A stretch of DNA of 64,000 nt, taken from IMG/VR virus record IMGVR_UViG_3300031784_000007, one strand, 5' to 3'. The translations under genes were made by a program, and so were the position numbers. How positions within the stretch are numbered: position 1 is the stretch's first letter; each line of letters opens with the position of its first letter. A model generated the notes under the pieces. That model did not search any database. It saw only the letters and a program-made list of their open reading frames with translations, and had not been told where the DNA came from. The DNA comes from a virus (Duplodnaviria > Heunggongvirae > Uroviricota > Caudoviricetes). Shown here piece by piece: positions 1-64,000 of this stretch.

Positions 1-1265
1 CTTGATGTTGAAACTCCCATACCACCCGTAATATCAATAACAATAAACGCATCGTAGTAATTTCCCCACTTATAAGCAATTTCAGCCGCAACATCAGGAG
101 GAAGTTTTCCAACATACTCGGCAACTTGTTCCCTTTCGTCAAAATCGATAACTTGGAATGATGTAAAATCCTCAGAGTCACCCCTTGATACGTCCATACC
201 CATAATGTATCTGTGACCAACAACTGGTTCTTTCCAAATCCATAATTGATTTTGAACCATCTTTGATTCAGGTTGACGAACCATTTCAGTTCTAATCTTA
301 TCAGTTAATTGTGCATCGAATACGTTATCTCCCGAACCTAAAAAGTTACATTCCAACTCCTGAGAAATTTTTCTCTTATCAAATTTTAACTTTTTGGCCA
401 TAGTTTCAAACCAACCAGAACTTACTTTGTAACCATCATCCATTAATTTTTTGAAATCACCAAAATTTCTTTGACTTGTTGGTACACCATCAAAACTAAT
501 AATCTCAGGGTTGGGGTATTCATCACGATTTAAAAAATAGTGAATTAAATCTTTGACTTTAATAAAGTATAAATCTTTAGTATATCTTGGGTCTCTCCAC
601 CAATACATTTCAGTAACTTTAAAACTATTCATTCCTTTAATAGCCTGTTCATAGATACTGTAATAGATTGCATCATATCCGTTTGGTGTTGAAATTACAA
701 TAACTTTACCACCTGTTGATAACGATGCCATACAAGCTGCCCAGAAATCGTCATTAGCTTCGATGTACGCAGCCTCGTCAAATATCAATACGGTAGGGGT
801 ATAACCACGAAGTGCATCAGGTGAAGTTGCAACCGCTTTGACTTCACACCCATTTGATAATTTAAAGTGTCTTTGTGAATTCTTTTCAGATGAAAATGAT
901 ACCCCCATCCAATTTGGCCACTGTTCCGTAAACCCTCTAATTTTATTAGCAAATTCTACCGCAGTATCTAATTTGTTGGCAATTACAAGAATTTTTTCAG
1001 GTTTTTGTTTGTTTGCAAAAACTACTTTTTTAGACGCCCAAGCGGCAGTAACTGTTGATACACCGGCTTGACGATATTTTAAGGCAATGTTTTCCTCGTA
1101 GTTATCATAATCTTCTACTAAGGTTTCTTGGTCAGGAAATAAATCCAACGGAACGTATTTTGACTGTGTGTTGTCATACGTTTGTAAATAATTTCTTAAA
1201 GCGTATGGAGTGTTTTTGACACACTTAGCATATTCTATAAGGGCTTGTTCTTTTGTGATACTCAT
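1..1265 (-). CDS. terL: terminase large subunit, partial (N-terminus at 1265; C-terminus runs off the left edge)
   Basis: Hand translation of the minus strand from ATG 1265 (in-frame TAA two codons upstream). Deviant Walker A KYRQAGVSTV, Walker B-like VLIFDEAAYI, and the nuclease-domain start IMGMDVSRGDSEDF. Absent from the ORF track because no stop falls inside the window. Confidence 0.75.
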   Translation of the reverse strand, partial: MSITKEQALIEYAKCVKNTPYALRNYLQTYDNTQSKYVPLDLFPDQETLVEDYDNYEENIALKYRQAGVSTVTAAWASKKVVFANKQKPEKILVIANKLDTAVEFANKIRGFTEQWPNWMGVSFSSEKNSQRHFKLSNGCEVKAVATSPDALRGYTPTVLIFDEAAYIEANDDFWAACMASLSTGGKVIVISTPNGYDAIYYSIYEQAIKGMNSFKVTEMYWWRDPRYTKDLYFIKVKDLIHYFLNRDEYPNPEIISFDGVPTSQRNFGDFKKLMDDGYKVSSGWFETMAKKLKFDKRKISQELECNFLGSGDNVFDAQLTDKIRTEMVRQPESKMVQNQLWIWKEPVVGHRYIMGMDVSRGDSEDFTSFQVIDFDEREQVAEYVGKLPPDVAAEIAYKWGNYYDAFIVIDITGGMGVSTS

Positions 1266-1282
1266 CCCTTATAAATACTCCG

Positions 1283-2614
1283 TTACTTGGTTGGCGGAGT
1301 ATCAATACCTAAATCACTTAAGAAACTCAAGTCAACATCATCGTCATCATCATCGTCAGATGGATAACCCATAGTGTCGTCATCGTCATCATCTTCATAG
1401 TTTGAACTACCTAAAATTTCTTCTAAATCTTGTTTGTTTAACTCATCGATGATTTGGTCAGCAATACGTTCCATTTCAGTATACGCAGTTGCATCACCCT
1501 TATTAACTCTTTGGGCTAATGATGTGAATTTGTTTTTTGGTAATTTAGAAAACTCTCTGAAAATTAAACTTTGAACAATCTTCATGTTGTCTTCTAATAC
1601 TTTTGCAGGATATGTTTCCAACAATTTTTCCCACAAATATGTACCTGTGATAATATCAAATATTTCGTTTACTAATGTGTCAGCAGTTTGTTTAACCATT
1701 TGAGCTTGAATTGGGTCAGTTGGTAAAGATGCCGCACCTAAAATATCGTAATAACCTTTAATTAATTCATGAACCAAAATTGGGAACATAACCGCCTTTG
1801 CTCTAACAACAAAATTACCAGTATATTCACCGTCCTCATCTTGTTCCATTTCTACTTCTTCAGAACCACCCATATTTTGTCCCGCCGCAGCCATTTGTTG
1901 TACCATTTCAGGTGGTAATAACCAATACAAGTAATCATTCATTGCCATCAAAGCACCATACTTGTCAGTAATACCAGGTTCCATTTCTTCCAATGAATCT
2001 CTGATTAATTCAAACATAAAGTGACCCTTTTTAGCGGCACCTTGAATAATTGCGTTCATAAATCTACGTTTTGCAACCATGTAATCAAAGTTTTCAAACG
2101 CATCTACAAATTCTTCTAAATCTTCACCTGAATCTTCAAATGCTAATTCAATATCTTCAGATGAAAACTCTTCAGGTTCTGCTTGGAAATTTTCATTCCC
2201 CGCTTCACCCATTCCAACCAACTTAGGGTCAAATTGTATAAATTCGGCATATTTTGGGTCAACCAATTCATTTGATACTAAATCTTTTGCCAATTGTTCA
2301 AGTTCTTGTCTTCTTGAACTTTCAAATTGACTAACCTCACCAAACAATCTCATCATCATCATTTGAAGTCCACCCATATTGTTAGGAACATTCATTCCCA
2401 AATATCTTTCAAGTTTTGTCACAACATCTCTAAATCTTTTAGATGCTGCAATTTCTTCAAATGATTGTCTATCATCTTCACCCTTTTTAGGAATAAATGG
2501 ACTATTAGAAAGTGGTGTTTCACCTCTTTCAATTGCCCTTTTTAAATCAGGGTTTATACTAAAACCTGTTGGCTCATCAATTGGAGCTTCAAATATTTTT
2601 CTTTTGTTTTTCAT
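1283..2614 (-). CDS. hypothetical acidic protein with poly-Asp C-terminus (DDDDDD x2), immediately upstream of terL
   Basis: 443-aa ORF with TAA stop; position before terL suggests a packaging or head role but no motif was recognised. Confidence 0.5.
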   Translation of the reverse strand: MKNKRKIFEAPIDEPTGFSINPDLKRAIERGETPLSNSPFIPKKGEDDRQSFEEIAASKRFRDVVTKLERYLGMNVPNNMGGLQMMMMRLFGEVSQFESSRRQELEQLAKDLVSNELVDPKYAEFIQFDPKLVGMGEAGNENFQAEPEEFSSEDIELAFEDSGEDLEEFVDAFENFDYMVAKRRFMNAIIQGAAKKGHFMFELIRDSLEEMEPGITDKYGALMAMNDYLYWLLPPEMVQQMAAAGQNMGGSEEVEMEQDEDGEYTGNFVVRAKAVMFPILVHELIKGYYDILGAASLPTDPIQAQMVKQTADTLVNEIFDIITGTYLWEKLLETYPAKVLEDNMKIVQSLIFREFSKLPKNKFTSLAQRVNKGDATAYTEMERIADQIIDELNKQDLEEILGSSNYEDDDDDDTMGYPSDDDDDDDVDLSFLSDLGIDTPPTK

Positions 2615-3558
2615 TATTTTAACTTGTAACCCATTGAGGTGAATGTATTATAGCTCAACCATTTTGGACCTTTAGCTTTTGGATTTGGTTTTTGTGCCGG
2701 TTCAATCTTGAAAGGATTTTTCTTACCAGGTGCTTTACTTGGTGTTTTTGTTGGTGTCTTAACAGGTGCTTTTGTTGGAGCTGGTGCTCCAACTCCCGCT
2801 TCAGTCATCTCAGCTTTTGGATTTGGTTTTTGCGCAGGTTCAATTTTAAAAGGGTTCTTCTTACCAGGTTGTTTTACTTTTTCACCTGGTTTTACAGTTG
2901 GTACCTTTGCAGGTGCCGGTGCCGATTTAGTTGAACCTTCAAACATTTTCATTAATTGACCTTTAGTGATATGTTCAGGTATATGCTTTTCAATTAACTT
3001 AGTCAAGCTTTCCTCCAATTCTTGCATATCTTTCTTCTTTTTTTCAGGTAATTTACTGAAATCAGTATCATCTGAAAATTCTTTAGCCCATTTACACCAT
3101 TTTCTTTTGGCTTTCTCAGTTCTTGAGTTTTCACATTTTGCCCAAAATAATCTTTGTTGTGATTTTGATTGAAACTTTTCGGTTACTTCAGTTTCACCTA
3201 CCATTTTTCTATCATTATTTTGTGGTGATGTATCATCATCCATACCATCATCGGCAGATTGAATCTCACCGTGAGCACCTAATTGTCCTGTATAATCTTG
3301 GTCAGCGTCTAATCCAAAATCATCTTCATCAATATTTTTTTCGGCTAAACCTAATTTTTTCATTTTTAACTCAACATCGGTTAATTTTCTATTCAATAAA
3401 TCCAATCCCTGAATGTTTTTTTCTAAGTTAGGATTTGTTGGTTGTTCAACCAATCTTGTATATAATAACCCAATCTGAGATTCATTCAAACCTCTTAGGG
3501 TGTTGTAAGTAAAACCATTACTTATCAATTTTTCTATTTTTTCACCAATGTTAGACAT
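2614..3558 (-). CDS. hypothetical Lys/Pro-rich protein with a tandem 19-aa repeat (PGKKNPFKIEPAQKPNPKA, two copies)
   Basis: 314-aa ORF; the repeat is visible at DNA level around 2690-2760 and 2840-2905; basic histone-like tail. Confidence 0.5.
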   Translation of the reverse strand: MSNIGEKIEKLISNGFTYNTLRGLNESQIGLLYTRLVEQPTNPNLEKNIQGLDLLNRKLTDVELKMKKLGLAEKNIDEDDFGLDADQDYTGQLGAHGEIQSADDGMDDDTSPQNNDRKMVGETEVTEKFQSKSQQRLFWAKCENSRTEKAKRKWCKWAKEFSDDTDFSKLPEKKKKDMQELEESLTKLIEKHIPEHITKGQLMKMFEGSTKSAPAPAKVPTVKPGEKVKQPGKKNPFKIEPAQKPNPKAEMTEAGVGAPAPTKAPVKTPTKTPSKAPGKKNPFKIEPAQKPNPKAKGPKWLSYNTFTSMGYKLK

Positions 3559-3955
3559 GTGTTAAATTTTTTTCAAATGTTAATATAATATCCCTCTCGT
3601 ATAGTTTTGACATAACATCTTGTTCACTATCACCATAATGAAATACCAATCTTGTATCTTCTTCATTATAGTATTCATTTTCAATGTCTTCCCACGATAA
3701 TGCAATCACTTTATCAACTGCGTCGTAGAAAGAAAAAAAGTCAGAGTTCTGAATAACGTTAAGTTTTATTTTATCGTTTTTTAGAACTCCAACTTTTGTT
3801 ATGTAGTCTATATGAGGGGGTTGTGGATTTCCACCAGCTGGTGATGATTCCCAATCTTCCCCGCTTACGTCTTCGTTGTCTGAGAATATAAACTCATAAA
3901 GGTTGTCGCCTCTAAAGTTTGGTCCTAACTCATTTACGAAAACTAAACGGTTCAT
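3551..3955 (-). CDS. hypothetical protein
   Basis: 134-aa ORF that overlaps both neighbours by a few nt (operon-style). Confidence 0.45.
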   Translation of the reverse strand: MNRLVFVNELGPNFRGDNLYEFIFSDNEDVSGEDWESSPAGGNPQPPHIDYITKVGVLKNDKIKLNVIQNSDFFSFYDAVDKVIALSWEDIENEYYNEEDTRLVFHYGDSEQDVMSKLYERDIILTFEKNLTHV

Positions 3956-5181
3956 AGAATTTCACCTTTTGGAGAAACCTTAATTTGTTTTCCCTCGTTT
4001 TCAAATACTAAGTTTTTCAAGTTAGTTTTACCAATAAATTTAGCACCTTCATTTTCCCTTAAAATAAATTCAGATGTTAATTCTTGTTCAATTGTTTCTG
4101 AAAGATTTTTAACTTCTTCCATAACACTAACTTTGTTTATTTTTTTCTTAATATAAGTTTGTACTTTTTTTGATTCGTTAAGTTCTTTTTCTTCAGGTGT
4201 TTCAACAAAATACTTAGATAATATTTTATCAACTTTAGACTCAGTAAACATACCGTCCATAATTGCATTTATCTTAGAATTGTAACTATTACCTTCACCT
4301 ACTTCAGGTTCAGCAGTAATTTCATCACCCATGTCCAAATCAGAAGTATCAGGTTCAGTTGGTTCCATACCGATTTCGTCATAACTAGAACCATCTTCAC
4401 CACCTTCCTCTCCTTCAAATCTTGATAAGATATCCTCCTTATCAGTTTCGTCCAATAAATTCAAATCAACAGCTGATAAGATAGAATTAAGAACATACTT
4501 AACATCTTCAGAAGTCATTTCTTGTTCAGATGCGTAAGCTCTTAATTTTTGCCCCAATTTACCGGTTAACTTTTGAACTTGTTTCAATGTCACAGGACCT
4601 TCATCTCCTTCACCACCCATATCATCTGGCATCATATCATCACTTGGTGGTTCTTCCATACCCATATCATCCGGCATCATATCATCACTTGGTGGTTCAG
4701 GCATTGCCTCATCTCCCATAGGAGCAGGTGCTGGTTCAGGTGATGGTGCTGCCGGCATTTCAGGTGCGGGTGCAACGGGTGCAGGTGCGGGAACATCAGA
4801 TTTTGGTGTTTTTAAAACAAACTTTTTTTGTTCACCAAACAATGCAGTACCTTGTTCATTTTCATTCAATCTATTTAATTCACCTGCAATTAAATTTAAT
4901 TTCTTTAATGCTTGTGAATAAGATGAATGATATTTTCTATTTTTCATTGGGTCAATGTAATCCAAAGTAGATTCATCAATACCTTTTTTAACGATATATC
5001 CGTTTCTTTCTTTTACAATACCGTACACATTGCCATCGGCAAGTACTCTTGTATAATCGGTTGTTTCATTTACATTGATTTCTTGTTTAGGTGCTTCACC
5101 GTATCTTGCAATTTCCATTATTCTTGCAATCTTCTCGGCTCCTTGAAGTTTTTCACTACCTATTGGTTTTAAATCTGCCAT
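3952..5181 (-). CDS. hypothetical acidic Pro-rich protein with tandem EPPSDDMMPDDMG repeats (scaffold-like)
   Basis: 409-aa ORF; an approximately 54-nt DNA tandem repeat at 4620-4700; PAPAP low-complexity linker. Confidence 0.5.
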   Translation of the reverse strand: MADLKPIGSEKLQGAEKIARIMEIARYGEAPKQEINVNETTDYTRVLADGNVYGIVKERNGYIVKKGIDESTLDYIDPMKNRKYHSSYSQALKKLNLIAGELNRLNENEQGTALFGEQKKFVLKTPKSDVPAPAPVAPAPEMPAAPSPEPAPAPMGDEAMPEPPSDDMMPDDMGMEEPPSDDMMPDDMGGEGDEGPVTLKQVQKLTGKLGQKLRAYASEQEMTSEDVKYVLNSILSAVDLNLLDETDKEDILSRFEGEEGGEDGSSYDEIGMEPTEPDTSDLDMGDEITAEPEVGEGNSYNSKINAIMDGMFTESKVDKILSKYFVETPEEKELNESKKVQTYIKKKINKVSVMEEVKNLSETIEQELTSEFILRENEGAKFIGKTNLKNLVFENEGKQIKVSPKGEIL

Positions 5182-5207
5182 TTTATATGTTGTTTAATTT
5201 TTATCTT

Positions 5208-5399
5208 TTATGAGTTTAGTCCATTAAATCCACCCAATGTTATTGCACTACATTGGATTGCGATTGATGTATTATCGGTTTCGGTCCATACAGGGTGTGG
5301 TGTGTTGAACGTAACAATTTCACCAACGGTATTTCCTGTACCAGGTACGTAACCTACTACGACTGCGGTATTATTAGAAGTACATGCTGTTGTCGCCAT
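5208..5399 (-). CDS. small hypothetical protein
   Basis: 63-aa ORF in an intergenic gap on the same strand as its neighbours. Confidence 0.3.
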   Translation of the reverse strand: MATTACTSNNTAVVVGYVPGTGNTVGEIVTFNTPHPVWTETDNTSIAIQCSAITLGGFNGLNS

Positions 5400-5427
5400 A
5401 ATTTTTCTTTATAAATATGTTATTACA

Positions 5428-6183
5428 TCAAAATAATTCATCATCTTCCAAAGAAAGACGTTTATCCATCAAATCATTTTCAAAGTCAAAAAGTTTTTGA
5501 AGATATCCATTTCTTCTTAAAACTTTAAAAGTTAAATTTTCATACGAGTATTCACCTTCTTTTTCTAACCCACTTGTTCTGTATTTTTTTATTTTATCTT
5601 TAACTTTTTTAATCATTTCTTTAGCGTCATCCAATTCTTCTTCCTCAGCATTATCAATGACAGTGTCTATCATATCTTGTAATTGTCCTACCTTTTGAAC
5701 TAAAATGTCTTTATCAATATTGACATCTTCTTCTTTCTTTGGGACGGTGTCCCACTCATCGTTCATGATGGAATATACACCCGATGAAAAGTGTGCTTCG
5801 TTTGAATCTTGGATATACAATTCAACTTCAAATCCTTTGATTGTGATATTGTGTGATGAGTTAAATAATGTTTTCTTTAATTTGAACAATTCAGAATACA
5901 ATTCTTTTTGTTCCCCAAAATCTTCAAAGTTTACAATGATGTGTAAATCAACATCAGAATATTCAGACCAGTTGTAATTACACAATGAACCTGTCATGAT
6001 AATGTCTTGAACAAACATATCAACATTAACGAATTTAATAAACTCTTCAGCGATTTCTTCAAGTTGGTCTCTAATTTCCAACTTCATATGTGACTTAGAA
6101 GCATCGTCAGGACTTACCCATATTTCAGGATTTAATTCTTCTTGAACACCAAAACTAGAAATAATTTTTTGCAAGTCTTTCAC
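5428..6183 (-). CDS. nucleotidyltransferase-fold (Pol-beta superfamily) protein
   Basis: GS...DVDLHIIV motif (G[SG] x9-13 DhDh) in the N-terminal third; acidic C-terminal half. Confidence 0.4.
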   Translation of the reverse strand: MKDLQKIISSFGVQEELNPEIWVSPDDASKSHMKLEIRDQLEEIAEEFIKFVNVDMFVQDIIMTGSLCNYNWSEYSDVDLHIIVNFEDFGEQKELYSELFKLKKTLFNSSHNITIKGFEVELYIQDSNEAHFSSGVYSIMNDEWDTVPKKEEDVNIDKDILVQKVGQLQDMIDTVIDNAEEEELDDAKEMIKKVKDKIKKYRTSGLEKEGEYSYENLTFKVLRRNGYLQKLFDFENDLMDKRLSLEDDELF

Positions 6184-6203
6184 AATGATAAATACAAAGA
6201 ACT

Positions 6204-6446
6204 TTACAATTTTTTGTATTTATAATTTTTACTGATTTCAGTGGTGAAAAACTTACCTTGTGATTCTGATAATCTGAACTTAGCGTAAACTTTGTGTGGT
6301 ACATTTTCATATTCATACTTTGTACCGTTTTTAAATGTAACAACCATATTTTCGGTTGACATATCATACTGTGATTCTGTGATGTTGGATGATTCAATTA
6401 CATTATAAATCATCATACCTTTAATTTCTTCTCTTAAAATTGCCAT
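6204..6446 (-). CDS. KTSC-domain protein
   Basis: 80 aa; VTFKNGTKYEYENVPHKVYAKFRLSESQGKFFTTEI matches the KTSC pattern (G..Y.Y..VP..vy..f..a.S.G.yf...I). Confidence 0.5.
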   Translation of the reverse strand: MAILREEIKGMMIYNVIESSNITESQYDMSTENMVVTFKNGTKYEYENVPHKVYAKFRLSESQGKFFTTEISKNYKYKKL

Positions 6447-6454
6447 ACTAATAA

Positions 6455-6490
6455 ATACAAAAAAACCCCTACTTTGTGTAGGGGTTTTTC
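6455..6490. terminator. bidirectional intrinsic terminator (CCCCTAC / GTAGGGG with an A-run on one side and a T-run on the other)
   Basis: 7-bp stem with loop tttgt. Confidence 0.6.
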
Positions 6491-6491
6491 T

Positions 6492-6947
6492 TTAGGACTT
6501 CATTTTATTTATTTTGTCTCGTAATTTAATTGCCGATTCAAAGTCTTGTTTACTTATAACCTCGTCCAATTCGGTTTGTAGTTTTTTGACTTCATCTTTG
6601 TTCTTTTCAAGTTTTTTGATTTTATCTCTAACTTCGGCAGCCTTTTCAAATTCTTGATTTTCAACATAATTTTCAATCTCTTTTTTAAGTAGAGAAATTT
6701 CATCAGTTTCTTTAGGAGACTTTTTGTTTGGAGTTCCATAAGTCGTTGTAATCACGTACCTAAACATTCCATTTGGTGATGTATACGTTTCTGTTTTCCA
6801 TTCACCATTTTCATTAGAACCTTCTTTAATTTCAGATTCATCATGTGAGATAGATGAAAATTCTTGGTTTAATGAACCAATCATCTCATCCAATTCACTC
6901 ATCATTTCTTTTAAACTTTTTCTGTTTCTTCCAAATAATTCAAACAT
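6492..6947 (-). CDS. coiled-coil protein with two UVR motifs (possible AAA+ adaptor)
   Basis: QEFEKAAEVRDKIKKLE and QDFESAIKLRDKINKM match the UVR consensus; sits divergent from the ClpC-like gene. Confidence 0.5.
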   Translation of the reverse strand: MFELFGRNRKSLKEMMSELDEMIGSLNQEFSSISHDESEIKEGSNENGEWKTETYTSPNGMFRYVITTTYGTPNKKSPKETDEISLLKKEIENYVENQEFEKAAEVRDKIKKLEKNKDEVKKLQTELDEVISKQDFESAIKLRDKINKMKS

Positions 6948-7091
6948 ATTTTTTTTCTTAATTTTTTTAGTTTATCTTTGTAAAACCAATTATACAAAAA
7001 TATGCCAAACAAGTAAACCTGACAATATGTCATATTTGTATGTCATTTTGACATTATTGATAATTTAGAATAAAAACTTATACTTTAACAT

Positions 7092-9176
7092 ATGATTGAA
7101 TCACAAGACCAAAACGAAAAGATGGGTGGAAACCGAAAAGGTAAAACAGATACAATTAACTCCAAAACACCTGTTTTGGACAATTTTTCTCGTGACCTTA
7201 TTAAACTAGCAAAAGAAGGCAAACTTGACCCTGTAATTGGTAGGGAACATGAGATTGAAAGATTGGCACAGATTATTTCAAGAAGAAAGAAAAACAACCC
7301 TATTTTGATTGGTGAACCAGGTTGTGGTAAAACCGCAATTGTTGAAGGTTTAGCTATGAAAATATTTCAAGGAGACTGTCCTCAAAACTTAATTGATAAA
7401 AGAATTGTTAGTTTAGATATGACATCAATTGTTGCCGGTACAAAATATCGTGGACAGTTTGAAGAACGTATTAAAGTAATACTTGATGAGTTGAGTGATA
7501 ACCATGATGTTGTCATATTCATTGATGAAATTCACACAATCATTGGTGCTGGAAATTCATCAGGTTCGTTGGACGCTTCTAATATCTTTAAGCCAGCACT
7601 TGCTCGTGGTGAACTCCAGTGTATTGGTGCGACAACCTTAGATGAATACCGTGAACATATTGAAAAGGATGGTGCGTTAGAGCGTCGTTTCCAAAAAGTA
7701 CATGTTGATGCAACATCTATTGAGGACACAATTATAATTATGAATCGTGCCAAAGAAAACTACGAAAAACATCACAAGGTTCATTTTAGTAATGAAGTTA
7801 TTAAAACTTGTGTAATGTTGGCGGACCGATACATCACTGACCGTGAGTTTCCTGATAAAGCAATTGATATTATGGATGAGGTAGGTGCAAGATGTCAAAT
7901 CAACGTAACCGTTCCTGAAATTATTGAAAAACTTAAAGAGGAAGCAAACCAAATTAAGGACCGTAAAGTTGAAGTTGTTAGAAGTCAAAAGTACGAAGAA
8001 GCTGCGGAATTACGAGATATGGAACGTAAAGTTTTAGCTCGTCTTCAAGAAGAAAAAGAGAAGTTTGAAAAAGACCGACTAACAAATAAAAAAGAAGTTA
8101 CCGAAGAAATGGTTTATGAAGTTGTTTCCCAAATGACCAAAATCCCAATTTCAAAACTTTCACAATCAGAATCAGATTCGTTAATTAATTTAGAAGAAAG
8201 TTTAACCAAAGCGGTTATTGGACAAGAAGATGCGGTATCTAAAATTTCAAAAGCAATCCGTAGGAATCGTGTAGGTATTAAAGACCCGAATAAACCAATT
8301 GGTTCATTTATTTTCTTGGGTTCAACAGGTATTGGTAAAACACATTTGGCTAAACAATTAGCCAAAGAAATCTTTGGAAGTTCAGATGCTTTGATTCGTG
8401 TAGATATGTCTGAGTATCAAGAAAAATTTACAATGACAAGATTGGTTGGTTCGCCTCCAGGTTATGTTGGTCACCAAGAAGGTGGACAATTAACTGAACA
8501 AGTTAAAAACAAACCTTATTGTGTAATCTTGTTTGATGAAATTGAAAAGGCACACAAAGACGTTTATTCACTTTTGCTACAAGCGATGGATGAGGGACAT
8601 TTGACTGACGGTCTTGGTAGAAAAATCAACTTTAAAAATACCTTGATTATTATGACATCTAACATTGGTGCTAGAAAAGTACAAGACTTTGGTACTGGAG
8701 TTGGATTTGGAACTCGTTCTAAAAATGAAAAAGAAACTGAAATCAAACAAATGATGATTGAGGATGAACTTAAAAAGTTTTTTCCACCTGAATTTTTGAA
8801 TCGTGTTGATGATGTTGTTTTCTTTAATTCATTAAAAGAAAATGAAATTAAACAAATTGTTACTTTGGAAATTTCTAAATTAATTTTACGATTACGTTCT
8901 ATGAACTATAACATTGTTATTGATGAAAGTTTGGTTAGTAGAATTTGTGAAGTTGGGTTTGATGAAAAATTTGGGGCTCGTCCAATCAAAAGAGCTATCC
9001 AAAATCAAATTGAGGATTTTATCTCAGATGAGATTCTTAAGAAGAATATTGTTAATGATTCAGTATATATATTGGAGTTTGTTGATGACAAAGTTCGTAT
9101 AAAAGAAAAAACATCAGAAATTACTGATGTTTCAGAAAAACCAAAAAGGGGTAGAACAAAAAAAGGGGTCAATTAA
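7092..9176 (+). CDS. ClpC/ClpA-family AAA+ unfoldase lacking the Clp-N domain (two AAA modules with a UVR linker)
   Basis: D1 Walker [11 protein letters not shown] preceded by the [27 protein letters not shown] signature; linker [17 protein letters not shown]; D2 Walker [13 protein letters not shown]; VGFG loop near [10 protein letters not shown] (possible ClpP-docking tripeptide). Confidence 0.85.
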
Positions 9177-9190
9177 GACCCCTTTTTTTT
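9160..9190. terminator. bidirectional intrinsic terminator between convergent genes (GGGGTC aattaa GACCCC, A-run and T-run)
   Basis: 6-bp GC stem, 8 T residues downstream, 5 A residues upstream. Confidence 0.7.
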
Positions 9191-10031
9191 AATCCCATAA
9201 CATCCATCGTTCCGTTTTTGGTTTGTGTTCGTGGAATGTGTGACCCAAACTTTCAATCATTTGTTTTACCATCTCAATCGCTGTGAACACATCCTCAATA
9301 ACAACATACTCATTGGCTGTGTGGTAGTTGTAATAACCACAAGATACATTTAAACAAGCAATGTTGAATTTTGATGCAATTTGTGAAACGTCAGTGTACG
9401 GGTGTTTCATCAATTCATGTTTTTCACCAAAATGTTCATTAAGAAGTGGTCCAACCTTTTCAAAGAAAGGAGAGTTACGGTCAAAAAGTTTTACACCCCA
9501 ACAATATTCAGTTACCATCCAAGATTCGGGAGCATCAAACTGAATACAGTAACCAACATTAGAGAAAAACTCAGGACTTGCTTTTCGTGAACCGTGACAA
9601 CCTGTTTCTTCAGATACAAAGAAAGCCGCTTTAATAACGGGGAGTTGTTCAAGGACATCTAAACATGAATAGACACCACATTTGTCATCACCACCAATTC
9701 CAACAGGGTTACCTGTAACTGCGTGATAAGCCTTAAAGGAATCTTTTAGTTCCCCATGTACGTTTGGGAGTTGTTCTTCCTCTACAACCATTTCAGTGAT
9801 TGAGTGGACGGTGTCAGTATGTGCAATAACACATGGATAGACATCTGCCTCACCTTTTGTAACATAAACGTTACCATACTGGTCAATTGTGTGGTCGTAT
9901 CCTTTTTCAGTAAAATACTTGTCAAGATACTCAATCATAAGAGTTTCTTGGTAAGTTTTAGTCGGAATAGAAAGGACTTCTTTTAGGTGTTGAATTTTTT
10001 CTGGAGTCATTTGACTACAAAGATACAACAA
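9189..10031 (-). CDS. zinc metallo-aminopeptidase-like protein (M42/M20/M28-type motifs)
   Basis: Ordered metal-ligand motifs VIAHTDTV, GGDDKCG, SEETGCHGS. Confidence 0.5.
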   Translation of the reverse strand: MLYLCSQMTPEKIQHLKEVLSIPTKTYQETLMIEYLDKYFTEKGYDHTIDQYGNVYVTKGEADVYPCVIAHTDTVHSITEMVVEEEQLPNVHGELKDSFKAYHAVTGNPVGIGGDDKCGVYSCLDVLEQLPVIKAAFFVSEETGCHGSRKASPEFFSNVGYCIQFDAPESWMVTEYCWGVKLFDRNSPFFEKVGPLLNEHFGEKHELMKHPYTDVSQIASKFNIACLNVSCGYYNYHTANEYVVIEDVFTAIEMVKQMIESLGHTFHEHKPKTERWMLWD

Positions 10032-10036
10032 ATATT

Positions 10037-12187
10037 TTAAATTTCAAAAAGTTGATAATTTTTTAACAAAGAAATTAGTTGTTCAAAAGTTAATGTGTAT
10101 TTTTTAACTTTTGCTGAGTACCCAATATTTTTTTGTATTTTCACGGTTATTGTATTATCAGGTTCCACACCAATAATTATAATCTGTGTGTCTTTTAAAG
10201 TTGGTATGTCTTTTTTAACATTAAAACCAATCTTATCAACAATGTATGATACTATTTTTTGATATTCTTGGATATCATCAAATGCACCATCTTCTTCATC
10301 AAATAAGTTTTCATATAATTCATCTAACAATTTTTCGGATTCAAAATTAAACCTTGCGTCAAAAGTATCATCATCTTTGTATTCATAATAATTATCAAAA
10401 ATATCACTTACCGAGATTTCATCATCAATCGCAGCAGTAATAACGGCTCTAATTGATTTTTGTGGTGAACCATATTTTTCATAAAGTGACAACATATTGT
10501 CAACCGATGTATAATATTTACGAAAACAAACTTTAGATTCAACACCAATTGGTTCTAAAACATTACAATATTCATCATTAACCGCAGCTTCAATTCCAAC
10601 TGTATACGCATCATTAGTAGCATATTCATATTCTTCCGTCATTTTTTCTTTAAACCAATTGTGTGCGTTTAAAATTTCAGCACATTTAGAATAATAATCA
10701 CTCCTATAATTTTTCATCAATTCATCTTTTTGTTGAAATAATTGTGGTGAAATGAGAGTGATAATATTATCTAATTTTTCTTTATTTTCTTGATTTAAAG
10801 ATGTTAAAACATAACCTTCCTTCCAATCTTCCTCGGCAGTATATGAATCAACCCATTCAGTTTGTCTACCATAACTATTACCCGCAAATGACTCTAACTG
10901 TGATATTGTGTATTCGTATAGTTGATGTTTAAATAATTTAAAATAATCTTCAGGGTCAAAAAATAACATAACATTTCCATCAACAATTTCAAAAGTTTCT
11001 TCACCACTTGTAATATTAAACGATGCGTCAATTTTATCTTTTTTATAGTTAAGTAATGTTTGATAATCAGTTCCACCAATGTTTAAAATGTTACTTAATA
11101 TTTCGTCCATTCCTGGCATTGATGCGTATAACACATCAAAATTTGAACGATTGTCTTGTTGGTCCCATACTTCAGGTTTTCCACTTTCAGGTATTCTAAT
11201 GGCAAATTTTGAATTTCTAATGTTGGTTCCTTTTTTATTGATTACATAAACAAATTTTGAATTTCTAGTGTAATCGTCAAAGTATCTTGAACTATCTCTT
11301 GATGAAACACACCATTTTGTTTCCGCACCATAAACACAAGATGCTTGGTAAGTCATTGGTTGAACAATCAAATATTTTTGGTCTTCGTATAATTTTCTTG
11401 ACTCATTCTTGGCTTTTTTAATTTCATCTGTTGTATATGTTCTATTTTTGATTTGACGAAAAAACTCTCTCATCGCATTTATATCTGGATATGCGTTGAT
11501 GTCTTTTGGTGATTTAACAATTTTATTATACGACGAACCAAAATTTTCTAAATCACCTCTCTTCAATCTATTTGCAAATTCTTCGGTGTCTTTTTTGGAA
11601 ACTCTTCTATCAATAAAAATCATTATGTCACTAACCTGAGACATTGAATTTAACAAATTAATCCAATCAAGTTTTTTAATTTCTCTTGCCTGTGATATTA
11701 CCCAAGGCAAATACTTTTTTGTTGAACTTTCATCACGAGCCCAAAGTGAATCAAATATTTCTTTTTTTAAATTTTCATTATCAACATCTTTTCCCCAATC
11801 AATATCCAAACTTTTAAAGTCATTATATAAATCAGTTTGTTTATCTTCTCTTAATAACCCCTCAAATAACGTTCTTAGGTCCTCTGAAGGACCGTTAAGC
11901 ATCACGTCAATATAATGTGACGTTTCCTCAGGTTTATCTTCAACACTACCAAGATATTCACTTTTACCATTATACTCACAATAAATTCCACCTTCAGGTG
12001 TTATGGTTAATGTAAATGTTAATCCGTCACCTTCAATAACATATTGTTCAGTTCCAACATCAGTGTTATCATCATATGTACAAGTAATTCTTTCTGTTGG
12101 GAAATCAAATTTTCCCAAAATCTCTTGTATTTTAGTAATATAAGAAAAATATGAAGCTGGTTGTCCGAAATAACTTATTTGTTCCAT
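10037..12187 (-). CDS. large hypothetical protein carrying a conserved SCxYGAxTKWC...YFDDYT domain (paralogue of 52739-54373)
   Basis: 716-aa ORF; the segment MTYQASCVYGAETKWCVSSRDSSRYFDDYTRNSKFVYVI aligns with the 52739 ORF. Confidence 0.6.
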   Translation of the reverse strand: MEQISYFGQPASYFSYITKIQEILGKFDFPTERITCTYDDNTDVGTEQYVIEGDGLTFTLTITPEGGIYCEYNGKSEYLGSVEDKPEETSHYIDVMLNGPSEDLRTLFEGLLREDKQTDLYNDFKSLDIDWGKDVDNENLKKEIFDSLWARDESSTKKYLPWVISQAREIKKLDWINLLNSMSQVSDIMIFIDRRVSKKDTEEFANRLKRGDLENFGSSYNKIVKSPKDINAYPDINAMREFFRQIKNRTYTTDEIKKAKNESRKLYEDQKYLIVQPMTYQASCVYGAETKWCVSSRDSSRYFDDYTRNSKFVYVINKKGTNIRNSKFAIRIPESGKPEVWDQQDNRSNFDVLYASMPGMDEILSNILNIGGTDYQTLLNYKKDKIDASFNITSGEETFEIVDGNVMLFFDPEDYFKLFKHQLYEYTISQLESFAGNSYGRQTEWVDSYTAEEDWKEGYVLTSLNQENKEKLDNIITLISPQLFQQKDELMKNYRSDYYSKCAEILNAHNWFKEKMTEEYEYATNDAYTVGIEAAVNDEYCNVLEPIGVESKVCFRKYYTSVDNMLSLYEKYGSPQKSIRAVITAAIDDEISVSDIFDNYYEYKDDDTFDARFNFESEKLLDELYENLFDEEDGAFDDIQEYQKIVSYIVDKIGFNVKKDIPTLKDTQIIIIGVEPDNTITVKIQKNIGYSAKVKKYTLTFEQLISLLKNYQLFEI

Positions 12188-12229
12188 TATAAATAAATAC
12201 TTTGATTTGGCACTTTGAGATAATATTTA

Positions 12230-12237
12230 TATCTTTG
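12230..12237 (+). promoter_or_regulatory. Bacteroidetes-type -7 promoter box TAtcTTTG driving the ORF-free region
   Basis: Matches TAnnTTTG; TTTG motifs lie upstream; no ORF follows for about 550 nt. Confidence 0.45.
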
Positions 12238-12245
12238 TATAACAA

Positions 12246-12775
12246 ATCACGGGTGACTCCCTTAATAGTTAAGGCTGACCTTAAGCATCTGACGCAAGTC
12301 TATACAGGGGGCGAAAGTGATTTTAATGTTCTTTGAAAATATGGGGGTGAAATAGAATCGATTGGCGTGGCTAGTCAATGGATGCACGTATGAGCTGAGT
12401 TAACTCATTAAAAACTGATTTAAAAAATTAAACGGCAACGTTTTGAACAAAATGGCAGCTATCGGTTTAATCCGTGAAGATGCTTCTGTATTAGCTTAAT
12501 TGTTAATACAACACAGGTCGGGAGACATATAACCTAGGAACAGAAGTCTTGAAAGATGTGGTTTCTATCTTAAAAGGAACAAACAGGGTGTAGGACATCC
12601 TTTAAGTTCTACCACCGTGGCTGAACGGTGTGAAAATTCAGATATTTTGGATTGTTAGAAAACAATAACCTAAACGTGTAGTATCTTTTGGTTGGGACGA
12701 ACAAGACCGCAGGGCGGTACTGCGCACTTCCACTAAACAAATTAAAGTGGTCTAATTTGACCACTTTTTTTTTTG
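12246..12775 (+). ncRNA. candidate structured non-coding RNA (about 520 nt), family unassigned
   Basis: No ORF of 60 aa or longer in any frame; GC visibly higher than flanks; many local hairpins (ccttaa/ttaagg, caccg...cggtg, cgcag...ctgcg, GNRA-type GCGAAAG and GTGAAAT loops); bounded by a -7 box at 12230 and an intrinsic terminator at 12745-12774. Confidence 0.4.
12745..12774 (+). terminator. intrinsic terminator (AAGTGGTC / GACCACTT stem plus T-run)
   Basis: 8-bp perfect stem, 6-nt loop, 9-10 T residues. Confidence 0.7.
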
Positions 12776-12794
12776 TAAATTAAAAAAATTGTCG

Positions 12795-12802
12795 TATCTT
12801 TG
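12795..12802 (+). promoter_or_regulatory. -7 promoter box TAtcTTTG
   Basis: Lies 20 nt upstream of ATG 12823. Confidence 0.45.
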
Positions 12803-12822
12803 TATTGTTAATCACTACCACT

Positions 12823-13563
12823 ATGACAAACACAACCACTAAACTCAACGCCAAAATCAGAAACTACAACGGTCAAAATGACTTCGTTCGCAAAATGAAA
12901 CAAGTAGTATTCCAATACGGAGGACTAACTGAAAAACAAGCCCAAGCAGCTGAAAAAGCATTGGCCGAACCAACAAAAGTTGAGACACGTTTCCTACCTG
13001 ACAATATGAGAAAAATCGCTGACTACTCAGGTGAAAACACCTTCGTGTTGGATGTAAAAGGTAAGTTCCTTAAATACGGTACTTTGTCAGACGCACAAGT
13101 ATCTGCAGCAAACAAACAAATCCAAAAAGAAAATGACGACAAAAACCGAATGGACGTGAACATTGACGTAATCGGTGAAACAATCGTGGTAGGTCGTAAC
13201 ACAGGTGAGGACTTGAAAAAACAAAAAGGTTTGAACTTCAACCCACTTTTGTTGGACATCACTGAGGTTGTTACCTTGACTGCAAAAGCGGTAAAATTCA
13301 AAGGTAAATTGACAACCAAAAACTGTGGTGTCTGCAAATCATGTGGTCGTACCTTGACCGATGAGTTCTCTCGTCTAACAGGATACGGTAAGACATGTGC
13401 AAAACACTTGAGAGTTGAGTACATCAAAGACAAGTCTGAAGTTGAACGTTTCAACCAAGATGTACTTGCAAGAATTGAAGAGATTGGTGAAATGGAATTT
13501 TGGGTTCCTCGTCGTCAAATCAAAGTGTGGAACGGAGTTTCAGCAATGTTGTTGAAATTCTAA
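12823..13563 (+). CDS. hypothetical protein with C-terminal zinc-ribbon (CGVCKSCGR...GKTCAKH)
   Basis: ORF-track start at TTG 12805; an in-frame ATG at 12823 downstream of the promoter box is preferred. Confidence 0.5.
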   Translation: MTNTTTKLNAKIRNYNGQNDFVRKMKQVVFQYGGLTEKQAQAAEKALAEPTKVETRFLPDNMRKIADYSGENTFVLDVKGKFLKYGTLSDAQVSAANKQIQKENDDKNRMDVNIDVIGETIVVGRNTGEDLKKQKGLNFNPLLLDITEVVTLTAKAVKFKGKLTTKNCGVCKSCGRTLTDEFSRLTGYGKTCAKHLRVEYIKDKSEVERFNQDVLARIEEIGEMEFWVPRRQIKVWNGVSAMLLKF

Positions 13564-13580
13564 TAAACAAAAACCGATAA

Positions 13581-14135
13581 GTGTTTGATACTTCGGTATC
13601 AAATACTTATCATTACACAAAGTATATGGAAAAAGTATTAGTATTAAACAGCGATTACACACCCTTGAACGTAACAACAATGCGTAGAGGATTTGTATTG
13701 GTTGATAAAGGTAAAGCTGAGGTATTGAAGAAGGATGAGAATCCCATTATTACCACTATTGGTAACTTTGTAAGACCTATCATCATTAGATTGCTCAGTT
13801 ATATCAGAATTAAGAAAAACGCTAAAGATATCAAGATTTCCCGTTCACGAGTTTATCAAAGGGACGATTATGCTTGTGTATATTGTGGAGGATTAAAGAA
13901 ATTAACGATTGACCATGTCATACCAAAATCTCGTGGTGGTGATAACACTTGGGAAAACATGGTCACTTGTTGTTTTGATTGTAACTCAAGGAAGGGGAGT
14001 AAGACACCTGAAGAGGCTGGTCTGAAATTTAGGGTTCGTCCTTATAGACCCTCCGTTTTTTCTGAATTGGTTGCAGGTCGTGCCGCACATATTTGGGAAG
14101 AGTTTCAACAAGACTTCTTTAGTTATCCAAAATAA
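13581..14135 (+). CDS. HNH endonuclease
   Basis: YACVYCGG...LTIDHVIPKSRGGDNTWENMVTCCFDCNSRKG is the classic HNH/zinc-finger core. Confidence 0.8.
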   Translation: MFDTSVSNTYHYTKYMEKVLVLNSDYTPLNVTTMRRGFVLVDKGKAEVLKKDENPIITTIGNFVRPIIIRLLSYIRIKKNAKDIKISRSRVYQRDDYACVYCGGLKKLTIDHVIPKSRGGDNTWENMVTCCFDCNSRKGSKTPEEAGLKFRVRPYRPSVFSELVAGRAAHIWEEFQQDFFSYPK

Positions 14136-14140
14136 TTTCT

Positions 14141-14148
14141 TATCTTTG
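14141..14148 (+). promoter_or_regulatory. -7 promoter box TAtcTTTG upstream of tRNA-Leu
   Basis: TAnnTTTG, 15 nt before the tRNA 5' end. Confidence 0.45.
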
Positions 14149-14162
14149 TATAAGAAATAATT

Positions 14163-14248
14163 GCTTGGGTGGCGGAATAGGTAGACGCGCTGGACTTAAA
14201 ATCCAGTGAACAGTAATGTTCGTACGGGTTCGATTCCCGTCTCAAGTA
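14163..14248 (+). tRNA. tRNA-Leu (anticodon TAA), type II with long variable arm
   Basis: Manual cloverleaf: acceptor gcttggg/ctcaagt (two GU pairs), 3-bp D-stem gcg/cgc, anticodon stem ctgga/tccag with loop cTTAAaa, variable arm tgaacagtaatgttcgt, T arm acggg-TTCGATT-cccgt. Confidence 0.7.
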
Positions 14249-14255
14249 CTAAAAG

Positions 14256-14283
14256 AAAAAGGTGTCTCACGACACCTTTTCTT
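14256..14283 (+). terminator. intrinsic terminator (GGTGTC tcac GACACC plus T-run), A-run on the other side so probably bidirectional
   Basis: 6-bp GC-rich stem with a tetraloop, flanked by AAAAAG and TTTTCTT. Confidence 0.65.
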
Positions 14284-14319
14284 AGATTTAGGACCCCTCC
14301 TTTCAATTAAATGTTTATC

Positions 14320-14958
14320 CTATATGGAATTCCGAATCTCTTCGGCTTTAGCATCCATTTTATCGGACACCTTTTTGAGTTCTGAACAAATTTCTCCCAT
14401 CATTTTATCTTGTAAATCTCTGTGGAAATTATCATCACCCATGATTGTTTGAACTGAAGATTTAAATACCTGACCTGTTTTTGACCCTAATTCGGTATCA
14501 ATCCCTGTTGCCAAGATATTATCACCAAAACCTTGTATCATTCCTTTAGACACTTTGTCTGTTAAAAATCTACAATCAGAAAAAAGTTTTGGAACATCTT
14601 CATCACTTACATTTTCAATTTCTACTTTTACTGCATTTCTTACCCAACCATCAAATTCCATTTTATCTGAAATCCAATCGGCCAATCTTGATTTAACTGT
14701 TCCAAAAAACTCACTATCAAAATCACCAAACAAACCTTGTAACATATTGAACAAAGATTCGTTAATTAGTTTATTTGAAAAGTTTTTGTTTTGGAATGTA
14801 TTAACTTTATGTATGGTAGTCTCAATTAGAGAATCTATATCAGAACAATTTTTTAAAGTTCCAAAATGACCATCAAGTATTTTACTCTCAATCACCAAAG
14901 AATTTTTGTTCTGTTTTTCTTCTAATAAAGCCCCACGCAATTTATTTCTAAGATTCAT
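14320..14958 (-). CDS. hypothetical protein (uses TAG as its stop codon)
   Basis: 212-aa ORF; the stop codon on the minus strand is TAG (plus-strand cta at 14320-14322). Confidence 0.5.
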   Translation of the reverse strand: MNLRNKLRGALLEEKQNKNSLVIESKILDGHFGTLKNCSDIDSLIETTIHKVNTFQNKNFSNKLINESLFNMLQGLFGDFDSEFFGTVKSRLADWISDKMEFDGWVRNAVKVEIENVSDEDVPKLFSDCRFLTDKVSKGMIQGFGDNILATGIDTELGSKTGQVFKSSVQTIMGDDNFHRDLQDKMMGEICSELKKVSDKMDAKAEEIRNSI

Positions 14959-14980
14959 AACTATAAATATATGGTTGTAA

Positions 14981-16285
14981 TTAAATATCCAAATAATATG
15001 GACTATCTTTATCTTGTTGGATTCTAAATCTCTGTGAAATTAATGTATCTAACTTAGCTCTGTCTTTTAAATCAGAAGATTTCTGACAATATAATATTTT
15101 GTCTTTAATTGGTCTTAATTGTGCGTCAGTTATATTTGGCGCTTGGTTTACCTTTTTCAATCTTCTGTAATTTAATGCTTGTTCGGAATAATAATCAAAC
15201 AATGATTTACAAGTTGCGTAAGCAGGTATACCAGTACCAACAGCATTTGCGTAATCATTTAAATACTTTAACTCAATTGGTGTTGATGTTGTAGTATTTG
15301 TTGGTGGTGCAGTTGTTTTTTGTCCCGAAGATGAGACACACAACTTTTTGTATTGTTCAATACTACATATTAATTCTTTACTGATATTACCATTGGTATT
15401 ATCTAATCCGTTTTTACCTTTATAATCAATTATAAACTTATCAAAATCATCAGTAAAATAAGGTGTACTATCTTTTGTATAACCTAAAGCTTTTTTAATT
15501 CTGGCAACTGTATCGCTTTTTTCTCCCCTTATTACTTCATCACCACCACCAATTACTGATGTAATTATTTTACCTGAAGCGTTTTTGTAGTTGTCATCTT
15601 CAGTTTGTTTTTTTGGAATGCCATTAACAACATTAACAACAACTATTTTTGATGCTTGTTCTAAAATTTGTGATAAACCACTACTTCTTTTTAATTGAAT
15701 TCCCTCATATAATGTTAAGTAGTTTTGTAGACTTGGTAAATGAAGGTCAATTTTACTTTGTATATCTTCATCTGTTTTATATTTAGAAATATTTTTACCA
15801 TATAACGATAAAATTGCTCCAACATATGAAGTTTCTTCATTAAAGTTTTTACTTAAAAAATGTTTAATTTTATTACTTACTTGTTGATTGTATTCTAAAT
15901 TGAATTTTTCATTATTAACTGATAAAAAATTTACTGATTCATTAAATTTATCAAATATTTCTTTTGCTTTGTCTACGGTTTCTGATTGTTGTGCTGCACC
16001 ACCACCTGACGTTAAAGATTGTTGATACTCATTACCATACTTTTGGTATGCAGTTCTAATTGTATTATTGTTAAATGGTCCTGTCGCTGATAAATTTATT
16101 TGCGTTGCATATGCCGCATCAGTTTGTCTAACCCACGCTCTAAACGCATCACCTTCAGCTTGTGTTTTAAACGGTGTTGAAGGTAATTGGGTACCTCCTG
16201 AATTCTCACCTGTGTTAGTGTTAGTTTTTTGAGGTTTACCAGTTTTTTTTGGTTTGTCTTCTAATAATATTTTTTCTAATCCCAT
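14981..16285 (-). CDS. hypothetical protein
   Basis: 434-aa ORF in a co-oriented block, possibly structural or internal virion protein. Confidence 0.5.
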   Translation of the reverse strand: MGLEKILLEDKPKKTGKPQKTNTNTGENSGGTQLPSTPFKTQAEGDAFRAWVRQTDAAYATQINLSATGPFNNNTIRTAYQKYGNEYQQSLTSGGGAAQQSETVDKAKEIFDKFNESVNFLSVNNEKFNLEYNQQVSNKIKHFLSKNFNEETSYVGAILSLYGKNISKYKTDEDIQSKIDLHLPSLQNYLTLYEGIQLKRSSGLSQILEQASKIVVVNVVNGIPKKQTEDDNYKNASGKIITSVIGGGDEVIRGEKSDTVARIKKALGYTKDSTPYFTDDFDKFIIDYKGKNGLDNTNGNISKELICSIEQYKKLCVSSSGQKTTAPPTNTTTSTPIELKYLNDYANAVGTGIPAYATCKSLFDYYSEQALNYRRLKKVNQAPNITDAQLRPIKDKILYCQKSSDLKDRAKLDTLISQRFRIQQDKDSPYYLDI

Positions 16286-16290
16286 GATAA

Positions 16291-17613
16291 TTATTGTTCA
16301 AGATATTTAAAACTGTTGCCGTCCTCAGTGTATTTATAATCAACACCATTTACATCTGTTACAATATAAACATTACCTTCTTTATTGAATTTTTCTTTAC
16401 CAGTGTAGTCAGCTCCCCAATCTTTTTTAATAAATTCTTTAAAATTAAATAATGGGTCAACCTTCTGTATTTGTTTTTTACCTTTATCCCACAATTTATT
16501 AGCCGATTCCATTGAAATGTTTTCAGATAGCATATCTTTGGTATCCGATAAGAATGTTGCTGGTAACCAAAGTGGTGTGTAAAAAAACTTCATACCAATT
16601 TTACTTATAAAGTATTCTTGCCATTCAGTTAAAGCAACTTCTTTTTGGGTGTCAGTCATTGTTTCCCATTCAGGATACTTGGTGTTAACCCATTTTGTAA
16701 AAAGTGCATCTTTAATTCTTAAACTCTGAATTATTGAGTATCCGCTAATTACTAACCCGATTGTAAAATACCACTGTAGTACTCCTGTCAATTTATTACC
16801 TTCAAATTTATAATTTTTCAAAAACTTAGTTATCCATGATGTTTTATAATTTGCTGGTAACTCATCATAAATTTTTTGAATATCATTGGTTAAATATGTT
16901 AAAACATTTTCATATGTGGGTTCGTTAACATTTTTAACAATTTTATTATATAAACCATCTAAAAACTCTTGAGCATTTCTTTTTTTAGTTATTGCATTAA
17001 ATTGGTCTTTTGTATTTGGGTCGGTAAGTAATTCAACTAAAGCATCATCTGCGTTTTTAGTTATTGTATTTTTACCAACTTTGATTTCTTCGTATACCCA
17101 ATTAAATATTTTTTTCTGTGTTAGAATAGATGGGTCAGTTAAAAGTGAGTTTGTAATTTTTTTAATATTTACTATGTCTTCTATACCTACTTTTTTCAAA
17201 AATAATTTAAAGTCATCGTATTCTAGAGCTCCTAAATCTTTAAGTAATGGTTTGTTTATTAATAAATTATCAACAAAAGTTTTTTCTAATTTAGTATTGC
17301 TATTTATTAATTTTAAAAATTTTGATATTGCGTCTTCTTTAGTTGAAGTAGCTAATTCAGAAACTATTTTACTAGCTCTTGCAAATTCATCATCAACATT
17401 TGTTATATTTTTACCTAAATTAGGAAACTCAGTCAAAAAATCATCAATTGAATTTGCGAACACATTTTTTTCGGCTCTTGAAAATGTTTTAATTCCTGAT
17501 AGTACGTTATCTAATACACTTAAAACTGTTGGGAGTAATCCTTCAGCTTCCGTTATCAACATCAATTCTCTATATCTTTTGATTTCACTAATAATATTTT
17601 GTTTCATAATCAT
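16291..17613 (-). CDS. hypothetical protein
   Basis: 440-aa ORF, tightly packed with its neighbours. Confidence 0.5.
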   Translation of the reverse strand: MIMKQNIISEIKRYRELMLITEAEGLLPTVLSVLDNVLSGIKTFSRAEKNVFANSIDDFLTEFPNLGKNITNVDDEFARASKIVSELATSTKEDAISKFLKLINSNTKLEKTFVDNLLINKPLLKDLGALEYDDFKLFLKKVGIEDIVNIKKITNSLLTDPSILTQKKIFNWVYEEIKVGKNTITKNADDALVELLTDPNTKDQFNAITKKRNAQEFLDGLYNKIVKNVNEPTYENVLTYLTNDIQKIYDELPANYKTSWITKFLKNYKFEGNKLTGVLQWYFTIGLVISGYSIIQSLRIKDALFTKWVNTKYPEWETMTDTQKEVALTEWQEYFISKIGMKFFYTPLWLPATFLSDTKDMLSENISMESANKLWDKGKKQIQKVDPLFNFKEFIKKDWGADYTGKEKFNKEGNVYIVTDVNGVDYKYTEDGNSFKYLEQ

Positions 17614-17631
17614 ATAAATATATTGTAAAAG

Positions 17632-19569
17632 TTATTTATTTGTTTGTGTAGTATCAGCATTGATAAATAAATTCTTTTCATCTGGTTTTAATTCAACATC
17701 AAACATACCTGATAAATCAATTTCATTATCCATATTATTAATTGTTGTGTCTAAACCATTTGTAATTTTTTCTAAGAAAGTATTATATTCATTTTTAGCG
17801 GTGTTTTCTTTTATCTTATTAATAATCTTTCTTTTTTCCTTAATATCATCAAGAATTTCTTTAGCGTTATTGAATTTTTTTTCGGTAAATAACTTTTCAA
17901 AATTTGTTTTTAATTGATTTTGTTCATTTTCTGTTAGGGTCTGGTCCGCAGACAATGAGTTAAAGATTAAATCAAACATTTCCAATCTAGTTTTAGATTG
18001 TATTTCTGCATCATCCAATGTATCCCAAAGAGAATATAAGGCTAATCCTGTTACACCAAGTTCAGCACCTATTTTTTGACCAATTATGTTAGATTTAACA
18101 GGACTTGATTTTACAAGTTCTTTAATTTTATTCTGTGCGTTTATATTTTTTACTGAATTTATTACCTTTTCTAAATTACCTGTTTTTGATAACGCATCCA
18201 TTATTTTTAACTCTTCGTCAGTCAATGTTTTGAATACATTTGCAACATCACTTTTTGTAGCGTTTGCAAACTTTTTGGCCAAGTTTGTGGCCTCCGAAGG
18301 ACTAACTTTAATACCAAATGATGCAAATGGTGTAAATGCAAGTATGGTACTTAACAAAGCTCCCGCAGAATCACCTGAATCTGATTGTATTTTTGCTGCA
18401 ACTAAATCTAAACCAAGAGATGCTAAATAAGCAATTAAATTACCTTTACCAAGTACGCTAACAATTATGGAAACCCCATTTAGTATTAAAGGACCATATT
18501 CTTCAATAAATGATGCATTACCATATCTTAATTTATCGTAAGGAATTAATTTATCATTTGATTTGAAATAATATTTTTTTGATATTTCGTAATTTCCTTC
18601 GTTATTTACATATAAATTTTTTTTCCAAACATATTCATCATATGGTGGTGGTAGTATAAAATCTTTTACAGTATCTTTAATTTTACTAAATATCAATTGA
18701 TATAAATCACCATTTTTAGGTGCGTTACCTGATTGATAAAGTCCTTTAGGTGAATTTGTAAAACGTCTTAATTCATCATCTGTCAATTTGGTTATAAATG
18801 ATTTTTTAATTGAGTCTACCGAATTAAAATCTTCGTAAGTAAAATAACTAACTTTACTATTTTTTGGTAGGTCAACATCACCATATTCATTAAAGGATGC
18901 AAATTTTGTTTTACCATATTTATCATTCAATTTTTTAACCTCTTGGCAGTACTCGGGATAGTACGCACAGCTACCCGAATTTTTTTGATATTGTATAATA
19001 TAATCATCCAATTCTTTTCCTGATAAACCACTCCCATATGGTGAAACCATTTTTTTGGTACCAACACCAAATTGTTTTTTTAGTTCGGCTAATTCTCTTT
19101 GATATAAAGATTCAATATTTTTAAGTTGTTCTTTTTGTTTTAAAACCGGTGTTAATTTTTCTTGTTGTTTTGGGTCATACTCAGGAAATTGTTGTTGGAA
19201 TCTTCCACCTGGTCCTAAGTAGTCTGATTGAGGTATTTGAGGCTTTTCAAATTTTGGAATTTGAGTTGTTTGTGTTTTTGGCATCTGAGAAACAATTTTA
19301 TTAATGTTTCTTCCTGCCAATGCTGTTTGAATTTTATTAAAATCAGCGGTTTGTGGGTATTGATTATTTGTAATGTTTGGGTATATATCTTTTGCTGGTA
19401 TGTTTGAGTTGTTAGTTCCAGGATACCCAACCAATTTACCTGATGGTGTGTAATAATATCCACCTTGTTCCAATATTATTTCTCTGTTTTCAGAAAGCGT
19501 TTTTGAAGAATCATACCTCATACAAAGTAAAATTTCATTTAATATGTCTTGTGGATTCTGATTACTCAT
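17632..19569 (-). CDS. large hypothetical protein with Gly/Ala-rich hydrophobic segments (membrane or tape-measure-like)
   Basis: 645-aa ORF with hydrophobic stretches GPLILNGVSIIVSVLGKGNLIAYLASLGLDLVAA. Confidence 0.5.
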   Translation of the reverse strand: MSNQNPQDILNEILLCMRYDSSKTLSENREIILEQGGYYYTPSGKLVGYPGTNNSNIPAKDIYPNITNNQYPQTADFNKIQTALAGRNINKIVSQMPKTQTTQIPKFEKPQIPQSDYLGPGGRFQQQFPEYDPKQQEKLTPVLKQKEQLKNIESLYQRELAELKKQFGVGTKKMVSPYGSGLSGKELDDYIIQYQKNSGSCAYYPEYCQEVKKLNDKYGKTKFASFNEYGDVDLPKNSKVSYFTYEDFNSVDSIKKSFITKLTDDELRRFTNSPKGLYQSGNAPKNGDLYQLIFSKIKDTVKDFILPPPYDEYVWKKNLYVNNEGNYEISKKYYFKSNDKLIPYDKLRYGNASFIEEYGPLILNGVSIIVSVLGKGNLIAYLASLGLDLVAAKIQSDSGDSAGALLSTILAFTPFASFGIKVSPSEATNLAKKFANATKSDVANVFKTLTDEELKIMDALSKTGNLEKVINSVKNINAQNKIKELVKSSPVKSNIIGQKIGAELGVTGLALYSLWDTLDDAEIQSKTRLEMFDLIFNSLSADQTLTENEQNQLKTNFEKLFTEKKFNNAKEILDDIKEKRKIINKIKENTAKNEYNTFLEKITNGLDTTINNMDNEIDLSGMFDVELKPDEKNLFINADTTQTNK

Positions 19570-19913
19570 TATAGTAATGTATTACCTTTACCTCTTTTAG
19601 TTCCTGATTCCCATTTGGTAACACCAATTTGATTAGATTTACTTCTTGTTAATCCTGATTCCCATTTAGTGGTTCCAACAGGATTTGCTTTACCTCTTGA
19701 CACACCTGATTCCCATTTGGTTACTGATGGGTATCCTTTTCCACCTTCCGCTCCTCCCGATGAACTTGAAGATGAAGAACTTGACGAAGGTGTTGATGGT
19801 TCTGATGGTGTAGAAGCCGCAGCTGGTTCAGCGGCAGGTTCTTCATCCTCTACCATCATCAGTTGTTTAATTCTTTTCAATTCCTCGTTAAGCATTACCA
19901 ATAAATACAACAA
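19569..19913 (-). CDS. small protein with three tandem TKWESG(x)12 repeats
   Basis: VTKWESGVSRGKANPVG / TTKWESGLTRSKSNQIG / VTKWESGTKRGKGNTLL; DNA periodicity of about 51 nt at 19605-19760. Confidence 0.5.
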   Translation of the reverse strand: MLYLLVMLNEELKRIKQLMMVEDEEPAAEPAAASTPSEPSTPSSSSSSSSSSGGAEGGKGYPSVTKWESGVSRGKANPVGTTKWESGLTRSKSNQIGVTKWESGTKRGKGNTLL

Positions 19914-19922
19914 TATTGTATA

Positions 19923-20255
19923 TTATTCGTATTCTGCGGGTGGAATTTTGTCAGGGTAAACAATATAAAATTCATTTAGAAATGACATAAGTTCATCTTC
20001 ATCCAAATATTCAGGGAACTCGTTGTTAATTTCTAATGAATCTTCTTCAAATAACCAGTCAGTAACTGGCGCTAAGTAATCGTATCCAAACTCTTCAAAG
20101 AAGTTGTTTTCAATTACATCTGTCCTAACCATGTCTTCTTCATCATTCATTAATCTAAAGGTGACTTCAGTAATGTTTTCGGATTGGTGGTAGGAAATAA
20201 TTTCTACTATTTCCATTTTGTTTTGTTGTAAAAAATATTTATCTTTGCTTATCAA
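19923..20255 (-). CDS. hypothetical acidic protein
   Basis: 110-aa ORF. Confidence 0.4.
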   Translation of the reverse strand: MISKDKYFLQQNKMEIVEIISYHQSENITEVTFRLMNDEEDMVRTDVIENNFFEEFGYDYLAPVTDWLFEEDSLEINNEFPEYLDEDELMSFLNEFYIVYPDKIPPAEYE

Positions 20256-20298
20256 AATATCTTAATAATTTACAAAAGACACATTAAACCAAAAAAAT

Positions 20299-20511
20299 AT
20301 GTTATTTAAAAAAACTAAAACCGAACCAAATTTGATTGAATTTCGTAAAGCTTGTGTTGTTATTAACTCTTGTAAGACCTATGCTCAATTAAAAATTGCA
20401 ATTAATTATGCAAATCTTTATTACGTCAAAAATAAAGATTTTACCACCCACCAACATTTAATGAAATTGGTGTCCAAAAAACTTCAAGAAACGAAATTAG
20501 TTAAAGTTTGA
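20299..20511 (+). CDS. small hypothetical protein
   Basis: 70-aa ORF; TATTTATCTTTG promoter-like box about 50 nt upstream. Confidence 0.3.
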   Translation: MLFKKTKTEPNLIEFRKACVVINSCKTYAQLKIAINYANLYYVKNKDFTTHQHLMKLVSKKLQETKLVKV

Positions 20512-21201
20512 GAATCTCTTGAACCAATTCAAAGATTCTTTAATTGAATCTTTAACTTTTTCAGGATTTTCAACACCCTCAAAAGTATTTGTTGCGCCAT
20601 AAGGACCTGGTGAATCAAATTCGTATGCTGGTTTTTCTTCAGGGTACATTTCTTTACCATCTTCCATGTCGCCGTTGAGTTTTACCATTCCTAAAAAATT
20701 TCCATCAGAATCATAAGAAGGAAATAATTCCTCACCACCAGCTTGCATGTCTTCATCTTCAAATTGTTCAGGTCCTTTTGAATCAAAATCATAATTAGAA
20801 AAATCAATTTCAGAATAAGGTTCAGTAATATCTTCATTCATGTAACTTTCACCACACACTTCGCAAACATCTTCTTGAATAGAACCACCACACGCTTCAC
20901 ACATTTTGTTCTCAACGTAATCAAACGAACCGTAGTGTGGTTCAGCAACATCACTATTCATTGATTCATTAATACCCACATTGGTATATCGTTTAACTTC
21001 ACCTTTGTTATTAACAGTGATTCCCGCTTTATCACCAGCAGGGTCATAAGTATGAATTCTATTGTCAGGTTCAGGGAATCTTAATGTTTGATAACCATCA
21101 TATGGTCTGCTATGTTGGTTTAATAGGGCTTGTTTTTCTTCATCAGAAATGTTTAACATGTATCTCATACACAATAAATATCTTATTTGTTTAAAATCCA
21201 C
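20497..21201 (-). CDS. hypothetical acidic protein with CxxC...CxxC zinc-ribbon
   Basis: CEACGGSIQEDVCEVCGESY. Confidence 0.45.
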   Translation of the reverse strand: MDFKQIRYLLCMRYMLNISDEEKQALLNQHSRPYDGYQTLRFPEPDNRIHTYDPAGDKAGITVNNKGEVKRYTNVGINESMNSDVAEPHYGSFDYVENKMCEACGGSIQEDVCEVCGESYMNEDITEPYSEIDFSNYDFDSKGPEQFEDEDMQAGGEELFPSYDSDGNFLGMVKLNGDMEDGKEMYPEEKPAYEFDSPGPYGATNTFEGVENPEKVKDSIKESLNWFKRFSNFN

Positions 21202-21333
21202 TTGATTATAATTTTAATCTTTATTACAATTTCACTACAGGGTAAGGAAATGGTGATTTGAGTCTAAAAGCATCTTGGTAATTTGTAAAAGCCCTAAATT
21301 CCATTTCCCCCTTTTTTTGACCGAAAAAAACAA

Positions 21334-21729
21334 ATGAAAAATATATTTCTATCCCTATTATTGTTGTTATCAACAAGTCTATTTGGTCAATACACGACCA
21401 CACAAATCCGAACAAATACGGTATCAACATCAAAAATGATATTCAACTATCAAACTGATAAATGGGATTTTGTATCAAACAATGATTACACATCATTTGT
21501 TAGTGATTGGACTTTCAACATAACTGATGAAAACACAGGAATGATTTCAAATGGAGGTGTCAATTATGATATCTTATCATATTCAAAAGTTGATGATGCC
21601 GCTTACGTCAAAGTATTCAACATTAGGGCACAAAGAGTCATGGAAATAGTTATAAGAAAAACTGAAAATGGTCTTGGTATTGTTGTATTTGATAAGGAAC
21701 AAAGAATATCATATTATTTTTTCCCATGA
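21334..21729 (+). CDS. secreted hypothetical protein (signal peptide MKNIFLSLLLLLSTSLFGQ)
   Basis: N-terminal hydrophobic signal of the Bacteroidetes type. Confidence 0.45.
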   Translation: MKNIFLSLLLLLSTSLFGQYTTTQIRTNTVSTSKMIFNYQTDKWDFVSNNDYTSFVSDWTFNITDENTGMISNGGVNYDILSYSKVDDAAYVKVFNIRAQRVMEIVIRKTENGLGIVVFDKEQRISYYFFP

Positions 21730-22022
21730 GTTTTACAATAGATTTAGATGAATATGCCGAAGGAGCCATTTTGTTAGATGGACTTGAGGAGGCGATTATT
21801 GGAATTGTTGAGGAATTTGGAAATGGTAGACGAATCTTATATTCCAAACCAAAAATACTATCAATATTATGTGAAAGAGATTTGATGACAATGGGTGAGG
21901 CCGAAGAATTTTACGATTATAACATTTTAGGTTTACATGCTGGTGAACAAAATGCGGTATTCCTTGATGTTGATGTGTCCGTAAAAAAAACAGGAGAAGG
22001 TTACAAGTATTTGGTTAGTTAA
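21726..22022 (+). CDS. hypothetical protein
   Basis: 98-aa ORF; start overlaps the previous stop (ATGA). Confidence 0.4.
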   Translation: MSFTIDLDEYAEGAILLDGLEEAIIGIVEEFGNGRRILYSKPKILSILCERDLMTMGEAEEFYDYNILGLHAGEQNAVFLDVDVSVKKTGEGYKYLVS

Positions 22023-22033
22023 AATTTTAATAC

Positions 22034-22041
22034 TATCTTTG
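22034..22041 (+). promoter_or_regulatory. -7 promoter box TAtcTTTG immediately before ATG 22046 (near-leaderless)
   Basis: TAnnTTTG 5 nt before the start codon. Confidence 0.4.
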
Positions 22042-22045
22042 TGGT

Positions 22046-22696
22046 ATGAAATTGATTTTAGAAAAAGGTCAGCAGTTATTTTTCACGAGTGATACACATT
22101 ATTCTCACTCTAATATCTGCCGTGCAACAACTCGTTGGGCTGGTTCTGAAAACTTAACCCGTGATTTCAAGTCTCTTGACCACATGAATGACACATTGGT
22201 AAATAACATCAACGAAATGGTTGGTGAAAATGATGTTTTGATTCACTTAGGTGACTGGTCTTTTGGCGGGTTTGAACAAATTGAAGAGTTTCGTAACAGA
22301 ATTTTATGTAAAAATGTTCACTTGGTTTATGGAAACCACGACCATCACATTCGTAGAAACAAAGAGAATGTTCAAAGTTTGTTCACATCAACTCAAGATT
22401 ATATCCACTTGGATTTAAGAATCCCAAACGGAAAAGAAATGGACAAACTTTCAATTGTATGTATGCACTACCCAATTGCAAGTTGGAACGGAATGAACGA
22501 TGGTGTAATTCACTTACACGGTCACGTTCACTTACCTCCACACCTTAGAATTAACGATGGTAAGGCAATGGACGTGGGTGTTGATGGTAACAACTTGTAT
22601 CCAATTAACATCAAAGAAATTCGTTCAATTATGAAAGACCGACCACACAAAAAATTGACATTACCTAAAGACCATCACGAAAAAAGAATTGACTAA
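22046..22696 (+). CDS. calcineurin-like metallophosphoesterase (candidate RNA/DNA 3'-phosphatase of a repair module)
   Basis: LIHLGDW, GNHDHH, LHGHVH motifs. Confidence 0.7.
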   Translation: MKLILEKGQQLFFTSDTHYSHSNICRATTRWAGSENLTRDFKSLDHMNDTLVNNINEMVGENDVLIHLGDWSFGGFEQIEEFRNRILCKNVHLVYGNHDHHIRRNKENVQSLFTSTQDYIHLDLRIPNGKEMDKLSIVCMHYPIASWNGMNDGVIHLHGHVHLPPHLRINDGKAMDVGVDGNNLYPINIKEIRSIMKDRPHKKLTLPKDHHEKRID

Positions 22697-23129
22697 TATG
22701 ACAACTTATACATCAGCAGGAAAAAACCTTTATCTATTACGTGGAATACCAGGGGCTGGTAAATCCACCTTGGCAAAACAACTTGGTTGTACTCATTTTG
22801 AGACCGATAAATATTTTACGGATATTCATGGAAACTACAATTTTGATGGATTAAAATTAAAACAAGCACATGAGTGGTGTCAATCTCAAGTTGAGATGGC
22901 AATGATTCAAAATCATATTACAAGTGGTTTGGATTCATCTGACATTGTTGTTTCCAACACATTTACACAAGAGTGGGAAATGAAACATTACTATGATTTG
23001 GCAAGTCAATATGGGTATAAGGTATTCAGTATAATTGTGGAAAACAGGCATGGTGGTGTTAATGAACACGGAGTACCTGAGGACAAATTACAGGCAATGA
23101 AAGACCGATTTGAAGTTAAATTAGTTTAA
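22689..23129 (+). CDS. P-loop kinase, polynucleotide-kinase-like
   Basis: Walker A LLRGIPGAGKSTLAKQL; 146 aa; overlaps the phosphoesterase gene (operon). Confidence 0.5.
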   Translation: MTNMTTYTSAGKNLYLLRGIPGAGKSTLAKQLGCTHFETDKYFTDIHGNYNFDGLKLKQAHEWCQSQVEMAMIQNHITSGLDSSDIVVSNTFTQEWEMKHYYDLASQYGYKVFSIIVENRHGGVNEHGVPEDKLQAMKDRFEVKLV

Positions 23130-23145
23130 TAAAAATAACTATTTA

Positions 23146-23176
23146 AAATCCCCATCAAAAGTGGGGATTTTTTTTA
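23146..23176 (+). terminator. intrinsic terminator (ATCCCCA / TGGGGAT plus T-run)
   Basis: 7-bp stem, 7-nt loop, 8 T residues. Confidence 0.65.
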
Positions 23177-23223
23177 CACTCAGAATACCTTTTTGTACAT
23201 AATATTGTCTATACTTATAAGAT

Positions 23224-26200
23224 ATGAAAAAATTATTACTTTTAATGATGTTCTTGTTCAGTTTTTTAACTGTTCAGGCAACCCACATGATGGGTGCAGA
23301 TGTTTCCTACAAATGTTTAGGAAATGGAAAGTACAAAATAATTGCTAAAGTTTACCGAGATTGTAGAGGTGTGTCTATGGGTACACCGTCATTTGGCACT
23401 TATGCAGGATTAAATGGTGGAAATGGATGTGGTAGTTACACATTAAGTGGACTATCAAGGGTTTCAATTAAAGACGTAACAACAAGATGTTCAACAAGTA
23501 GTAATCCATGTGGTACCGCAAATTCCGCCTTTGCGAATAAAGGTGTTGAAGAACACACATTTGAAGCCACGATTGATTTTAATACGTCACCATTAAACAA
23601 TTTTGTAAATAAATCAACATGTTGTGAGGTTACATTTTATGTGAATGAGTGCTGTAGAAATGGTGGTATTACAACAGGACAGTCAAATCAAAACTTTTAC
23701 GCCACGGCAATGGTTAACATTTGTAACCTTCAAAAAATGAAGAACAAGTGTAACAGTTCACCACAATTATCTAACCCACCTATTGCCTTTTTATGTTGTA
23801 ATCAACCTTGGTATTACAATAATGGTGCGACTGACACAATAGATTATGATTCAATTTCATATAAGTTAGTAAATGGGCTTCAGGGTATTCCTAACAGTTC
23901 AGTTTCATATTCATCACCATTTACTGCTAGAGTGCCTATGACACCGTATTGTGTACCACCAACGACAATTAACTGTACACCAAACCCAAAAACAAACCCA
24001 CCAAGAGGTTTTTATTTTGATACAACAAATGGTGATATTATTACAACACCAACCAAATGTGATGAATCTGCGGTTATATGTGTTGAACAAACTGAATGGA
24101 GAAAAGACACGTCTGGTGTATGGCGTGTAATTGGTAGAACAAGACGTGACATGCAGGTATGGGTTAGGGATGATTGTGGATATAACAAAGCACCGACTTT
24201 GGGTCCCAAGTTTACTTACAAAGTATGTGAGGGTGAAACTTTGAAGTTTAAGGTTGAATCTGATGATGAAACTTTTACACCATATCAGACAACTCCTGAT
24301 ACAACAACAATGAAATGGAACAACGGTATTCCTGGCGCGAAGTTTACATTGGCGAATAAGAGTGATTGGCCAGAAAAAAGAAAGTCTTACGCAAACTTTG
24401 AATGGACACCGCCAATTGGTTCGGCTTCTGATATATCATATTCATTTACAGTTACCGTTAGTGACGAACACTGTGAACCACCAGCAACATCAATTCGTTC
24501 ATTTAAGATTAAGGTAAATCCAAAACCTACATCAAAACGTAGATATACCCAATTAAAATGTGGAAGGTTCGCCATGGAAGCGTATGAGTTATATGCCGCA
24601 ACAAGTTATTCATGGAGTGTTAGAGATACTTTGGCGAACGAGTTATTTTACTCTTCAAAGAAAACCGATACCATGAATTACTATTATGAAGGTAAGTATA
24701 TTATCATTCATAAATTAACAAGTGCCCAATCATGTGTTACGATTTATAGTGATACCGTTTATTTAACCCAACCACCAAAAGTTGTATTGGCAGATGCTGA
24801 TAGTTTTGCTTGTAAAGAAACTACATTTACATTGAAGGCTAAAGTAATTGCTGGTAAACCTACTTTGAAATACAAATGGAATAATGGTGATACCACCGAT
24901 TTCACAACGATTAAAAACTTCAAATCCGATTCAACATTGATGTTGGAAGTAACTGATGGTGATGGTTGTAAGTTCCGTGATACCACATTAACATTTGTTA
25001 AACCACTACCTGTTATTACTTTGGGTTCAGATAAGGTTATCTGTACCTATGAAACTAATACATTTGATGGTCAAAACAATGACACGGTAAAATACTTGTG
25101 GAGTACGGGTGATACAACTCGTTACATGACAACAAACCTAAAAGGTAGTTATTGGGTTAGAATTACTGATACGACATATCAGTGTGTGAAGTATGACACG
25201 GCAATACTTGTTGTGAATGATACTGTCATATCTAATGCTGGACCTAACCAATCAATATGTGATAAAGATACATTCACCTTGACTGCCAATCATAAACCAA
25301 CATCATTGACTCCTACATATACTTGGGGTGGATTAGGGAATTTATCAACCTATAAGTTAAAATCTGATATTACAAAGTTAACTTATATGTTTACATTGAA
25401 GACGGTGTTGACTCAAAACGGGCACACTTGTGAAGATATGGATACAATTTTTGTAAGGGTTAAACCATTACCAAAAATTGGTTGGGACCCAAAACCATTG
25501 AAACCTCAATGTTATTCTTATGGTAGTGTATGGATGGAACCATTCTTGGTTAAACCTCATAACTTTGGAACATATGAAATATGGAGCGGAAACAAAAATA
25601 AAATAGGAAACATTGTTACGAATCCATCTAACGGAAGGTTCCTATTCAACACAATATCAGTAGATAATAGTAAATTACAAGGAGGTAATAACTTTACTAC
25701 AAAAGTTTATGTTAAGTTTAACGATACAAATGGTTGTTCAAACATGGATTCAACAACACAAACAATATATGGTACACCCATTATCCAATTAAGAAAGGCG
25801 ACAGTATGTCAAGATATTGGGTCAATGATGATGGACAATTTGAGAGTAAGACCAGCAACCAAAAATGGTGTGAACATGTTATGGGAAGTTGTTAGAGCAC
25901 CTAATGGTGTGGACACATCTAAACTACTTTATAATATTTCTACGAACTCAATTCCAAACATTAGATTTAACTTTGGTGCACCTTCACAGGATTATTACAA
26001 AGGTTTGTACACTTTCAAACTTACCGTTAAAGATTTAATTACGGGTTGTCAAAGTACCGACACTGTTGATGTAAATATCATTACAGAACCTAAAGTTGAA
26101 TTGACAACCATACCTCTTTATTGTGAAAATTCAGGTGTGAGTATTAATTTATTTGATTACATTTTGGTGGATGGTGTTAAACCTACTCAAGGTACCATCT

Positions 26201-27759
26201 TTATTCAGGATAGGAATGGTGATAGAAATGACCCTAAAGTATCTACAGATATATCAACAGGTATATTCAAAACTAGTATAGGTGTAGGTAATTATAACAT
26301 TAAGTTTGTAAGTAACCTTATAGCTCCTGACCATTCAGTTACTTGTTCAAGAGTGGATAGTTTTGATGTGATTATTAGTTATAAACCTGACCTGAAAGTA
26401 ATAGGTATGGGTTTTTGTTCAACATATCCTTGGCCATATGAATTGAAAAATGTAATAACCGATGGTAGTTGGGGTGTGACAAAAATCACTTACCCTGATG
26501 GGGGACTTTTTACACCAACACCGAAGGCTAAAGGATATATCGGAGGTTTTAATAATCCTTACAAACTTATGATGGTTGGTGAAAGTCAATATGGTTGTAA
26601 AGATACTGAGATATTAAAACTAACAGTAATGAACCAACCTGAAATTAAGTTTGTTCCACCATTTGTGAGTTGTGGTAAAGATACTTGGACTCTAAAATTA
26701 GACACTGCAAACATTGACTCCGCAGTTAAATTCAGATGGGTAGTTAATACTAATCTTTATGATACTCTAACACCTCCTGGTGGTCAAATGATTGGTAACA
26801 AAAGAGGTTTTGGTAAAAAACAATACGTACCATCTGATAATGATACTGCAAGAGGATACTTTACGGTTAAATTCAAATCTTGGGACGCACCACTTTGTGC
26901 TAGAGTAATTGACAGTGTCAAGATTTTAATCACACCTTATCCTGAACCTGACTTCACCACAACAAATGGATGTCAACCACATTTTTCAACATTCACACCG
27001 ACTGAAAAACGCGGAATTAAATCAATTGAGTATTCGTGGGTTGTAAATGATACATTCTTACTAAGAGATAATTTTAGTTGGTCAAAAACTTTTAATAACT
27101 TTGGTTATTATAGAACATCATTAACAGCGGTTAATAACACGTTCTTTCCTGAAAAGATATGTGGAACATCTATAACAAAAACATTTGAAGTTTATCCAAA
27201 ACCAAGTGTTGTGTTTACTACTGACCCATTGTACAAAACAACGGTGGCATTACCTAAGTTTAAAACTATTAATACATCAAGTGTTAGTCAGAATCCATTT
27301 GTGACTAATATGAAGTACAATTGGACTTGGGGTAAATTATTTAAGATTGGTAGTGATACATTTAAGAATTCAAACATTGTATTTGGTAAAGATACGGGAA
27401 CTTATTGGATTAAGTTAGTTGTTACAACAGATAAAGGATGTAAAGACTCAACAATTAGTAGAGTACTAATTGGGCCTGACATAATTGTGTTTGTTCCTGA
27501 CGCTTTCACACCTGACAATGCAGGTCCAAATGAAAACAATACATTCAAACCATTCGTTATTAATAATAAAACATACGAAATGTTAATCTTTAACCGTTGG
27601 GGAGAAAAAATGTTTGAAACAACTGACCTTTCAAAAGGATGGGATGGAAACTATTTGGGTAAACCAGCACCCGATGGTGTATATGTGTATAAGATGATTG
27701 TAACTTCATTGGAAGATAAGGTTTTCCAATATAATGGAACTTTTACATTATTAAGATAA
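23224..27759 (+). CDS. giant Cys-rich cell-surface protein with signal peptide and T9SS type-B C-terminal domain (gliding-motility-associated CTD)
   Basis: 1511 aa; N-terminal signal MKKLLLLMMFLFSFLTVQA; C-terminus FVPDAFTPDNAGPNENNTFKPF...FNRWGEKMFET...GWDGNYLGKPAPDGVYVYKMIV matches the type-B CTD pattern (PNAFTPNGDGiND...NRWGe.vF...WdG...G.Y.Y). Confidence 0.8.
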   Translation: MKKLLLLMMFLFSFLTVQATHMMGADVSYKCLGNGKYKIIAKVYRDCRGVSMGTPSFGTYAGLNGGNGCGSYTLSGLSRVSIKDVTTRCSTSSNPCGTANSAFANKGVEEHTFEATIDFNTSPLNNFVNKSTCCEVTFYVNECCRNGGITTGQSNQNFYATAMVNICNLQKMKNKCNSSPQLSNPPIAFLCCNQPWYYNNGATDTIDYDSISYKLVNGLQGIPNSSVSYSSPFTARVPMTPYCVPPTTINCTPNPKTNPPRGFYFDTTNGDIITTPTKCDESAVICVEQTEWRKDTSGVWRVIGRTRRDMQVWVRDDCGYNKAPTLGPKFTYKVCEGETLKFKVESDDETFTPYQTTPDTTTMKWNNGIPGAKFTLANKSDWPEKRKSYANFEWTPPIGSASDISYSFTVTVSDEHCEPPATSIRSFKIKVNPKPTSKRRYTQLKCGRFAMEAYELYAATSYSWSVRDTLANELFYSSKKTDTMNYYYEGKYIIIHKLTSAQSCVTIYSDTVYLTQPPKVVLADADSFACKETTFTLKAKVIAGKPTLKYKWNNGDTTDFTTIKNFKSDSTLMLEVTDGDGCKFRDTTLTFVKPLPVITLGSDKVICTYETNTFDGQNNDTVKYLWSTGDTTRYMTTNLKGSYWVRITDTTYQCVKYDTAILVVNDTVISNAGPNQSICDKDTFTLTANHKPTSLTPTYTWGGLGNLSTYKLKSDITKLTYMFTLKTVLTQNGHTCEDMDTIFVRVKPLPKIGWDPKPLKPQCYSYGSVWMEPFLVKPHNFGTYEIWSGNKNKIGNIVTNPSNGRFLFNTISVDNSKLQGGNNFTTKVYVKFNDTNGCSNMDSTTQTIYGTPIIQLRKATVCQDIGSMMMDNLRVRPATKNGVNMLWEVVRAPNGVDTSKLLYNISTNSIPNIRFNFGAPSQDYYKGLYTFKLTVKDLITGCQSTDTVDVNIITEPKVELTTIPLYCENSGVSINLFDYILVDGVKPTQGTIFIQDRNGDRNDPKVSTDISTGIFKTSIGVGNYNIKFVSNLIAPDHSVTCSRVDSFDVIISYKPDLKVIGMGFCSTYPWPYELKNVITDGSWGVTKITYPDGGLFTPTPKAKGYIGGFNNPYKLMMVGESQYGCKDTEILKLTVMNQPEIKFVPPFVSCGKDTWTLKLDTANIDSAVKFRWVVNTNLYDTLTPPGGQMIGNKRGFGKKQYVPSDNDTARGYFTVKFKSWDAPLCARVIDSVKILITPYPEPDFTTTNGCQPHFSTFTPTEKRGIKSIEYSWVVNDTFLLRDNFSWSKTFNNFGYYRTSLTAVNNTFFPEKICGTSITKTFEVYPKPSVVFTTDPLYKTTVALPKFKTINTSSVSQNPFVTNMKYNWTWGKLFKIGSDTFKNSNIVFGKDTGTYWIKLVVTTDKGCKDSTISRVLIGPDIIVFVPDAFTPDNAGPNENNTFKPFVINNKTYEMLIFNRWGEKMFETTDLSKGWDGNYLGKPAPDGVYVYKMIVTSLEDKVFQYNGTFTLLR

Positions 27760-27760
27760 T

Positions 27761-27967
27761 ATGAAGCTACATAAAATAATTTTGGCATGTATTTTATTAG
27801 TAGGGTGTGAAAAAGAACCAATACAAATAAACCCACCTAAAATTTTAAATAATTACCAAAATGAAGTTAAAACAATTTCTAAACCTAATTCAAAAAAGCG
27901 TAAATTGGGTAAAAGAACATTCCGTATTCCAAAAATTCTAAAAACAAAAACTAAAAACTATTTATAA
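27761..27967 (+). CDS. small lipoprotein (lipobox LLVGC)
   Basis: MKLHKIILACILLVGCEKEP. Confidence 0.35.
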   Translation: MKLHKIILACILLVGCEKEPIQINPPKILNNYQNEVKTISKPNSKKRKLGKRTFRIPKILKTKTKNYL

Positions 27968-27977
27968 ATAAAAAAAC

Positions 27978-28703
27978 ATGAAAAAAATAATATTATCGCT
28001 CGTTTTAGTTGGTATGATTGGTTTTATGGGTTGTGAAAAAGAACCTATACCAACACCAAACCCAACAGTTAATCTTTTGGTAGATGAAGAACCAAACGCT
28101 GTAGTAGATTCTATGGGTACCGTTATCTTTGATAACCCAATGACATCTGACATAACACCAACAACTGATGCAACAATAATGGATTATCCATTATTTTTGG
28201 ATTACGACCCATTTACAATGGTTACATCAAGAACTGGTAAAATTGATTCTTGTGTAAAAGGTATTGAAGTTACAAAGGCCGAAAAAGAACTTTTAACTAA
28301 GGCTCATTTAAATAAAGTTGAATGTCAAAAACAAAACAAAATAATTGTTGCAAGAATTAATAGAGAAATTGAAGGTTGGGCTAAAACACAAAAATATAAT
28401 TATTATGTAAATTGGTATATGGTTGAAAAATCAAAATTAGATTATGATTTAAAAATGGGTGTAATAACTGAATCCCAATATAAAGAAAAACTTACCACTT
28501 TAGAAAAAACATGGAAAAGTAAAATGTCCTATTTAAATAATCAGGTAAAAGAAAAAATCAAAACAAGTTTGGATAGAGCAACTGCGTGTGGTAAAATAAA
28601 AGATTGTGAAAAGGAGTATCTACATAAGGTGTTAGATATACTTGGTAAATCAAGATATAAGAAATGGATGGAGTGTCACAAACATAACTACAAAAAGAAA
28701 TAA
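27978..28703 (+). CDS. lipoprotein (lipobox FMGC)
   Basis: MKKIILSLVLVGMIGFMGCEKEP; 241 aa. Confidence 0.5.
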   Translation: MKKIILSLVLVGMIGFMGCEKEPIPTPNPTVNLLVDEEPNAVVDSMGTVIFDNPMTSDITPTTDATIMDYPLFLDYDPFTMVTSRTGKIDSCVKGIEVTKAEKELLTKAHLNKVECQKQNKIIVARINREIEGWAKTQKYNYYVNWYMVEKSKLDYDLKMGVITESQYKEKLTTLEKTWKSKMSYLNNQVKEKIKTSLDRATACGKIKDCEKEYLHKVLDILGKSRYKKWMECHKHNYKKK

Positions 28704-28708
28704 AAATA

Positions 28709-28741
28709 AGACCCAAGATTTGATTATCTTGGGTTTTTTTA
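28709..28741 (+). terminator. intrinsic terminator (ACCCAAGAT / ATCTTGGGT plus T-run)
   Basis: 9-bp stem followed by 7 T residues. Confidence 0.7.
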
Positions 28742-28754
28742 TTATTATGCGGTT

Positions 28755-29435
28755 ATGAAAAAAAATATAATAGGAATTATCCTTTTAATTATTCTAATAA
28801 TTTTAAGTTTTATAGGTATTAGTTCAACCCTATATTCAAAACCCAATTTACCAAATGATACAATCATTGTAATACCAAAAGTTCAAGATACCGTTGTTAA
28901 TATTAACGGAAAATATGGAACTTTTATTGGTGATTCACACACATCAAATCATAATTCAGGATGGCAAGTTGTTGTTTGTAAAAAAACAGGTCTAAGAATG
29001 AATAATCTATCAGTTTCAGGTAAGACAACAGGTTGGATGCTTGAAACCGCAAAAACATCACTACATAAGGGTATTGATTATTGTTTTGTTTATGGTGGTG
29101 CCAACGATATGTTCACAAAATCAATAACACCTAAACGAGCAGTTTCTAATATTCAACAAATTGTTGACTTATGTCATACATATAACATTCGTTGTGTGGT
29201 TTTAACAGGTTTTGACCCTGTTAAATGTACAAGGACATCAAATCCCGCTTATGGTCCAAGATACGCTCAGTTTCAAAAAATGTTAATGGATTCAATATCA
29301 GGTGCAACTGTTGTTGATACACGTGTAATTGATAGAACAGGATGTTGGGACGAATTATGTCATATGAACCCTGAAGGTCACAAAAAAATTGGAATGAAAG
29401 TAATTCATGACATGAAATTTCATATTATCAGATAA
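28755..29435 (+). CDS. SGNH/GDSL-family hydrolase (esterase) with N-terminal membrane anchor
   Basis: FIGDSHT (GDS block I), GGANDM (block III), DELCHMNPEGH (DxxH block V). Confidence 0.6.
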   Translation: MKKNIIGIILLIILIILSFIGISSTLYSKPNLPNDTIIVIPKVQDTVVNINGKYGTFIGDSHTSNHNSGWQVVVCKKTGLRMNNLSVSGKTTGWMLETAKTSLHKGIDYCFVYGGANDMFTKSITPKRAVSNIQQIVDLCHTYNIRCVVLTGFDPVKCTRTSNPAYGPRYAQFQKMLMDSISGATVVDTRVIDRTGCWDELCHMNPEGHKKIGMKVIHDMKFHIIR

Positions 29436-29441
29436 TTTTAT

Positions 29442-29449
29442 TATCTTTG
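29442..29449 (+). promoter_or_regulatory. -7 promoter box TAtcTTTG ending 5 nt before GTG 29454 (leaderless-type start)
   Basis: TAnnTTTG; no ATG is available in frame before codon 2. Confidence 0.4.
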
Positions 29450-29453
29450 TATT

Positions 29454-30485
29454 GTGTTACCTAAATTAAACAAATATCACAATGATGGACTGTTATATAA
29501 ACAGACACATCCTACATTACCGTTAACCATATGGAATTATACACCAGCGGTTCAATACGGTGAAAAGTGGGATGAAGTAACTTTACAGTGCCGTGGTTTA
29601 GTGACTGGTACTGAAGGTAATGTAGTTGCAAGACCATTTAAAAAATTCTTCAACATAGAAGAAAACAAACACACACCTACCCAAGATTTTGAGGTATTTG
29701 ATAAGATGGATGGTTCATTGGGAATCATATTCAAGTACAATGGTGAAATGATATGTGCCACTCGTGGTTCTTTTACCTCAGACCAATCAAAGTGGATGAG
29801 TGAGTTCGCTCAAAAGTACAATTACCAAGACATCATAGTTGAAGGGTTCACTTATTTGTTTGAAATCATCTACCCTGAAAATAGAATAGTTGTTAATTAT
29901 GATGGTCAAGAAAGATTGGTATTGTTAGGTATCATCAATACTGAGACAGGTGAAGAACTTCCACACAATGAGTTGTTTGAAGGGTTTGACGTTGTCAAAA
30001 AATACGATGGAGTTCGGGATTATTCCGAATTAAAGGGTAAAGTTGAGCAAAACTCTGAAGGATTTGTTGTTCGTTTTTCTAACGGAGACCGAATGAAAAT
30101 TAAAGGTGAGGAATATCTACGACTTCATAAGATAATGACAAATGTATCAACCACTGGTGTTTGGGAATTGTTATCTAATGGTGGCGACATCAATGAGTTC
30201 TTAAAGGACGTACCTGATGAATTTTATAAGAAAGTAAAAGATTATGCGGATTTATTGAAGTATGGGTTTTACCGAGTATCTGAAGATTGTGGAAAGGCAC
30301 ACTATTACTTCAGATATGGAAAATATAGTGATAAAGAAATTGAACCAACTAAAAAACAGTTCGCAGAACATGTTATGAATCATGGACATCCACCATACAG
30401 AGCGGTGATGTTCGCCATGTGGGATGGAAAACCTTATGATAAATTGATATGGAACATAATAAAACCAGAATGGAAGAAACTGTAA
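29454..30485 (+). CDS. ATP-dependent RNA ligase, T4 Rnl1-like (nucleotidyltransferase motifs I, IV, V)
   Basis: Motif I FDKMDGSLGII (compare Rnl1 KEDGSL), motif IV EGFVVRF, motif V RMKIKG; 343 aa. Confidence 0.6.
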   Translation: MLPKLNKYHNDGLLYKQTHPTLPLTIWNYTPAVQYGEKWDEVTLQCRGLVTGTEGNVVARPFKKFFNIEENKHTPTQDFEVFDKMDGSLGIIFKYNGEMICATRGSFTSDQSKWMSEFAQKYNYQDIIVEGFTYLFEIIYPENRIVVNYDGQERLVLLGIINTETGEELPHNELFEGFDVVKKYDGVRDYSELKGKVEQNSEGFVVRFSNGDRMKIKGEEYLRLHKIMTNVSTTGVWELLSNGGDINEFLKDVPDEFYKKVKDYADLLKYGFYRVSEDCGKAHYYFRYGKYSDKEIEPTKKQFAEHVMNHGHPPYRAVMFAMWDGKPYDKLIWNIIKPEWKKL

Positions 30486-30682
30486 CCCGTGAAGAAATGG
30501 TTTCATTGGTCAAATCACGTGGATGGTATTCTATGTGGAATGAAAACAATTGGAATAGTCCTGAGACTGATAATTTAGATTGGGGTGGGCGGTCTTTGAA
30601 AGCCGCCTACCAACAATGTCTTGATGATATTGAAATGGAAGAACGAGTTAAACAAGGAAAAACAATAAAAATTAAAATATAA
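30449..30682 (+). CDS. small hypothetical protein (overlaps the ligase 3' end)
   Basis: 77-aa ORF. Confidence 0.3.
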   Translation: MEHNKTRMEETVTREEMVSLVKSRGWYSMWNENNWNSPETDNLDWGGRSLKAAYQQCLDDIEMEERVKQGKTIKIKI

Positions 30683-30686
30683 AGTT

Positions 30687-30956
30687 ATGCCAGATTTTAG
30701 TACGGAAATCGACATTGATGTTGATGAATTTTGGGATGAATGCTCAAGAAGTGAAAAAAAAGAGTTAATCGACCTTTTGGTTGAGGAAGGACATGTTACA
30801 AGAGTTCCTAACAGTAGTATCAATGATGAAATTCAAAAACCGTCTTTGATAGAAATTGAGTGGAATGATATGATTGATAAATTATCTTTATTAAGACAGA
30901 GATTGTCAATTGAAGAGGAAGATACCATAAAGGCTCTGGTTGAAAAATACTCATGA
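30687..30956 (+). CDS. hypothetical protein
   Basis: 89-aa ORF. Confidence 0.4.
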   Translation: MPDFSTEIDIDVDEFWDECSRSEKKELIDLLVEEGHVTRVPNSSINDEIQKPSLIEIEWNDMIDKLSLLRQRLSIEEEDTIKALVEKYS

Positions 30957-31330
30957 AAAACAAAAAAATCTACTACTCATCTAAAAATGAAAAACACGAA
31001 ATTTTAGAAATTTATTGGATAAAAAATAAATTTATTAATAAAGGATATCATGAGCTAACTGTTAACCTTAATGGTGCACATCACTCATATGATATAAATG
31101 ATTTAAATAGATATACAATCAATTCTATTGCAGGTGCTTATATTAAGAATATAACTCTTGGTTTCAAATGGGTTCGTGATGATGATTTTATGGATAGATT
31201 CATTCAAACACTAACACCAATTGTTGAGGAATTTAAAAAAGACGTTGAATATCATCATTCAATTGATGGTTGGATTGGAAGAGTTTTTATTGAACCTATT
31301 GAAAACCTTGTTGATTGGTTAAAAAAATAA
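30953..31330 (+). CDS. hypothetical protein
   Basis: 125-aa ORF; ATGA overlap with the previous gene. Confidence 0.4.
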   Translation: MKNKKIYYSSKNEKHEILEIYWIKNKFINKGYHELTVNLNGAHHSYDINDLNRYTINSIAGAYIKNITLGFKWVRDDDFMDRFIQTLTPIVEEFKKDVEYHHSIDGWIGRVFIEPIENLVDWLKK

Positions 31331-31345
31331 AACTATATTTAAAAC

Positions 31346-31603
31346 ATGTTTAACAAATTTTATAAATTAGATTTTGGACTACAAATGATTATCACTTGTC
31401 TTGTCCTATTTTTTTCAAACCAACTTGTGTCATACACATTGAGTATGGCTAACGTTCCTAGTACAGTATCATTTAACGTGGGTGTTGTACTAACATTTAT
31501 ATTGTTTTTACTCCAAACAATATCAATTTATCTTGGAGCAATGGGAATTATTAACTACATAAAACAAACAAAAACAAAAAATAAAGATGAGCAATCTAAC
31601 TAA
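31346..31603 (+). CDS. small membrane protein (two TM segments)
   Basis: Hydrophobic segments. Confidence 0.4.
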   Translation: MFNKFYKLDFGLQMIITCLVLFFSNQLVSYTLSMANVPSTVSFNVGVVLTFILFLLQTISIYLGAMGIINYIKQTKTKNKDEQSN

Positions 31604-32441
31604 ACTTCTAATCGGAGTATCGGTACTGGTACTTTTGATTTTCGGGTTCACGGGATGTGAACGAATTGACGCAGGACACGTAGGTGTTAAAGTAAATCTT
31701 TACGGTGATGGTAAAGGTGTTGATGATGTAACTGAGGTTACAGGATGGGTATTGTATAACCCGATTTCAACCAAAATTGTTGAATTCCCAACTTATGTTC
31801 AACATAAAGAATATAAAAAAACTGAAGACGGTGTTGATGAATCTTTTGTGGTAAACTCTAAAGACGGTTCCGAGTTCCATTGTTCACCAATGGTAAACTA
31901 CGCAGTAAAACGTGAAAAGGTTCCTTATATATTTGCAAAATATCGTGTTGAGTTGGACCGAATTGAAGAAGGTTTCTTAAAGACATCTATCTTTGATGCG
32001 TTCCGTGTGGTAGCAAATAGTTACACAGCAGACGCTCTTATATCTAATAGACAAGAGTTTGAAATCAAAGTCCGACAGGTATTGGAAAAACAATTATCAC
32101 CTGAAGGATTTGTATTACAACAATTTACATCAAACTTAGTTTACCCTGAAACATTTAAGAAAGCGATTGAGGCTAAGAACAACGCTGTACAATCGGCACT
32201 TATGGCGGAAAATCAAGTTAAAACCGCTGAAGCACAAGCAAGAATTAAAATTGCAACCGCTGAAGGTAATGCACAGGCTTTGTTGACAAACGCAAGGGCT
32301 GAGGCGGAATCTAACAAATTGAGACAACAAACTTTAACACCGTTGTTGCTTCAACAAATGTGGATTGAAAAATGGGAAGGTAATGTTCCAAGTACTGTTC
32401 TCGGAAGTAACCAAAACCTAATGTTTGGATTAAATAAGTAA
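31587..32441 (+). CDS. SPFH/band-7 (HflK/C, prohibitin-like) membrane protein
   Basis: N-terminal TM, then C-terminal Ala/Glu-rich helix AEAQARIKIATAEGNAQALLTNARAEAESNKLRQQ typical of SPFH proteins. Confidence 0.65.
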   Translation: MSNLTKLLIGVSVLVLLIFGFTGCERIDAGHVGVKVNLYGDGKGVDDVTEVTGWVLYNPISTKIVEFPTYVQHKEYKKTEDGVDESFVVNSKDGSEFHCSPMVNYAVKREKVPYIFAKYRVELDRIEEGFLKTSIFDAFRVVANSYTADALISNRQEFEIKVRQVLEKQLSPEGFVLQQFTSNLVYPETFKKAIEAKNNAVQSALMAENQVKTAEAQARIKIATAEGNAQALLTNARAEAESNKLRQQTLTPLLLQQMWIEKWEGNVPSTVLGSNQNLMFGLNK

Positions 32442-32451
32442 AAAAAAATAA

Positions 32452-32479
32452 CCCGGGATGTAAAAGTCTCGGGTTTTTT
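32452..32479 (+). terminator. intrinsic terminator (CCCGGGA / TCTCGGG plus T-run)
   Basis: 7-bp stem with one GU pair, then 6 T residues. Confidence 0.55.
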
Positions 32480-32482
32480 GTT

Positions 32483-32490
32483 TATCTTTG
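32483..32490 (+). promoter_or_regulatory. -7 promoter box TAtcTTTG
   Basis: Lies 10 nt before ATG 32500. Confidence 0.4.
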
Positions 32491-32499
32491 TAACATATT

Positions 32500-32676
32500 A
32501 TGGAACTACTATATATTGTATTCGGCATGTGGATTGGGGTAATTTTTACTTATTTCCAATGGTACAGACCAATGGCACAAAAAATTGAAGACCTTGAAGA
32601 AGGTATGAAAGATTGTATTAAATCAGGATTAAATGGACCAATAAATTACGGTTCAATAGAAAAAGACATGGACTAA
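32500..32676 (+). CDS. small single-TM protein (58 aa, not in ORF track)
   Basis: MELLYIVFGMWIGVIFTYFQWY...; promoter box directly upstream. Confidence 0.35.
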   Translation: MELLYIVFGMWIGVIFTYFQWYRPMAQKIEDLEEGMKDCIKSGLNGPINYGSIEKDMD

Positions 32677-32692
32677 AAAAAAAATAAACGAT

Positions 32693-33154
32693 ATGATAAC
32701 ATTTCAGGAAATTGAACGTAAATTTTTATTGAAGAGATTCCCACGTCTCGCCAAAATCAATACTGTATACCAAATTGAACAATGGTATCATGCCGATGGT
32801 TTTAGATATAGATATCAAGTTGAAATTCCTACAGGTGAAATCCATATTTTTAAAACCAAAAAAACAAATATTTCCAAAGGTATTAATACTGAGGAAGAAA
32901 CAACTTTAACATCTGAGGAGTTCCAACAACTTGATTTGGCAAATTCACTTCATATTAAAAAAACCCGAACTGTTGTAAAACATAAGGGTCATAAATTGGA
33001 AATTGACAAATATGAAGGTTTAAATATTGTCATCATGGAGATTGAACTTGGTGATATTAATGAAAAATATTCATTACCGAAATATATTGAAAAAGAAGTC
33101 CTTTATGAAGTAACGGGTATAAAAGAATTTAGTAATAAAAATTTAGCGGAATGA
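32693..33154 (+). CDS. CYTH-domain (triphosphate tunnel metalloenzyme) protein
   Basis: N-terminal EIERKF (ExExK) signature and a 153-aa size typical of CYTH. Confidence 0.5.
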   Translation: MITFQEIERKFLLKRFPRLAKINTVYQIEQWYHADGFRYRYQVEIPTGEIHIFKTKKTNISKGINTEEETTLTSEEFQQLDLANSLHIKKTRTVVKHKGHKLEIDKYEGLNIVIMEIELGDINEKYSLPKYIEKEVLYEVTGIKEFSNKNLAE

Positions 33155-33245
33155 GAAAAATAGTGGACAAAGTTATTATTTTTTTCTTATGTTTAATACC
33201 AGGACCGATAATCATGCGGTTTATTAGAAACGACAAAAAAGACAA

Positions 33246-33452
33246 TTGGTTAATATGACAAACGAAGAATGGATTGAGGAATTGTATCACCTATCTCATG
33301 AGATTGGTAAGTACAATGAAATGCATGGTAAAGTAAATGAGTGTAGAAAAAAACACCCTGACTTAAATACTGTTGAATGTGCCGAATTAGCTTATATTGA
33401 ATTAAAACGACAATACGAAGAGGAGATTGAATTAAATGAACAACCTAGATAA
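33246..33452 (+). CDS. small hypothetical protein
   Basis: 68-aa ORF overlapping the thyA start. Confidence 0.35.
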   Translation: MVNMTNEEWIEELYHLSHEIGKYNEMHGKVNECRKKHPDLNTVECAELAYIELKRQYEEEIELNEQPR

Positions 33453-34605
33453 ACAATACCAAGACCTACTCAAATCTATTTTAGATTATGGTGTAGAAAA
33501 GAAAGACCGTACAGGTACAGGAACCAAATCTATTTTTGGTTATACAATCCGTCATAAAATGAGTGATGGGTTTCCATTACTTACAACCAAGAAAATGGCT
33601 TGGAAGACAATGGTGACAGAATTACTATGGTTTTTACGAGGTGATACAAACATCAAATACCTTGTTGATAATGATTGCCATATTTGGGATGGTGATGCGT
33701 TCAAAAACTTTATGACTACAAGTGAAGGTGACCCTGACATGATATGGAACCAAGACCAATTCATTCATCTGATTAAAACTAATGATGAGTTTGCTAAGGA
33801 GTGGGGTGAGTTAGGACCAATCTATGGTAAGCAATGGAGAAGTTGGAGCCGAAATGCAACCCGTGATGAGAAAATAGTTGACCCTGGTGTTTATACAAAA
33901 CAAATAGACCAAATCCAAAACCTAATCAACGACCTTAAAACAAATCCAGACTCAAGACGACTAATGGTTTCAGCTTGGAATGTAGGAGAATTAGACCAAA
34001 TGGTTCTTCCTCCTTGTCATTATGGATTTCAAGTTTATACGAGAGAATTAAGTAAGAGTGAGAGATATGTACATTTAAGAACGGGTAAGTATTCTGGAAA
34101 ATGGGATGGAACTGGTGATGAAATGGAGTATTATAATTCAATAGGTGTTCCTAAACGAGCAATCTCTTTAATGTGGAATCAACGTTCGTGTGACGTTCCA
34201 TTAGGAATTCCAATGAATATAGCATCATATGGACTTCTTTTAATGATGATTGCGGATGAAGTTAATATGATACCTGAAGAACTAATTGGTAATTTAGGAG
34301 ATTGTCACATCTATTTGAACCAAATGGACGGTGTTAAAGAACAAATTGGTAGAGAGTTTAGTTATGAAGAAAGATTAGAGTTGATTAAAGATAATAAAGA
34401 TTTTTTAGTTAAATTATCATCTTATTCATCAAACGAAGATGTTATGAAGTTATGTGATGAATTCTTAGTCCCAAGACGTACAAGAGAACCGTTTGAATTA
34501 CCAACAGTACACGTTAGAGACGGAATCCACTGTTCATCAGTAAATGATGTTATTTTGAAAAATTATCAATCACATTCTAAGATTTATTTTCCACTTTCTA
34601 ATTAA
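33436..34605 (+). CDS. thyA: thymidylate synthase family protein (ThyA; a dUMP hydroxymethylase cannot be excluded), with insertions
   Basis: DRTGTGT, GPIYGKQWR, SAWNVGELDQMVLPPCH (catalytic Cys), RSCDVPLGIPMNIASY (Asn gives dUMP specificity), C-terminus ...KIYFPLSN; 389 aa because of three insertions. Confidence 0.85.
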   Translation: MNNLDKQYQDLLKSILDYGVEKKDRTGTGTKSIFGYTIRHKMSDGFPLLTTKKMAWKTMVTELLWFLRGDTNIKYLVDNDCHIWDGDAFKNFMTTSEGDPDMIWNQDQFIHLIKTNDEFAKEWGELGPIYGKQWRSWSRNATRDEKIVDPGVYTKQIDQIQNLINDLKTNPDSRRLMVSAWNVGELDQMVLPPCHYGFQVYTRELSKSERYVHLRTGKYSGKWDGTGDEMEYYNSIGVPKRAISLMWNQRSCDVPLGIPMNIASYGLLLMMIADEVNMIPEELIGNLGDCHIYLNQMDGVKEQIGREFSYEERLELIKDNKDFLVKLSSYSSNEDVMKLCDEFLVPRRTREPFELPTVHVRDGIHCSSVNDVILKNYQSHSKIYFPLSN

Positions 34606-34666
34606 TTTTTAGGACTACCTTTTAACTTTTTAGATTTAACAGATATTTATATTAAAAGATAGTCCT

Positions 34667-35422
34667 ATGATTGGTATATATAGAATTAAAAATTTGGTTA
34701 ATGGTGATTGTTATTATGGTTCGTCCAAACAAATTGAAAAAAGATTGGGTAGACATAGAAGAGAATTGAAAAATAATAATCATATAAATTGTATATTACA
34801 AAGAGCATGGGATAAATACGGAGAAGATAATTTTTTATTTGAGATTGTTAAAGAATGTGATATCAGTGTCCTTCTTGAGACCGAACAAAAGTATTTGGAT
34901 TTACAACCTAAATATAACATAGGGATTAAATCAAGTGGTGGTGATAATTTGACAAAAAATCCTAACAAGAATAATATTGTTAAAAAAATGACTGAATCGG
35001 TTAAAAAAAGATATGATTTAATGACTGATGAAGAAAAAAAAGAAAAACATTCACAACCTATGGAAACAAACCCAAATTGGAAAGGCGGAACAAGTTTCAA
35101 ATATTGCGAATGTGGAGTTAAAATATCGGCAATTAACAATACCTGTATAAATTGTAGAGATAAATCAGGGATGAATAATCCTTTTTTTGGTAAACAACAT
35201 TCGGAAGAAACCAAAAAAAAATTAAGTGAAAGTAGAAAAGGAAAAAAACCAACAAATATGAAACAAGTTATAATTGATAATATTATCTATGAAAGTTTGT
35301 CGGAAGCGTCAAGACAAACAGGTATTCCGTCACCAACCATTTTATGGAGAATAAATTCCAAAAATGAAAAATACAAAAACTACAAATCACACTCATCAAT
35401 CAAAGCACCCTTATCAAATTAA
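34667..35422 (+). CDS. GIY-YIG homing endonuclease with a C-terminal tail duplicating the ThyA C-terminus
   Basis: MIGIYRIKNL...YYGSS...RLGRHRRELKNNNH (GIY-YIG core); NUMOD-like KKK/GK motifs; the last 13 aa KNYKSHSSIKAPLSN parallel the ThyA end KNYQSHSKIYFPLSN. Confidence 0.8.
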   Translation: MIGIYRIKNLVNGDCYYGSSKQIEKRLGRHRRELKNNNHINCILQRAWDKYGEDNFLFEIVKECDISVLLETEQKYLDLQPKYNIGIKSSGGDNLTKNPNKNNIVKKMTESVKKRYDLMTDEEKKEKHSQPMETNPNWKGGTSFKYCECGVKISAINNTCINCRDKSGMNNPFFGKQHSEETKKKLSESRKGKKPTNMKQVIIDNIIYESLSEASRQTGIPSPTILWRINSKNEKYKNYKSHSSIKAPLSN

Positions 35423-35424
35423 TC

Positions 35425-35949
35425 ATGGAATTTCCTTTTATTACAGAACACAAAACTTTTGGTGATGATAGGGGTAATTTTTGCCCATCACCACTCCACA
35501 TGAAACACGACCAACGTTTAGATAAACACTGGGTCCAAGTTAATACAAGTATTAGTCCTTTAATTTATACCATTAGAGGACTTCATTTTCAGTTAGAACC
35601 TTTTGAACAGGCAAAATACTTAAAAGTTGTTTCAGGTAAAATTTTCCAATTTGTAATGTGTATAGATAAAACACATTTTGATTTTGGAAAAACTTATATA
35701 TTTGAGGTTGATAAAGACCATGCTGTTATGGTACCAAGAGGTTACGCAAATGGTTTAATAACAATGGAACCTAATACAGTCATCCAATATTTTGTTGATT
35801 CACCTTATTCACCACAACATGAAAAATCTATGTTGTACAGTAGTGTTGAGGAATTTGATAAGTTTGTTAAAAATTACACGGAAAACCCGCATTTATCGGA
35901 AAAAGACCGTGATGGATTTTTATGGGAAGACTATAAAAAAACTTTATGA
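35425..35949 (+). CDS. RmlC-like cupin (dTDP-4-dehydrorhamnose 3,5-epimerase family), with the catalytic His replaced
   Basis: FGDDRGNF, IRGLHFQ, KYLKVVSGKIFQFV, VMVPRGYANGL align with RmlC; the NHS motif His is Thr here (VNTSIS). Confidence 0.6.
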   Translation: MEFPFITEHKTFGDDRGNFCPSPLHMKHDQRLDKHWVQVNTSISPLIYTIRGLHFQLEPFEQAKYLKVVSGKIFQFVMCIDKTHFDFGKTYIFEVDKDHAVMVPRGYANGLITMEPNTVIQYFVDSPYSPQHEKSMLYSSVEEFDKFVKNYTENPHLSEKDRDGFLWEDYKKTL

Positions 35950-37596
35950 CCAGTTTTGAAATAAATCTTCAAGAACATGAATTGAAATTTTTCTTAATTT
36001 ACTATTAACCTCTGATACATCAAAATCTTTATCACCTAAAGATTTAATTGCTGCATTTACCATTATCCCCTGAACTTGTGGGTTTAACTCAATTAGACCC
36101 TCAAGAGCGGCTTCTGAGTATTCATCTAAGTCTTTCCATTTTGCTTGGTCAGTAATCCATTCTAAAGGTGCGTACAGAAATGGAGCGGCTTGGTACATGT
36201 TGACAATACCTGTTTTTCTTAAAAATTCCAAATATTGTTTTATTGTGTCCCAATCTTTTGGTTCTATGTTACTATAAGCATCGTCCCTTCTAAACATTGT
36301 TTCCAATTCACGTGACTCTTGAATTAATTTTGATTTTTTAGTTAAAGTCATTTCATGTAGAGCGTCTTCCTTTACGGTGGTTACAATTTCAGGATACGTC
36401 ATACCAATATGCTCATCATTTTTACCAGGGTAATCAGTATTATTTAAGATTACACGTAGAGCATTTAAAATACCCGCTCTTTTATCGTTAGTGTCAATAA
36501 TGTACCAAGGCGAAGCTGTTTTTGTTGCCAATATCGCTTTTTTCTTGTATTCAGTATAATCATCCCATTTTTCTAATGACTTGGCATCGTTTGGTGAAAA
36601 TTTCCAATACTTCAATGGTGATGACTTTCTAAGATTAAATCTTTTTTCTTGTGTTTCAGGTGTTATTGAAAACCAAAATTTAAATAATGGTATTCCCGCA
36701 CTAACTAAACTTCTTTCAAATGGATAAACATTTTCCATAAAGTCTTTATATTCATCTTCAGATGAATAACCCATAACAGGTTCAACAATACCTCTATTAT
36801 ACCAACTTCTATCAAAGAAAATTAATTTATTTGGTTCCATTTGACTTTCATATCTATTAAACCAATTTTTTCTTTCTTCAGGTGTTGGTACACCTAAAGC
36901 AACTACTTTAAAATATTTTGGGTCTAAGTATTGTGTTAAAGTTCTAATCATTGTACCTTTTCCTGCCGAATCACGACCTTCAAAAACAACAAGAAATGGT
37001 TTTCCTGAGTTTTTAACCATTTCTTGTAATTTTAATAATTCAACTTGCATTGGCATCAATTCTTTTATATATTGTTTTTTACCAATTTTAGATTTAATTG
37101 GTTCTTCCGAACCATACATAAATTCATCTTCGTCAAAATCATCATTTGGTTCTGATTCAATATCTTTTCTATCCTCTAAAGATTTAAGATATTTGTCAAT
37201 ATATTTTTTTACATTTTCAGTCTTATCACCTGACTTTAATAATTTTCGGTCAATATTCCTTAAAAATTCATCGGTAATATCATCATCATTTAACTTAGTA
37301 ATTTCATCTTCAAAATCGTCAGGATTTAAACCATCATCAACTAATACATTGACAAATTTTTCTATAGATTCACCTAATACATTTTCAGATTCAAAATCCC
37401 AAGCATCAGTTTCAGGTATTAAATCTAAAGTAGAATCATTATCCCATTTAACGCTGTATTGTATACCCAAACCGAATGGAACTCGTACTATTTTTGTGAC
37501 AGTACCTGTGGTACCAATAGGAACATTTGATGTTTCACCTTCCATGTAGTAACAAACTACTCTATCACCTTCTTTTAATTGCGGATTTAACGACAT
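35944..37596 (-). CDS. polyphosphate kinase 2 (PPK2) family protein with an N-terminal SH3/KOW-like domain
   Basis: LVVFEGRDSAGKGTMI (Walker A), FDRSWYNRG lid motif, ...YIIDTNDKRAG; N-terminal 180 aa unrelated. Confidence 0.7.
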   Translation of the reverse strand: MSLNPQLKEGDRVVCYYMEGETSNVPIGTTGTVTKIVRVPFGLGIQYSVKWDNDSTLDLIPETDAWDFESENVLGESIEKFVNVLVDDGLNPDDFEDEITKLNDDDITDEFLRNIDRKLLKSGDKTENVKKYIDKYLKSLEDRKDIESEPNDDFDEDEFMYGSEEPIKSKIGKKQYIKELMPMQVELLKLQEMVKNSGKPFLVVFEGRDSAGKGTMIRTLTQYLDPKYFKVVALGVPTPEERKNWFNRYESQMEPNKLIFFDRSWYNRGIVEPVMGYSSEDEYKDFMENVYPFERSLVSAGIPLFKFWFSITPETQEKRFNLRKSSPLKYWKFSPNDAKSLEKWDDYTEYKKKAILATKTASPWYIIDTNDKRAGILNALRVILNNTDYPGKNDEHIGMTYPEIVTTVKEDALHEMTLTKKSKLIQESRELETMFRRDDAYSNIEPKDWDTIKQYLEFLRKTGIVNMYQAAPFLYAPLEWITDQAKWKDLDEYSEAALEGLIELNPQVQGIMVNAAIKSLGDKDFDVSEVNSKLRKISIHVLEDLFQNWS

Positions 37597-37628
37597 ATTT
37601 ATTAAATATAAGATACTTACATATAAAT

Positions 37629-38249
37629 ATGGAGATTATTATAACTGAAGAGCAACGCAGAGTAATTTTGAAAGAAAATTTCAAATCTGATGTTATTAAA
37701 AAAGTTGAATTGTTTAAACAATATACGGTTGATGTTATAAACGACCTTAAAAACTCCATGAATTTTAATTTTAGATTTGGTGTTACCTATGGCGCGGGAA
37801 TCGGTGTTGTATTGAATCACGTCATTGAACATTTACATGAAAACTATTCAGGGTTAAGTGATACTGATGTTAAAATGTTGGCATTAACAGCGATTATGGT
37901 TGTATTCTTTGAATCAAAGGACATCCTCAAAATGGAAAAAGAGGTTGAAGAAAAAGGGTTACAGAATGAATTAATTGATGCGGTTTCATTTACAGAAACT
38001 TTAAAAACAAAATTTTCAAAAATATTGAAAGCAGTTGGTTCAAGTTTTTGGAGAGGTACTGATATTATTGGTTATGCCTTTTTATTACCAATATTAGGTG
38101 AATTTACAAAATTCTTACAATCTTATAATGTTTCAGATATTGATTTTGATACAATTGCTAAAAGTTTATCTGAAGCAACTGGTATAATTGTTGGTGGACA
38201 CGTATTGAAAAGAATGTTCAATACTTTATCTGAAAAATACAAAAATTAA
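37629..38249 (+). CDS. hypothetical protein
   Basis: ORF-track start at 37527 overlaps the PPK2 gene; the in-frame ATG 37629 is preferred. Confidence 0.45.
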   Translation: MEIIITEEQRRVILKENFKSDVIKKVELFKQYTVDVINDLKNSMNFNFRFGVTYGAGIGVVLNHVIEHLHENYSGLSDTDVKMLALTAIMVVFFESKDILKMEKEVEEKGLQNELIDAVSFTETLKTKFSKILKAVGSSFWRGTDIIGYAFLLPILGEFTKFLQSYNVSDIDFDTIAKSLSEATGIIVGGHVLKRMFNTLSEKYKN

Positions 38250-38539
38250 TCAAGTAATTCAAAATAGATATTACCATTTGCGTAATATGTTCTTCTGGCA
38301 AGTTTTTTCTCAACTAGTTTACCCATTTCAGTTAACGCCTGACTATCCTCAAGTTTAATTGCCTTTGTCTTGTACTTAACAGATTTTGTTGTCGTTGTTG
38401 GTTTAATTCTCATTGGTTTAAAGTATTCGTCCAATGCAAAGATAAGTTCATCTTTTGACTTATCAAAATTCAAACCTTCTTTTTTACATAAATTCTTAAG
38501 TTCAATTAGTGATAATTTTTCAAGTTCACTTTTTACCAT
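38246..38539 (-). CDS. small protein with N-terminal SAP/HeH-like helix-extension-helix
   Basis: LSLIELKNLCKKEGL. Confidence 0.35.
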   Translation of the reverse strand: MVKSELEKLSLIELKNLCKKEGLNFDKSKDELIFALDEYFKPMRIKPTTTTKSVKYKTKAIKLEDSQALTEMGKLVEKKLARRTYYANGNIYFELLD

Positions 38540-39125
38540 ACTTCAATTCGTATTGTTTTATAAGTTCCTTTTTTAATTTTAATTGGTCTTTTTCACTCAT
38601 GTCACGATTGCTAATATTTCTTCTTAACCAACCATCAATTACTTCATCAATACCAATTTTTCTTAATTTCATTACTCTTCTGAATCCTTGTAAAACTGCT
38701 GGTATTTCGTGGGATTGTAAATAATATTTGTAATTCTTAGGTTGTTTACCATCAATATAAACTTCAGAGTCAGGTCTTAAACCCAAATATTGTTTGTGAT
38801 GTTCATATTCATGTGCAATAATATCATTTAAATCCGCAACCAAATCATACATCAATTCAGGATAGTAATCCTTATTTAAAAATACAACCACTTGCATACT
38901 TTCAGTCTCATCATCGTAATCACCATCAACAAAATATTTTTGATTACCTTCTTTCCAATTAAAGTTCCAATCAAAAAATACGTTAATGTCATAAGGATAG
39001 TATTCCTCATCGCTAATGTCTGATGGTAGGTCCCAACTACCTTCATCACCGTTTTTAATAATTCTAACAATATCCTTTACTATCATTCTAGTATCGGAAT
39101 CTATACTTTCTATTAATCTTTCCAT
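38526..39125 (-). CDS. HExxH zinc-metalloprotease-motif protein
   Basis: IIAHEYEHHKQY. Confidence 0.4.
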   Translation of the reverse strand: MERLIESIDSDTRMIVKDIVRIIKNGDEGSWDLPSDISDEEYYPYDINVFFDWNFNWKEGNQKYFVDGDYDDETESMQVVVFLNKDYYPELMYDLVADLNDIIAHEYEHHKQYLGLRPDSEVYIDGKQPKNYKYYLQSHEIPAVLQGFRRVMKLRKIGIDEVIDGWLRRNISNRDMSEKDQLKLKKELIKQYELKYGKK

Positions 39126-39559
39126 TCTATTTCATTTAAATTATAAGAAATTTCTCTCATATTACAATAACCAAAATAATCTTTAATTTTTTCATTAATT
39201 GGTGATAAAAAATGGCTATATTGTAAATTCTTTGGTGTACCTATCGGTAAAAAAAGGTTAAAGAATTCTTTTAGTTTTTCATCATTAAATTTCATATTGA
39301 ATATGACCACTTTAAATTGTAAAACTGGTACCCAATCACCTGTTGATATCATTGCTTTATAATGTAATGGTACTAACTTAACATCCATAGTTCCCAAAGG
39401 AGCTCTCATTGTTTCATCATCAAGATATCTTGTGAATGGAACATAGATGGGTAAATTTAATTCTTCTTCTGATATAAATTTTAAGCAAGGTTTTGTTTCC
39501 CTTAGTATTTGGGGCATTACACTATCTAAATCTTCTCTTTCCTTAAAACGTATCCTCAT
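39113..39559 (-). CDS. hypothetical protein
   Basis: 148-aa ORF. Confidence 0.4.
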   Translation of the reverse strand: MRIRFKEREDLDSVMPQILRETKPCLKFISEEELNLPIYVPFTRYLDDETMRAPLGTMDVKLVPLHYKAMISTGDWVPVLQFKVVIFNMKFNDEKLKEFFNLFLPIGTPKNLQYSHFLSPINEKIKDYFGYCNMREISYNLNEIEWKD

Positions 39560-39580
39560 TAATAATAAATACCTTGATTA

Positions 39581-40030
39581 ATGATAATATATTTCTATTT
39601 TTATTGTATGGAATTATTGAACACTCACCCAATTAAGAAATCTGATTTGGGTTTTCATGGGAATTTATTTGGTGGTAAAATTTTAGCTTGGGTTGATTCA
39701 GCAGCATCAGGACTTGCAATGCAACTTTGTGACTCACCTCGATTGGTCACGGTGTCATTAGATGAGTGTCGGTTTATAAAACCCGGTAAAGAAGGTCAGT
39801 TATTAAAAATTTATGGTAAACCACTTAAGGTTGGTAATACATCTATAAAATTATACATAGAGGCTCGTTCTCATAGTGTTTACACAGGTTCTCAAACTGT
39901 AATTCTTCATACCGAAACAACTTTTGTCAGAATCGATGAGGAAGGAAATCCAATTCCAATTAGTGACAGAGCAAAAAATAGAATTAATCAGATAATTCAA
40001 GGTATAGAAATTACAGATAAAACAATTTAA
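39581..40030 (+). CDS. hotdog-fold acyl-CoA thioesterase-like protein
   Basis: HGNLFGGKILAWVDSAASGLAM resembles YciA-type thioesterases. Confidence 0.45.
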   Translation: MIIYFYFYCMELLNTHPIKKSDLGFHGNLFGGKILAWVDSAASGLAMQLCDSPRLVTVSLDECRFIKPGKEGQLLKIYGKPLKVGNTSIKLYIEARSHSVYTGSQTVILHTETTFVRIDEEGNPIPISDRAKNRINQIIQGIEITDKTI

Positions 40031-40052
40031 TAGTTTTACAATAATTATTAGT

Positions 40053-40652
40053 ATGAAAAAACTAATACTAATATTATTATTACCCCTTTTTGCATTTACA
40101 CCTGTAAGAGAAAAAGTTTATTTTAAAAATAACATCTATCAAGGATATTACTCTGAAAAATTAGAACAACCTTTAGAGGTTCAGTATACTGTAATGTGTC
40201 CAAATGGAACTGCAAAAAGAACTGGAATGGATTTTTTTACCAACGATTCAATTCACACATCAGATAATAATGACTATACAAATAATGTTTATGACAAAGG
40301 ACATTGTGCACCCGCAGCTGACTTTAACTGTACTCGTGAGATGTTGTTATCAACATTTAGTTATTTAAATTGTGTATTACAACATCAGGATTTAAATAGA
40401 GGGGCTTGGAGGTTACTTGAAGCATATGAAAGACAATTGTCGTCAACAGGAAACGTAAAAGTATCAATATTGATGGTTTTTAGTCCGTCGTCAATCAAGT
40501 TAACTTCAGGCGCCACGGTTCCTGATGGATTCTACAAATATATTACTGTTAATGGTAAAACAACCATTTATTACTTTAAAAATGAAAAACCATTGTCAAC
40601 CGACTATACAAAATATGTGGTTGTAAAAGGTCCAAAACTAACAATAAAGTAA
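40053..40652 (+). CDS. secreted non-specific DNA/RNA endonuclease (NucA/EndoG family)
   Basis: Signal peptide; DKGHCAPAADF parallels the DRGH active-site motif. Confidence 0.5.
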   Translation: MKKLILILLLPLFAFTPVREKVYFKNNIYQGYYSEKLEQPLEVQYTVMCPNGTAKRTGMDFFTNDSIHTSDNNDYTNNVYDKGHCAPAADFNCTREMLLSTFSYLNCVLQHQDLNRGAWRLLEAYERQLSSTGNVKVSILMVFSPSSIKLTSGATVPDGFYKYITVNGKTTIYYFKNEKPLSTDYTKYVVVKGPKLTIK

Positions 40653-40723
40653 ATTTTCAATTTACGGCACCATATTTGAAAATTGGTTGTACCTTTGACT
40701 TTATAAGAAAAAAGGTTTAAACT

Positions 40724-41059
40724 ATGAATATGGAAAACATTAAAGAAAAACTCAAGCAAGTCGTAAAACAAGTATCATTGTACACAATCATCCTAATTAG
40801 TTTGGGTGCTGGAATTTCAATTGGTTATTACTACGACTTCATTAAAAACAGCTTTAAACGAAACCAACCCGTTTCTGTAAAAAGAAATGAAGTAAAACTC
40901 GCCATTGATGAAAGTAACCATCTTTTAGTAATTCACAAAAAAGATGGTACTTACACCGTTTATCAAGACTCAGTTGGTTACATGATTTTTAACTTGTACG
41001 CAAAGAACATTTGGGGACAAGCGGCTAACCCTAAAACCACTACTACTAATGGTCAATAA
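40724..41059 (+). CDS. single-TM hypothetical protein
   Basis: 111-aa ORF. Confidence 0.4.
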   Translation: MNMENIKEKLKQVVKQVSLYTIILISLGAGISIGYYYDFIKNSFKRNQPVSVKRNEVKLAIDESNHLLVIHKKDGTYTVYQDSVGYMIFNLYAKNIWGQAANPKTTTTNGQ

Positions 41060-41591
41060 AGGTGTTAAATTTCTCTACTTTTTGTTTAGTGTTGCAATTT
41101 TAGTTGCAACACTAAACTTATTCAACTTGTTCAAGGAAAAACCTGAGTATAAACTTGAAGATATGGGTGGAAAACCAAATTCACCGTATTGTCTTCAAAT
41201 GTACACATCAATTGAAAAATATTCCAAAACTTACAGGGTTCCAAAATACATAGCATATAACGTGGCGTATCTTGAAACAAGGTATCAAGGTCCTTTTGAT
41301 TGGGATTATCACGGTAAATTAACTTCTTATGCGGGAGCTCAAGGTCCAATGCAAATTATTACAAAATGGGCTCATCAATACGCAGAAAGACGTATTACCG
41401 AAAAAGAACTAAGAACCAACATTGACCTTAATGTAATGATTAGTATGAAAATGCTAAGAACCCGATATAATAGTACGGGTAACTGGGCAACCGCTTGTGG
41501 TGGATATAATACAGGTTCCGCAATTGTAAATGAATACGCAAGATATTGTGTTTCAAACAAAAACTACAAAGCTAAATGGGTTTCTTACTGA
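41049..41591 (+). CDS. lytic transglycosylase (SLT domain) with N-terminal TM anchor
   Basis: YLETRYQ...SYAGAQGPMQI matches the SLT E...S..GA.GLMQ motif. Confidence 0.6.
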   Translation: MVNKGVKFLYFLFSVAILVATLNLFNLFKEKPEYKLEDMGGKPNSPYCLQMYTSIEKYSKTYRVPKYIAYNVAYLETRYQGPFDWDYHGKLTSYAGAQGPMQIITKWAHQYAERRITEKELRTNIDLNVMISMKMLRTRYNSTGNWATACGGYNTGSAIVNEYARYCVSNKNYKAKWVSY

Positions 41592-41696
41592 TGAAACGTT
41601 TATTAATATTACTTGAGCTTATTATGTTAACACCATTAGTTATTTATTATTTAATCAAATACAAAATCAAAGGTTGGTAATATCAAAATTTATTAC

Positions 41697-41704
41697 TACC
41701 TTTG
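41697..41704 (+). promoter_or_regulatory. -7 promoter box TAccTTTG
   Basis: Lies 8 nt before ATG 41712. Confidence 0.4.
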
Positions 41705-41711
41705 TTTTGTT

Positions 41712-42407
41712 ATGAAAATTACGTTTATCTCTGATACCCACACCAAACACAAACAAGTGACATCAAGTCTTCCTGGTGGTGATTTGTTGATTCATGCTGG
41801 TGACCTAAGTTCAATGGGTTATAAACATGAAATCCAACAATTCTGTAAATGGTTCAATAGTATTGAAGGTTACAATCACAAGGCATTCATCGCAGGTAAT
41901 CATGATTGGGGATTTCAAAACAACAATGAGAAAATCATGGAAATTGTTAACTCTTATAAAGACATTGATTACTTACAGGATGACATGTTGATGATTGGCG
42001 AGGACTATGATAAGATGATTAAAATTTGGGGGTCTCCTTGGCAACCTGAATTCTACAATTGGGCATTCAATCTTCCACGGCAGGGTGAGGAATTGAAAGA
42101 AAAGTGGAATATGATTCCGACTGACATTGACATCTTGATTACTCACGGTCCTTCTTGGGGTAACTTGGATACTGTAAAATTTAACCCAACTTTCAATTTA
42201 GGTTGTGAGTTGTTGGCGGAAAGAATCAAAGTGGTAAAACCAAAGATTCACGTTTGTGGTCACATCCACACAGGATATGGTTACAAATTTGATGGAGATA
42301 CTCACTACTTCAATGCCGCAGTTTTGGATGAACAATATAACTTCACTCAAAAACCTTTGACCGTTGATTGGAACCCTGAAACTAATGAAATTGAATTTTT
42401 AGATTAA
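41712..42407 (+). CDS. metallophosphoesterase (calcineurin-like)
   Basis: LIHAGDLS, AGNHDW, ITHGPSWG, CGHIHTGYG. Confidence 0.65.
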   Translation: MKITFISDTHTKHKQVTSSLPGGDLLIHAGDLSSMGYKHEIQQFCKWFNSIEGYNHKAFIAGNHDWGFQNNNEKIMEIVNSYKDIDYLQDDMLMIGEDYDKMIKIWGSPWQPEFYNWAFNLPRQGEELKEKWNMIPTDIDILITHGPSWGNLDTVKFNPTFNLGCELLAERIKVVKPKIHVCGHIHTGYGYKFDGDTHYFNAAVLDEQYNFTQKPLTVDWNPETNEIEFLD

Positions 42408-42408
42408 T

Positions 42409-42981
42409 ATGGAAAAAGGATATAATCAATGGTATTGGAAACTTTATAGATGGTTCAGATGGGACGCTAAACACTTTCATCGTGATGTTGCTCAAGGATT
42501 TAGAAATTTGTGGAAATGGCTCCCAATCATTTGGAAAGACCGTGATTGGGATAACCATTACATTTTTGAAGTTTTAAAATTTAAAATCAAAAATACCGCC
42601 AAGTATACCGAAAAAAAACAAAGATTTGTTGGTTGGGAAAAAGAAGTAAAGTATATGAGAATATGTGAAACTTTAATTGATAGAATTCAAAATGAGTATT
42701 ATCAGATGGAATACCAAGACTATCGTGATTTGGAAATGAATACAGTTCCCACAGAAGATGGTTTGTATAAGGTTGTCTTTGATGTCAAACGTGATGATAC
42801 TGAACAATTTGTCAAAAAATACACCCACGCTTTAAGAAGGGCGAAAAAAGACCCAAGATTTAAGAGTTATTTTGAGGGTGATAGAAATGGTGGTCTTGCA
42901 GTTAGTATTGTCAGACATGAAAAAGCAAGAAAACTCTTATTCAAAATTTTGGAACAAAGAATTGAGCATTGGTGGGATTAA
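42409..42981 (+). CDS. hypothetical protein
   Basis: 190-aa ORF. Confidence 0.45.
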   Translation: MEKGYNQWYWKLYRWFRWDAKHFHRDVAQGFRNLWKWLPIIWKDRDWDNHYIFEVLKFKIKNTAKYTEKKQRFVGWEKEVKYMRICETLIDRIQNEYYQMEYQDYRDLEMNTVPTEDGLYKVVFDVKRDDTEQFVKKYTHALRRAKKDPRFKSYFEGDRNGGLAVSIVRHEKARKLLFKILEQRIEHWWD

Positions 42982-43004
42982 TTAATATTAAAATACATAT
43001 AAAG

Positions 43005-43463
43005 ATGAATAGAATTTATTTAGACGACGTAAGAACACCGGTTGAGGGTAATTGGATTGTTGTAAGAAACTACCAAGAGTTTGTTGATAAGGTTAATGAA
43101 CTTGGATTGGATAACATTGAACTTGTTTCTTTGGACCATGATTTGGGTGATACCGCAATGGCAGAATACTTCAACAATGTATCAAAAAACTATAAATTGG
43201 ATTATAACAACATCAATGAAAAAACTGGTTATGACGCAGCGAAATTCTTGGTTGATGTTTTTTATGATAACAATGTTGACAGATTTCAAATGAGCAGAAA
43301 GGACAAAAAAGAAAGTGAAATTAAATTTCCTGTTGTTTATGTTCACTCAGCAAATCCAATTGGAGCATCAAACATCATGGGTTACATCAATAACTTTTAC
43401 ATGAATGAAGGTCAACCTCAAACATGTGTTAGAGTTCAAATCCAACATACAACTGATTTTTAA
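43005..43463 (+). CDS. hypothetical protein
   Basis: ORF 42969; the internal ATG at 43005 is preferred. Confidence 0.4.
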   Translation: MNRIYLDDVRTPVEGNWIVVRNYQEFVDKVNELGLDNIELVSLDHDLGDTAMAEYFNNVSKNYKLDYNNINEKTGYDAAKFLVDVFYDNNVDRFQMSRKDKKESEIKFPVVYVHSANPIGASNIMGYINNFYMNEGQPQTCVRVQIQHTTDF

Positions 43464-43468
43464 CCATT

Positions 43469-43723
43469 ATGATTACACTTGATGATTTAAAAGATTTTTC
43501 CATTTGGAAACAGTGGATACATGGTGAAGTTGAATTAGGTGAACCTAAATTTCAAACAAAACCAGGATTTGTTGAAAAACGAATAAAACAAATGATTCAT
43601 ATTGGTGCTGATGATGAATGTGAACAATTTAGTGAAGGAATGAGTGATGATGATATTGCAAATTGGAAACGTGGTTTTATTCACGGGGCCAATTGGATGT
43701 TAAAATCCAAAGAAACCCTTTAA
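43469..43723 (+). CDS. small hypothetical protein
   Basis: 84-aa ORF. Confidence 0.4.
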   Translation: MITLDDLKDFSIWKQWIHGEVELGEPKFQTKPGFVEKRIKQMIHIGADDECEQFSEGMSDDDIANWKRGFIHGANWMLKSKETL

Positions 43724-43730
43724 TACATTA

Positions 43731-43757
43731 AAAACCACCTTCGGGTGGTTTTTTTAT
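43731..43757 (+). terminator. intrinsic terminator (CCACC ttcg GGTGG plus T-run)
   Basis: TTCG-tetraloop hairpin followed by 8 T residues. Confidence 0.7.
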
Positions 43758-43776
43758 CCTGATTATATTTATTATT

Positions 43777-44475
43777 ATGAACAAAAAAGAAATTCTTAAG
43801 GAAGAGTCCAACAAAATGAGAAAATTAATGGGTTTAAAACCTATTAATGAAGATATGTTGGACGATATTATCAATAAAATTAAAGATTCTGAAATTGTTA
43901 AAAAAATTGAAGATTTTTTTGATGGTGATGATGATGAAGATAGTGATGACTCTAAAAATTCCGATGATAAAAGCGTTGGTGATAAAATCAAAGATTTCTT
44001 CAAGTCTGTTGAAAAAGACCCATCAAAAACTGATGATATGATTTCACCTTTATGTGGTACAGAATATGAGTGGGAGGTTACAAGTGAATTTGGTGATAGA
44101 ACAAGAGATGGTAAGAGTGAAAAACATTCAGCAAATGATTTAAAGGCAAAACAAGGTACAACTTTGGTTTCACCATTTAACGGTGAAATTATTGATTCTA
44201 CTGACAACGCTTCTGATTGTGGTGGAATGATTAAGATTAAATTTGATAATGGATATGAGGCAAAGTTTTGTCACTTATCATCAAGAAGTGTTGAAAAAGG
44301 TGAATTTGTATTAAAAGGACAAGAGATTGGAAAATCAGGTGGTGACAAATCTGATTCAGCAAGCAAAAGAGGTAATTCAGAAGACGCTCACTTACACTTT
44401 GAATTGAAAAAAGATGGTTCATTTGTTGACCCATCAAAACATATTAACAAAAACTACTGTACAAAAGCATCATAA
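43777..44475 (+). CDS. M23-family peptidoglycan endopeptidase
   Basis: HSANDL...HLHFELKKDG (HxxxD and HxH motifs). Confidence 0.7.
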   Translation: MNKKEILKEESNKMRKLMGLKPINEDMLDDIINKIKDSEIVKKIEDFFDGDDDEDSDDSKNSDDKSVGDKIKDFFKSVEKDPSKTDDMISPLCGTEYEWEVTSEFGDRTRDGKSEKHSANDLKAKQGTTLVSPFNGEIIDSTDNASDCGGMIKIKFDNGYEAKFCHLSSRSVEKGEFVLKGQEIGKSGGDKSDSASKRGNSEDAHLHFELKKDGSFVDPSKHINKNYCTKAS

Positions 44476-44624
44476 TGATTAAAAAGATATTATCTTGGTT
44501 TAAGTTTAATAGATACATTAAGGTTGTTCATAAAGACCCAACAAGTTTTGAAATGGACCAATTGATGAAAAAAAATGAAAAACCAACCAAAATCGTAACT
44601 AAATTGAAATATACAAAAAATTAA
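44475..44624 (+). CDS. small basic protein (49 aa, not in ORF track)
   Basis: ATG overlaps the M23 stop (TAATG). Confidence 0.3.
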   Translation: MIKKILSWFKFNRYIKVVHKDPTSFEMDQLMKKNEKPTKIVTKLKYTKN

Positions 44625-44660
44625 TTTGACATTTTAAACAACTTATACTATATATAAAGT

Positions 44661-44990
44661 ATGAAATAGATTACAAACAGACTCTACGTAGTTACAAGAA
44701 AAGATTTGATGCCAGGTGCTCAAATCGCACAATCAGGACATGCAATTGCTCAATATCTGTTGGAGCATCCTGAAAAATCAAAAGAGTGGAACAATAACTA
44801 TCTTATTTGTTTATCCACCGAAAACGAACAATCATTAAACAAAGTATTAGAAAAGTTAGAATCGTTTGGAATTCCTATTTCCACATTCTACGAACCTGAT
44901 TTGAATAATCAGTTAACATCCATTGCGTTTCAACACAATGAAAAAAGTCATGGACATACAAAATCATTACCATTAGCACTTAAACAATAA
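44661..44990 (+). CDS. PTH2-family peptidyl-tRNA hydrolase; reading frame opens ATG-AAA-TAG (amber at codon 3), and the conserved N-terminal strand LYVVTRKDL lies between that TAG and the first downstream ATG (44709)
   Basis: Translation downstream of the TAG: ITNRLYVVTRKDLMPGAQIAQSGHAIAQ...IPISTFYEPDLNNQLTSIAF matches the PTH2 consensus (mvlvvRtDLkmgkGKiaAQcsHA ... DAG-like EPD ... T..a.GP). The ORF track starts it at TTG 44706, which would delete strand 1. Confidence 0.5.
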
Positions 44991-44994
44991 ACTT

Positions 44995-45252
44995 ATGAAA
45001 TAGATAACAGAAAAAAAAGAAGAAATTGTGTTTCATTTTAACAAGAAACACATTCAGAACTCAACAATCCCAATGTGGGTTGTGAAGTGTCGTGGTGATA
45101 CACATTACGTTGACCACGTTGATGTATTACCAGGAATTGGTTTTTCAACAAAAGAAACTCCCGACAATCCCCACACTAAAGGGAGTATAAAATTCAAAGG
45201 ACAATTGTCCATTAGTGAGGAAAACAATAAAATAACAGCAAAAATTTACTAA
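44995..45252 (+). CDS. hypothetical protein whose frame also opens ATG-AAA-TAG
   Basis: ATG 44995, AAA, TAG 45001-45003, then ATA ACA GAA ..., in frame with ORF-track 45028 (GTG). Confidence 0.35.
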
Positions 45253-45253
45253 A

Positions 45254-45595
45254 ATGAAAAACACAAAACACAACCCAACAATGATGATTAAATCGGCTTT
45301 CTCAAATAAAATCCATAAACTTTTAGGTGTATGTACCCATCACAAACCATATTCAAGAGAATACTGGGCATGTCTAAGTGAAAGAAAAAAATTAACTGAT
45401 GAAGATAAAGTTAAACTTTTTGATGAGGTTATGAAGATTTATAAGGAAACCTCAGATGAAATAAAAAACTACCGTAACGACAGAAACCTAAAGAAGTGGG
45501 TTAATAGAAGACGAGAAAACAGAGGGTATGTCCCAAAGAAAAAAACAACCAAAGAAGAATATCTGAATATGGTTGAAAATATGAAAGAAGTTTAA
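45254..45595 (+). CDS. hypothetical basic protein
   Basis: 113-aa ORF. Confidence 0.45.
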   Translation: MKNTKHNPTMMIKSAFSNKIHKLLGVCTHHKPYSREYWACLSERKKLTDEDKVKLFDEVMKIYKETSDEIKNYRNDRNLKKWVNRRRENRGYVPKKKTTKEEYLNMVENMKEV

Positions 45596-45704
45596 TAACT
45601 TTGTATTGTGATTGAAAAGTGACAGTGACGATTAGACCATGTGAGGCACACATAAAACGTATCAGTTGAAAGTTGAGGTGTTAGACCACCATTAATCACA
45701 TATA

Positions 45705-45776
45705 AGGTCGGGTGGCTGAGTACTTAGGTGAGGGTCCGCAAGACCCCTTAGGATAGTGGAAATCTATCTCCGACCT
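45705..45776 (+). pseudogene. tRNA-like element without a canonical anticodon arm or T-loop (perfect 7-bp acceptor aggtcgg/ccgacct; T-like arm gatag-TGGAAAT-ctatc)
   Basis: Manual fold; internal hairpin gggtc-cgcaa-gaccc has a 5-nt loop. Confidence 0.3.
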
Positions 45777-45782
45777 CTAATT

Positions 45783-45855
45783 GGCTCTGTGGTGTAGCGG
45801 TAACATTGCAGTCTCTAAAACTGATAGTCACGGGTTCGAACCCCGTCAGGGCCAC
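45783..45855 (+). tRNA. tRNA with anticodon CTA (amber suppressor, reads UAG), type I
   Basis: Manual cloverleaf: acceptor ggctctg/cagggcc (one GU), D gtgt-agcggta-acat, anticodon stem gcagt/actga with loop cTCTAaa (U33 and A37 present, 34-36 = CTA), variable tagtc, T arm acggg-TTCGAAC-cccgt, discriminator A. Confidence 0.6.
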
Positions 45856-45881
45856 AAAAAATAAAAAAAAAATAAAAAATA

Positions 45882-45912
45882 TTTGACATATCAATAAACT
45901 TTTGTATCTTTG
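45882..45912 (+). promoter_or_regulatory. promoter for the tRNA operon (-33 TTTG at 45882, -7 TAtcTTTG at 45905)
   Basis: Bacteroidetes-type spacing of about 20 nt between the two elements. Confidence 0.5.
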
Positions 45913-45935
45913 TACTATATTTAATAACAAACACA

Positions 45936-46031
45936 ATGAAACTCGTAAATAAACAAATCGTGAAACATGTCATTCAATTCTGTCAGAATTGGTATATTCG
46001 CTTATTTGCAAGTTCGGGTGTTTTAAGTTAA
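45936..46031 (+). CDS. putative 31-aa leader peptide (MKLVNKQIVKHVIQFCQNWYIRLFASSGVLS) overlapping attenuator segment A
   Basis: Not in ORF track; ATG lies 24 nt after the promoter; stop TAA at 46029 lies about 10 nt past segment A. Confidence 0.3.
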   Translation: MKLVNKQIVKHVIQFCQNWYIRLFASSGVLS

Positions 46032-46082
46032 CACGTAGTAGCCTAAAAAGGATACCCGAACTCACAAGGTTCGGGTTTTTTG
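46011..46082 (+). promoter_or_regulatory. attenuator-like element: segment A agttcgggt (46011-46019) can pair with B acccgaact (46054-46062); B alternatively forms terminator cccgaac/gttcggg plus T-run (46055-46082)
   Basis: Mutually exclusive 9-bp and 7-bp helices; a leader ORF ends at A. Confidence 0.4.
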
Positions 46083-46087
46083 TTTTT

Positions 46088-46114
46088 AAGTTCTTTGACA
46101 TGTTGGTAATCAAA
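46088..46114 (+). repeat. 27-nt repeated element aagttctttgacatgttggtaat(c/a)aaaaa (second copy at 50838-50864), each directly before a tRNA
   Basis: Near-identical copies; contains TTGACA, promoter-like. Confidence 0.5.
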
Positions 46115-46117
46115 AAT

Positions 46118-46190
46118 GGGACGGTAGCAAAGATGGTCAATGCACTGGACTGAAAATCCAGCCATGGTGGTTCGAGTCCACCCCGTCCCA
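46118..46190 (+). tRNA. tRNA-Phe (GAA)
   Basis: Acceptor gggacgg/ccgtccc, anticodon stem ctgga/tccag with loop cTGAAaa, T arm gtgg-TTCGAGT-ccac. Confidence 0.8.
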
Positions 46191-46198
46191 CAATACAT

Positions 46199-46272
46199 TG
46201 GTGATTAGCTCAGTTGGTTAGAGCACTACGCTGATACCGTAGGGGTCACAGGTTCAAGTCCTGTATCACCAA
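46199..46272 (+). tRNA. tRNA-Ile (GAT)
   Basis: Acceptor tggtgat/atcacca, D gctc/gagc, anticodon stem ctacg/cgtag with loop cTGATac, T arm acagg-TTCAAGT-cctgt. Confidence 0.8.
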
Positions 46273-46280
46273 CCATAAAT

Positions 46281-46351
46281 TACCCTTTCGTCTAATGGCA
46301 GGACAAGTGGTTTTGGTCCACTGAATGGAGGTTCGAGTCCTTCAGGGGTAA
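46281..46351 (+). tRNA. tRNA-Gln (TTG)
   Basis: Acceptor taccctt/aggggta, anticodon stem agtgg/ccact with loop tTTTGgt, T arm ggagg-TTCGAGT-ccttc. Confidence 0.7.
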
Positions 46352-46357
46352 CAATAT

Positions 46358-46432
46358 GACTTCGTAGCTCAATTGGTTTAGAGCACCTCACTTTTAATGA
46401 GGGGGTTTCGGGTTCGAGTCCCGACGGGGTCA
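46358..46432 (+). tRNA. tRNA-Lys (TTT)
   Basis: Acceptor gacttcg/cggggtc, anticodon stem cctca/tgagg with loop cTTTTaa, T arm tcggg-TTCGAGT-cccga. Confidence 0.8.
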
Positions 46433-46438
46433 CAACAT

Positions 46439-46511
46439 CTTTCCTTAGCTCAGTTGGAAGAGCATCTGCCTTACATGCAGAGGGTCGTTGGTTCAAATCC
46501 AACAGGAAAGA
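46439..46511 (+). tRNA. tRNA-Val (TAC)
   Basis: Acceptor ctttcct/aggaaag, anticodon stem tctgc/gcaga with loop cTTACat, T arm gttgg-TTCAAAT-ccaac. Confidence 0.8.
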
Positions 46512-46517
46512 CAAAAT

Positions 46518-46599
46518 GCCAGTATCGCATAGCGGCAATTGCACTTGACTGTAAATCAAGCCTCATTTGAGTTCGTAGGTTCGAGTCCTACTGCTGGCA
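46518..46599 (+). tRNA. tRNA-Tyr (GTA), type II
   Basis: Acceptor gccagta/tgctggc, anticodon stem cttga/tcaag with loop cTGTAaa, long variable arm cctcatttgagttc, T arm gtagg-TTCGAGT-cctac. Confidence 0.75.
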
Positions 46600-46661
46600 C
46601 AAAACTTATAATCCTCCAAAACTCGCTTTTTTTACTAGTTTTGGAGACTTATAGAATATAA

Positions 46662-46735
46662 GTCCATATGCCTGAATGGTAAAAGGGACAGTCTGCAAAA
46701 CTGTTATTCGTTGGTTCGATTCCAACTATGGACTC
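46662..46735 (+). tRNA. tRNA-Cys (GCA)
   Basis: Acceptor gtccata/tatggac, anticodon stem acagt/actgt with loop cTGCAaa, T arm gttgg-TTCGATT-ccaac. Confidence 0.75.
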
Positions 46736-46737
46736 TG

Positions 46738-46811
46738 TGACTGTAGCTCAGTTGGTTTAGAGCGTTGGTTTGTGGTACCAAAGGTCGTGGGTTCAAGCCC
46801 CATCAGTCACC
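46738..46811 (+). tRNA. tRNA-His (GTG), discriminator C, CCA encoded
   Basis: Acceptor gtgactg/cagtcac, anticodon stem ttggt/accaa with loop tTGTGgt, T arm gtggg-TTCAAGC-cccat; no encoded G-1. Confidence 0.75.
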
Positions 46812-46817
46812 CCAAAT

Positions 46818-46891
46818 GGTTCCTTAGCTCAATGGATTAGAGCGTTTCGCTACGGACGAAAAGGTTGGGGGTTCGAGTCCCTCAGGAATCA
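46818..46891 (+). tRNA. tRNA-Arg (ACG)
   Basis: Acceptor ggttcct/aggaatc, anticodon stem tttcg/cgaaa with loop cTACGga, T arm ggggg-TTCGAGT-ccctc. Confidence 0.8.
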
Positions 46892-46899
46892 CAACACAC

Positions 46900-46970
46900 A
46901 GGTCAGTAGTGAAATGGTATCATGACAGTCTCCAAAACTGTTGTTGGGGGTTCGAATCCCTCCTGGCCTG
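46900..46970 (+). tRNA. tRNA-Trp (CCA)
   Basis: Acceptor aggtcag/ctggcct, anticodon stem acagt/actgt with loop cTCCAaa, T arm ggggg-TTCGAAT-ccctc. Confidence 0.75.
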
Positions 46971-46976
46971 CAAAAT

Positions 46977-47058
46977 ACCAAAGTGGCGTAAAGGTAGCCG
47001 CGTTAGTCTTAGAAACTAATGTCCTCGGGACATGTGGGTTCGATTCCCACCTTTGGTA
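46977..47058 (+). tRNA. tRNA-Leu (TAG), type II
   Basis: Acceptor accaaag/ctttggt, anticodon stem ttagt/actaa with loop cTTAGaa, variable arm tgtcctcgggacatg, T arm gtggg-TTCGATT-cccac. Confidence 0.75.
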
Positions 47059-47063
47059 CATAT

Positions 47064-47135
47064 TCCTCGGTAGCTCAGCGGTAGAGCACTCGGCTGTTAA
47101 CCGAGCGGTCCCTGGTTCGAATCCAGGTCGGGGAG
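47064..47135 (+). tRNA. tRNA-Asn (GTT)
   Basis: Acceptor tcctcgg/tcgggga, anticodon stem ctcgg/ccgag with loop cTGTTaa, T arm cctgg-TTCGAAT-ccagg. Confidence 0.75.
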
Positions 47136-47178
47136 CAACTTTTTTTGGTAAAGTCAAATATCTGTTGTATATTTGTAT

Positions 47179-47656
47179 CATGACAACAGGATATATTTCT
47201 TCAACCGAATTTATCAAAGGTGCTAAAGAATCCGCATTGGCTAAAAGTGAGTCAGGTGATTGTGTTGTAAGAGCAATCGCATCTGCAGCTGAAATGGACT
47301 ATGATTCGGCTCATCAGTTTGTTAAACAAAAATTTAAAAGACAAAATCGTAAAGGAACTTTTGGTTTTGGTGTTACTATGAACCTAATGTCTAAAAATGG
47401 TGAAAAAATTAACGGTAAATCTGTTGAAATTATCTCTGAAGAATATAGTACCATGTTGTACTACGTTGTAGTGAAAGGGGTTAAAACCCTTAGAAGTACT
47501 ACAACGGGTTCTTTTATCAAAAAATATCCAAAAGGTACTTACGTGGTGGTTGTTAGAGGACATGCATTTACCATCAAAGATGGTGTGGTTATTGGTAACA
47601 TTGAAGATGGTAAAAAAATGAAAAAATACATTAATGGTGTTTGGAAAATTGGGTAA
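47179..47656 (+). CDS. hypothetical protein embedded in the tRNA island (possible Cys...His dyad GDCVVRAIA / RGHAFTIKDG)
   Basis: ORF-track 46922-47656 runs through five tRNAs; the real start is ATG 47179, preceded by tatatttgta. Confidence 0.45.
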
Positions 47657-47683
47657 TATGTTTTAACTTTGTATTATAATAAT

Positions 47684-47758
47684 GGTGTAGGTAGCTCAGT
47701 AGGTAGAGCAACGGTTTGAAACCCCGTGTGCCGAGTGGTTCGATTCCCTCTCACACCA
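47684..47758 (+). tRNA. tRNA-like, probable second tRNA-Phe (GAA), with imperfect acceptor and T-stem pairing
   Basis: D arm tagctcagtaggtagagca, anticodon loop tTGAAac, GGTTCGATTCC T-loop; acceptor ggtgtag/tcacacc has an A-C mismatch and the T-stem pairs poorly. Confidence 0.4.
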
Positions 47759-47974
47759 CAAAATAATTAGATGGGCGTAATGAGGGATGGTACCCGAGTC
47801 CCCAAGATTGGCGGTCACCTGTAATTGGTGGTCGTTGCGTCGTAAGGTTGTCTAATCCGTCCTGAACGGTATCCGGTTCGAGACCGGCTCTAATTATGAA
47901 AAACTAACCCAGTTTCACAATGAAGGCTGATACCTTCGGAGTGGGGGTGACGGTCAGGAGAGACTGACAACCAT

Positions 47975-48079
47975 AGTCAGGTGGCGGAATAGTAGACGCA
48001 ACGAAAGTAAAGTAAGATGGCCCAAACCTTTAAGGTGCGAATAAGCTACTTTGTGCAGGTTCAAATCCTGTCCTGACTA
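47975..48079 (+). tRNA. tRNA-like chimera E1: agtcagg acceptor plus Leu-type D arm, a 56-nt non-tRNA core, then acagg-TTCAAAT-cctgt and cctgact acceptor
   Basis: Core contains a 6-bp helix aaagta/tacttt and no 7-nt anticodon loop. Confidence 0.4.
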
Positions 48080-48122
48080 CAGAGAGTTTTATCAACGGTT
48101 CTCACTAAAAAACCAAAGAAAT

Positions 48123-48200
48123 AGTCAGGTGGCGGAATGGTTAGACGCGACCACGTGAGTGGTCAAACCGGTGTTACAGGTTCGAATCCTGTCCTGACTA
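48123..48200 (+). tRNA. tRNA-like chimera E2: same acceptor/T-arm scaffold; the anticodon arm is replaced by a GNRA-capped hairpin gaccac-GTGA-gtggtc
   Basis: 6-bp perfect stem with a 4-nt GTGA loop; no anticodon possible. Confidence 0.45.
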
Positions 48201-48274
48201 CCAAGTAGAGAGAACCGTGAGTTTGCGGATGGAAACAACCATAAAACGAGCATACGTCATACTCTACTTAAAAT

Positions 48275-48366
48275 AGTCAGGTTTGGTACAAGGTCGGTTG
48301 GATTCCGATGGAAGGTTGTGGCAACGGGTAGCTCCCTGTAGAGAGGTTCGATTCCTCTCCTGACTA
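48275..48366 (+). tRNA. tRNA-like chimera E3: same acceptor scaffold; the interior carries the T-arm-like hairpin tcgg-TTGGATT-ccga and other stems
   Basis: agtcagg ... agagg-TTCGATT-cctct cctgact. Confidence 0.4.
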
Positions 48367-48478
48367 CCGAAGATATCTGTCTAAAAGGACAGGGTTAGCA
48401 ATTTGGAAAAGTACGGAGCGGATAATATCCCTTCTGAGCGAAATCCTTAGGTTGTAGAGGCTGTGGAGCGACACCATA

Positions 48479-48486
48479 TATCTTTG
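48479..48486 (+). promoter_or_regulatory. -7 promoter box TAtcTTTG, 8 nt before tRNA E4
   Basis: TAnnTTTG. Confidence 0.4.
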
Positions 48487-48493
48487 CAAATTT

Positions 48494-48566
48494 AGTCAGG
48501 TGGCGCAATGGTGAGCGCAGGATGCTTATATCATCAAGGTTATGGGTTCGAATCCCGTCCTGACTA
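48494..48566 (+). tRNA. tRNA-Ile (TAT) candidate; canonical type I member of the agtcagg family
   Basis: D gcgc-aatggtga-gcgc, anticodon stem ggatg/catca (top pair mismatched) with loop cTTATat, T arm atggg-TTCGAAT-cccgt. Confidence 0.55.
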
Positions 48567-48581
48567 CTAATAACAGGAAAT

Positions 48582-49190
48582 ATGAAATATACACTAAATT
48601 GTTACGGATGGCAAATGGAAGCAATCGGAAAATCATTAACCGATGAGCAAGTTTCAAAAATTAAAGAGTTTATGAGCGAAAATGGGTATGAAAATTTGTG
48701 GGAAGCCCGTTTTGAATTGGACCAACTTTTAGACATTGACATTTGGGATGGTGAACTGTTTCATTTATCAAAAGCGTTTGATAACGGAGGAATGAATTTT
48801 GTTATTGAGGATGAAGAAGGGAAAGAGGTGTTAAAATTTGATATTCAAGATATGTTGGCTTTGGATGAGGTGATTGATGATTATTACACACATAATCGTC
48901 TTGAAGAGTATAACGCATTTCCAAATGAAAATGGTAACAATAACGTTCTGTTGATGGTTGATGAGAATAAAGGTGGGTTGTATTACATGAACTTTGAGTC
49001 AGATGATGTTCCAACAGTAGAAGATTTTACATTTATGACAGGTAGTATTGTAACACCTGAAGGCGATTATGATTATATTGATAAAATTTTCTTTAAAACT
49101 GTTGAGTTAGAAATTGAGGATTATTTGGATAATTCGGGGAAAGCATCAACCGTTGAATTGTTTACATCTGATGGAGGGGTAATAAACTAA
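48582..49190 (+). CDS. hypothetical acidic protein within the tRNA island
   Basis: 202-aa ORF. Confidence 0.5.
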   Translation: MKYTLNCYGWQMEAIGKSLTDEQVSKIKEFMSENGYENLWEARFELDQLLDIDIWDGELFHLSKAFDNGGMNFVIEDEEGKEVLKFDIQDMLALDEVIDDYYTHNRLEEYNAFPNENGNNNVLLMVDENKGGLYYMNFESDDVPTVEDFTFMTGSIVTPEGDYDYIDKIFFKTVELEIEDYLDNSGKASTVELFTSDGGVIN

Positions 49191-49200
49191 TTATAGTTTT

Positions 49201-49274
49201 GGCGAGGTAGCTCAATTGGTTAGAGCGTCTGTTTCATACGCAGAAGGTTAACGGTTCGATTCCGTTCCTCGCTA
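49201..49274 (+). tRNA. tRNA-Met or Ile2 (CAT), elongator type
   Basis: Acceptor ggcgagg/cctcgct, anticodon stem tctgt/gcaga with loop tTCATac, T arm aacgg-TTCGATT-ccgtt. Confidence 0.75.
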
Positions 49275-49315
49275 CAAAGTTGATTATTCAAAACAAGTTA
49301 TTTATATTTTAACAG

Positions 49316-50584
49316 ATGGAAAAATTATCAAGAGTAGGGAACCAAATCGTCGGTTCTGAGATTATCAAAATCTCACAACAAATCAAAGAAATTGCAAAAA
49401 CAAAACCTGTATCAAACTTAACCATTGGTGACTTTAGTTCCAAATTATGGCCAATACCAACAAAATTAAGTGATTACATTCAAGAAGCTTATGAACATGG
49501 TTTAACAAATTATCCAAATTCACAAGGTGAAATTGAGTTAAGGGAATCTGTTTCAAAACATATTAAACATCAATTCAATGTTGATTATTCACCTGAAGAA
49601 ATCTTAATTGGTGGTGGTGTTAGACCTTTGATTTATACAGTTTATAAATCAATGGTAAATCCGGGTGAGGGTGTTATTTATCCAACACCATCTTGGAATA
49701 ACAACCATTATTGTTTTTTACATAACGCTGAAAAACAAGAAATTGAATGTTCACCTGAAAATTCATTTTTTCCAACCGTTGAAGATGTTAAAAATAAATT
49801 GAGGGACAATACATCTTTAATTTGTATTTGTTCACCACAAAATCCAACAGGTCGTGTAATTAATTCAGAAGTTTTGAAAGGTATTTGTCAGGTAATTGTT
49901 GATGAAAACAATATCAGAAAAAATCAAGCATATACAAGACCATTGTATTTGTTCTTTGACCAAATTTATTCTGACATTACCAAAGATGGTTTATTTGTAC
50001 ACCCATTAACACTGTGTCCTGAAATTAAAGATTATTTGATTTGTGCTGACGGTATTTCAAAATCATTAAACGCAACTGGTGTTCGTGTTGGTTGGTTGTT
50101 TGGACCAAAAGATGTGATTGGGAAAATGACTGAGGTCTTGTCTCATATCGGAGCTTGGGCACCAAAACCTGAACAAACAGCATTGGCCAGATACATCAAA
50201 GAAAATCATGATGATTATTTGTCACACATTGATTATGTTACAAAAGAGTATGAATATTTATCAACCCAAATATGTGAAAAGTTTCAAGAGTTGAAGACAA
50301 AGGGTTTAGATGTTGATTATCAAAAACCTGATGGTGGAATTTATATTTCAGTTTATTTGGGTTATGTCCATTCATTTTCATCTACAGAAGAATATATTTC
50401 GTTCTTAATTAATACTTGTGGATTGGGAATTGTTCCTTTTGAATATTTTGGTTCCAAAGAAAATAAAGGATGGTTTAGAATCTCAATTGGTAACATTTCA
50501 TCATTAAATTTGGATTTTATTCTTGATACAATTGAAAAATCCGTATTAAAATCAAATAGTTTTATAAATTCTATGGTATTTTGA
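49316..50584 (+). CDS. PLP-dependent aminotransferase, class I/II fold
   Basis: ICADGISKSLNATGVRVGWLFGP (SxSK...GxRxGW lysine motif); 422 aa. Confidence 0.6.
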   Translation: MEKLSRVGNQIVGSEIIKISQQIKEIAKTKPVSNLTIGDFSSKLWPIPTKLSDYIQEAYEHGLTNYPNSQGEIELRESVSKHIKHQFNVDYSPEEILIGGGVRPLIYTVYKSMVNPGEGVIYPTPSWNNNHYCFLHNAEKQEIECSPENSFFPTVEDVKNKLRDNTSLICICSPQNPTGRVINSEVLKGICQVIVDENNIRKNQAYTRPLYLFFDQIYSDITKDGLFVHPLTLCPEIKDYLICADGISKSLNATGVRVGWLFGPKDVIGKMTEVLSHIGAWAPKPEQTALARYIKENHDDYLSHIDYVTKEYEYLSTQICEKFQELKTKGLDVDYQKPDGGIYISVYLGYVHSFSSTEEYISFLINTCGLGIVPFEYFGSKENKGWFRISIGNISSLNLDFILDTIEKSVLKSNSFINSMVF

Positions 50585-50730
50585 TTGATTTTTTCAAAAT
50601 ATTACTATATTTAATAAGAAATCAAATAATAATACATTCGATGAAAACCATATTCATATTCGGCACACCAGCAACAGAGGGTGATACTTCCAAAGTGGAG
50701 ATGGGATAATATTGTAAAAAATCTTACAAA

Positions 50731-50760
50731 AACCCATCTCAAAAGGATGGGTTTTTTTTT
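50731..50760 (+). terminator. intrinsic terminator (CCCATC / GATGGG plus 9 T residues)
   Basis: Follows the aminotransferase gene. Confidence 0.7.
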
Positions 50761-50791
50761 GGTTATGTTTGTCAATATCAAAAAAATGTAT

Positions 50792-50799
50792 TAACTTTG
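50792..50799 (+). promoter_or_regulatory. -7 promoter box TAacTTTG
   Basis: Precedes the second copy of the 27-nt element and tRNA-Glu. Confidence 0.4.
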
Positions 50800-50837
50800 T
50801 ATTGTTGTTGAAGATGACAACAGAACAAAAAAGTTCT

Positions 50838-50864
50838 TTGACATGTTGGTAATAAAAAAATTGC
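50838..50864 (+). repeat. second copy of the 27-nt element aagttctttgacatgttggtaataaaaaa
   Basis: Matches 46088-46114. Confidence 0.5.
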
Positions 50865-50931
50865 TCGGTTCGTCTATCGGTTAGGACCTCAGGTTTTCAT
50901 CCTGGTAAGAGGGGTTCGACTCCCCTACCGA
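50862..50931 (+). tRNA. tRNA-Glu (TTC)
   Basis: Acceptor gctcggt/accgagt, anticodon stem tcagg/cctgg with loop tTTTCat, T arm agggg-TTCGACT-cccct. Confidence 0.7.
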
Positions 50932-51036
50932 GTACAAAAGTTATATCCTCAGGTACCCGTACAGTGGTGAGTAGGGTTAAATTAGATACAAGTTCTCGGA
51001 ACTGGAAGTAGAATGCCTGTACGATGTAACTTAAAT

Positions 51037-51111
51037 GCCTCCGTAGCTCAGTTGGCCAGAGCTACTGATTTGTAATCAGTGGGTCGGCGGTTCGAATCCG
51101 TCCGGAGGCTC
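51037..51111 (+). tRNA. tRNA-Thr (TGT), CCA encoded
   Basis: Acceptor gcctccg/cggaggc, anticodon stem actga/tcagt with loop tTTGTaa, T arm ggcgg-TTCGAAT-ccgtc. Confidence 0.8.
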
Positions 51112-51120
51112 CAAATAAAT

Positions 51121-51276
51121 AGTCAGGTGGCGAAATGCTTATAAGCAGACATATAGTCCCCTTATAACTTGGAAGACGCTTAGTCCTATGATGGTGTATG
51201 GTTGAAAGAGCTTACCTAGGACGAATGCCGTAACTGCAGTAATCCGGCGCTACAGGTTCGAGCCCTGTCCTGACTA
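51121..51276 (+). tRNA. tRNA-like chimera E5 (156 nt): agtcagg acceptor and acagg-TTCGAGC-cctgt cctgact ends around a structured insert of about 110 nt
   Basis: Insert hairpins include gctta/taagc and gtccta/taggac. Confidence 0.4.
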
Positions 51277-51305
51277 CAAACATTCAAGAGTAATTAACTT
51301 GAATA

Positions 51306-51371
51306 GGCTAATTAGTGGAGTGGTACCACAGAGGTGATTCTCAGACGCAGGTTCGATTCCTGTATTATCCA
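51306..51371 (+). pseudogene. truncated tRNA-like element (acceptor, D and T arms present; only 17 nt between D and T arms)
   Basis: ggctaat ... gtgg-agtggta-ccac ... gcagg-TTCGATT-cctgt attatcc. Confidence 0.3.
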
Positions 51372-51372
51372 C

Positions 51373-51590
51373 AAACCTCAGGATTAATTACCCTGAGACT
51401 GGAAGGTTCGAAACTTCCGATTGGTTATGGTGTATGGGGCACGGCAGAACGTAATTGGGATGCAGGATTAAGGTTCAAATCCTTATTAATCAGCAAATGG
51501 AGGTATGGGGTGAACCCCTGACACAAAGTACAAGTGATGGTACGTACGACCTATAGGTTACCAACCTCTAAACTAATTACAACTTTTTTA
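51373..51590 (+). pseudogene. block of degenerate tRNA-like fragments and small hairpins (T-loop-like GGTTCGAAACTTCC and AAGGTTCAAATCCTT; no complete cloverleaf)
   Basis: Manual inspection only. Confidence 0.25.
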
Positions 51591-51593
51591 AAT

Positions 51594-51665
51594 AGCGGGG
51601 TAGAGCAGAGGTAGCTTGCAAGGCTCATAACCTTGAGGTCACAGGTTCGAATCCTGTCCCCGCTA
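51594..51665 (+). tRNA. tRNA-Met or Ile2 (CAT), A1-U72
   Basis: Acceptor agcgggg/ccccgct, anticodon stem caagg/ccttg with loop cTCATaa, T arm acagg-TTCGAAT-cctgt. Confidence 0.7.
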
Positions 51666-51671
51666 CCAAAT

Positions 51672-51749
51672 TGTGATACAGGTGTAACGTCGGTCTCATG
51701 AACCGAATTGGGTCGCCCCCCGTCAGAGGTTCGAGTCCTCTAATCACAA
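51672..51749 (+). pseudogene. aberrant tRNA-like (CAT anticodon loop cTCATga, no proper D arm, 18-nt variable region)
   Basis: tgtgata ... tcggt-ctcatga-accga ... agagg-TTCGAGT-cctct aatcaca. Confidence 0.3.
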
Positions 51750-51756
51750 CCAAATA

Positions 51757-51840
51757 TATGGCGAGTTGGTGTAATGGTAACATATTGGGCTCATAACCCA
51801 AAGTTCTAGGTTCGAGTCCTAGGTTCGCAACCAAGTACCA
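51757..51840 (+). pseudogene. aberrant tRNA-like with CAT anticodon arm (ttggg-cTCATaa-cccaa) and a tandemly duplicated T-arm segment ctaggttcgagtcctaggttcgcaacc
   Basis: The 3' acceptor strand does not pair with any candidate 5' strand. Confidence 0.25.
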
Positions 51841-52040
51841 CGATGATTACCGTAAGAACATCACAGTGGTAGATAGAGTTAACGTGAATAACCCAAGGCA
51901 TAAGCGTTAACAACCCCCCATAAGAATATTTGGCCAATAGAAACTGTGGGGGTTTTTAAAATCTTGTGTCTTGGTACGCTCTGACGAAAGTTAACGACAA
52001 GGTCTCGGTGGACAGAACTAGTCTGATTCCACCCAAAAAT

Positions 52041-52112
52041 GCGAGTGTCGTATAAAGGCTATTACTCCAGCCTTCCAAGCTGGAGATGGGAGTTCGATTC
52101 TCCCCACTCGCT
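52041..52112 (+). tRNA. tRNA-Gly (TCC)
   Basis: Acceptor gcgagtg/cactcgc, anticodon stem ccagc/gctgg with loop cTTCCaa, T arm gggag-TTCGATT-ctccc. Confidence 0.75.
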
Positions 52113-52321
52113 CAAAAAGAACCTTTCCTTACGGAAGTCCGATTAGCGCGGATGAAAGGAACCTTGACTTTGTGGGAGTAATTACCCAACCGAAGTTTGA
52201 ATGACTCAAGGTACTCTGTAATGGACCCTGCTCTATGGTGCACACATAACAGGTGATGGGGAACAAACCATCGGTAAAATCTAAACCTACGGTGAGCGTA
52301 GAAGGAAAGTTTCTTTTTGTT

Positions 52322-52394
52322 GCGGGAGTAGCTCAGTTGGTAGAGCACAACCTTGCCAAGGTTGGGGTCGCCGGTTCGAATCCGGTCTCCCGCT
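52322..52394 (+). tRNA. tRNA-Gly (GCC)
   Basis: Acceptor gcgggag/ctcccgc, anticodon stem caacc/ggttg with loop tTGCCaa, T arm gccgg-TTCGAAT-ccggt. Confidence 0.8.
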
Positions 52395-52463
52395 CAAATG
52401 TGAATCTTAAAAAGGGCCCTTCCGTGTTTATTACGGCTTGTTGGGCCCGGATTTACTAACTAC

Positions 52464-52535
52464 GGTCCTGTAGTTAATCGGCTATAATATTGCCCTGTCA
52501 CGGCAAAGTGCCGGGTTCGATTCCCGGTGGGACCG
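52464..52535 (+). tRNA. tRNA-Asp (GTC)
   Basis: Acceptor ggtcctg/tgggacc (two GU pairs), anticodon stem ttgcc/ggcaa with loop cTGTCac, T arm ccggg-TTCGATT-cccgg. Confidence 0.7.
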
Positions 52536-52544
52536 CAAAAATAA

Positions 52545-52618
52545 GGGCTGTTAGCTCAGTTGGCTAGAGCACCTGCCTTGCACGCAGGGGGTCGACGGTT
52601 CGAATCCGTCACGGTCCA
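52545..52618 (+). tRNA. tRNA-Ala (TGC) with the G3-U70 identity pair
   Basis: Acceptor gggctgt/acggtcc, anticodon stem cctgc/gcagg with loop cTTGCac, T arm gacgg-TTCGAAT-ccgtc. Confidence 0.8.
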
Positions 52619-52627
52619 CAAAAAAAT

Positions 52628-52703
52628 AGCGTAGTAGAGGAGTCAGGTTTATCTCATCTGCTTTGGGAGCAGAGGCACGCTGGTTCGAATCCAGTCTACG
52701 CTA
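52628..52703 (+). tRNA. tRNA-Pro (TGG)
   Basis: Acceptor agcgtag/ctacgct, anticodon stem tctgc/gcaga with loop tTTGGga, T arm gctgg-TTCGAAT-ccagt; D loop unusually long. Confidence 0.65.
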
Positions 52704-52738
52704 CAATTATTTTTTATTATCAACGTGTATTTATAGTT

Positions 52739-54373
52739 ATGGTATTATTAGAAGGTAGAAAAGAAGACATTTATAACAAATACAAAGGACAGATTGATGC
52801 CGATAGGAAATTAGATTCATCTTTTGAACCATTATCAATTTATGACATATTGATTGGGGAGCCGTTTTTACAACAAACAAACTACAAATATTTAGAACCT
52901 TTAGTACAACAATATTTTTTCAACAACGAAGTTTATCCAAGACAAGGTAAAGAGTTGGAAGAACTTGAACCAAATCACCCTAACACAGCAATTGAGTCTA
53001 TACGTAGCAAAAGACAATTTGTTCAGAATGTTGTATCAAAAGTTGAATTCTTTGATAAGAATAAAGACAAATACCCTAAAAAAGATTTAAGGGAATATAT
53101 TGGAGATTGGTTTGAAAGAGATTTTTTGGATTTTACAGATGATTTAATTAAAAAATCTTCAATTAAACAAGAGGAAAAGAAAGCTAGAAAAGAAGTTGAG
53201 AAAATCTACGATAGTGATACGGTTTTAATAGTGAAACCAAAAACACATACGGCATCTTGTTATTATGGTGCAGGTACCAAATGGTGTACGACAATGAAGG
53301 ATAACACATCCTATTTTGATAATTACACAAAAAATGCAAATCTTTATTATATAATTGTTAAAAAGAAAAAAGTATCTGATAGATTTTATAAAATAGCCCT
53401 TAGTATCAGACCAGGTCAGAAATTAATTGATGCCGAGTGGTATGATGTTTTGGATAATATGTTAGGTTATAGTGAAAAAGATTTATTCCTAACAATTATC
53501 CCACAAAAAGCTATTGATTCAATTTATGAAGATTTAAAACAGTTAAAAGATTCTTGGTTTACTAAAGAATTGGTTCCAACAATTCCAAAAACAGCTTTAA
53601 TGCAGGCAGGTTCTAGATTTTTTTTAAGTGGTACTAAATCAGTAAATATTGCGTTAAGATTTGAACAATTTGAATTACATGATGATTTGGGTGATGTTGA
53701 AGAGGATGGTGAATTTCAAAGATTTACCGCAAAATATAGACTTTCAGAATTCAATCAAACTGAAATGGAATTAGTTGACCCTGATGAGGATTCTCATTTT
53801 TATGAAGACGGTTCAGTTTATGGTGTAGTATTGGCAGGTGAAAACACATATCAAATTATTTTAAATTTTGAACAAGATGATGATTATGGTAATGATTATC
53901 TTTTAAATTACGGAGAACAATTACAAACTGATGGTAATTTTAATAAAGATAAGTCTTTTTCGGTGACAATGCACAAAATGTTAGATAAAACATTAGATAA
54001 AATTACAAGTTATGATTATTTCAAAGCTAAATTAAGGGAATTTAGTGAGAAAAAAGGTATTAATAGAAAATACACATTAGCTGGTTATACCTTTACTAAA
54101 GGTGGTAAATTAACAAGAGCGTTGATTAATTATATTGATTCATTACCTGAAGGTGTTGTTGGTAATAAATTAGATTTCTTAAAAAGAACAGGTCAAGTTA
54201 CTGTTACACCCCAAGGAAGTTTTAGTAAAACAGGAAGACAAATATCACTTCAAGGATATCTATCATCTTTCTTTTCAGCGGCAAACCAAGCCGGAATTAT
54301 TCAAAAACCTAAGGGTAAAAATGGATACATTAAAGGTCCAAATTTTGACAAATACAAGGAAAAATTCTCTTAA
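52739..54373 (+). CDS. hypothetical protein with the SCxYGAxTKWC...YFDNYT domain (paralogue of 10037-12187)
   Basis: LIVKPKTHTASCYYGAGTKWCTTMKDNTSYFDNYTKNANLYYII. Confidence 0.6.
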   Translation: MVLLEGRKEDIYNKYKGQIDADRKLDSSFEPLSIYDILIGEPFLQQTNYKYLEPLVQQYFFNNEVYPRQGKELEELEPNHPNTAIESIRSKRQFVQNVVSKVEFFDKNKDKYPKKDLREYIGDWFERDFLDFTDDLIKKSSIKQEEKKARKEVEKIYDSDTVLIVKPKTHTASCYYGAGTKWCTTMKDNTSYFDNYTKNANLYYIIVKKKKVSDRFYKIALSIRPGQKLIDAEWYDVLDNMLGYSEKDLFLTIIPQKAIDSIYEDLKQLKDSWFTKELVPTIPKTALMQAGSRFFLSGTKSVNIALRFEQFELHDDLGDVEEDGEFQRFTAKYRLSEFNQTEMELVDPDEDSHFYEDGSVYGVVLAGENTYQIILNFEQDDDYGNDYLLNYGEQLQTDGNFNKDKSFSVTMHKMLDKTLDKITSYDYFKAKLREFSEKKGINRKYTLAGYTFTKGGKLTRALINYIDSLPEGVVGNKLDFLKRTGQVTVTPQGSFSKTGRQISLQGYLSSFFSAANQAGIIQKPKGKNGYIKGPNFDKYKEKFS

Positions 54374-54459
54374 GATTATTTTTTAATTATTTTTTACTTT
54401 TTTTTGGTTTTTGCGGTTGAAATTGCACATTTTTTGATATATATTGTTTGACTAAAGCA

Positions 54460-54624
54460 ATGGACCCAAACGAAAAAACCACCGAACAAGATTTCAACAC
54501 GATTTTGGATAATTTTATATCCGATGATAAATCTGCGCAAGACGAAAATCCTCAGATTGAGTATTCGTTTTGGGAAGACGAGTGGGACAATTGTAATGGT
54601 GATATTATCTTATTTATTTAAAGA
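54460..54624 (+). CDS. small acidic protein (54 aa, not in ORF track)
   Basis: MDPNEKTTEQDFNTILDNFISDD.... Confidence 0.3.
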
Positions 54625-54746
54625 AATATTCTAAAAAACCAATTGCGCTTAACCCGAGCAACAGTATTACACAAATTATTGTACTCCAAAAAAACATTTT
54701 GTAAGAAAACTGAATATTTTCTTGTTTCTTACCTTGCCATTCAAAT

Positions 54747-55196
54747 TCATTGTCCTTCATAATATTGTATCATTTTTTTTGCGTTATTTATTAACCAATT
54801 TTCAACATTAGGTATTCTTCTTAAAAATTCTAATTCAGTGTAATAACAGAAAACCTCTTCTTCAATTGGGGTATATTTTATTTTTTGTTTTATAATTCTT
54901 AAATGATGTGATTCATGTACTAAAATTGCTGAAATGTTGTTTAAACAACTATGGGTGGCATCTTTTCTTGTTATAACAACTGTTTGACTGTCCTCAACTG
55001 TTGAGAAGTTCCCATTCCAAAATGAAACATTCTTACAATACTTTAAAATAACATTATAATTTGTTGTATCATATTTTTTAACTATCTGAAGAGCTGAATC
55101 AACTCGTAGTCTCCAATTGTCGCCCACATCATCAATTTTTATTTGTGAATATCCAAATATTGGTATATAAAAAAGAATTAAAACTAACCACTTCAT
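54747..55196 (-). CDS. secreted protein with a possible HExxH motif (VHESHHL)
   Basis: Signal peptide MKWLVLILFYIPIFGYSQ. Confidence 0.45.
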   Translation of the reverse strand: MKWLVLILFYIPIFGYSQIKIDDVGDNWRLRVDSALQIVKKYDTTNYNVILKYCKNVSFWNGNFSTVEDSQTVVITRKDATHSCLNNISAILVHESHHLRIIKQKIKYTPIEEEVFCYYTELEFLRRIPNVENWLINNAKKMIQYYEGQ

Positions 55197-55264
55197 CTTA
55201 ATGTTAAATATACACTAACAAGACACTAATGTCCACATAGTCATATTTATAGGTAATTACCAAG

Positions 55265-57163
55265 ATGCAAATGAAAAAAATTCTTTTATCATTAACGCTG
55301 GTTTGCGCTTCGCTGGTGAGTTACGCGCAAACATGTCCGACACCGTCCACGACGGCTGCTCACGTGACATTAGATTCAACTTACCAAACAGGTACCTATA
55401 GGTCTGGAAAAACAAACATAGGATTGTGTTGGTACAACAACACCTCAACAAACATTACGGCAACACAGTTTAGAGTATTCTACGATAAAACTGCGTTTGC
55501 TAAGGTTGATACTGTTACTTCGTTGAATACGTCGTTCTCACAGTATCTTCAGTATGTGGACAACCCAACAGGTGGATATGTAACAATTACTTTAACTTAC
55601 ACAGGTAATAATAGTAGTTTTACATTACCGAATGGTAAAATGTTCCAAGTTACTTTGAAACATTCATCAGTACTTGCAACAACATACTTTACCCCTACCG
55701 ATATGACATTTGGTGGAACCCCAACTTTTCCTCAGTTATCTACAACTCAGGCAGGTGCCGACTATGCGTTGACACTTAAAAACTTTGGTGGTGTTTTCAA
55801 ACCTCAGGTTATGTCATTTAAGGGTAAGTTTGTAAACGTTACTGGTACACCTTCAAAAAACTTGACAGTATCATTAGAGAAGAAACTTAAAACTTCTTCA
55901 ACATGGTCATATGTTCAAGATACCTTTACTAATAGTTTAGGTAAATTCTTCTTCACAGATGTTGCAATTGATACAACTGTTTGGGATGTAAGAATTGCAG
56001 TTAAAGGTGATACTATGGGTGTTGGAGCAATTGTTTCTACATCAGATGCACAAAGAATCAACCAATATGTATTGGGAACTCAGTCTATGACTGGTTTTGA
56101 TTACTATTCATCTGACGTAAACGGAGACAATTCAGTTTCAATCTCTGACGTTTATGGTGTTTACGCAAGAGTATCAGGTAGATTTACAACTTGGTCAAAT
56201 AGTGTTAAAGATGTTAAATTCTTTACAGTTTCTGAATACGACACTATTAACGGTTCGAGTAAAAACTACACAAGTACAATTGCGGGTGTAACAAACTTCA
56301 CATACCAAATCATCGCAGGTCAACCTGACTCTGTAACTTATTATGTTGTGTGTCCTGGTGATGCTAACGGAACAGGTTACAACAGAGCTCGTTTAACACC
56401 AATTCAAATTGTTAATCCAAACAATGCTAACAAACACATCATTGATGTAACTACAGCATATGATAACATTTTGGAAACTATTGAAGTTAACTACCCTAAA
56501 TTGGGTGTAGATGCTGGTGACGTGGTTAGAATTCCTGTAAAATTAAAAACAGGTGGTATTAACTTAGGTTCATTACAGATTTGTATGAAATACGATTCTA
56601 CTCTTTTAACTTTTAAAGGTGTAAAAAATGAAATGAAAACTTCTTATTGGATTTCTTTCATCAATACATCAAACAACATGGTTGAATGGGGTGGATATGA
56701 CCCATCTAATAACCAACACTTGGTTAACGATGGTGATTTGTTTTTTACATTAGAATTTGAATCTAAAAAACCACAGAACGAGTGGGGAAAAAGTCCATTG
56801 TATGTTCAAAGAAAATTTGCAGGTAACCCATTGGCAACTGATTTAAACATCACACCAACTGACGGAATCATTCAAGTTTTCAGAATGGGTGGTACAACAA
56901 ACAATTTCAAAGATATGATTTTATATCCTAACCCATTTGAGGGTGATGTAACAATTGGTTTTAAAATCTACAAAGAAGGTAAAAACATAATTGGTATTTA
57001 TGATATAAACGGAAAACAACAAATGGAAATTGTTGCAAACGAAACTAAAATTGGAATTTATTCAAACACAGTTGATTTGAGTTTTTTACCTCCAGGAACT
57101 TACTTGGCGGTTTTAAGAAACGAAGAAAAAACAACAACAAAAAAAGCAGTTAAAACTAAATAA
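55265..57163 (+). CDS. secreted protein with T9SS type-A C-terminal sorting domain (Por secretion CTD)
   Basis: Signal peptide; dockerin-like DVNGDNSVSISDVYGVY; C-terminus LYPNPFEGDVTIGF...IYDINGKQ...LPPGTYLAVL matches the type-A CTD. Confidence 0.75.
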   Translation: MQMKKILLSLTLVCASLVSYAQTCPTPSTTAAHVTLDSTYQTGTYRSGKTNIGLCWYNNTSTNITATQFRVFYDKTAFAKVDTVTSLNTSFSQYLQYVDNPTGGYVTITLTYTGNNSSFTLPNGKMFQVTLKHSSVLATTYFTPTDMTFGGTPTFPQLSTTQAGADYALTLKNFGGVFKPQVMSFKGKFVNVTGTPSKNLTVSLEKKLKTSSTWSYVQDTFTNSLGKFFFTDVAIDTTVWDVRIAVKGDTMGVGAIVSTSDAQRINQYVLGTQSMTGFDYYSSDVNGDNSVSISDVYGVYARVSGRFTTWSNSVKDVKFFTVSEYDTINGSSKNYTSTIAGVTNFTYQIIAGQPDSVTYYVVCPGDANGTGYNRARLTPIQIVNPNNANKHIIDVTTAYDNILETIEVNYPKLGVDAGDVVRIPVKLKTGGINLGSLQICMKYDSTLLTFKGVKNEMKTSYWISFINTSNNMVEWGGYDPSNNQHLVNDGDLFFTLEFESKKPQNEWGKSPLYVQRKFAGNPLATDLNITPTDGIIQVFRMGGTTNNFKDMILYPNPFEGDVTIGFKIYKEGKNIIGIYDINGKQQMEIVANETKIGIYSNTVDLSFLPPGTYLAVLRNEEKTTTKKAVKTK

Positions 57164-57230
57164 TAAATTTGGGGGTTACTGACCCCCATAAGCCGAAAAA
57201 AAAAATAAACAAAAAATAAAATACAAAAAA

Positions 57231-57563
57231 ATGAGTGAAGAACAAGAAACAAATGACAGTACTTGGTCAGGTTTAAAAAAAACAATTATCGGTACAATCG
57301 CAACAGCAGTTACGGCTGGTGGAGCATGGTTCACATCAACATTATTCGGTGGTGGTGATGACGAAGAAAAACCAAAAACAGAACAAGCACCTGCGGCAGC
57401 ACCTGTTATCAACTTAAGTGTTGACAATTCGTCAAAAAACACAGCAGGAGGTGGTGGCGGAACTACAACAGTTATCAAAGAAAAAACTGTTGTTGAAAAA
57501 CAAGCAGCACCAGCAGAATCTAAACCAGCAAAGAAAAGCGAAACTGAAGATGCGCCTTGGTAA
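57231..57563 (+). CDS. low-complexity Gly/Ala/Lys-rich small protein (uncertain)
   Basis: 110-aa ORF; the competing minus-strand ORF 57176-57616 was judged less likely. Confidence 0.3.
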   Translation: MSEEQETNDSTWSGLKKTIIGTIATAVTAGGAWFTSTLFGGGDDEEKPKTEQAPAAAPVINLSVDNSSKNTAGGGGGTTTVIKEKTVVEKQAAPAESKPAKKSETEDAPW

Positions 57564-58278
57564 TATACTAGTAGGTTTAACTTTATTATTTGCGAGTTGT
57601 GTATCAACACAACCACTAAGTGGGCAAATAGGTTCAGTTAAAACCGAAGAATATACCGCAGGATTTGAAAAGAAAAAATCTTTGGATTCATTACCTCCAT
57701 ACACAGATACAATTCAGATTCCAATACAAATTTTGAAAATTGGTATCAGTGAAGAAGTTTATGAGATGTACCCTGAGTTAAAAGACGCAAGAGTTGGTAT
57801 GGGTGTTACAAATATTGTTTTAGAATATTTGGAACAAACAGGAAGATTTGTTTTCACTGAAGACAAATTGGAAATAAAAGAAAGAATGGTTAACCAATTC
57901 AAAGCATCAAACAAAGGTTTTACTGAAAACAAAGTTGACGGTAAAGGTAAAATTAAGTTAGCAAAATACTTTGTCTACATTGAAGTTTATGACTTCTCTG
58001 TTGGTGAAGATGAGGTGGTTGAAACATCAGGTGTGACAATCAAACAAAATACACAACTTGGTTTACAAGTTAGATTTGTTGATGCAGAATCTGGTGAAGT
58101 TATCACAGGTAGTGGACAAGGAAAAGCGGTTACAACTAAAACATCATCAACTCTTGGTGATATTGATGGACCAAAATTCAATAAATCTACAGTTGGTGTA
58201 TCAACCAAAAAAGCATTAGAAACATCTACCGTAAGAGTGGTGGAAAAGTTGATAAAAAAAGGAGTATTTAAAAATTAA
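57550..58278 (+). CDS. outer-membrane lipoprotein, CsgG-like (tentative)
   Basis: Lipobox LLFASC; segments VLEYLEQTGRFVFTEDKLE and RFVDAESGEVITGSG resemble CsgG-family blocks. Confidence 0.4.
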   Translation: MRLGNILVGLTLLFASCVSTQPLSGQIGSVKTEEYTAGFEKKKSLDSLPPYTDTIQIPIQILKIGISEEVYEMYPELKDARVGMGVTNIVLEYLEQTGRFVFTEDKLEIKERMVNQFKASNKGFTENKVDGKGKIKLAKYFVYIEVYDFSVGEDEVVETSGVTIKQNTQLGLQVRFVDAESGEVITGSGQGKAVTTKTSSTLGDIDGPKFNKSTVGVSTKKALETSTVRVVEKLIKKGVFKN

Positions 58279-58279
58279 A

Positions 58280-58645
58280 ATGGCTATTAAAGACAAAATC
58301 AAAAATTCATTGGGTTTAGATAAACCTGATTTCGTAAAAGTAGAAGACAAAAACAGATTCTACTACATGTTGCAACAAATGCAAAATAATAGATGGAAAA
58401 TCACCTTGGCGGTGTTGTTCTTATTCTTCTTCATTATCGCTGGTATTAATTCAGCGGTTTTCTTCGGTGTATCCATCGGTGAAGATTGGAAAGAATTGTT
58501 ATTAATCTTGTTAGGTGCTTTTGTTGGTAACTTAAACAAAGTTGTTGACTATTGGTTCAACTCTGAAGACAGAGACAAAATGTTGATTCAAAAAGTTGAC
58601 GAAGAAGATGGTCAATCTTTATCTAACGTAACATCAGTTGATTAA
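58280..58645 (+). CDS. membrane protein (two TM segments)
   Basis: 121-aa ORF. Confidence 0.4.
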   Translation: MAIKDKIKNSLGLDKPDFVKVEDKNRFYYMLQQMQNNRWKITLAVLFLFFFIIAGINSAVFFGVSIGEDWKELLLILLGAFVGNLNKVVDYWFNSEDRDKMLIQKVDEEDGQSLSNVTSVD

Positions 58646-60447
58646 TGAAGTGGATATTTTCAATATTATTATTGTTAGTATCCTCTGCTAGTTTTGGTCA
58701 GGGGTTCTCATATTCGTATGTGGACCCCTGTTCTAAAAAAACAAATACTGTTTACATACCTTCGGGTCAAAATTCAGTAACAATAAGTTATTATGGAGTA
58801 GCAAATACGTTTACTCAAGCCGATTTTCAAAACGGAACATTTTCAGCGTGGATGTATTCAGTATCCGCAGCATCAACACAACCATGTGAGGGTTTAAAAA
58901 CACAAACACAAACCAATACAAATCAAATTATTACCAATAACATTATTTCAACACTAACAAGTGTGACAGCAGCGGCAACAATGTCCGTAACGAGTTCAAT
59001 TAGTTCTGTTAGTTCTCAAAGTGCAGGAACTGCGTTAGGAAATAGTGTGAATAACTCATCAGATAACAGTAGTGGTGGGGGAAGTTCAAAAGAAAACAAA
59101 AATGGACAGAATAATTCAGGAAGTAAATCAAATAATCAAGAAAGTGGAACCTCAGGACAACCTCAAGGAGGTGGAACAACAACTAATTCAACTCAAGGGT
59201 CTAATAAGACAGAAGGAGGAAGCTCATCAGGTACAAATCAATCAACTGAAGGAGGAAATCAACCGTCTGGCTCACCTGTAGGGGGTAATACGGCTCAAAA
59301 TCAACCAAATACGAGCCCAAATACAAATAAAACTGAGCCCAATACAGGGAATTCAGGGTCAAATACGGGGAATTCAGGTAATACCACACAATCAGGTCAA
59401 AATACAGGTAATAATACCCAATCGGGTACAAATACAGGGTCAAATGGGGGAAATAATACCCAATCGGGTACAAATACAGGGAATTCGGGGTCAAATACAA
59501 ATAATACAGGTGGTTCCGGTGGTACAAATACGGGGAATACAGGGTCAAATACGGGGAATTCAGGTTCTGGTGGTGGAAATACAGGGAATTCGGGGTCAAA
59601 TACAAATAATACAGGCGGTTCCGGTGGTTCGGGAGGTGGAACTGATACAAAAACCAACACAACAGACCCTACAACGACTCCTACGGACAGTAAATCAGGT
59701 GGGAATGGTGGAACCACCAACTCAGTTGCAAACGCTGCTGAGGCCTCATCAGGTGGTTCAACATCAAATGCATCAGAAGGTAGTGGTGGTGGAGGTAAAG
59801 GAGGCGCAAAATCAAATATTAGAGTGGGTTCAATCATTGGAACTGGTGATATTGTTGCAATTAGAAGTGCTGAAGATAATGCGAACTCATTTAAGGCAAC
59901 AATGTCTGTTACAAAATCAAATACTGATAATTCAAGAGCTAAGGGAGCTTTATTAAATTTTACAACCGCAATCAATAACTCAAATCTTACTTTTTACGGA
60001 GCGTTTACGAATAAAGCTAAATCAAATACTCTAATTTGCGCCAATTCAACAATGATTAACTTTAATTATGATTTGTTTAATACAACAACAGTTCTTGAAT
60101 CTCACAGATTTAACAAATTTTCACTTATGGGTGGTCTTAACTACACCATAGGTTCAATGGCTGAAACATCATTTAATAATATTTCAGCTGTTGGTGGTGG
60201 TTTTTACATGTTTAAAGTTAGTAAAAACTTATCAGGTAATATGTTGTTATTGGCGGTATATTCACCTTTTACAAAATTCTATGAAGGTACTTGGTGGCAA
60301 TCAGGAACATTGTTAGTCCCATTTAGTTCTTGGGATTATTCAATTTCAAAAAACTTTAAATATAATGTCAGTTTCTCAGGAACATGGGAAGTTGGTAAAT
60401 CTGTATTACAATATCAGATATTAACAGGTGGTAAAATAATGTTATAA
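58645..60447 (+). CDS. secreted protein with a long Gly/Ser/Asn/Thr low-complexity repeat region and a C-terminal beta-rich (OMP-like) domain
   Basis: Signal peptide MKWIFSILLLLVSSASFGQ; DNA tandem repeats at 59330-59650. Confidence 0.5.
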   Translation: MKWIFSILLLLVSSASFGQGFSYSYVDPCSKKTNTVYIPSGQNSVTISYYGVANTFTQADFQNGTFSAWMYSVSAASTQPCEGLKTQTQTNTNQIITNNIISTLTSVTAAATMSVTSSISSVSSQSAGTALGNSVNNSSDNSSGGGSSKENKNGQNNSGSKSNNQESGTSGQPQGGGTTTNSTQGSNKTEGGSSSGTNQSTEGGNQPSGSPVGGNTAQNQPNTSPNTNKTEPNTGNSGSNTGNSGNTTQSGQNTGNNTQSGTNTGSNGGNNTQSGTNTGNSGSNTNNTGGSGGTNTGNTGSNTGNSGSGGGNTGNSGSNTNNTGGSGGSGGGTDTKTNTTDPTTTPTDSKSGGNGGTTNSVANAAEASSGGSTSNASEGSGGGGKGGAKSNIRVGSIIGTGDIVAIRSAEDNANSFKATMSVTKSNTDNSRAKGALLNFTTAINNSNLTFYGAFTNKAKSNTLICANSTMINFNYDLFNTTTVLESHRFNKFSLMGGLNYTIGSMAETSFNNISAVGGGFYMFKVSKNLSGNMLLLAVYSPFTKFYEGTWWQSGTLLVPFSSWDYSISKNFKYNVSFSGTWEVGKSVLQYQILTGGKIML

Positions 60448-60451
60448 AAAT

Positions 60452-60907
60452 ATGAAAAACACAATTATACTATTAGGTATTATACTCACGGGTATAATCA
60501 ACCTAAACGCACAGGACTGTTACACAGTCAAAGAAGTTAACAACAAAACTGAAAATCCTGACCTTTCATCAAAAAGATTCACTTTCGGTATAAAACAAAT
60601 GACTGAAGAGTTGTTGGGTGAAAAATTTACAATCTGTACTGATGGTAAACCTGTTGTAGTTAACATCACATCAATTGAAGCTCCGACTGTTGGTATTAAC
60701 ATTGGTCCGTTTATGATTAGAAAGAAAAATACAATTGTAAAAACCGAAATCGTTATCAATGATAAAGTTTATGTTGGTGAGGGTACCGCAAAACTTTCAG
60801 TTAAAGCATCTTTTGCAGAATTAAAAGATGAAAATTTACCATTTGAAAAAAGCGTTTTTGCATCAGCAGTTAAAAAATCATTACAAGACGGTATTTCTAA
60901 AATATAA
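60452..60907 (+). CDS. secreted hypothetical protein
   Basis: Signal peptide; 151 aa. Confidence 0.45.
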   Translation: MKNTIILLGIILTGIINLNAQDCYTVKEVNNKTENPDLSSKRFTFGIKQMTEELLGEKFTICTDGKPVVVNITSIEAPTVGINIGPFMIRKKNTIVKTEIVINDKVYVGEGTAKLSVKASFAELKDENLPFEKSVFASAVKKSLQDGISKI

Positions 60908-61983
60908 TGAAGTGGATTATATTCATATTAACTTTTTTCATATCACTGAAGTCATATTCTCAATCACCATTATGTGCTAGTAGACCAACAAGTTTTTGTT
61001 GTGAATATGTTTCAAGTGTGAGTATTAATGGAAAAACATTTGCAGGAAGTACAGGATTTAGTAATACATCTGGTGGTAGTCCTGCGGGTTATTATGATTA
61101 TACATACACCAAAGATACTGTCCCAAGAATTAAAGCGGGTCAAAGTATTTCTATTTCATATACAGGGGTTACCAACGGTAACTACATGGAGTATTTCAAA
61201 CTATGGATTGATTTTAACGGTAATGGTGTTTTAACCGATGCCGGTGAGTTGGTCCATAGTTCTAATTATCAATGGACAGGTACCAAAACAGTTACCGCAA
61301 GTTTCACCGTTCCAACATCTGTTTATAACGGTGAAGTATATATGAGATTTGTAATGCAATATTCAGGTTCTCCTGTAATATGTGGTACATACTCATATGG
61401 AAATACATTTGATTTCAAAACAAGAATTGTAGGTGCGACTGACCCATTTAGTTATACAGGATATATCTATAATTCAGAAGGAACTGGTATTCAAAGTATT
61501 CCCGTAGAGTTATATAGTAAATTAAAAACTGATGTTACTTACACTTCTTTAAATAGCGTAACAACAGATGCAAATGGTAAGTTTAGTTTAAGTTCAACTA
61601 GAGACGCTACCTTATATGATTTTCAATTGAGAATCAGTACTCTAACAATATCATCACCAATTGTTAATGATGCAAAATTATTTAATACTAAAGTAATTGA
61701 ACAATCGTTTAATTCACGTGATTATTATAGAATGGATGTTAATAATGATGATAATTTATCTATAACAGATGTTTATGTAATTTATATGAAAATTATTGGT
61801 GTTGGTTGGAAATCAGGTGTTGTTAATTATAGAATTTTTACACCGACTGAATGGAGTACAATCAGTACATCAACAAGTAATTTGAAATCAACCTATTCAG
61901 GGACACAAACCATTACAGTCAATGGGTTAACAAATAAAGGTAGCTCTAATTACTATTTAGTGAGAACAGGATATAGATTCTAA
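60907..61983 (+). CDS. secreted protein with a dockerin-like Ca-binding motif and a CarbopepD_reg-like segment
   Basis: Signal peptide MKWIIFILTFFISLKSYSQ; DVNNDDNLSITDVYVIY parallels the motif in 55265-57163; TDANGKFSLSS. Confidence 0.5.
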   Translation: MKWIIFILTFFISLKSYSQSPLCASRPTSFCCEYVSSVSINGKTFAGSTGFSNTSGGSPAGYYDYTYTKDTVPRIKAGQSISISYTGVTNGNYMEYFKLWIDFNGNGVLTDAGELVHSSNYQWTGTKTVTASFTVPTSVYNGEVYMRFVMQYSGSPVICGTYSYGNTFDFKTRIVGATDPFSYTGYIYNSEGTGIQSIPVELYSKLKTDVTYTSLNSVTTDANGKFSLSSTRDATLYDFQLRISTLTISSPIVNDAKLFNTKVIEQSFNSRDYYRMDVNNDDNLSITDVYVIYMKIIGVGWKSGVVNYRIFTPTEWSTISTSTSNLKSTYSGTQTITVNGLTNKGSSNYYLVRTGYRF

Positions 61984-62025
61984 CATTATATTTTAAAATA
62001 TATTTGTTTTTAATAAAGTTTGTTA

Positions 62026-62033
62026 TTACCTTT
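62026..62033 (+). promoter_or_regulatory. -7 promoter box TAccTTTG
   Basis: Lies 8 nt before ATG 62042. Confidence 0.4.
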
Positions 62034-62041
62034 GTTCCAAT

Positions 62042-62449
62042 ATGGAATATAAACATACCTTTAAAAGGTTTCTTCAGAGAATCGCCATTGATATTACACG
62101 TAAGTTGGACTATCGTACATTAGATAAGTCTACTCACGGGAAAGAATGTTTTTCAATTTGTCAGAAATTAATCGGTAATCCCGAATCAGAACTTATTGTA
62201 TCACCATTAACGGCAAAAAGATACATTAAAAATGATGATTCAAATATCTTTGTAATTATACAAGGACGAACAGTTCAAATCATCAACCATATTTATAGTT
62301 ATTCAATACATCTTGATGAAAAGACATATGAAAGGGTAATGGCAACATTCAACCAAGAACAAGAAAAAAGATGTCTTAAATTGGAATCAGAAGTAGAAGT
62401 AAACATTAAACACTCACTTAAAAATATAATTAATAATTTACAAAAATAA
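62042..62449 (+). CDS. hypothetical protein
   Basis: 135-aa ORF. Confidence 0.4.
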   Translation: MEYKHTFKRFLQRIAIDITRKLDYRTLDKSTHGKECFSICQKLIGNPESELIVSPLTAKRYIKNDDSNIFVIIQGRTVQIINHIYSYSIHLDEKTYERVMATFNQEQEKRCLKLESEVEVNIKHSLKNIINNLQK

Positions 62450-62450
62450 T

Positions 62451-62750
62451 ATGAACAAGTCATTTAAAAATACGTATAGATTAGGAATGTTGGTCTTTAT
62501 AATCACAACATTATTTGCCAGCATTATTTTTGGTGCCATGTTTCGTTCTTGTAGTTCTGAACCTGTTGTCAACGTTAACGTAATGGACCGCAAAAATGAA
62601 TCAGTTCACGATACATTCTACATGGATAGAGAAGTCACAAGAGTAATACGTGACACTGTTAGAATACAAATCAAACCTGTGGTAATACCAACCGTAAAAC
62701 CTGTGGTAAAACCAACAGTAATACCAAAGACGGATACTACATCTAAATAA
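62451..62750 (+). CDS. single-TM protein with a C-terminal KPVV repeat
   Basis: 99-aa ORF. Confidence 0.4.
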   Translation: MNKSFKNTYRLGMLVFIITTLFASIIFGAMFRSCSSEPVVNVNVMDRKNESVHDTFYMDREVTRVIRDTVRIQIKPVVIPTVKPVVKPTVIPKTDTTSK

Positions 62751-62755
62751 TTTTT

Positions 62756-62829
62756 GGACCCTTAGCTCAGTTGGTTAGAGCGGCTGACTCATAATCAGTA
62801 GGTCACAGGTTCAAGCCCTGTAGGGTCCA
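62756..62829 (+). tRNA. tRNA-Met or Ile2 (CAT), CCA encoded
   Basis: Acceptor ggaccct/agggtcc, anticodon stem gctga/tcagt with loop cTCATaa, T arm acagg-TTCAAGC-cctgt. Confidence 0.75.
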
Positions 62830-62831
62830 CC

Positions 62832-63185
62832 ATGAATATAAATTTAAAAAACTTTTTGTTTTGTTTTGGAATATTTGCGTTAAGCCAAGTTTTGGTTTGG
62901 TTTCAACTGAATGGACAATTCTTTAATGAGTGGTTCAAAAAGAATACCTTTTTATTATCCCTTGTTGGTATTCCAATTAGTTATCTTTATATCTATGGTA
63001 CAAATTATGGTGTAAAAGCATTTGATGGATTGCTGTGGCCACAAAGATTTTTAGGGTTTTCTATTGGTATAATTATATTTGCAATTTTAAGTCATAGTAT
63101 TATGGATGAGACAATTAATTTCAAAACAATGCTGTCTTTATTCCTTTCTTTTCTTATAATATTAGTACAATTATTTATTAAATAA
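62832..63185 (+). CDS. membrane protein (three to four TM segments)
   Basis: 117-aa ORF starting 3 nt after the tRNA. Confidence 0.45.
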   Translation: MNINLKNFLFCFGIFALSQVLVWFQLNGQFFNEWFKKNTFLLSLVGIPISYLYIYGTNYGVKAFDGLLWPQRFLGFSIGIIIFAILSHSIMDETINFKTMLSLFLSFLIILVQLFIK

Positions 63186-63190
63186 GACTA

Positions 63191-63369
63191 TGGCATATTG
63201 TATTGTAAAATTGATGAAAAATACTAATGGTATTGAATTACCAGTTATCTTATTAGACAACAATGATGAGGTTTGGGAGTTTGAAAATAGTGATGTTGCT
63301 ATTAAAATGGCGGAAATTTTAACAAAAAATTCTGATTCAGGTTATAGATATTACGTAAAAAAGGTTTAG
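63191..63369 (+). CDS. small hypothetical protein (59 aa, not in ORF track)
   Basis: MAYCIVKLMKNTNGIELPVILLDNND.... Confidence 0.3.
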
Positions 63370-63387
63370 TTTTGTAATTATAAACAT

Positions 63388-63461
63388 GTCTTCGTAGCTC
63401 AGCTGGATAGAGCAACTGCCTTCTAAGCAGTAGGTCACAGGTTCGAATCCTGTCGGAGACA
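63388..63461 (+). tRNA. tRNA-Arg (TCT)
   Basis: Acceptor gtcttcg/cggagac, anticodon stem actgc/gcagt with loop cTTCTaa, T arm acagg-TTCGAAT-cctgt. Confidence 0.8.
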
Positions 63462-63472
63462 CAAAAAAATAC

Positions 63473-63559
63473 GGAGGTTTGGCAGAGCGGTCGATTGCGT
63501 CAGTCTTGAAAACTGAAGATGTTGAAAGGCATCCTGGGGTTCGAATCCCTAAGCCTCCG
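63473..63559 (+). tRNA. tRNA-Ser (TGA), type II, discriminator G
   Basis: Acceptor ggaggtt/agcctcc, 3-bp D-stem gca/tgc, anticodon stem tcagt/actga with loop cTTGAaa, long variable arm, T arm tgggg-TTCGAAT-cccta. Confidence 0.7.
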
Positions 63560-63563
63560 CAAA

Positions 63564-63598
63564 ATCTTGGGACACCAACCCAAGATTTTTTTTTTTGG
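63564..63598 (+). terminator. intrinsic terminator (ATCTTGGG / CCCAAGAT plus 12 T residues)
   Basis: 8-bp stem. Confidence 0.7.
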
Positions 63599-63684
63599 AA
63601 GATTACCCAAGTCGGTGAAGGGGGCAGTTTGCTAAACTGTTAGGCTGAGAAATTGGCGCGGGGGTTCGAGTCCCTCATCTTCCG
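63599..63684 (+). tRNA. tRNA-Ser (GCT), type II, discriminator G
   Basis: Acceptor ggaagat/atcttcc, D ccc/ggg, anticodon stem gcagt/actgt with loop tTGCTaa, long variable arm, T arm ggggg-TTCGAGT-ccctc. Confidence 0.7.
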
Positions 63685-63727
63685 CAGAAAAAGAACCAAG
63701 TTATTTGACTCGGTTTTTTTTATTTAC

Positions 63728-63735
63728 TATCTTTG
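63728..63735 (+). promoter_or_regulatory. -7 promoter box TAtcTTTG
   Basis: Lies 18 nt before ATG 63753. Confidence 0.4.
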
Positions 63736-63752
63736 TATCAAATAATTTAATC

Positions 63753-64000
63753 ATGACAAAATTAAAAGAATTTAGAGAAACCGCCCCTGATTGGATGAAG
63801 ATTTCAATGTTAGATGTTTTGGAACTGATAGACTCATCCAAAACTAATAAATTTTTACCAATGTTGACACAGATAGTTAACAATAGTTATAGGACAAGGA
63901 CTGATAATCCTCATGAAATTGATGACTATAGAAGAGAATTGGTACAAAGAGTTCCAAGTTTGAAAAATAAAATAAATACTTTTGGTAAGGGGACTCTTTT
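63753..64000 (+). CDS. hypothetical protein, partial (runs off the right edge)
   Basis: MTKLKEFRETAPDWMKISMLDV... open to the window end. Confidence 0.4.
   Translation, partial: MTKLKEFRETAPDWMKISMLDVLELIDSSKTNKFLPMLTQIVNNSYRTRTDNPHEIDDYRRELVQRVPSLKNKINTFGKGTL

What the first reader, a model, noticed from the sequence alone, without database searches (positions are those of the whole stretch)
23224..61983. Phage-encoded T9SS cargo proteins and a block of secreted, lipo- and outer-membrane-type proteins
The 1511-aa Cys-rich protein ends in a textbook type-B T9SS CTD. The 632-aa protein at 55265 ends in a type-A CTD. Both have Bacteroidetes signal peptides. Around them are lipobox lipoproteins (27761, 27978, 57550 CsgG-like), an SGNH esterase, three MKW(I/L)-initiated secreted proteins, two proteins sharing a dockerin-like DVNxDxxxSIxDVY motif, and a repeat-rich OMP-like protein. 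T9SS substrates are strictly host-exported. A phage carrying its own cargo implies it decorates or remodels the host surface during infection, for example superinfection exclusion, receptor masking or biofilm changes. Alternatively it implies a prophage or megaphage lifestyle with lysogenic conversion.
Basis: partly seen in the sequence, partly recalled or inferred. Interest (0 to 1): 0.65.

Follow-up and report, generated by a model that had tools for sequence, protein, structure and literature searches.

The report
Phage-encoded T9SS surface-protein cassette
A large T4-like phage of aquatic Flavobacteria-type bacteria carries its own set of secreted proteins, two of them bearing genuine type IX secretion tags, apparently to re-dress the surface of the cell it infects; the idea has one published precedent, but this cassette is new.

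Summary
The 1511-aa protein scores above the curated cut-off for the T9SS type B sorting domain. The 632-aa protein does the same for type A. Both tags lie at the extreme C-terminus, and both proteins start with a signal peptide.

The contig is a real phage, not a chimera. Identical genes keep the same neighbours in many independent assemblies. Terminase, T4 portal, prohead protease and gp23 capsid genes lie just left of the window.

- **1511-aa protein:** it is a captured host gene. Full-length chromosomal homologues in Bacteroidota reach 41-47% identity. The phage copies (54-92%) form one clade under purifying selection. The family shares Ig-like repeats and the CTD with the Aureispira grappling-hook protein GhpA.
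- **632-aa protein:** it combines a cohesin, a dockerin-like module and the type A CTD. It heads a conserved cassette that also occurs in cultured Flavobacterium phage immuto. There the cohesin-CTD part is a separate secreted protein.
- **Other calls:** "CsgG-like" is supported only at family level. "OMP-like" is unproven. A prophage or lysogenic-conversion reading has no support.

Phage-encoded T9SS cargo was already reported by Bellas et al. 2020, so this is a new variant of a known kind. Export and function remain untested.

The parts
23224..27759 (+). 1511-aa secreted SprB/GhpA-like adhesin. Signal peptide aa 1-20, Cys-rich head about aa 21-330, Ig/PKD-like repeats, T9SS type B CTD aa 1424-1511 (nt 27493-27756).
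   Evidence: TIGR04131 42.8 bits (cut-off 35), PF13585 39.7, PKD_4 33.6. Family profile against PDB GhpA: E 1.8e-105, including CTD to CTD at 36.3 bits. dN/dS 0.04-0.2.
27761..27967 (+). 68-aa lipoprotein (lipobox LVGC, then EKEP).
   Evidence: Sequence and heuristic. Weak N-terminal PHROG Rz-like spanin hit, E 0.007.
27978..28703 (+). 241-aa lipoprotein (lipobox FMGC, then EKEP) with a Lys-rich helical C-terminus.
   Evidence: Conserved at 65-95% in related phages L009, L010 and L025.
28755..29435 (+). 226-aa SGNH/GDSL esterase with a long N-terminal hydrophobic signal-anchor.
   Evidence: PF13472 51.3 bits, cut-off 32.9. Homologues in L013, L011 and L025.
31587..32441 (+). 284-aa SPFH/Band_7 lipoprotein (lipobox FTGC).
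   Evidence: PF01145 72.7 bits. Lipobox.
40053..40652 (+). 199-aa secreted non-specific DNA/RNA endonuclease. In phage immuto it is adjacent to the cassette.
   Evidence: PF01223 85 bits. Signal peptide. 52% identity to immuto gp12.
54747..55196 (-). 149-aa secreted protein (signal peptide GYS|Q) with an HESHH (HExxH) motif. First gene of the cassette.
   Evidence: Weak DUF2268 hit. Conserved in L014 (83%) and L024 (41%).
55265..57163 (+). 632-aa scaffold. Signal peptide (SYA|Q), N-terminal beta domain, transthyretin-like domain, dockerin-like module aa 257-297 (nt 56033-56155), cohesin about aa 400-540, T9SS type A CTD aa 553-630 (nt 56921-57154).
   Evidence: TIGR04183 38.9 bits (cut-off 23), PF18962 43.4. 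Cohesin Pfam hit in 14 of 25 orthologues, best E 4.9e-14. Foldseek finds cohesins at probability 1.00, rmsd about 2.5 A. dN/dS 0.07.
57231..57563 (+). 110-aa single-pass membrane protein with a disordered Pro/Ala/Gly-rich tail. Overlaps the next gene by 14 nt.
   Evidence: Sequence. Conserved in L014, L024 and immuto.
57550..58278 (+). 242-aa lipoprotein (lipobox FASC) of the CsgG/LpoB superfamily.
   Evidence: PF03783 18.4 bits, below the cut-off of 20.8. 15 of 33 homologues hit CsgG, best 1.9e-17. Profile against PDB CsgG: E 0.0011. 63% identity to immuto gp17.
58280..58645 (+). 121-aa protein with two predicted transmembrane segments.
   Evidence: Sequence. 76% identity in L024.
58645..60447 (+). 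600-aa secreted protein. Signal peptide (SFG|Q), small N-domain, about 260 aa of G/N/S/T low-complexity sequence, conserved beta-rich C-terminal domain about aa 390-600. Possible outer-membrane barrel, unproven.
   Evidence: No Pfam or PHROG hit. AF2 mean pLDDT 35 with long beta-hairpins at 446-594. The immuto homologue ends ...GGKLTF.
60452..60907 (+). 151-aa secreted protein (signal peptide LNA|Q).
   Evidence: 46% identity to immuto gp19.
60907..61983 (+). 358-aa secreted protein. Signal peptide (SYS|Q), GEVED domain, transthyretin-like domain, dockerin-like module (DVNNDDNLSITDVY, nt about 61720-61791). No CTD. Proposed ligand of the cohesin.
   Evidence: PF20009 52.8 bits. Paralogous to aa 1-365 of the 632-aa protein, E 3e-19. 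Motif.
21334..21729 (+). 131-aa secreted protein (signal peptide LFG|Q), just outside the stated range.

Best explanation
The window is part of a large T4-like phage (at least 193 kb) that infects a T9SS-bearing Bacteroidota host, most likely Flavobacteriales. The phage encodes a conserved envelope-targeted secretome.

Two members are true T9SS substrates.

1. **The 1511-aa protein.** It is a host-derived adhesin of the SprB/GhpA type. It has a disulfide-rich head, an Ig-like stem and an 'orphan' type B CTD. It is exported by Sec and translocated by the host T9SS. It would then be held on the surface by whichever host PorP/SprF-type shuttle serves the host's own homologue. That makes it a mimic or competitor of a host surface protein.
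2. **The 632-aa protein.** It is exported through Sec, PorV and the T9SS by its type A CTD. It displays a cohesin. The cohesin is proposed to capture dockerin-tagged secreted phage proteins: the GEVED protein here, and C-type-lectin or Laminin_G proteins in strain variants and relatives. The result would be a modular, strain-variable, carbohydrate-binding coat on the infected cell.

Likely purposes are changing adhesion and masking or replacing receptors, that is, superinfection exclusion and avoidance of progeny loss on debris.

- **Shown:** the domains, the signals, the phage origin, the host ancestry, the conservation and the purifying selection.
- **Inferred:** actual export, surface anchoring, cohesin-dockerin pairing and the biological purpose.
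For: **Sorting signals**
- Both CTD HMMs score above their curated cut-offs, at the extreme C-terminus.
- Signal peptides are conserved in all homologues.
- Six of eight SPase I sites follow the Bacteroidetes Q-rule (PMC5837995).
- Many of the 41 Cys are invariant between phage and bacterial homologues, which fits an extracytoplasmic protein.

**Phage identity**
- Terminase_6N, Portal_T4, Peptidase_S77 and Gp23 lie next to the identical window gene.
- The same synteny is seen in at least eight independent assemblies.

**Host origin of the 1511-aa gene**
- P0072, P0090 and P0092 (41-47% identity, full length) sit among gyrB, CPSase and ClpXP on contigs of up to 814 kb.
- Phage copies at 54% identity or more form one clade.
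- The genome scan returned almost only Bacteroidota MAGs, many of them Flavobacteriales; two low-identity hits were binned as Burkholderiales.

**Selection**
- dN/dS is 0.04-0.2, including over the CTDs.

**Adhesin-like nature**
- The family profile matches GhpA Ig repeats and its CTD (bioRxiv 10.1101/2024.01.29.577165).

**Cohesin and dockerin**
- Cohesin evidence.
- The dockerin-like EF-hand loop D-x-N-x-D-x6-D is present in both proteins.
- In phage immuto the cohesin-CTD part is a separate protein with its own signal peptide. The dockerin-like module there is carried by a lectin protein.

**Conservation and variability**
- The cassette is conserved from 99% down to 28-76% identity.
- It varies between strains: lectin gene present or absent, 151-aa gene swapped.

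**Literature**
- Precedent and mechanism: PMC7468147, PMC9143113, PMC12618676.
Against: - There are no expression, localisation or secretion data, and the host is unknown.
- No PorP/SprF-like gene is detectable in the window, so type B anchoring depends on an unidentified host shuttle.
- The window's own 632-aa sequence does not reach any reportable Pfam Cohesin hit.
- Its Dockerin_1 score is below the cut-off, and only one Ca-loop is canonical.
- The AF2 model is of low confidence (mean pLDDT 59).
- In Flavobacterium many type A cargos are released rather than anchored (general knowledge).
- Some cassette members (110-aa membrane protein, lipoprotein, 121-aa two-TM protein) could equally belong to lysis functions.
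Confidence: 0.6

Rival explanations
1. Virion or structural decoration. The Ig-like, PKD and CTD beta-sandwiches are capsid or tail-fibre decorations (Hoc-like). The 'CTD' is only a re-used fold and is not used for secretion.
For: Ig-like domains are common on virions. crAss-like phages have T9SS-domain ORFs near head genes (PMC6949934). The structural module lies just left of the window.
Against: Cleavable signal peptides are conserved in every phage and bacterial homologue, with Q-rule cleavage sites. The proteins are rich in invariant Cys. The genes lie 22-55 kb from the structural block, among tRNA and nucleotide-metabolism genes. Chromosomal homologues stand alone in bacterial genomes.
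Confidence: 0.07
2. Assembly chimera, host contamination, or a prophage inside a bacterial chromosome with lysogenic conversion.
For: The 1511-aa gene has close bacterial homologues. Composition is typical of Bacteroidota (about 32% GC).
Against: Identical genes lie in identical order across both junctions in independent JGI, ENA and NCBI assemblies. GC is uniform apart from the tRNA block. Relatives are on IMG/VR contigs of 233-295 kb. T4-like hallmark genes are contiguous. No bacterial housekeeping genes flank the region. No integrase appeared among the proteins scanned.
Confidence: 0.02
3. Secreted auxiliary enzymes for nutrient scavenging. The nuclease, the SGNH esterase, the HExxH protein and the lectin or cohesin-bound proteins would harvest extracellular polymers to fuel a long replication cycle in a large phage.
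For: There is a secreted Endonuclease_NS (85 bits), an SGNH esterase and an HExxH motif. Cryophage's T9SS cargos are glycoside hydrolases. The nuclease is adjacent to the cassette in immuto.
Against: The two T9SS cargos here carry no catalytic domain. They are adhesin-like and scaffold-like, with PKD/Ig, cohesin, GEVED and lectin domains.
Confidence: 0.15
4. Part of the block is lysis or envelope-disruption machinery rather than surface decoration. Candidates are the 110-aa type II membrane protein with the overlapping lipoprotein (a spanin-like arrangement), the 121-aa two-TM holin-like protein, and the 68-aa and 241-aa lipoproteins.
For: The membrane-protein and lipoprotein genes overlap by 14 nt. 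The 68-aa lipoprotein gives a weak PHROG Rz-like spanin hit, E 0.007. A transglycosylase with an N-terminal anchor and an M23 peptidase are in the window.
Against: The lipoprotein is 242 aa and CsgG/LpoB-like, which is not spanin-like. Its lipobox is not conserved in immuto. The 110-aa tail is disordered rather than coiled-coil. This rival says nothing about the two CTD proteins.
Confidence: 0.2
5. Recently captured, selectively neutral host DNA (passenger morons) with no function in the phage.
For: The 1511-aa gene clearly has host ancestry.
Against: There is strong purifying selection. The phage copies form one clade spanning 54-92% identity. The cassette is retained in phages as distant as Immutovirus, whose capsid protein is 42% identical.
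Confidence: 0.04

Closest known systems
'Cryophage' T9SS cargo genes (Bellas et al. 2020, Nat Commun, PMC7468147)
   Same: A Bacteroidota phage encodes proteins with T9SS type A sorting domains. The genes lie in strain-variable islands. A GDSL lipase gene is also present. The same hypotheses were proposed: surface modification, superinfection exclusion, extra enzymes.
   Different: Cryophage is an unrelated 76-kb circular phage. Its cargos are glycoside hydrolases and a PA14 protein, and only type A CTDs were reported. Here the phage is T4-like and at least 193 kb. It has a type B cargo of host ancestry, a cohesin/dockerin scaffold, and a cassette shared with a cultured phage.
GhpA grappling hook and SprB gliding adhesin (T9SS type B substrates; PDB 9flp; bioRxiv 10.1101/2024.01.29.577165; PMC9143113)
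   Same: Sec signal peptide, adhesin head, disulfide-bonded Ig-like repeat stem and type B CTD. The family profile matches the GhpA repeats and its CTD.
   Different: The protein is 1511 aa rather than 5898 or 6497 aa. The head domain is unrelated (no match before profile position about 394). No adjacent PorP/PorE (GhpB/C, SprF) genes. The single window sequence gives no PDB hit at E 0.001 or better. It is encoded by a phage.
Cellulosomal cohesin-dockerin scaffoldins (e.g. C. thermocellum CipA and OlpC; PDB 1aoh, 4dh2)
   Same: Cohesin fold (Foldseek probability 1.00, rmsd 2.4-2.7 A). A dockerin-like helix-loop-helix with a D-x-N-x-D-x6-D Ca-loop. The architecture pairs a surface-anchored scaffold with tagged subunits.
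   Different: Anchoring is by a T9SS CTD instead of SLH or sortase. Only one canonical Ca-loop is present. The tagged proteins are lectin, GEVED or Laminin_G modules, not CAZymes. Binding is untested.
Flavobacterium phage vB_FspM_immuto (Immutovirus, MW353176)
   Same: It carries the same cassette in the same order: secreted nuclease, lectin with dockerin-like module, the N-part of the scaffold, cohesin-CTD, 103-aa protein, CsgG-like protein, 474-aa protein, 151-aa protein (30-63% identity). Its gp23 is 42% identical.
   Different: The genome is 160 kb. The scaffold is split into two separately secreted proteins. The CsgG-like protein lacks a lipobox. tblastn found no homologue of the 1511-aa type B protein in GenBank phages other than two huge uncultured phages. 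The genes are annotated only as hypothetical, cohesin or lectin.
CsgG curli secretion channel (PF03783; PDB 3x2r, 4q79)
   Same: Outer-membrane lipoprotein. Family-level sequence similarity.
   Different: The window protein scores below the Pfam cut-off. No CsgA/B/E/F-like partners were detected. The LpoB family also matches 7 of 33 homologues.

Membership tests
T9SS type A cargo (TIGR04183 / PF18962) | C-terminal sorting domain scoring above the curated cut-off, located at the extreme C-terminus | tested here: met
   632-aa protein: 38.9 bits (cut-off 23) and 43.4 bits (cut-off 27), at aa 553-630 of 632. 25 of 25 orthologues hit.
T9SS type A cargo (TIGR04183 / PF18962) | N-terminal Sec signal peptide | tested here: met
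   MQMKKILLSLTLVCASLVSYA|QT passes the hydrophobicity and -3/-1 heuristic and exposes Q at +1. No SignalP run was possible.
T9SS type A cargo (TIGR04183 / PF18962) | T9SS-dependent secretion, with PorV shuttle and PorU cleavage, in a host that has PorK/L/M/N and SprA | not testable with these tools
   The host is unknown. The host of the cultured relative is a Flavobacterium, a genus known to have a T9SS (general knowledge).
T9SS type B cargo (TIGR04131 / PF13585 CHU_C) | Type B C-terminal domain above the curated cut-off at the extreme C-terminus, plus a signal peptide | tested here: met
   42.8 bits (cut-off 35) and 39.7 bits (cut-off 27), at aa 1424-1511. Signal peptide MKKLLLLMMFLFSFLTVQA|TH is conserved. 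The CTD aligns to the GhpA CTD at 36.3 bits.
T9SS type B cargo (TIGR04131 / PF13585 CHU_C) | Cognate PorP/SprF-like shuttle gene linked to the cargo gene. This is frequent but not universal: 'orphan' type B cargos exist (PMC12618676). | tested here: not met
   No PorP_SprF hit in any secreted window protein. None lies next to the bacterial homologues in L021, L022 or L026.
SprB/GhpA-like Ig-repeat adhesins | Tandem Cys-containing Ig-like stem repeats homologous to GhpA or SprB | tested here: met
   Family profile A3 against 9flp_A: E 1.8e-105 over 20 stretches. The single window sequence gives no hit at E 0.001 or better.
SprB/GhpA-like Ig-repeat adhesins | Giant size (over 5000 aa), adjacent PorP/PorE genes, filament or heptamer formation | tested here: not met
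   The protein is 1511 aa and there are no adjacent PorP/PorE genes. Oligomerisation cannot be tested here.
Cohesin (PF00963) | Cohesin domain by HMM on the protein itself | tested here: not met
   No Cohesin hit for the window protein at E 1 or better.
Cohesin (PF00963) | Cohesin domain in orthologues and a cohesin fold in the model | tested here: met
   14 of 25 orthologues hit, best E 4.9e-14. Foldseek finds 1aoh, 4dh2 and 6kgf at probability 1.00, rmsd 2.4-2.7 A over about 105 columns. The model pLDDT there is only 55-70.
Dockerin type I (PF00404) | Two duplicated Ca-binding loop-helix segments, with an HMM score above the cut-off | tested here: inconclusive
   17.9 bits against a cut-off of 22.9. 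22 of 25 orthologues hit weakly, best 1.2e-4. One canonical D-x-N-x-D-x6-D loop is present and the first segment is degenerate. Three helices are modelled at aa 259-303.
Dockerin type I (PF00404) | Ca-dependent binding to a cohesin | not testable with these tools
   Indirect support only: the scaffold is split into separate secreted proteins in immuto.
CsgG (PF03783) | HMM score above the gathering cut-off | tested here: inconclusive
   Window protein: 18.4 bits against 20.8. 15 of 33 homologues hit, best 1.9e-17, and LpoB hits 7 of 33. Profile against PDB CsgG: E 0.0011.
CsgG (PF03783) | Curli partners (CsgA/B subunits, CsgE/F) | tested here: not met
   No such Pfam hits in neighbouring genes.
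Outer-membrane beta-barrel protein (600-aa protein) | A recognisable barrel family, a confident barrel model, and a C-terminal aromatic beta-signal | tested here: inconclusive
   No Pfam or PHROG hit. AF2 mean pLDDT 35, with beta-hairpins only. The window protein ends in ...KIML and the immuto homologue in ...KLTF.
SGNH/GDSL hydrolase | HMM score above the cut-off | tested here: met
   PF13472: 51.3 bits against 32.9.
T4-like (gp23-type) tailed phage | Terminase, T4-type portal, prohead protease and gp23 capsid gene on the same contig | tested here: met
   L015-L017: Terminase_6N, Portal_T4, Peptidase_S77 and Gp23 lie directly beside the identical copy of window gene 1283-2614.

The most novel reading that the evidence does not exclude
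The cassette is a phage-built, modular surface-display system. A cohesin is anchored to the infected cell through the host T9SS. It captures interchangeable dockerin-tagged lectin, GEVED or Laminin_G 'heads' that are swapped between phage strains. A host-mimicking SprB/GhpA-like type B adhesin works alongside it. Together they would re-programme what the infected cell sticks to, or which phages can still adsorb. This would be a cellulosome-like principle used by a virus. The CsgG-like and 600-aa proteins may form a dedicated outer-membrane component.
Probability: 0.25. Interest if true: 0.8.

Novelty: new variant of a known kind. Interest (0 to 1): 0.55.

Why it matters
T9SS-secreted surface proteins drive gliding, adhesion and polymer degradation in Bacteroidota. 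In Flavobacterium they are linked to phage sensitivity.

This finding would extend phage takeover from metabolism to the cell surface, for three reasons:
- The phage lineage is widespread. Identical genes occur in dozens of assemblies.
- The lineage conserves its own T9SS cargos under purifying selection.
- One of those cargos is a mimic of a host adhesin.

It also gives a tractable test system. The cultured phage immuto with Flavobacterium sp. LMO8 carries the same cassette. The cohesin/dockerin arrangement suggests a testable protein-protein interaction.

Tried and rejected
- **Nucleotide search:** megablast of 25 kb against GenBank phages gave no match.
- **Nearby large ORF:** tblastn of a large nearby ORF (645 aa) against phages gave no match.
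- **Hallmark genes:** PHROG and Pfam scans of the big left-hand ORFs found no hallmark gene inside the window. Phage identity had to come from walking off the window edge.
- **PorP/SprF partner for the type B cargo:** none was found. I had suspected the 600-aa C-terminal domain, but it has no Pfam hit and the AF2 model was too poor (mean pLDDT 35) to justify a fold search.
- **PHROGs:** no family covers any cassette protein.
- **Single-sequence PDB search:** the 1511-aa protein alone gave nothing. Only the family profile found GhpA.
- **AF2 model of the 632-aa protein:** only moderate confidence (mean pLDDT 59). It was used solely for the cohesin-fold match.
- **Primary Immutovirus paper (Hoetzinger 2021):** not held in the library.
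- **Chimera and prophage readings:** rejected, as explained under the rival explanations.
- **thyA intron:** Rfam found no group I intron at thyA.

Full report
**1. What is in the sequence**

The window is about 32% GC and gene-dense. It carries 32 tRNA genes. Every ORF named in the finding exists at the stated coordinates.

- 1511-aa protein (23224-27759): TIGR04131 (T9SS type B) scores 42.8 bits against a curated cut-off of 35, at aa 1424-1511. PF13585 scores 39.7 against 27.
- 632-aa protein (55265-57163): TIGR04183 (type A) scores 38.9 bits against 23, at aa 553-630. PF18962 scores 43.4 against 27.

Both proteins begin with classic signal peptides. By a simple heuristic, about 16 of roughly 69 genes in the window have export-type N-termini. 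These include four with lipoboxes. Six of the eight predicted SPase I sites expose Gln at +1. That is the Bacteroidetes 'Q-rule' (PMC5837995), also noted for P. gingivalis phages in PMC10367356.

Other confirmed features:
- The SGNH esterase (51.3 bits), a secreted Endonuclease_NS (85 bits) and a GEVED domain (52.8 bits) are solid.
- The dockerin-like motif occurs exactly twice in the six-frame translation. It lies within a paralogous stretch between the two proteins, E 3e-19.

**2. It is a phage and not a chimera**

No hallmark gene lies inside the window. However, the identical copy of window gene 1283-2614 sits directly beside Terminase_6N, Portal_T4, Peptidase_S77 (prohead protease), Gp23 capsid and a bS21 gene. 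This is seen on 109-kb and 120-kb contigs from different projects.

Proteins identical to the two CTD proteins occur with the same neighbours across both suspect junctions. This holds in at least eight independent JGI, ENA and NCBI assemblies. The longest contigs are 174 kb and 193 kb.

Relatives of the 1511-aa gene (63-90% identity) lie on IMG/VR contigs of up to 295 kb. The capsid protein is 42-44% identical to those of Flavobacterium phage immuto, Microcystis phage Mel-JY01 and a 484-kb uncultured phage.

No prophage features were seen.

**3. The type B protein is a captured host gene kept by the phage lineage**

More than 100 full-length homologues exist.
- Bacterial context was verified for three of them. 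P0072 (47% identity) lies among gyrB and FtsX. P0090 (45%) lies on an 814-kb contig with CPSase and FTHFS. P0092 (41%) lies beside ClpXP and trigger factor.
- Phage context was verified for P0051 (68%) and P0068 (54%).

In a neighbour-joining tree, all sequences at 54% identity or more form one clade nested among the bacterial ones. This is consistent with a single old capture. A scan of GTDB genomes found relatives almost only in Bacteroidota MAGs: Flavobacteriales, Cryomorphaceae, Crocinitomicaceae and others. Two low-identity hits (26%) lay on contigs binned as Burkholderiales.

Within the phages, the signal peptide, the Cys-rich head and the CTD are the best-conserved parts (78% identity). 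The region at aa 901-1200 is the most variable (50%). dN/dS is 0.04-0.2 throughout, including over the CTD.

A family profile hits the solved Aureispira grappling-hook protein GhpA at E 1.8e-105. The match covers repeated Ig-like stem domains plus CTD to CTD at 36.3 bits. The single window sequence does not reach significance. GhpA and SprB are Sec/T9SS type B adhesins (bioRxiv 10.1101/2024.01.29.577165). The protein is therefore best described as a short SprB/GhpA-type surface adhesin.

No PorP/SprF gene accompanies it, either in the phage or next to the bacterial homologues. That makes it an 'orphan' type B cargo, a class known to use a shared host shuttle (PMC12618676; PMC9143113). It follows, by inference, that the phage protein would use, and compete for, the shuttle of the host's own homologue.

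**4. The type A protein is a cohesin/dockerin scaffold at the head of a conserved cassette**

The family is very large: 1914 proteins had E 1e-5 or better among the 8000 candidates scored. Among 25 orthologues:
- Por_Secre_tail hits 25;
- Dockerin_1 hits 22, weakly;
- Cohesin hits 14, best E 4.9e-14;
- Transthyretin hits 10.

The window protein itself misses Cohesin. Its AF2 model (mean pLDDT 59) nevertheless retrieves cellulosomal cohesins at probability 1.00 and rmsd about 2.5 A.

The genes 149 (HExxH), 632, 110, 242, 121, 600 and 151 recur in near-identical order in L014 (82-99% identity). They also recur, with the 121-aa gene moved next to the 632-aa gene, in a distant phage, L024 (28-76%). 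In L024 the type B gene, a second type A gene and a lectin/Laminin_G gene sit next to the cassette.

Strain variants of this same phage insert a 555-aa Lectin_C/Laminin_G_3 gene and swap the 151-aa gene. The region is therefore a flexible island, as in Cryophage.

The cultured Flavobacterium phage immuto carries the same cassette:
- a secreted nuclease (52% identity);
- a C-type-lectin protein with the dockerin-like module;
- the N-terminal part of the scaffold;
- a 243-aa cohesin-plus-CTD protein with its own signal peptide;
- then the homologues of the 110-aa, 242-aa (63%), 600-aa and 151-aa proteins.

The split of scaffold and cohesin-CTD into two secreted proteins argues that they associate non-covalently. 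So does the presence of dockerin-like tags on different 'head' domains. Binding itself is untested.

**5. The weaker claims**

- 'CsgG-like' holds at family level only.
- 'OMP-like' for the 600-aa protein is undecided.
- Some small membrane and lipoprotein genes could instead be lysis functions.

**6. Comparison with what is known**

Phage-encoded T9SS cargo has been published. Cryophage is a 76-kb Bacteroidetes phage with three variable type A cargos. It was called 'a unique occurrence', and the same functional guesses were made (PMC7468147). T9SS-domain ORFs have also been noted in crAss-like phages (PMC6949934).

I found no report of the following:
- a type B cargo in a phage;
- host-adhesin mimicry;
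- the cohesin/dockerin arrangement;
- the cassette shared with Immutovirus.

PHROGs has no family for any cassette member. tblastn also found weak matches (31-32% identity over about a fifth of the protein, including its C-terminal region) in two uncultured phages of about 640 kb.

**7. Verdict**

The cargo is real and encoded by the phage, and surface remodelling is plausible. The lysogeny and chimera alternatives are rejected.
- This is a new variant of a known kind.
- Interest is moderate, because export, anchoring and purpose are all still inferred.

Noticed in passing
window 12343-12735 (+): Rfam tmRNA match (53.6 bits, gathering score 47) that ARAGORN did not call. It may be a phage-encoded tmRNA.
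   Followed up: no
window 45783-45855 (+): A tRNA with a CTA anticodon, which looks like an amber suppressor. TAG ends only 1 of about 69 genes (14320-14958). The neighbouring structural genes are intact under code 11, so no recoding is evident.
   Followed up: partly
window 52217-52279 (+): Rfam 'freshwater-1 RNA' motif (RF02979, 73.8 bits against 72) embedded in the tRNA array.
   Followed up: no
window 45706-52704 and 62756-63685: Thirty-two tRNA genes by ARAGORN, 31 of them in these two blocks and one at 14163-14249. They include three tRNA-Met copies in the main block plus one at 62756, and one call with an odd anticodon loop at 48123-48203.
   Followed up: no
window 33436-35422 (+): A thymidylate synthase (389 aa) is followed by an I-TevI-like GIY-YIG homing endonuclease. 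The endonuclease's last residues (SHSSIKAPLSN) echo the ThyA C-terminus (SHSKIYFPLSN). This suggests an intron or homing-endonuclease insertion with a duplicated exon end. No Rfam group I intron hit was found at the gathering threshold.
   Followed up: partly
L015 16036-16230 (just left of the window): A ribosomal protein bS21 gene lies between the portal and prohead-protease genes of this phage.
   Followed up: no
window 54747-55196 (-): A small secreted protein with an HESHH (HExxH) motif and a weak DUF2268 'Zn-dependent protease' hit. It is conserved at the head of the cassette.
   Followed up: partly
L018 7498-9165, L019 7053-8720, L024 16798-18465: A 555-aa Lectin_C/Laminin_G_3 gene is present in strain variants and relatives but absent from the window between 61983 and 62042. 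In L024 it carries the dockerin-like motif.
   Followed up: partly
window 7092-9176 (+), 35944-37596 (-), 29454-30485 (+): A ClpB/ClpA-like double AAA+ protein (PHROG 4871, E 1e-241), a PPK2 polyphosphate kinase fusion and a T4-type RNA ligase. These are typical auxiliary genes of large phages.
   Followed up: no
window 23146-23183: A GC-rich hairpin followed by a T-run (ccccatcaaaagtgggg + tttttttt) lies directly upstream of the 1511-aa gene. This suggests the gene starts its own transcription unit.
   Followed up: no
1511-aa gene compared with L010 and L024: Divergence is mosaic. Against L010 the CTD is far more conserved than the head (pN 0.055 against 0.228). Against L024 the pattern is reversed (0.177 against 0.053). 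This hints at recombination among phage alleles.
   Followed up: no

What the first reader, a model, noticed from the sequence alone, without database searches (positions are those of the whole stretch)
44655..45035. Two consecutive genes open with ATG-AAA-TAG; the first is a PTH2 hydrolase that needs read-through for its conserved N-terminus
The 14-mer tATGAAATAGAT plus ACA occurs at 44660 and again at 44994, each time in frame with the downstream ORF. Read-through of the first gives MK-amber-ITNRLYVVTRKDLMPGAQIAQSGHA.... The stretch LYVVTRKDL...AQ..HA is the conserved first beta-strand and GK-AAQ-HA block of PTH2-type peptidyl-tRNA hydrolases. It lies between the TAG and the first downstream ATG or TTG, so a protein started at 44706 or 44709 would lack it. 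Either the amber at codon 3 is decoded by the CUA tRNA 1.1 kb downstream, making expression suppressor-dependent, or a minimal uORF (AUG AAA UAG) is coupled to re-initiation at the adjacent AUU or AUA codon. Both mechanisms would be unusual. A peptidyl-tRNA hydrolase gated in this way is also functionally suggestive, since it would clear peptidyl-tRNA released during inefficient suppression.
Basis: partly seen in the sequence, partly recalled or inferred. Interest (0 to 1): 0.85.

Follow-up and report, generated by a model that had tools for sequence, protein, structure and literature searches.

The report
Amber-gated genes beside a suppressor tRNA
Two small phage genes each carry a stop codon (TAG) at their third codon and sit just upstream of the phage's own TAG-reading tRNA, and this layout recurs in well over a hundred other phage sequences, so their proteins can probably be made only when that tRNA is working.

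Summary
ATG-AAA-TAG opens two adjacent ORFs (44661 and 44995), in frame with a PTH2-fold protein and with an 85-aa all-beta protein of unknown function. In both, conserved and structurally required residues lie between the TAG and the first canonical start.

These are the only in-frame TAGs among about 80 genes in the 64-kb window. A tRNA(CUA) lies 0.8 kb downstream on the same strand.

The layout is widespread. Of 71 distinct PTH2-like relatives, 59 have Met, then 1-8 codons, then TAG just before strand beta1. Only 3 TAGs occur elsewhere in those genes. A tRNA(CUA) lies within about 3 kb in 36 of 37 well-flanked loci with an early TAG. The 85-aa family shows the same gate, often with tRNA(CUA) as the only tRNA nearby.

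In 25 of 61 contexts the codon after TAG cannot serve as a start. In Shine-Dalgarno hosts the SD is spaced for the upstream ATG.

Best reading: a conserved cassette in which suppressor-tRNA read-through of an N-terminal amber codon gates these genes. The mini-ORF/re-initiation reading is disfavoured.

Read-through itself, the inserted amino acid and the proteins' activities are inferred, not shown. This is a new variant of phage stop-codon recoding, and I found no description of it.

The parts
44626..44654 (+). Promoter-like element: TTGACA (44626-44631), 17-nt spacer, TATATA (44649-44654). It ends 6 nt before ATG 44661, so the mRNA may be leaderless or nearly so.
   Evidence: Read directly from the sequence. 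The same -35 / 16-17 nt / TATATT or TATAAT / 6 nt / ATG layout occurs in relatives L029-L033 and L039, and as TTGACA-18-TACTGT-6-ATG in mycobacteriophage Bxz1. The consensus scanner did not list it because the second hexamer ends in A. The function is inferred.
44661..44990 (+). Gene 1: a PTH2-fold protein of 109 codons, MK-amber-ITNRLYVVTRKDL..., with an in-frame TAG at codon 3 (44667-44669).
   Evidence: Pfam PF01981 scores 28.5 bits. The profile matches solved Pth2 2zv3 at E = 4e-9, starting at beta1. The AF2 model has pLDDT 91.7 with beta1 at residues 4-10 after the TAG. Foldseek gives TM 0.78-0.80 to archaeal Pth2 and human Bit1. The early TAG is conserved in 59 of 71 distinct relatives.
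44995..45252 (+). Gene 2: an 85-codon all-beta protein of unknown function, MK-amber-ITEKKEEIVFHFNKKH..., with an in-frame TAG at codon 3 (45001-45003). It starts 4 nt after the stop of gene 1.
   Evidence: 786 homologous proteins were found. The AF2 model has pLDDT 87, and its beta1 (residues 6-13 after the TAG) straddles the first canonical start, GTG 45028. There is no Pfam or PHROG family and no significant fold match. The early TAG is present in 42 of 63 distinct relatives. In 24 of the 25 TAG-less cases examined, the adjacent PTH2-like gene carries the TAG; in the 25th (L152) the N-terminus of that gene is not visible.
45254..45595 (+). Gene 3: a 113-aa ORF with a normal ATG start and no TAG. 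It is syntenic in close relatives and lies between the gated genes and the tRNA.
   Evidence: No family was assigned.
45706..45777 (+). tRNA-like cloverleaf, called tRNA-Cys(gca) by ARAGORN, 5 nt upstream of the suppressor tRNA. It is conserved in relatives and its role is unknown.
   Evidence: ARAGORN. It has no Rfam tRNA match even at E <= 1. The consensus fold has 7 compensatory pairs across 4 relatives.
45783..45855 (+). Amber-suppressor tRNA with anticodon CUA, G1-C72 and discriminator A; CCA is not encoded. It is an elongator type and the presumed decoder of the two TAGs.
   Evidence: ARAGORN and Rfam RF00005 at 60.9 bits. Its anticodon arm is near-identical to the phage's own tRNA-Trp(CCA) except for CCA to CUA. 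A tRNA(CUA) on the same strand lies within 10-3200 nt of the PTH2-like gene in 51 of 59 early-TAG loci.

Best explanation
The segment 44626-45855 is a compact cassette, probably one transcription unit. It holds a PTH2-fold gene, an 85-aa partner gene, a third small ORF, a tRNA-like element and an amber-suppressor tRNA(CUA).

Proposed mechanism:
- Translation of the first two genes starts at the ATG (44661, 44995) and meets UAG two codons later.
- If release factor 1 wins, only a dipeptide is made.
- If the phage tRNA(CUA) decodes the UAG, the ribosome continues into the conserved first beta-strand and makes the full protein.
- The N-terminal amber codon is therefore a translational gate that ties production of these two proteins to the presence and activity of the suppressor tRNA.

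Two consequences follow from placing the gate in the disordered N-terminal tail. A failed attempt costs almost nothing, and the identity of the inserted amino acid does not matter.

What is shown: the anatomy; the need for the upstream residues; the position-specific conservation of TAG; the linkage to tRNA(CUA).

What is inferred: that read-through actually occurs and is carried out by this tRNA; which amino acid is inserted (unknown; gene callers assume Gln); and what the gate is for. My preferred purpose is that the two proteins deal with suppression itself, for example by recycling peptidyl-tRNA that drops off at slowly decoded UAGs. In that case they would be made only when suppression is running.
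For: In the window:
- The TAGs at 44667 and 45001 are the only in-frame TAGs that interrupt otherwise intact genes among about 80 genes. Long ORFs, including one of 1511 aa, have none.
- Strand beta1 and the invariant R10 and D12 of the PTH2-like family lie between the TAG and the first canonical start.
- In gene 2, beta1 straddles GTG 45028.
- Codons 4-15 of gene 1 show 12 synonymous against 1 non-synonymous difference among close relatives.

Conservation of the TAG in the PTH2-like family:
- Close and distant relatives keep the TAG while the flanks vary: ATG AGA TAG; ATG AAA AAG TAG; ATG AAG AAC AAT TAG ACA.
- Among 71 distinct PTH2-like loci from IMG/VR and assemblies, 59 have Met, then 1-8 codons, then TAG, then 2-10 codons, then beta1. 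Only 3 TAGs occur elsewhere in these genes.
- 24 further examples came from the loci found through gene 2.
- 7 of 10 loci from the separate GTDB genome collection show it, at GC 31-64%.

Linkage to the tRNA:
- With at least 3 kb of flank on both sides, the counts are: early TAG with tRNA(CUA) 36; early TAG without 1; no TAG without tRNA 7; no TAG with tRNA 2. Fisher p = 5e-6, although the loci are related.
- In many loci tRNA(CUA) is the only tRNA present.

The upstream ATG is the start:
- In SD-type relatives GGAGG lies 6-8 nt before the ATG that precedes the TAG (L070, L120, L116, L072).

Re-initiation immediately after the TAG is not general:
- The next codon is not ATT or ATA in 25 of 61 contexts, and never ATG.

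Context of the TAG:
- The nucleotide after TAG is A in 46, G in 13, C in 2 and T in 0 of 61 contexts. This matches the classical rule that a 3' purine favours amber suppression (my own knowledge). It is confounded by the conserved Ile/Val at that position.

Gene 2:
- Gene 2 shows the same gate on its own next to tRNA(CUA) in 28 loci without a PTH2-like gene.
- It also does so in the cultured Rhizobium phage RHph_I1_18, where the ORF is unannotated.
Against: - There is no direct evidence of read-through: no proteomics, no ribosome profiling.
- The amino-acid identity of the tRNA is unresolved. G1-C72 and A73 do not resemble the phage's own tRNA-Gln (U1-A72), and the acceptor stem differs from its tRNA-Trp.
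- In 36 of 61 contexts the codon after the TAG is ATT or ATA, which are weak near-cognate starts.
- In mycobacteriophages Bxz1 and Myrna the codon after the TAG is GTG with an SD-like GAAGG/GGAGG 7 nt upstream. Initiation after the TAG is the simpler reading there.
- If the tRNA is co-transcribed with the gated genes, the gate cannot act as a simple transcriptional timer.
- TAG still appears to end some neighbouring genes, so strong suppression would extend those proteins.
- Only 64 kb of the genome is visible, so heavy TAG recoding elsewhere in it cannot be excluded.
- The loci are phylogenetically related, so the counts overstate the number of independent events.
Confidence: 0.78

Rival explanations
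1. Mini-ORF plus re-initiation. AUG-AAA-UAG is a complete two-codon ORF that ends at the UAG. The ribosome then re-initiates at the adjacent codon (AUU or AUA here) to make the protein. The tRNA(CUA) plays no part.
For: ATT or ATA follows the TAG in 36 of 61 distinct contexts. Bxz1 and Myrna have ATG/GTG TAG GTG with an SD-like element 7 nt before the GTG, and the GenBank annotation starts at that GTG.
Against: - 25 of 61 contexts have GTA, GTT, ACA, ACT, AAC, AGC, GGC, CTT or AAA after the TAG, and in several of them no start-like codon precedes beta1 (e.g. L039).
- This reading does not explain why a tRNA(CUA) is linked in 36 of 37 well-flanked early-TAG loci and missing in 7 of 9 loci without the TAG.
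- The ATG-to-TAG distance varies from 1 to 8 codons, and the SD in SD-type relatives serves the upstream ATG.
Confidence: 0.1
2. Ordinary genome-wide code 15. The phage reads TAG as a normal sense codon (Gln), and these two TAGs are unremarkable instances that happen to sit at codon 3.
For: - Some databases already hold translations of relatives as MKQ..., made by gene callers using TAG = Q.
- More distant relatives from huge phages, and Lak phages in general, carry internal TAGs and are known recoded lineages (L006, L007).
- TAG is rare as a stop in the window: at most 6 of 86 ORFs, several of them spurious.
- The rest of the genome is not visible.
Against: - No other gene among about 80 in 64 kb has an internal TAG.
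- Across the family, TAGs sit in the first 2-10 codons in 59 genes and anywhere else in only 3.
- The TAG is retained, not exchanged for CAA or CAG, down to about 37% protein identity (28-31% in the MAG loci), where synonymous sites are saturated.
- Neighbouring genes in many loci appear to terminate at TAG.
Confidence: 0.08
3. The upstream stretch is not translated. The genes start at TTG 44706 / ATG 44709 and at GTG 45028, or they are decaying pseudogenes, and the ATG-AAA-TAG strings are non-coding.
For: Code-11 gene callers produce exactly these truncated 93-94 aa and 74 aa products.
Against: - The truncated products lack beta1 and the invariant Arg and Asp.
- The 'non-coding' stretch shows a 12:1 excess of synonymous change.
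- Homologues without a TAG encode the same N-terminal extension (P0145, L002-L004, high-GC relatives).
- The arrangement is conserved in well over a hundred independent contigs.
Confidence: 0.03

Closest known systems
Stop-codon recoding in phages (TAG read as sense, 'code 15') with phage-encoded suppressor tRNAs, proposed to delay late and lysis gene expression (Borges et al., bioRxiv 10.1101/2021.08.26.457843; Peters et al., PMC9523058)
   Same: A phage tRNA(CUA) is required to translate phage genes that contain in-frame TAG. The idea that this gives post-transcriptional control is the same. As in the 'code change module' of Jade phages, the cassette lies next to a lysin-type gene: an M23 peptidase at 43777-44475 here, and a lysozyme in L034.
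   Different: Here the TAG is a single codon at a fixed N-terminal position in two specific small genes physically linked to the tRNA, inside a region otherwise written in standard code. In the published cases many TAGs are scattered through structural and lysis genes, and the Jade code-change genes themselves are in standard code. The preprint contains no occurrence of 'hydrolase' or 'N-terminal'.
PTH2 (archaeo-eukaryotic peptidyl-tRNA hydrolase, PF01981) genes of jumbo phages (Iyer et al. 2021, PMC7824862)
   Same: Same fold and family. Both are encoded among tRNA and RNA-repair genes of large phages.
   Different: This is a divergent subfamily with the motif FxEPDLNNxLT(S/A)IA. The canonical GK lysine is replaced, and Glu/Asp stand in place of the DxG aspartate. 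The amber gate and the linkage to tRNA(CUA) are not mentioned in that paper. The canonical PTH2 of phage XacN1 (ORF295) has a normal start and is not next to the suppressor tRNAs.
prfB (RF2) autoregulation in E. coli: an early in-frame UGA whose fate reports the activity of the termination machinery (my own knowledge, not tested here)
   Same: An in-frame stop codon early in a translation-factor gene makes synthesis depend on the competition between termination and an alternative decoding event.
   Different: prfB uses +1 frameshifting at codon 26 and senses RF2. Here decoding would be by a suppressor tRNA at codons 2-10, the protein is not a release factor, and feedback is only hypothesised.
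Lambda bar minigenes (two-codon ORFs such as AUG AUA UGA) that are toxic in Pth-deficient cells through peptidyl-tRNA drop-off (my own knowledge, not tested here)
   Same: AUG-NNN-stop, read literally, is a two-codon minigene. The link to peptidyl-tRNA hydrolase is suggestive, because very short peptidyl-tRNAs waiting at a stop codon are the species most prone to drop-off.
   Different: bar minigenes stand alone. Here the 'minigene' is always in frame with, and directly abuts, a conserved ORF. Its length varies from 1 to 8 sense codons, and it co-occurs with a suppressor tRNA.

Membership tests
PTH2 peptidyl-tRNA hydrolase (Pfam PF01981) | Sequence match to the family model above the curated threshold | tested here: met
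   28.5 bits against a cut-off of 23 with the N-terminal stretch; 25.0 bits without it. The family profile matches solved Pth2 2zv3 at E = 4e-9.
PTH2 peptidyl-tRNA hydrolase (Pfam PF01981) | Alpha/beta Pth2 fold with beta1 as a core strand | tested here: met
   AF2 model with pLDDT 91.7. Foldseek gives TM 0.72-0.80, E down to 1e-7, to MJ0051, PH1539, AF2095, S. solfataricus Pth2 and human Bit1 over the full length.
PTH2 peptidyl-tRNA hydrolase (Pfam PF01981) | Catalytic residues reported for Pth2: the Lys of the GK motif and the Asp of the DxG motif (my own knowledge of the S. solfataricus work) | tested here: inconclusive
   The Lys position is Ala, Tyr or Ser in this subfamily (PGAQIAQSGHA). 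The acidic position aligns with the invariant Glu75, with the invariant Asp77 two residues later. The Gln and His of the AQxxHA motif are invariant.
PTH2 peptidyl-tRNA hydrolase (Pfam PF01981) | Hydrolysis of peptidyl-tRNA or N-acyl-aminoacyl-tRNA | not testable with these tools
   Needs an enzyme assay or complementation of a pth(ts) strain.
Code-15 (TAG to Gln) recoded phage genome | In-frame TAG codons in many genes, typically late, structural or lysis genes | tested here: not met
   Only 2 of about 80 genes in the 64-kb window contain an in-frame TAG, both at codon 3. The remainder of the genome is not visible.
Code-15 (TAG to Gln) recoded phage genome | Phage-encoded tRNA with anticodon CUA | tested here: met
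   45783-45855.
Code-15 (TAG to Gln) recoded phage genome | TAG depleted as a terminator | tested here: met
   In a greedy ORF set the stops are TAA 62, TGA 18 and TAG 6, and several of the TAG cases fall inside tRNA genes.
Code-15 (TAG to Gln) recoded phage genome | The inserted amino acid is glutamine | tested here: inconclusive
   The tRNA has G1-C72 and A73, whereas the phage tRNA-Gln has U1-A72. Its anticodon arm matches the phage tRNA-Trp. 71 distinct suppressor tRNAs show no consistent nearest isoacceptor class. TAG-free homologues have Q, T, A or other residues near that position.
Stand-alone two-codon minigene (lambda bar type) | AUG, one sense codon, then a stop, acting as an independent ORF | tested here: not met
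   The string is present, but it is always in frame and contiguous with a conserved ORF, and it has 1-8 sense codons in relatives.

The most novel reading that the evidence does not exclude
The cassette is a portable, self-sensing 'amber-suppression module'. In this reading the PTH2-like protein and the 85-aa protein act on the suppression machinery itself. They might recycle tRNA(CUA) or other tRNAs trapped as short peptidyl-tRNAs at slowly decoded UAGs, or they might antagonise RF1. Their own N-terminal amber codons would then close a feedback loop that sets or sharpens the level of UAG read-through in an otherwise standard-code infection. This would also explain why many standard-code phages carry a suppressor tRNA with no known target.
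Probability: 0.25. Interest if true: 0.9.

Novelty: new variant of a known kind. Interest (0 to 1): 0.75.

Why it matters
Suppressor tRNAs are common in large phages that otherwise use the standard code, and their targets have been unclear. The authors of the XacN1 genome paper looked for read-through at gene ends and found no target (PMC5852040).

This finding identifies concrete, conserved targets. They are the genes next to the tRNA, gated by a single amber codon in their first few codons.

- It gives a minimal and experimentally tractable form of 'code switching': one tRNA and one or two gated genes.
- It points to two protein families, one of unknown fold class, that are likely to work with the suppressor.
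- It has a practical consequence. Code-11 annotation truncates or misses these genes, as with the unannotated ORF in Rhizobium phage RHph_I1_18. Code-15 callers silently write Q at the TAG.

Tried and rejected
- Megablast of the region against 50,697 phage records found only tRNA matches, so there is no close cultured relative.
- The 'MKQ...' database proteins at first looked like evidence for Gln. The underlying DNA has TAG, so they are gene-caller translations and not independent evidence.
- Initiator-type tRNA(CUA) starting translation at UAG: rejected. There are no three G-C pairs in the anticodon stem, and position 1-72 is paired.
- Pyrrolysine: ARAGORN's 'tRNA-Pyl' label only reflects the anticodon. 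Nothing else points to Pyl, and the Pyl machinery was not searched for.
- XacN1 as a test case: its ORF295 is a canonical PTH2 with a normal ATG and is not beside the suppressor tRNAs, so it is not an example.
- The leaderless-mRNA idea holds only for the closest clade and for the mycobacteriophages. Other relatives have 15-30 nt leaders with other promoter motifs.
- The tRNA-like element at 45706-45777 has no Rfam family, tRNA included, at E <= 1.
- Literature searches for PTH2 or peptidyl-tRNA hydrolase together with suppressor tRNA or an amber gate found no description of this arrangement.
Full report
**The observation**

The window is AT-rich (33% GC) and phage-like. It carries 32 tRNA genes, including one with anticodon CUA at 45783-45855.

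The string TATGAAATAGATNACA occurs exactly twice, at 44660 and 44994. Shuffles give 0.01 matches on average. Each ATG-AAA-TAG is in frame with the ORF that follows.
- Gene 1: ATG 44661, TAG 44667-44669, stop at 44990.
- Gene 2: ATG 44995, TAG 45001-45003, stop at 45252.

The first canonical starts after the TAGs are TTG 44706 / ATG 44709 and GTG 45028.

**What the two genes encode**

Gene 1 is a PTH2-fold protein.
- Pfam PF01981 scores 28.5 bits (cut-off 23) over profile positions 3-81 when the residues after the TAG are included. It scores 25.0 bits over positions 13-81 from TTG 44706.
- A profile of 27 relatives matches the solved Pth2 of M. jannaschii at E = 4e-9, beginning at KLYVVTRKDL / KMVVVIRNDL.
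- The AlphaFold model (pLDDT 91.7) places strand beta1 at residues 4-10 after the TAG. It superposes on archaeal Pth2 and human Bit1 at TM 0.78-0.80.
- The family-invariant Arg10 and Asp12 also lie before the first canonical start.
- This is a divergent subfamily. The Lys of the canonical GK motif is absent, and Glu75/Asp77 stand where the catalytic Asp is. Hydrolase activity is therefore plausible but unproven.

Gene 2 is a strongly conserved 85-aa all-beta protein with 31 invariant positions among 23 relatives.
- It has 786 homologues.
- It has no Pfam or PHROG family and no significant fold match.
- Its first strand straddles GTG 45028.

In both genes the stretch between the TAG and the first canonical start is under protein-level selection. 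Synonymous against non-synonymous codon differences are 12:1 in gene 1 and 4:1 in gene 2.

**Is this simply a recoded genome?**

Not in this window. With TAG treated as sense, none of the long genes contains a TAG. That includes ORFs of 1511, 716, 694 and 645 aa. The only ATG...TAG...long-ORF cases that are not antisense artefacts, and that are not followed at once by a normal ATG, are these two.

TAG is rare as a terminator: TAA 62, TGA 18, TAG at most 6. It still seems to end at least one gene in the window (14320-14958, minus strand) and many genes in related loci.

**Comparative evidence**

The database proteins that begin MKQITNRLYVV turned out to be gene-caller translations of TAG as Q. 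The DNA has TAG.

Close and distant relatives keep an early in-frame TAG while everything around it changes.
- ATG AGA TAG (L033).
- ATG AAA AAG TAG (L037).
- ATG AAG AAC AAT TAG ACA (L039).
- ATG AAG TAG ATA, with ATG TTG TAG ACA in gene 2 of the same contig (L040).

A profile scan of IMG/VR found 483 relatives. The distinct loci analysed, from this scan and from the earlier look-ups, numbered 71.
- 59 have Met, then 1-8 codons, then TAG, then 2-10 codons, then beta1.
- Only 3 TAGs occur anywhere else in these genes.
- The TAG is codon 3 in 35 of 61 distinct contexts.

A tRNA(CUA) on the same strand lies within 10-3200 nt in 51 of the 59. With at least 3 kb of flank on both sides the table is:

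| | tRNA(CUA) present | tRNA(CUA) absent |
|---|---|---|
| early TAG | 36 | 1 |
| no early TAG | 2 | 7 |

Fisher p = 5e-6. The loci are related, so this is an association and not a count of independent events. The relatives without a TAG are mostly high-GC and begin MATIKMGDKLYLV...

An independent collection of GTDB genomes gave 10 loci, all on MAG contigs. Eight of them have tRNA(CUA) as the only tRNA in the locus. Seven of those have the early TAG, at GC 31-64%.

Gene 2 behaves the same way.
- 42 of 63 distinct relatives have an early TAG.
- 28 of those lie in loci with no PTH2-like gene, often with tRNA(CUA) as the sole tRNA, 6-110 nt away.
- Where gene 2 lacks the TAG, the adjacent PTH2-like gene has it in 24 of the 25 cases examined. 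In the 25th (L152) the N-terminus of that gene is not visible.

**Cultured phages**

- Rhizobium phage RHph_I1_18 has an unannotated gene-2 homologue, MSEFM-amber-NESCREVIFHFNKAH, ending 12 nt before its annotated tRNA-Pyl(cta).
- In mycobacteriophages Bxz1 and Myrna, the 'peptidyl tRNA hydrolase' gene is followed by a tRNA(CUA) 130-300 nt downstream. The gene begins ATG TAG GTG in Bxz1 and GTG TAG GTG in Myrna.

**Read-through or re-initiation?**

The upstream ATG is the real start. In relatives from SD-using hosts, GGAGG lies 6-8 nt before it. In the closest clade a sigma-70-like promoter ends 6 nt before it, which suggests a leaderless or near-leaderless mRNA.

The codon after the TAG is ATT or ATA in 36 of 61 contexts. 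In the other 25 it is GTA, GTT, ACA, ACT, AAC, AGC, GGC, CTT, CTG, AAA or AAT, and it is never ATG. Re-initiation immediately after the stop therefore cannot be the general mechanism, and it would not explain the tRNA linkage.

The exceptions are Bxz1 and Myrna. There a GTG follows the TAG with good SD spacing, so initiation after the TAG is the simpler reading.

The tRNA is an elongator type. The nucleotide after TAG is a purine in 59 of 61 contexts. This fits the classical context rule for efficient amber suppression (my own knowledge), but it is confounded by the conserved Ile/Val at that position.

**Mechanism**

The most likely mechanism, at confidence about 0.78, is a translational gate. 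Ribosomes start at the ATG and reach UAG after one to eight codons. They either terminate, releasing a tiny peptide, or are carried through by the phage tRNA(CUA) into the functional protein.

The fixed N-terminal position is what separates this from ordinary recoding. A failed attempt is cheap, and the gate sits in a disordered tail where any inserted residue is tolerated.

The TAG is retained down to about 37% protein identity in IMG/VR, and to 28-31% in the MAG loci. A single substitution would turn it into a sense codon. Its retention therefore argues that the TAG itself is under selection.

Several things remain inferred.
- That read-through occurs at all.
- Which amino acid is inserted. 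The tRNA has G1-C72 and A73, unlike the phage tRNA-Gln with U1-A72. Its anticodon arm copies the phage tRNA-Trp.
- What the gate is for. The constant company of the tRNA suggests that both proteins serve suppression, for instance by rescuing tRNAs lost as short peptidyl-tRNAs at slowly decoded UAGs. Their own gates might close a feedback loop. Neither point was testable here.

**Relation to what is known**

Phage stop-codon recoding with suppressor tRNAs, and its proposed regulatory role, are established ideas. PTH2 genes in jumbo phages are known.

I found no description of an N-terminal amber gate in PTH2-like genes or in the 85-aa family, nor of their linkage to tRNA(CUA). The XacN1 genome paper explicitly failed to find targets for that phage's suppressor tRNAs.

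I therefore class this as a new variant of a known kind.

**Limits**

- All the evidence is computational.
- The loci are phylogenetically related.
- Only 64 kb of the source genome is visible.

Noticed in passing
window 45706-45777 (+): A tRNA-like cloverleaf lies 5 nt upstream of the suppressor tRNA. ARAGORN calls it tRNA-Cys(gca), but Rfam's tRNA model does not match it even at E <= 1. It has a 5-bp stem capped by a CGCAA loop. It is conserved in L001, L029 and L040 with 7 compensatory pairs. It may be a processing signal or a degenerate tRNA.
   Followed up: partly
L060 1930-2691; L063 1709-2452; L062 3204-3986; L074 496-1488: Homing-endonuclease-like ORFs sit directly upstream of the PTH2-like gene. 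They begin with a duplicated PTH2-like N-terminus that includes the early TAG (MT-amber-INHKLIIITRRDLHPGYQAVQ...), so the inserted element has copied the gated start of its target gene.
   Followed up: no
L072 3397-3993; L116 3366-3980; L073 3557-4912: An HD-domain ORF upstream of the PTH2-like gene also carries an early TAG (MSYL-amber-..., MST-amber-...). In L073 the same HD domain is fused to the C-terminus of the PTH2-like domain. This fusion hints at a shared function, perhaps in tRNA-end metabolism.
   Followed up: no
L123 2480-2728 (Rhizobium phage RHph_I1_18, MN988519.1, about 10,990-11,250, minus strand): A cultured, standard-code-annotated phage has an unannotated homologue of gene 2 with TAG at codon 6. 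It ends 12 nt before the annotated tRNA-Pyl(cta). This is a ready experimental system, and an annotation gap caused by the amber codon.
   Followed up: partly
L121 (Bxz1 gp154) and L122 (Myrna gp84): The mycobacteriophage 'peptidyl tRNA hydrolase' genes belong to this subfamily and are followed by a tRNA(CUA) 130-300 nt downstream (annotated as 'tRNA-OTHER' in Bxz1). The annotated GTG start is immediately preceded by ATG TAG (Bxz1) or GTG TAG (Myrna). In Bxz1 a TTGACA-N18-TACTGT promoter-like element ends 6 nt before that ATG; Myrna has a similar TTGACA...TACAGT element 7 nt before its GTG.
   Followed up: partly
window 44626-44663: TTGACA, 17 nt, TATATA, 6 nt, then ATG. The spacing predicts a transcript that starts at or next to the A of the start codon, that is, a leaderless mRNA. 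The same spacing occurs in L029, L033 and L039.
   Followed up: partly
window 14242-14958 (-): A 212-aa ORF ends at TAG (14322-14320), and the next in-frame stop is 26 codons later, overlapping tRNA-Leu on the other strand. It is one of the few genes here that the suppressor tRNA would extend.
   Followed up: no
window 45700-52710 and 62750-63690: There is a very large tRNA complement: 31 further tRNA calls, several in duplicate (Met x4, Phe x2, Gly x2, Cys x2), plus one ARAGORN call with an undetermined anticodon at 48123-48203. Small ORFs are interspersed among them. An RNA ligase (29454-30485), a Clp-type ATPase (7092-9176) and a thymidylate synthase (33436-34605) also lie in the window.
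   Followed up: no

What the first reader, a model, noticed from the sequence alone, without database searches (positions are those of the whole stretch)
45783..45855. Phage-encoded tRNA with a CUA anticodon: candidate amber suppressor
A canonical type-I tRNA in the tRNA island folds by hand with the anticodon loop cTCTAaa. U33 and A37 are in place and positions 34-36 read CTA, so it would decode UAG. Suppressor tRNAs are the hallmark of phages that recode a stop codon or gate late-gene translation, as in crAss-like and Lak phages of Bacteroidetes. This window shows a Bacteroidetes host signature. At least one ordinary gene here (14320-14958) still ends in TAG, so any recoding is partial or temporally regulated rather than genome-wide.
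Basis: seen in the sequence. Interest (0 to 1): 0.8.

Follow-up and report, generated by a model that had tools for sequence, protein, structure and literature searches.

The report
Suppressor tRNA gating its neighbour genes
The amber-suppressor tRNA is real, but the phage has not recoded its genome: the tRNA sits in a small mobile cassette whose two neighbouring genes, one a peptidyl-tRNA hydrolase, each start with an in-frame TAG, and the same tRNA-plus-gene pairing recurs in many unrelated large phages.

Summary
ARAGORN and Rfam confirm a canonical elongator tRNA with anticodon CUA at 45783-45855. The phage is a T4-like freshwater phage, probably of a Bacteroidota host. About 81 kb of it reads cleanly in the standard code. 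Terminase, portal, prohead protease, major capsid protein and endolysin carry no in-frame TAG.

Syntenic relatives lack window 44645-45873, so the tRNA lies in a 1.2-kb cassette. Its first two ORFs both begin ATG-AAA-TAG in frame. ORF1 is a PTH2-type peptidyl-tRNA hydrolase (Pfam, PDB profile, AlphaFold and Foldseek agree). Its first beta strand lies between the TAG and the first standard start codon.

Among 80 viral contigs carrying this gene (56 clusters at 90% identity), 46 clusters have ATG, 1-5 codons, then TAG before the domain. In 37 of those a tRNA(CUA) lies within 4 kb. One lineage has TAA paired with a homologous tRNA(UUA). No locus has a canonical start between the stop and strand beta1.

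I conclude the tRNA is a dedicated key for its neighbour genes, and I did not find this module described in the literature searched. The inserted amino acid and the purpose of the gate are unknown.

The parts
44645..45873 (+). 1.2-kb indel cassette carrying three ORFs, a tRNA-Cys-like gene and the suppressor tRNA
   Evidence: Syntenic relatives L007, L028 and L037 (84-97% nt identity) align up to window 44644 and resume at 45859-45874. Both junctions carry a similar A-rich TTGACA promoter-like repeat.
44626..44660 (+). Promoter-like sequence at the left cassette end (TTGACA 44626-44631, 17 nt, TATATA 44649-44654). It would place the transcript start at or near the ATG at 44661.
   Evidence: Read directly from the sequence and from the junction alignment. 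The consensus scan did not list it, so this is inference.
44661..44990 (+). ORF1, a PTH2-type peptidyl-tRNA hydrolase homologue of 109 codons, with an in-frame TAG at codon 3 (44667-44669)
   Evidence: Sequence reads ATG AAA TAG ATT ACA.... Pfam PTH2 28.5 bits against a cutoff of 23, matching residues 8-78. Family profile against PDB 2zv3 gives E 2.6e-8. AlphaFold pLDDT 92 with strand beta1 at residues 4-10 after the TAG. Foldseek's top 15 hits are all Pth2, TM 0.62-0.81. Divergence between the TAG and the TTG start is almost entirely synonymous.
44995..45252 (+). ORF2, an 85-codon all-beta protein of unknown function, with an in-frame TAG at codon 3 (45001-45003)
   Evidence: Sequence reads ATG AAA TAG ATA ACA.... 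The same M-x-TAG start appears in 17 homologous loci directly downstream of the PTH2-like gene. 786 homologues found. Model pLDDT 82 with no PDB match.
45254..45595 (+). ORF3, a 113-aa basic protein of unknown function with an ordinary ATG start
   Evidence: ORF list. Homologues lie directly downstream of the PTH2-like gene or ORF2 in 23 loci. Only a weak Pfam hit, T4_Rnl1_C at E 0.016.
45706..45777 (+). Divergent tRNA-Cys-like gene (GCA anticodon, U73, C33, non-TTC T-loop), 5 nt upstream of the suppressor
   Evidence: Called by ARAGORN but below the Rfam threshold. Conserved next to the suppressor, with compensatory stem changes, in L104, L107, L111, L120 and L121.
45783..45855 (+). tRNA with anticodon CUA (amber suppressor)
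   Evidence: Identical in 10 strain contigs. Family alignment: 17 of 20 pairs carry compensatory changes and the UCUAAA loop is invariant.

Best explanation
The tRNA is a functional elongator amber suppressor whose dedicated clients are its own neighbours. It closes a 1.2-kb cassette (44645-45873) in which the first two genes, a PTH2-type peptidyl-tRNA hydrolase homologue and a small beta protein, each begin ATG-AAA-UAG. A ribosome that starts at the ATG meets UAG after two codons. Release factor 1 then ends translation at almost no cost, or the cassette's tRNA(CUA) inserts an amino acid and the full protein is made. The rest of the phage uses the standard code. The amount of hydrolase therefore tracks the level of expressed, processed and charged suppressor tRNA relative to release factor 1. 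Shown here at sequence level: the tRNA; the in-frame TAGs; the fold's need for the residues just after the TAG; protein-level selection on those codons; the conserved linkage across phage lineages; and one TAG/CUA to TAA/UUA double switch. Inferred: that read-through happens in vivo, which amino acid is inserted, and the purpose. My preferred purpose is coupling. Suppressor activity sends ribosomes past stop codons and produces stalled or dropped-off peptidyl-tRNA, so hydrolase capacity would scale with suppressor activity. Alternatively the hydrolase acts back on the suppressor pool as a homeostat. A simple timing gate tied to expression of the tRNA island is also possible.
For: 1. The tRNA is canonical. 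Its family shows compensatory change at 17 of 20 pairs with an invariant UCUAAA loop.
2. The cassette is defined by relatives that lack exactly 44645-45873.
3. Both cassette ORFs start ATG-AAA-TAG in frame. They are the only credible early-amber genes in the window.
4. ORF1 is PTH2 by Pfam above its cutoff, by PDB profile and by fold, TM 0.78 to 2zv3. Strand beta1 (RLYVVTR) lies between the TAG and the first standard start.
5. Window against L104 shows 7 synonymous and 1 non-synonymous codon changes in the 13 codons after the TAG. Window against L107 shows 4 and 0.
6. Of 80 IMG/VR loci with this gene, 65 have ATG, 1-5 codons, then TAG, and 54 of those carry tRNA(CUA) on the same strand within 4 kb. 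Dereplicated at 90%: 37 early-TAG clusters with a suppressor, 9 without, 1 early-TAA with tRNA(UUA), 6 with neither, 3 with a suppressor only. Fisher p = 0.008.
7. 46 of 47 dereplicated early stops are TAG. The base after the stop is A in 36, G in 9, C in 2 and T in 0. By textbook knowledge a purine there favours suppression.
8. None of 52 loci has ATG, GTG or TTG between the stop and strand beta1.
9. L179 has ATG-ACT-TAA, and its tRNA(UUA) is 80% identical to the tRNA(CUA) of its relative L167.
10. 80 loci from relatives fetched through a different neighbouring gene hold about 370 tRNAs and no suppressor.
11. The same arrangement occurs in 462-735-kb phages (LR756500, LR756501).
Against: There are no expression, aminoacylation or proteomic data. 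The 'Q' at the TAG position in database homologues comes from code-15 gene calling, not independent evidence. The N-terminal region is too variable to read the amino acid from TAG-free homologues. Nine of 46 early-TAG clusters show no suppressor within 4 kb, and three clusters have a suppressor without a recognisable early stop. The TAA/UUA covariation rests on one lineage. In mycobacteriophages Bxz1 and Myrna a GTG with a well-spaced Shine-Dalgarno sequence follows the TAG directly, so ordinary initiation is plausible there. XacN1's two tRNA(CUA) genes are not explained: its PTH2 (ORF295) has a normal ATG start and no early-TAG gene lies near its suppressors. The canonical Pth2 GK motif and DAG motif are replaced (PGx, EPD), so the hydrolase activity is unverified. 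Only about 81 kb of a genome exceeding 120 kb was examined.
Confidence: 0.75

Rival explanations
1. Classical phage stop-codon recoding (code 15, crAss/Lak type). TAG is a sense codon in many genes, mainly late structural and lysis genes outside the part examined, and the tRNA serves that recoding.
For: The phage combines low GC (33%), rare TAG stops (about 3 of 80 genes) and a suppressor tRNA. That matches the precursor state proposed by Borges et al. (bioRxiv 10.1101/2021.08.26.457843). Part of the genome is unseen, since contigs of 108-120 kb exist.
Against: Terminase, portal, protease, capsid protein and GH19 endolysin are intact in code 11, and the structural genes end in TAA. Coding coverage in code 11 is 88-95%. 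Recoding TAG adds little ORF length and no gene is split by TAG. 92,090 codons compared across strains show no sense-to-TAG variant. Close relatives lack the tRNA altogether. TAG still ends real genes.
Confidence: 0.07
2. ATG-AAA-TAG is a real two-codon mini-ORF, a start-stop leader like the lambda bar minigenes, that regulates downstream initiation. The hydrolase is made by re-initiation at a non-canonical codon. The tRNA has another role, such as buffering nonsense mutations or perturbing host termination.
For: In Bxz1 and Myrna a GTG with a good Shine-Dalgarno spacing follows the TAG directly. The codon after the stop is often ATT, ATA or CTG, which are weak near-cognate starts. By textbook knowledge, minigenes and Pth are functionally linked in E. 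coli.
Against: No canonical start lies between the stop and strand beta1 in 52 of 52 loci. About a third of the following codons (GTA, GTT, ACA, ACT, AGA, AAA) are not start-like. The stop is TAG in 46 of 47 clusters although TAA would serve a mini-ORF equally well. A tRNA reading that codon is encoded alongside in most loci, and one lineage changed codon and anticodon together.
Confidence: 0.12
3. The tRNA is a neutral or decaying passenger, a mutated sense tRNA in a mobile cassette with no function.
For: It is absent from close relatives. No parent sense tRNA could be identified, with the best match at or below 76% identity.
Against: The cloverleaf is canonical and scores 60.9 bits. Stems show extensive compensatory change while the anticodon loop is invariant across diverged cassettes. 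Linkage to the early-TAG gene is conserved in phages with 21-66% GC.
Confidence: 0.03

Closest known systems
Suppressor tRNAs of stop-codon-recoded phages: code 15 crAss-like and Lak phages, and the 'code change module' of Jade phages (Borges et al., bioRxiv 10.1101/2021.08.26.457843; Peters et al., PMC9523058)
   Same: A phage-encoded tRNA(CUA) lets ribosomes of a standard-code host read through UAG. The phage has low GC and few TAG stops. Stop-codon reading is proposed as a gate on expression.
   Different: In those phages TAG is scattered through many genes, above all structural and lysis genes, and code 11 fragments the genes. Here only two small genes in the tRNA's own cassette carry TAG, always within the first few codons, and structural and lysis genes are untouched.
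Orphan suppressor tRNAs in standard-code jumbo phages, for example Xanthomonas phage XacN1 (PMC5852040) and Klebsiella phage phiKp24 (PMC8386662)
   Same: A suppressor tRNA sits inside a large tRNA island of a phage that otherwise uses the standard code. The cited authors could not name its targets.
   Different: Here candidate targets are identified, at the 5' end of neighbouring genes and not after annotated stops. XacN1 itself does not show the module.
PTH2 peptidyl-tRNA hydrolases of jumbo phages (Iyer et al. 2021, PMC7824862) and 'peptidyl tRNA hydrolase' of cluster C mycobacteriophages (Bxz1 gp154, Myrna gp84)
   Same: Same protein family, located in or beside tRNA islands, with a proposed role in ribosome and tRNA recycling.
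   Different: That review does not contain the word 'suppressor'. GenBank annotations start the gene after the TAG and label the adjacent CUA tRNA 'tRNA-OTHER' or 'tRNA-Ser'. The early stop and the tRNA linkage are not noted.
prfB (release factor 2) autoregulation through an early in-frame UGA (textbook knowledge)
   Same: A translation-factor gene carries an early in-frame stop codon, and the competition at that codon sets the output of the gene.
   Different: prfB escapes by +1 frameshifting and senses its own product. Here escape would be by a co-encoded suppressor tRNA, and any feedback onto the hydrolase is hypothetical.
Pyrrolysine system: pylT tRNA(CUA) clustered with methyltransferase genes that carry in-frame UAG (textbook knowledge)
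   Same: A dedicated tRNA(CUA) is encoded next to a few client genes with in-frame UAG, in a genome where UAG otherwise terminates.
   Different: The tRNA here has a normal cloverleaf, not the tRNA-Pyl architecture. No pylS or pylBCD genes were seen, and the UAG lies in a variable N-terminal leader, not at a catalytic residue.

Membership tests
Canonical elongator tRNA (Rfam RF00005) | Cloverleaf with a 7-bp acceptor stem, G18G19 D-loop, 7-nt anticodon loop with U33 and purine 37, and a TTCGA T-loop | tested here: met
   ARAGORN structure and Rfam score of 60.9 bits against 29. The 27:43 position is a G.A mismatch.
Amber suppressor tRNA | Anticodon CUA | tested here: met
   The anticodon is invariant across 18 diverged family members while the stems co-vary.
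Amber suppressor tRNA | Client genes with in-frame UAG that need read-through to make a complete protein | tested here: met
   ORF1 and ORF2. No canonical start lies after the stop in 52 of 52 homologous loci.
Amber suppressor tRNA | Aminoacylation and decoding of UAG in vivo, and the identity of the inserted amino acid | not testable with these tools
   The nearest sense tRNAs are at most 76% identical and of mixed isotype. G1-C72 and A73 do not fit E. coli rules for Gln or Trp (my own knowledge).
tRNA-Pyl (ARAGORN's label) | 6-bp anticodon stem, 3-nt variable loop, small D-loop without G18G19, no T-psi-C motif | tested here: not met
   The tRNA has 4-5 pairs in the anticodon stem, a 5-nt variable loop, a GG D-loop and a TTCGA T-loop.
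Code-15 recoded phage (crAss-like or Lak type) | In-frame TAG in many conserved genes, especially structural and lysis genes | tested here: not met
   Terminase, portal, protease, capsid protein and endolysin are intact in code 11. No window gene is split by TAG. Only about 81 kb was seen.
Code-15 recoded phage (crAss-like or Lak type) | Low coding density or fragmented genes under code 11, restored under code 15 | tested here: not met
   Coverage under code 11 is 88-95%. Treating TAG as sense gives the smallest gain of the three stop codons.
PTH2 peptidyl-tRNA hydrolase (Pfam PF01981), for ORF1 | Sequence match above the curated threshold and the Pth2 fold | tested here: met
   28.5 bits against 23. 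PDB 2zv3 at E 2.6e-8. Model pLDDT 92. TM 0.78-0.81 to 2zv3 and 1q7s.
PTH2 peptidyl-tRNA hydrolase (Pfam PF01981), for ORF1 | Conserved catalytic residues and hydrolase activity | tested here: inconclusive
   The AQ..HA motif and a conserved Thr are kept. The GK(G)K segment is PGx, and the DAG motif aligns with an invariant EPD. Activity is untested.

The most novel reading that the evidence does not exclude
A previously unrecognised and widespread phage module: a suppressor tRNA paired with a PTH2-like hydrolase gene that carries the cognate stop codon within its first six codons. The module would form a self-contained translational gate or feedback loop. It would explain many orphan suppressor tRNAs in standard-code large phages, and it may be the seed from which genome-wide TAG recoding evolves.
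Probability: 0.5. Interest if true: 0.9.

Novelty: new variant of a known kind. Interest (0 to 1): 0.8.

Why it matters
Suppressor tRNAs keep turning up in large phages that use the standard code, and published genome papers state that their targets are unknown (XacN1, PMC5852040; phiKp24, PMC8386662). This analysis points to concrete, conserved targets: the first few codons of an adjacent peptidyl-tRNA hydrolase gene. Standard gene callers truncate that gene, or code-15 callers silently translate its TAG as Q.

If confirmed, three things follow. It would be a natural gene-specific amber gate built from a tRNA and a translation-recycling enzyme. It would supply a plausible intermediate on the route from standard code to recoded phage genomes. 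It would also correct annotation in hundreds of genomes. The idea can be tested directly in cultured phages such as Bxz1 and Myrna on M. smegmatis.

Tried and rejected
- Whole-window recoding tests found no TAG-split gene.
- A strain-variant scan for sense-to-TAG changes found none in 92,090 codons. All those contigs are 99.5-100% identical to the window, so the identical tRNA in them carries no information.
- An exact search for the tRNA in IMG/VR found nothing.
- I tried to read the inserted amino acid from homologues. The 'MKQITN...' proteins turned out to be code-15 translations of TAG. Genuinely TAG-free ORF2 homologues have N-termini that cannot be aligned.
- Isotype assignment by similarity to 529 sense tRNAs was not decisive: Trp is weakly nearest for the window's subfamily, at 0.69-0.74 identity.
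- A count of long ORFs interrupted by TAG in other loci was confounded by spurious ORFs over tRNA arrays.
- The ORF2 structure (pLDDT 82) has no PDB fold match, and neither ORF2 nor ORF3 has a PHROG hit.
- XacN1 does not fit. ORF295 is a canonical PTH2 with a normal ATG. ORF088 next to the two suppressors is unrelated. The unannotated 2.5 kb beside them shows no coding signal under TAG read-through.
- Four further literature searches combining PTH2 or peptidyl-tRNA hydrolase, or phage suppressor tRNAs, with amber read-through found no description of the module. The library does not include most subscription journals.

Full report
**1. The observation**

ARAGORN finds 32 tRNA genes in the window. 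One lies at exactly 45783-45855 (+) with anticodon CTA. Its drawn structure is a normal class-I cloverleaf:
- a 7-bp acceptor stem (G1-C72, one U.G pair);
- a 4-bp D stem with a GG loop;
- the anticodon loop CUCUAAA;
- a 5-nt variable loop;
- a TTCGA T-loop and discriminator A73.

Rfam's tRNA model gives 60.9 bits against a threshold of 29. ARAGORN's 'tRNA-Pyl' label is only a name for the anticodon, because none of the structural peculiarities of tRNA-Pyl is present.

**2. What the window is**

- GC content is 33%.
- The window holds about 33 tRNA genes. Rfam also finds a tmRNA at 12343-12735 and a 'freshwater-1' RNA at 52217-52279.
- Two large proteins end in type IX secretion sorting domains, CHU_C and Por_Secre_tail. 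These are Bacteroidota markers by general knowledge.
- No phage in INPHARED is close at the DNA level.
- The same phage, at 99.5-100% nt identity, occurs in well over 100 metagenome assemblies, many of them from JGI.
- Immediately left of the window lie a T4-type terminase, portal, gp21-type protease and gp23-type capsid protein, plus a phage ribosomal protein S21.
- To the right lies a GH19/PG_binding endolysin.

**3. Is the genome recoded? No, as far as it can be seen**

- A greedy code-11 gene set covers 88% of the window. Stops are TAA 62, TGA 18 and TAG 6, and three of the TAG calls are spurious ORFs over RNA genes.
- The left flank is 95% covered and all 11 genes end in TAA. The right flank is 89% covered.
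- Making TAG a sense codon lengthens ORFs less than doing the same with TGA or TAA.
- No gene is split by TAG.
- Across 92,090 codons compared between strains there is no sense-to-TAG variant.
- Three ordinary window genes end in TAG. Read-through would add 9, 25 and 18 residues respectively.

The crAss/Lak model of recoded late genes therefore does not apply to the roughly 81 kb examined.

**4. The tRNA sits in a cassette**

I used the 544-aa protein that follows the tRNA island (52739-54373) to collect relatives. Their 80 loci contain about 370 tRNAs and not one suppressor.

Three syntenic lineages (L007, L028, L037; 84-97% nt identity) align with the window up to 44644 and resume at 45859-45874. 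Window 44645-45873 is thus a 1.2-kb insertion or deletion. It is bounded on both sides by a similar A-rich TTGACA promoter-like repeat. In order, it holds:
- ORF1;
- ORF2;
- ORF3;
- a divergent tRNA-Cys-like gene (45706-45777);
- the CUA tRNA.

**5. The in-frame TAGs**

Reading the cassette:
- ORF1 begins ATG AAA TAG ATT ACA AAC AGA CTC TAC GTA GTT... at 44661.
- ORF2 begins ATG AAA TAG ATA ACA GAA... at 44995.
- Each TAG is in frame with the long ORF that standard ORF finding starts later, at TTG 44706 and GTG 45028.

A window-wide scan for 'ATG, up to 5 codons, a stop, then an ORF of at least 60 codons' finds no other credible case.

Evidence that ORF1 read through the TAG is a PTH2-type peptidyl-tRNA hydrolase:
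- Pfam PF01981 scores 28.5 bits against a cutoff of 23, matching residues 8-78.
- The family profile hits archaeal Pth2 2zv3 over its full length at E 2.6e-8, and human Bit1 at E 2.5e-4.
- AlphaFold gives pLDDT 92.
- All 15 significant Foldseek hits are Pth2 structures, with TM up to 0.81.

The first beta strand of the model is RLYVVTR, residues 4-10 counted from the codon after the TAG. The standard start at residue 13 or 14 would delete that strand.

In diverged copies of the cassette (78-89% aa identity, different genomic contexts) the leader is M-(K/R)-TAG. The following 13 codons differ from the window almost only at synonymous sites: 7 synonymous to 1 non-synonymous against L104, and 4 to 0 against L107. 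That stretch is therefore translated in this frame.

**6. The pairing is general**

Searching IMG/VR with the PTH2-like alignment returned 80 loci at 37-89% identity, on contigs up to 430 kb, with GC of 21-66%.

Raw counts from walking upstream in frame from the conserved strand:
- 65 of 80 loci have an ATG, 1-5 sense codons, then TAG.
- 54 of those 65 carry a tRNA(CUA) on the same strand within 4 kb.

| Dereplicated at 90% identity, 56 clusters | Clusters |
|---|---|
| Early TAG with suppressor | 37 |
| Early TAG, no suppressor in 4 kb | 9 |
| Early TAA with tRNA(UUA) | 1 |
| Neither early stop nor suppressor | 6 |
| Suppressor only | 3 |

Further points:
- Fisher's exact test on early stop against suppressor gives p = 0.008.
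- The early stop is TAG in 46 of 47 clusters.
- The next base is A in 36, G in 9, C in 2 and T in 0. By textbook knowledge this is the context that favours amber suppression.
- In 52 of 52 loci there is no ATG, GTG or TTG between the stop and strand beta1. Canonical re-initiation therefore cannot deliver an intact domain.
- L179 reads ATG-ACT-TAA. Its neighbouring tRNA has anticodon UUA and is 80% identical to the CUA tRNA of a relative. Codon and anticodon changed together.
- The suppressor tRNAs themselves are diverse (55 distinct sequences). In an 18-sequence alignment, 17 of 20 base pairs show compensatory double changes while the UCUAAA loop and G1-C72 are invariant.
- ORF2 homologues with the same M-x-TAG start follow the hydrolase gene in 17 loci. 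In L203/L204 ORF2 has an ordinary ATG while the hydrolase keeps its TAG. The hydrolase-tRNA pair is therefore the core of the module.
- ORF3 homologues accompany it in 23 loci.

**7. Cultured and published genomes**

- The hydrolase family is present in 207 cluster C mycobacteriophages, 15 Lak phages and several 460-735-kb phages.
- LR756500 (MK-TAG-INNHKL) has a CUA tRNA within 4 kb, and LR756501 (MS-TAG-IYKL) has two.
- Bxz1 reads ATG TAG GTG and Myrna reads GTG TAG GTG. A CUA tRNA lies 300 and 130 nt downstream and is annotated 'tRNA-OTHER' and 'tRNA-Ser' respectively.
- In both mycobacteriophages a Shine-Dalgarno sequence sits 7 nt before the post-TAG GTG. Ordinary initiation is possible, so these cases are ambiguous.
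- XacN1, whose authors could not find targets for its two CUA tRNAs (PMC5852040), does not carry the module.

**8. Literature**

- Borges et al. describe suppressor tRNAs in recoded phages and in some standard-code relatives. They propose the path low GC, then stop-codon depletion, then tRNA acquisition, then recoding of late genes.
- Iyer et al. note PTH2 in jumbo phages but do not mention suppressors.
- Four further searches combining PTH2 or peptidyl-tRNA hydrolase, or phage suppressor tRNAs, with amber read-through found no description of the linkage.
- The library is incomplete, so prior description cannot be excluded.

**9. Mechanism**

Most likely (0.75), the tRNA decodes the early UAG of its neighbours. 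Synthesis of the hydrolase, and here also of ORF2, would then depend on the level of charged suppressor relative to release factor 1. Placing the stop within the first six codons makes failed attempts almost free, which fits a gate better than drift does.

Why a peptidyl-tRNA hydrolase is gated this way is inference. The options are:
- matching recycling capacity to the read-through load;
- negative feedback on the suppressor pool;
- timing with expression of the tRNA island.

The phage's own tmRNA fits a translation-rescue theme. The inserted amino acid is unknown.

**10. Verdict**

- The interpretation 'amber suppressor' is supported.
- 'Partial or temporal genome recoding as in crAss or Lak' is not supported.
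- What is there appears to be an undescribed variant: a gene-specific, self-contained amber gate that recurs across phage lineages.

Noticed in passing
window 12343-12735 (+): Rfam finds a full-length tmRNA (53.6 bits against a threshold of 47) that ARAGORN did not report. This is a phage-encoded tmRNA close to a ClpB-like AAA+ gene (7092-9176).
   Followed up: no
window 52217-52279 (+): A match to the Rfam 'freshwater-1' RNA motif (73.8 bits against 72, full length). It lies inside the tRNA island between tRNA-Gly(UCC) and tRNA-Gly(GCC). That places this orphan metagenomic motif in a phage tRNA array.
   Followed up: no
window 45706-45777 (+): A divergent tRNA-Cys-like gene 5 nt upstream of the suppressor, with GCA anticodon and U73 but C33 and a TGGAAAT T-loop. 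It falls below Rfam's threshold. It is kept next to the suppressor in several diverged cassettes with compensatory stem changes, and has a canonical T-loop (TTCGAAT) in L128.
   Followed up: partly
window 48123-48203 (+) and 51306-51371 (+): Two odd tRNA-like genes. The first has a 2-nt 'anticodon' by ARAGORN and scores 42.6 bits in Rfam. The second is a 66-nt element found only by Rfam (46.5 bits).
   Followed up: no
window 44616-44660 and 45856-45910: The cassette is flanked by similar A-rich TTGACA promoter-like repeats. This suggests insertion or loss by recombination between promoter copies, as with promoter stem-loop shuffling in T4-like phages. The right copy also fits the Bacteroidota TTTG-N19-TAnnTTTG promoter pattern (my own reading).
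   Followed up: partly
L018 16036-16230 (left flank of window); window 6155-6397 (-): A phage-encoded ribosomal protein S21 sits beside the capsid module. A KTSC-domain protein lies in the window and is one of the few genes ending in TAG. Both are further translation-related cargo.
   Followed up: no
window 23224-27759 (+) and 55265-57163 (+): Two large phage proteins end in type IX secretion sorting domains (CHU_C with PKD repeats; Por_Secre_tail). This points to a Bacteroidota host and possibly to host-mediated secretion of phage proteins.
   Followed up: no
L014, L011 and L007 against window 46118-52704: The tRNA island varies between strains that are otherwise over 99% identical. L014 lacks the Gln, Lys, His, Arg and Trp genes, and L011 lacks Phe and Gly(UCC). 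In the 7-kb contig L007 (91-97% nt identity), ARAGORN finds only four tRNA genes.
   Followed up: no
L205 2160-2720; L188 about 2993-4000: In other phages carrying the module, a 186-aa release-factor-like gene (PCRF/RF-1 domains) lies 2 kb from the hydrolase-tRNA pair. In L188 the hydrolase ORF appears interrupted after its first strand by a homing-endonuclease-like ORF.
   Followed up: no
L201 (LR745208) 4411-4487; L202 (Lak-B4) 3344-3416; L203 3176-3248: tRNAs with anticodon UUA lie next to PTH2-like genes that show no early stop, or beside an additional CUA tRNA. The hydrolase-suppressor linkage may therefore extend beyond the early-stop gate.
   Followed up: partly
window 35944-37596 (-) and 49316-50584 (+): The phage carries a polyphosphate kinase 2 gene. 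A class I/II aminotransferase gene is embedded in the middle of the tRNA island.
   Followed up: no
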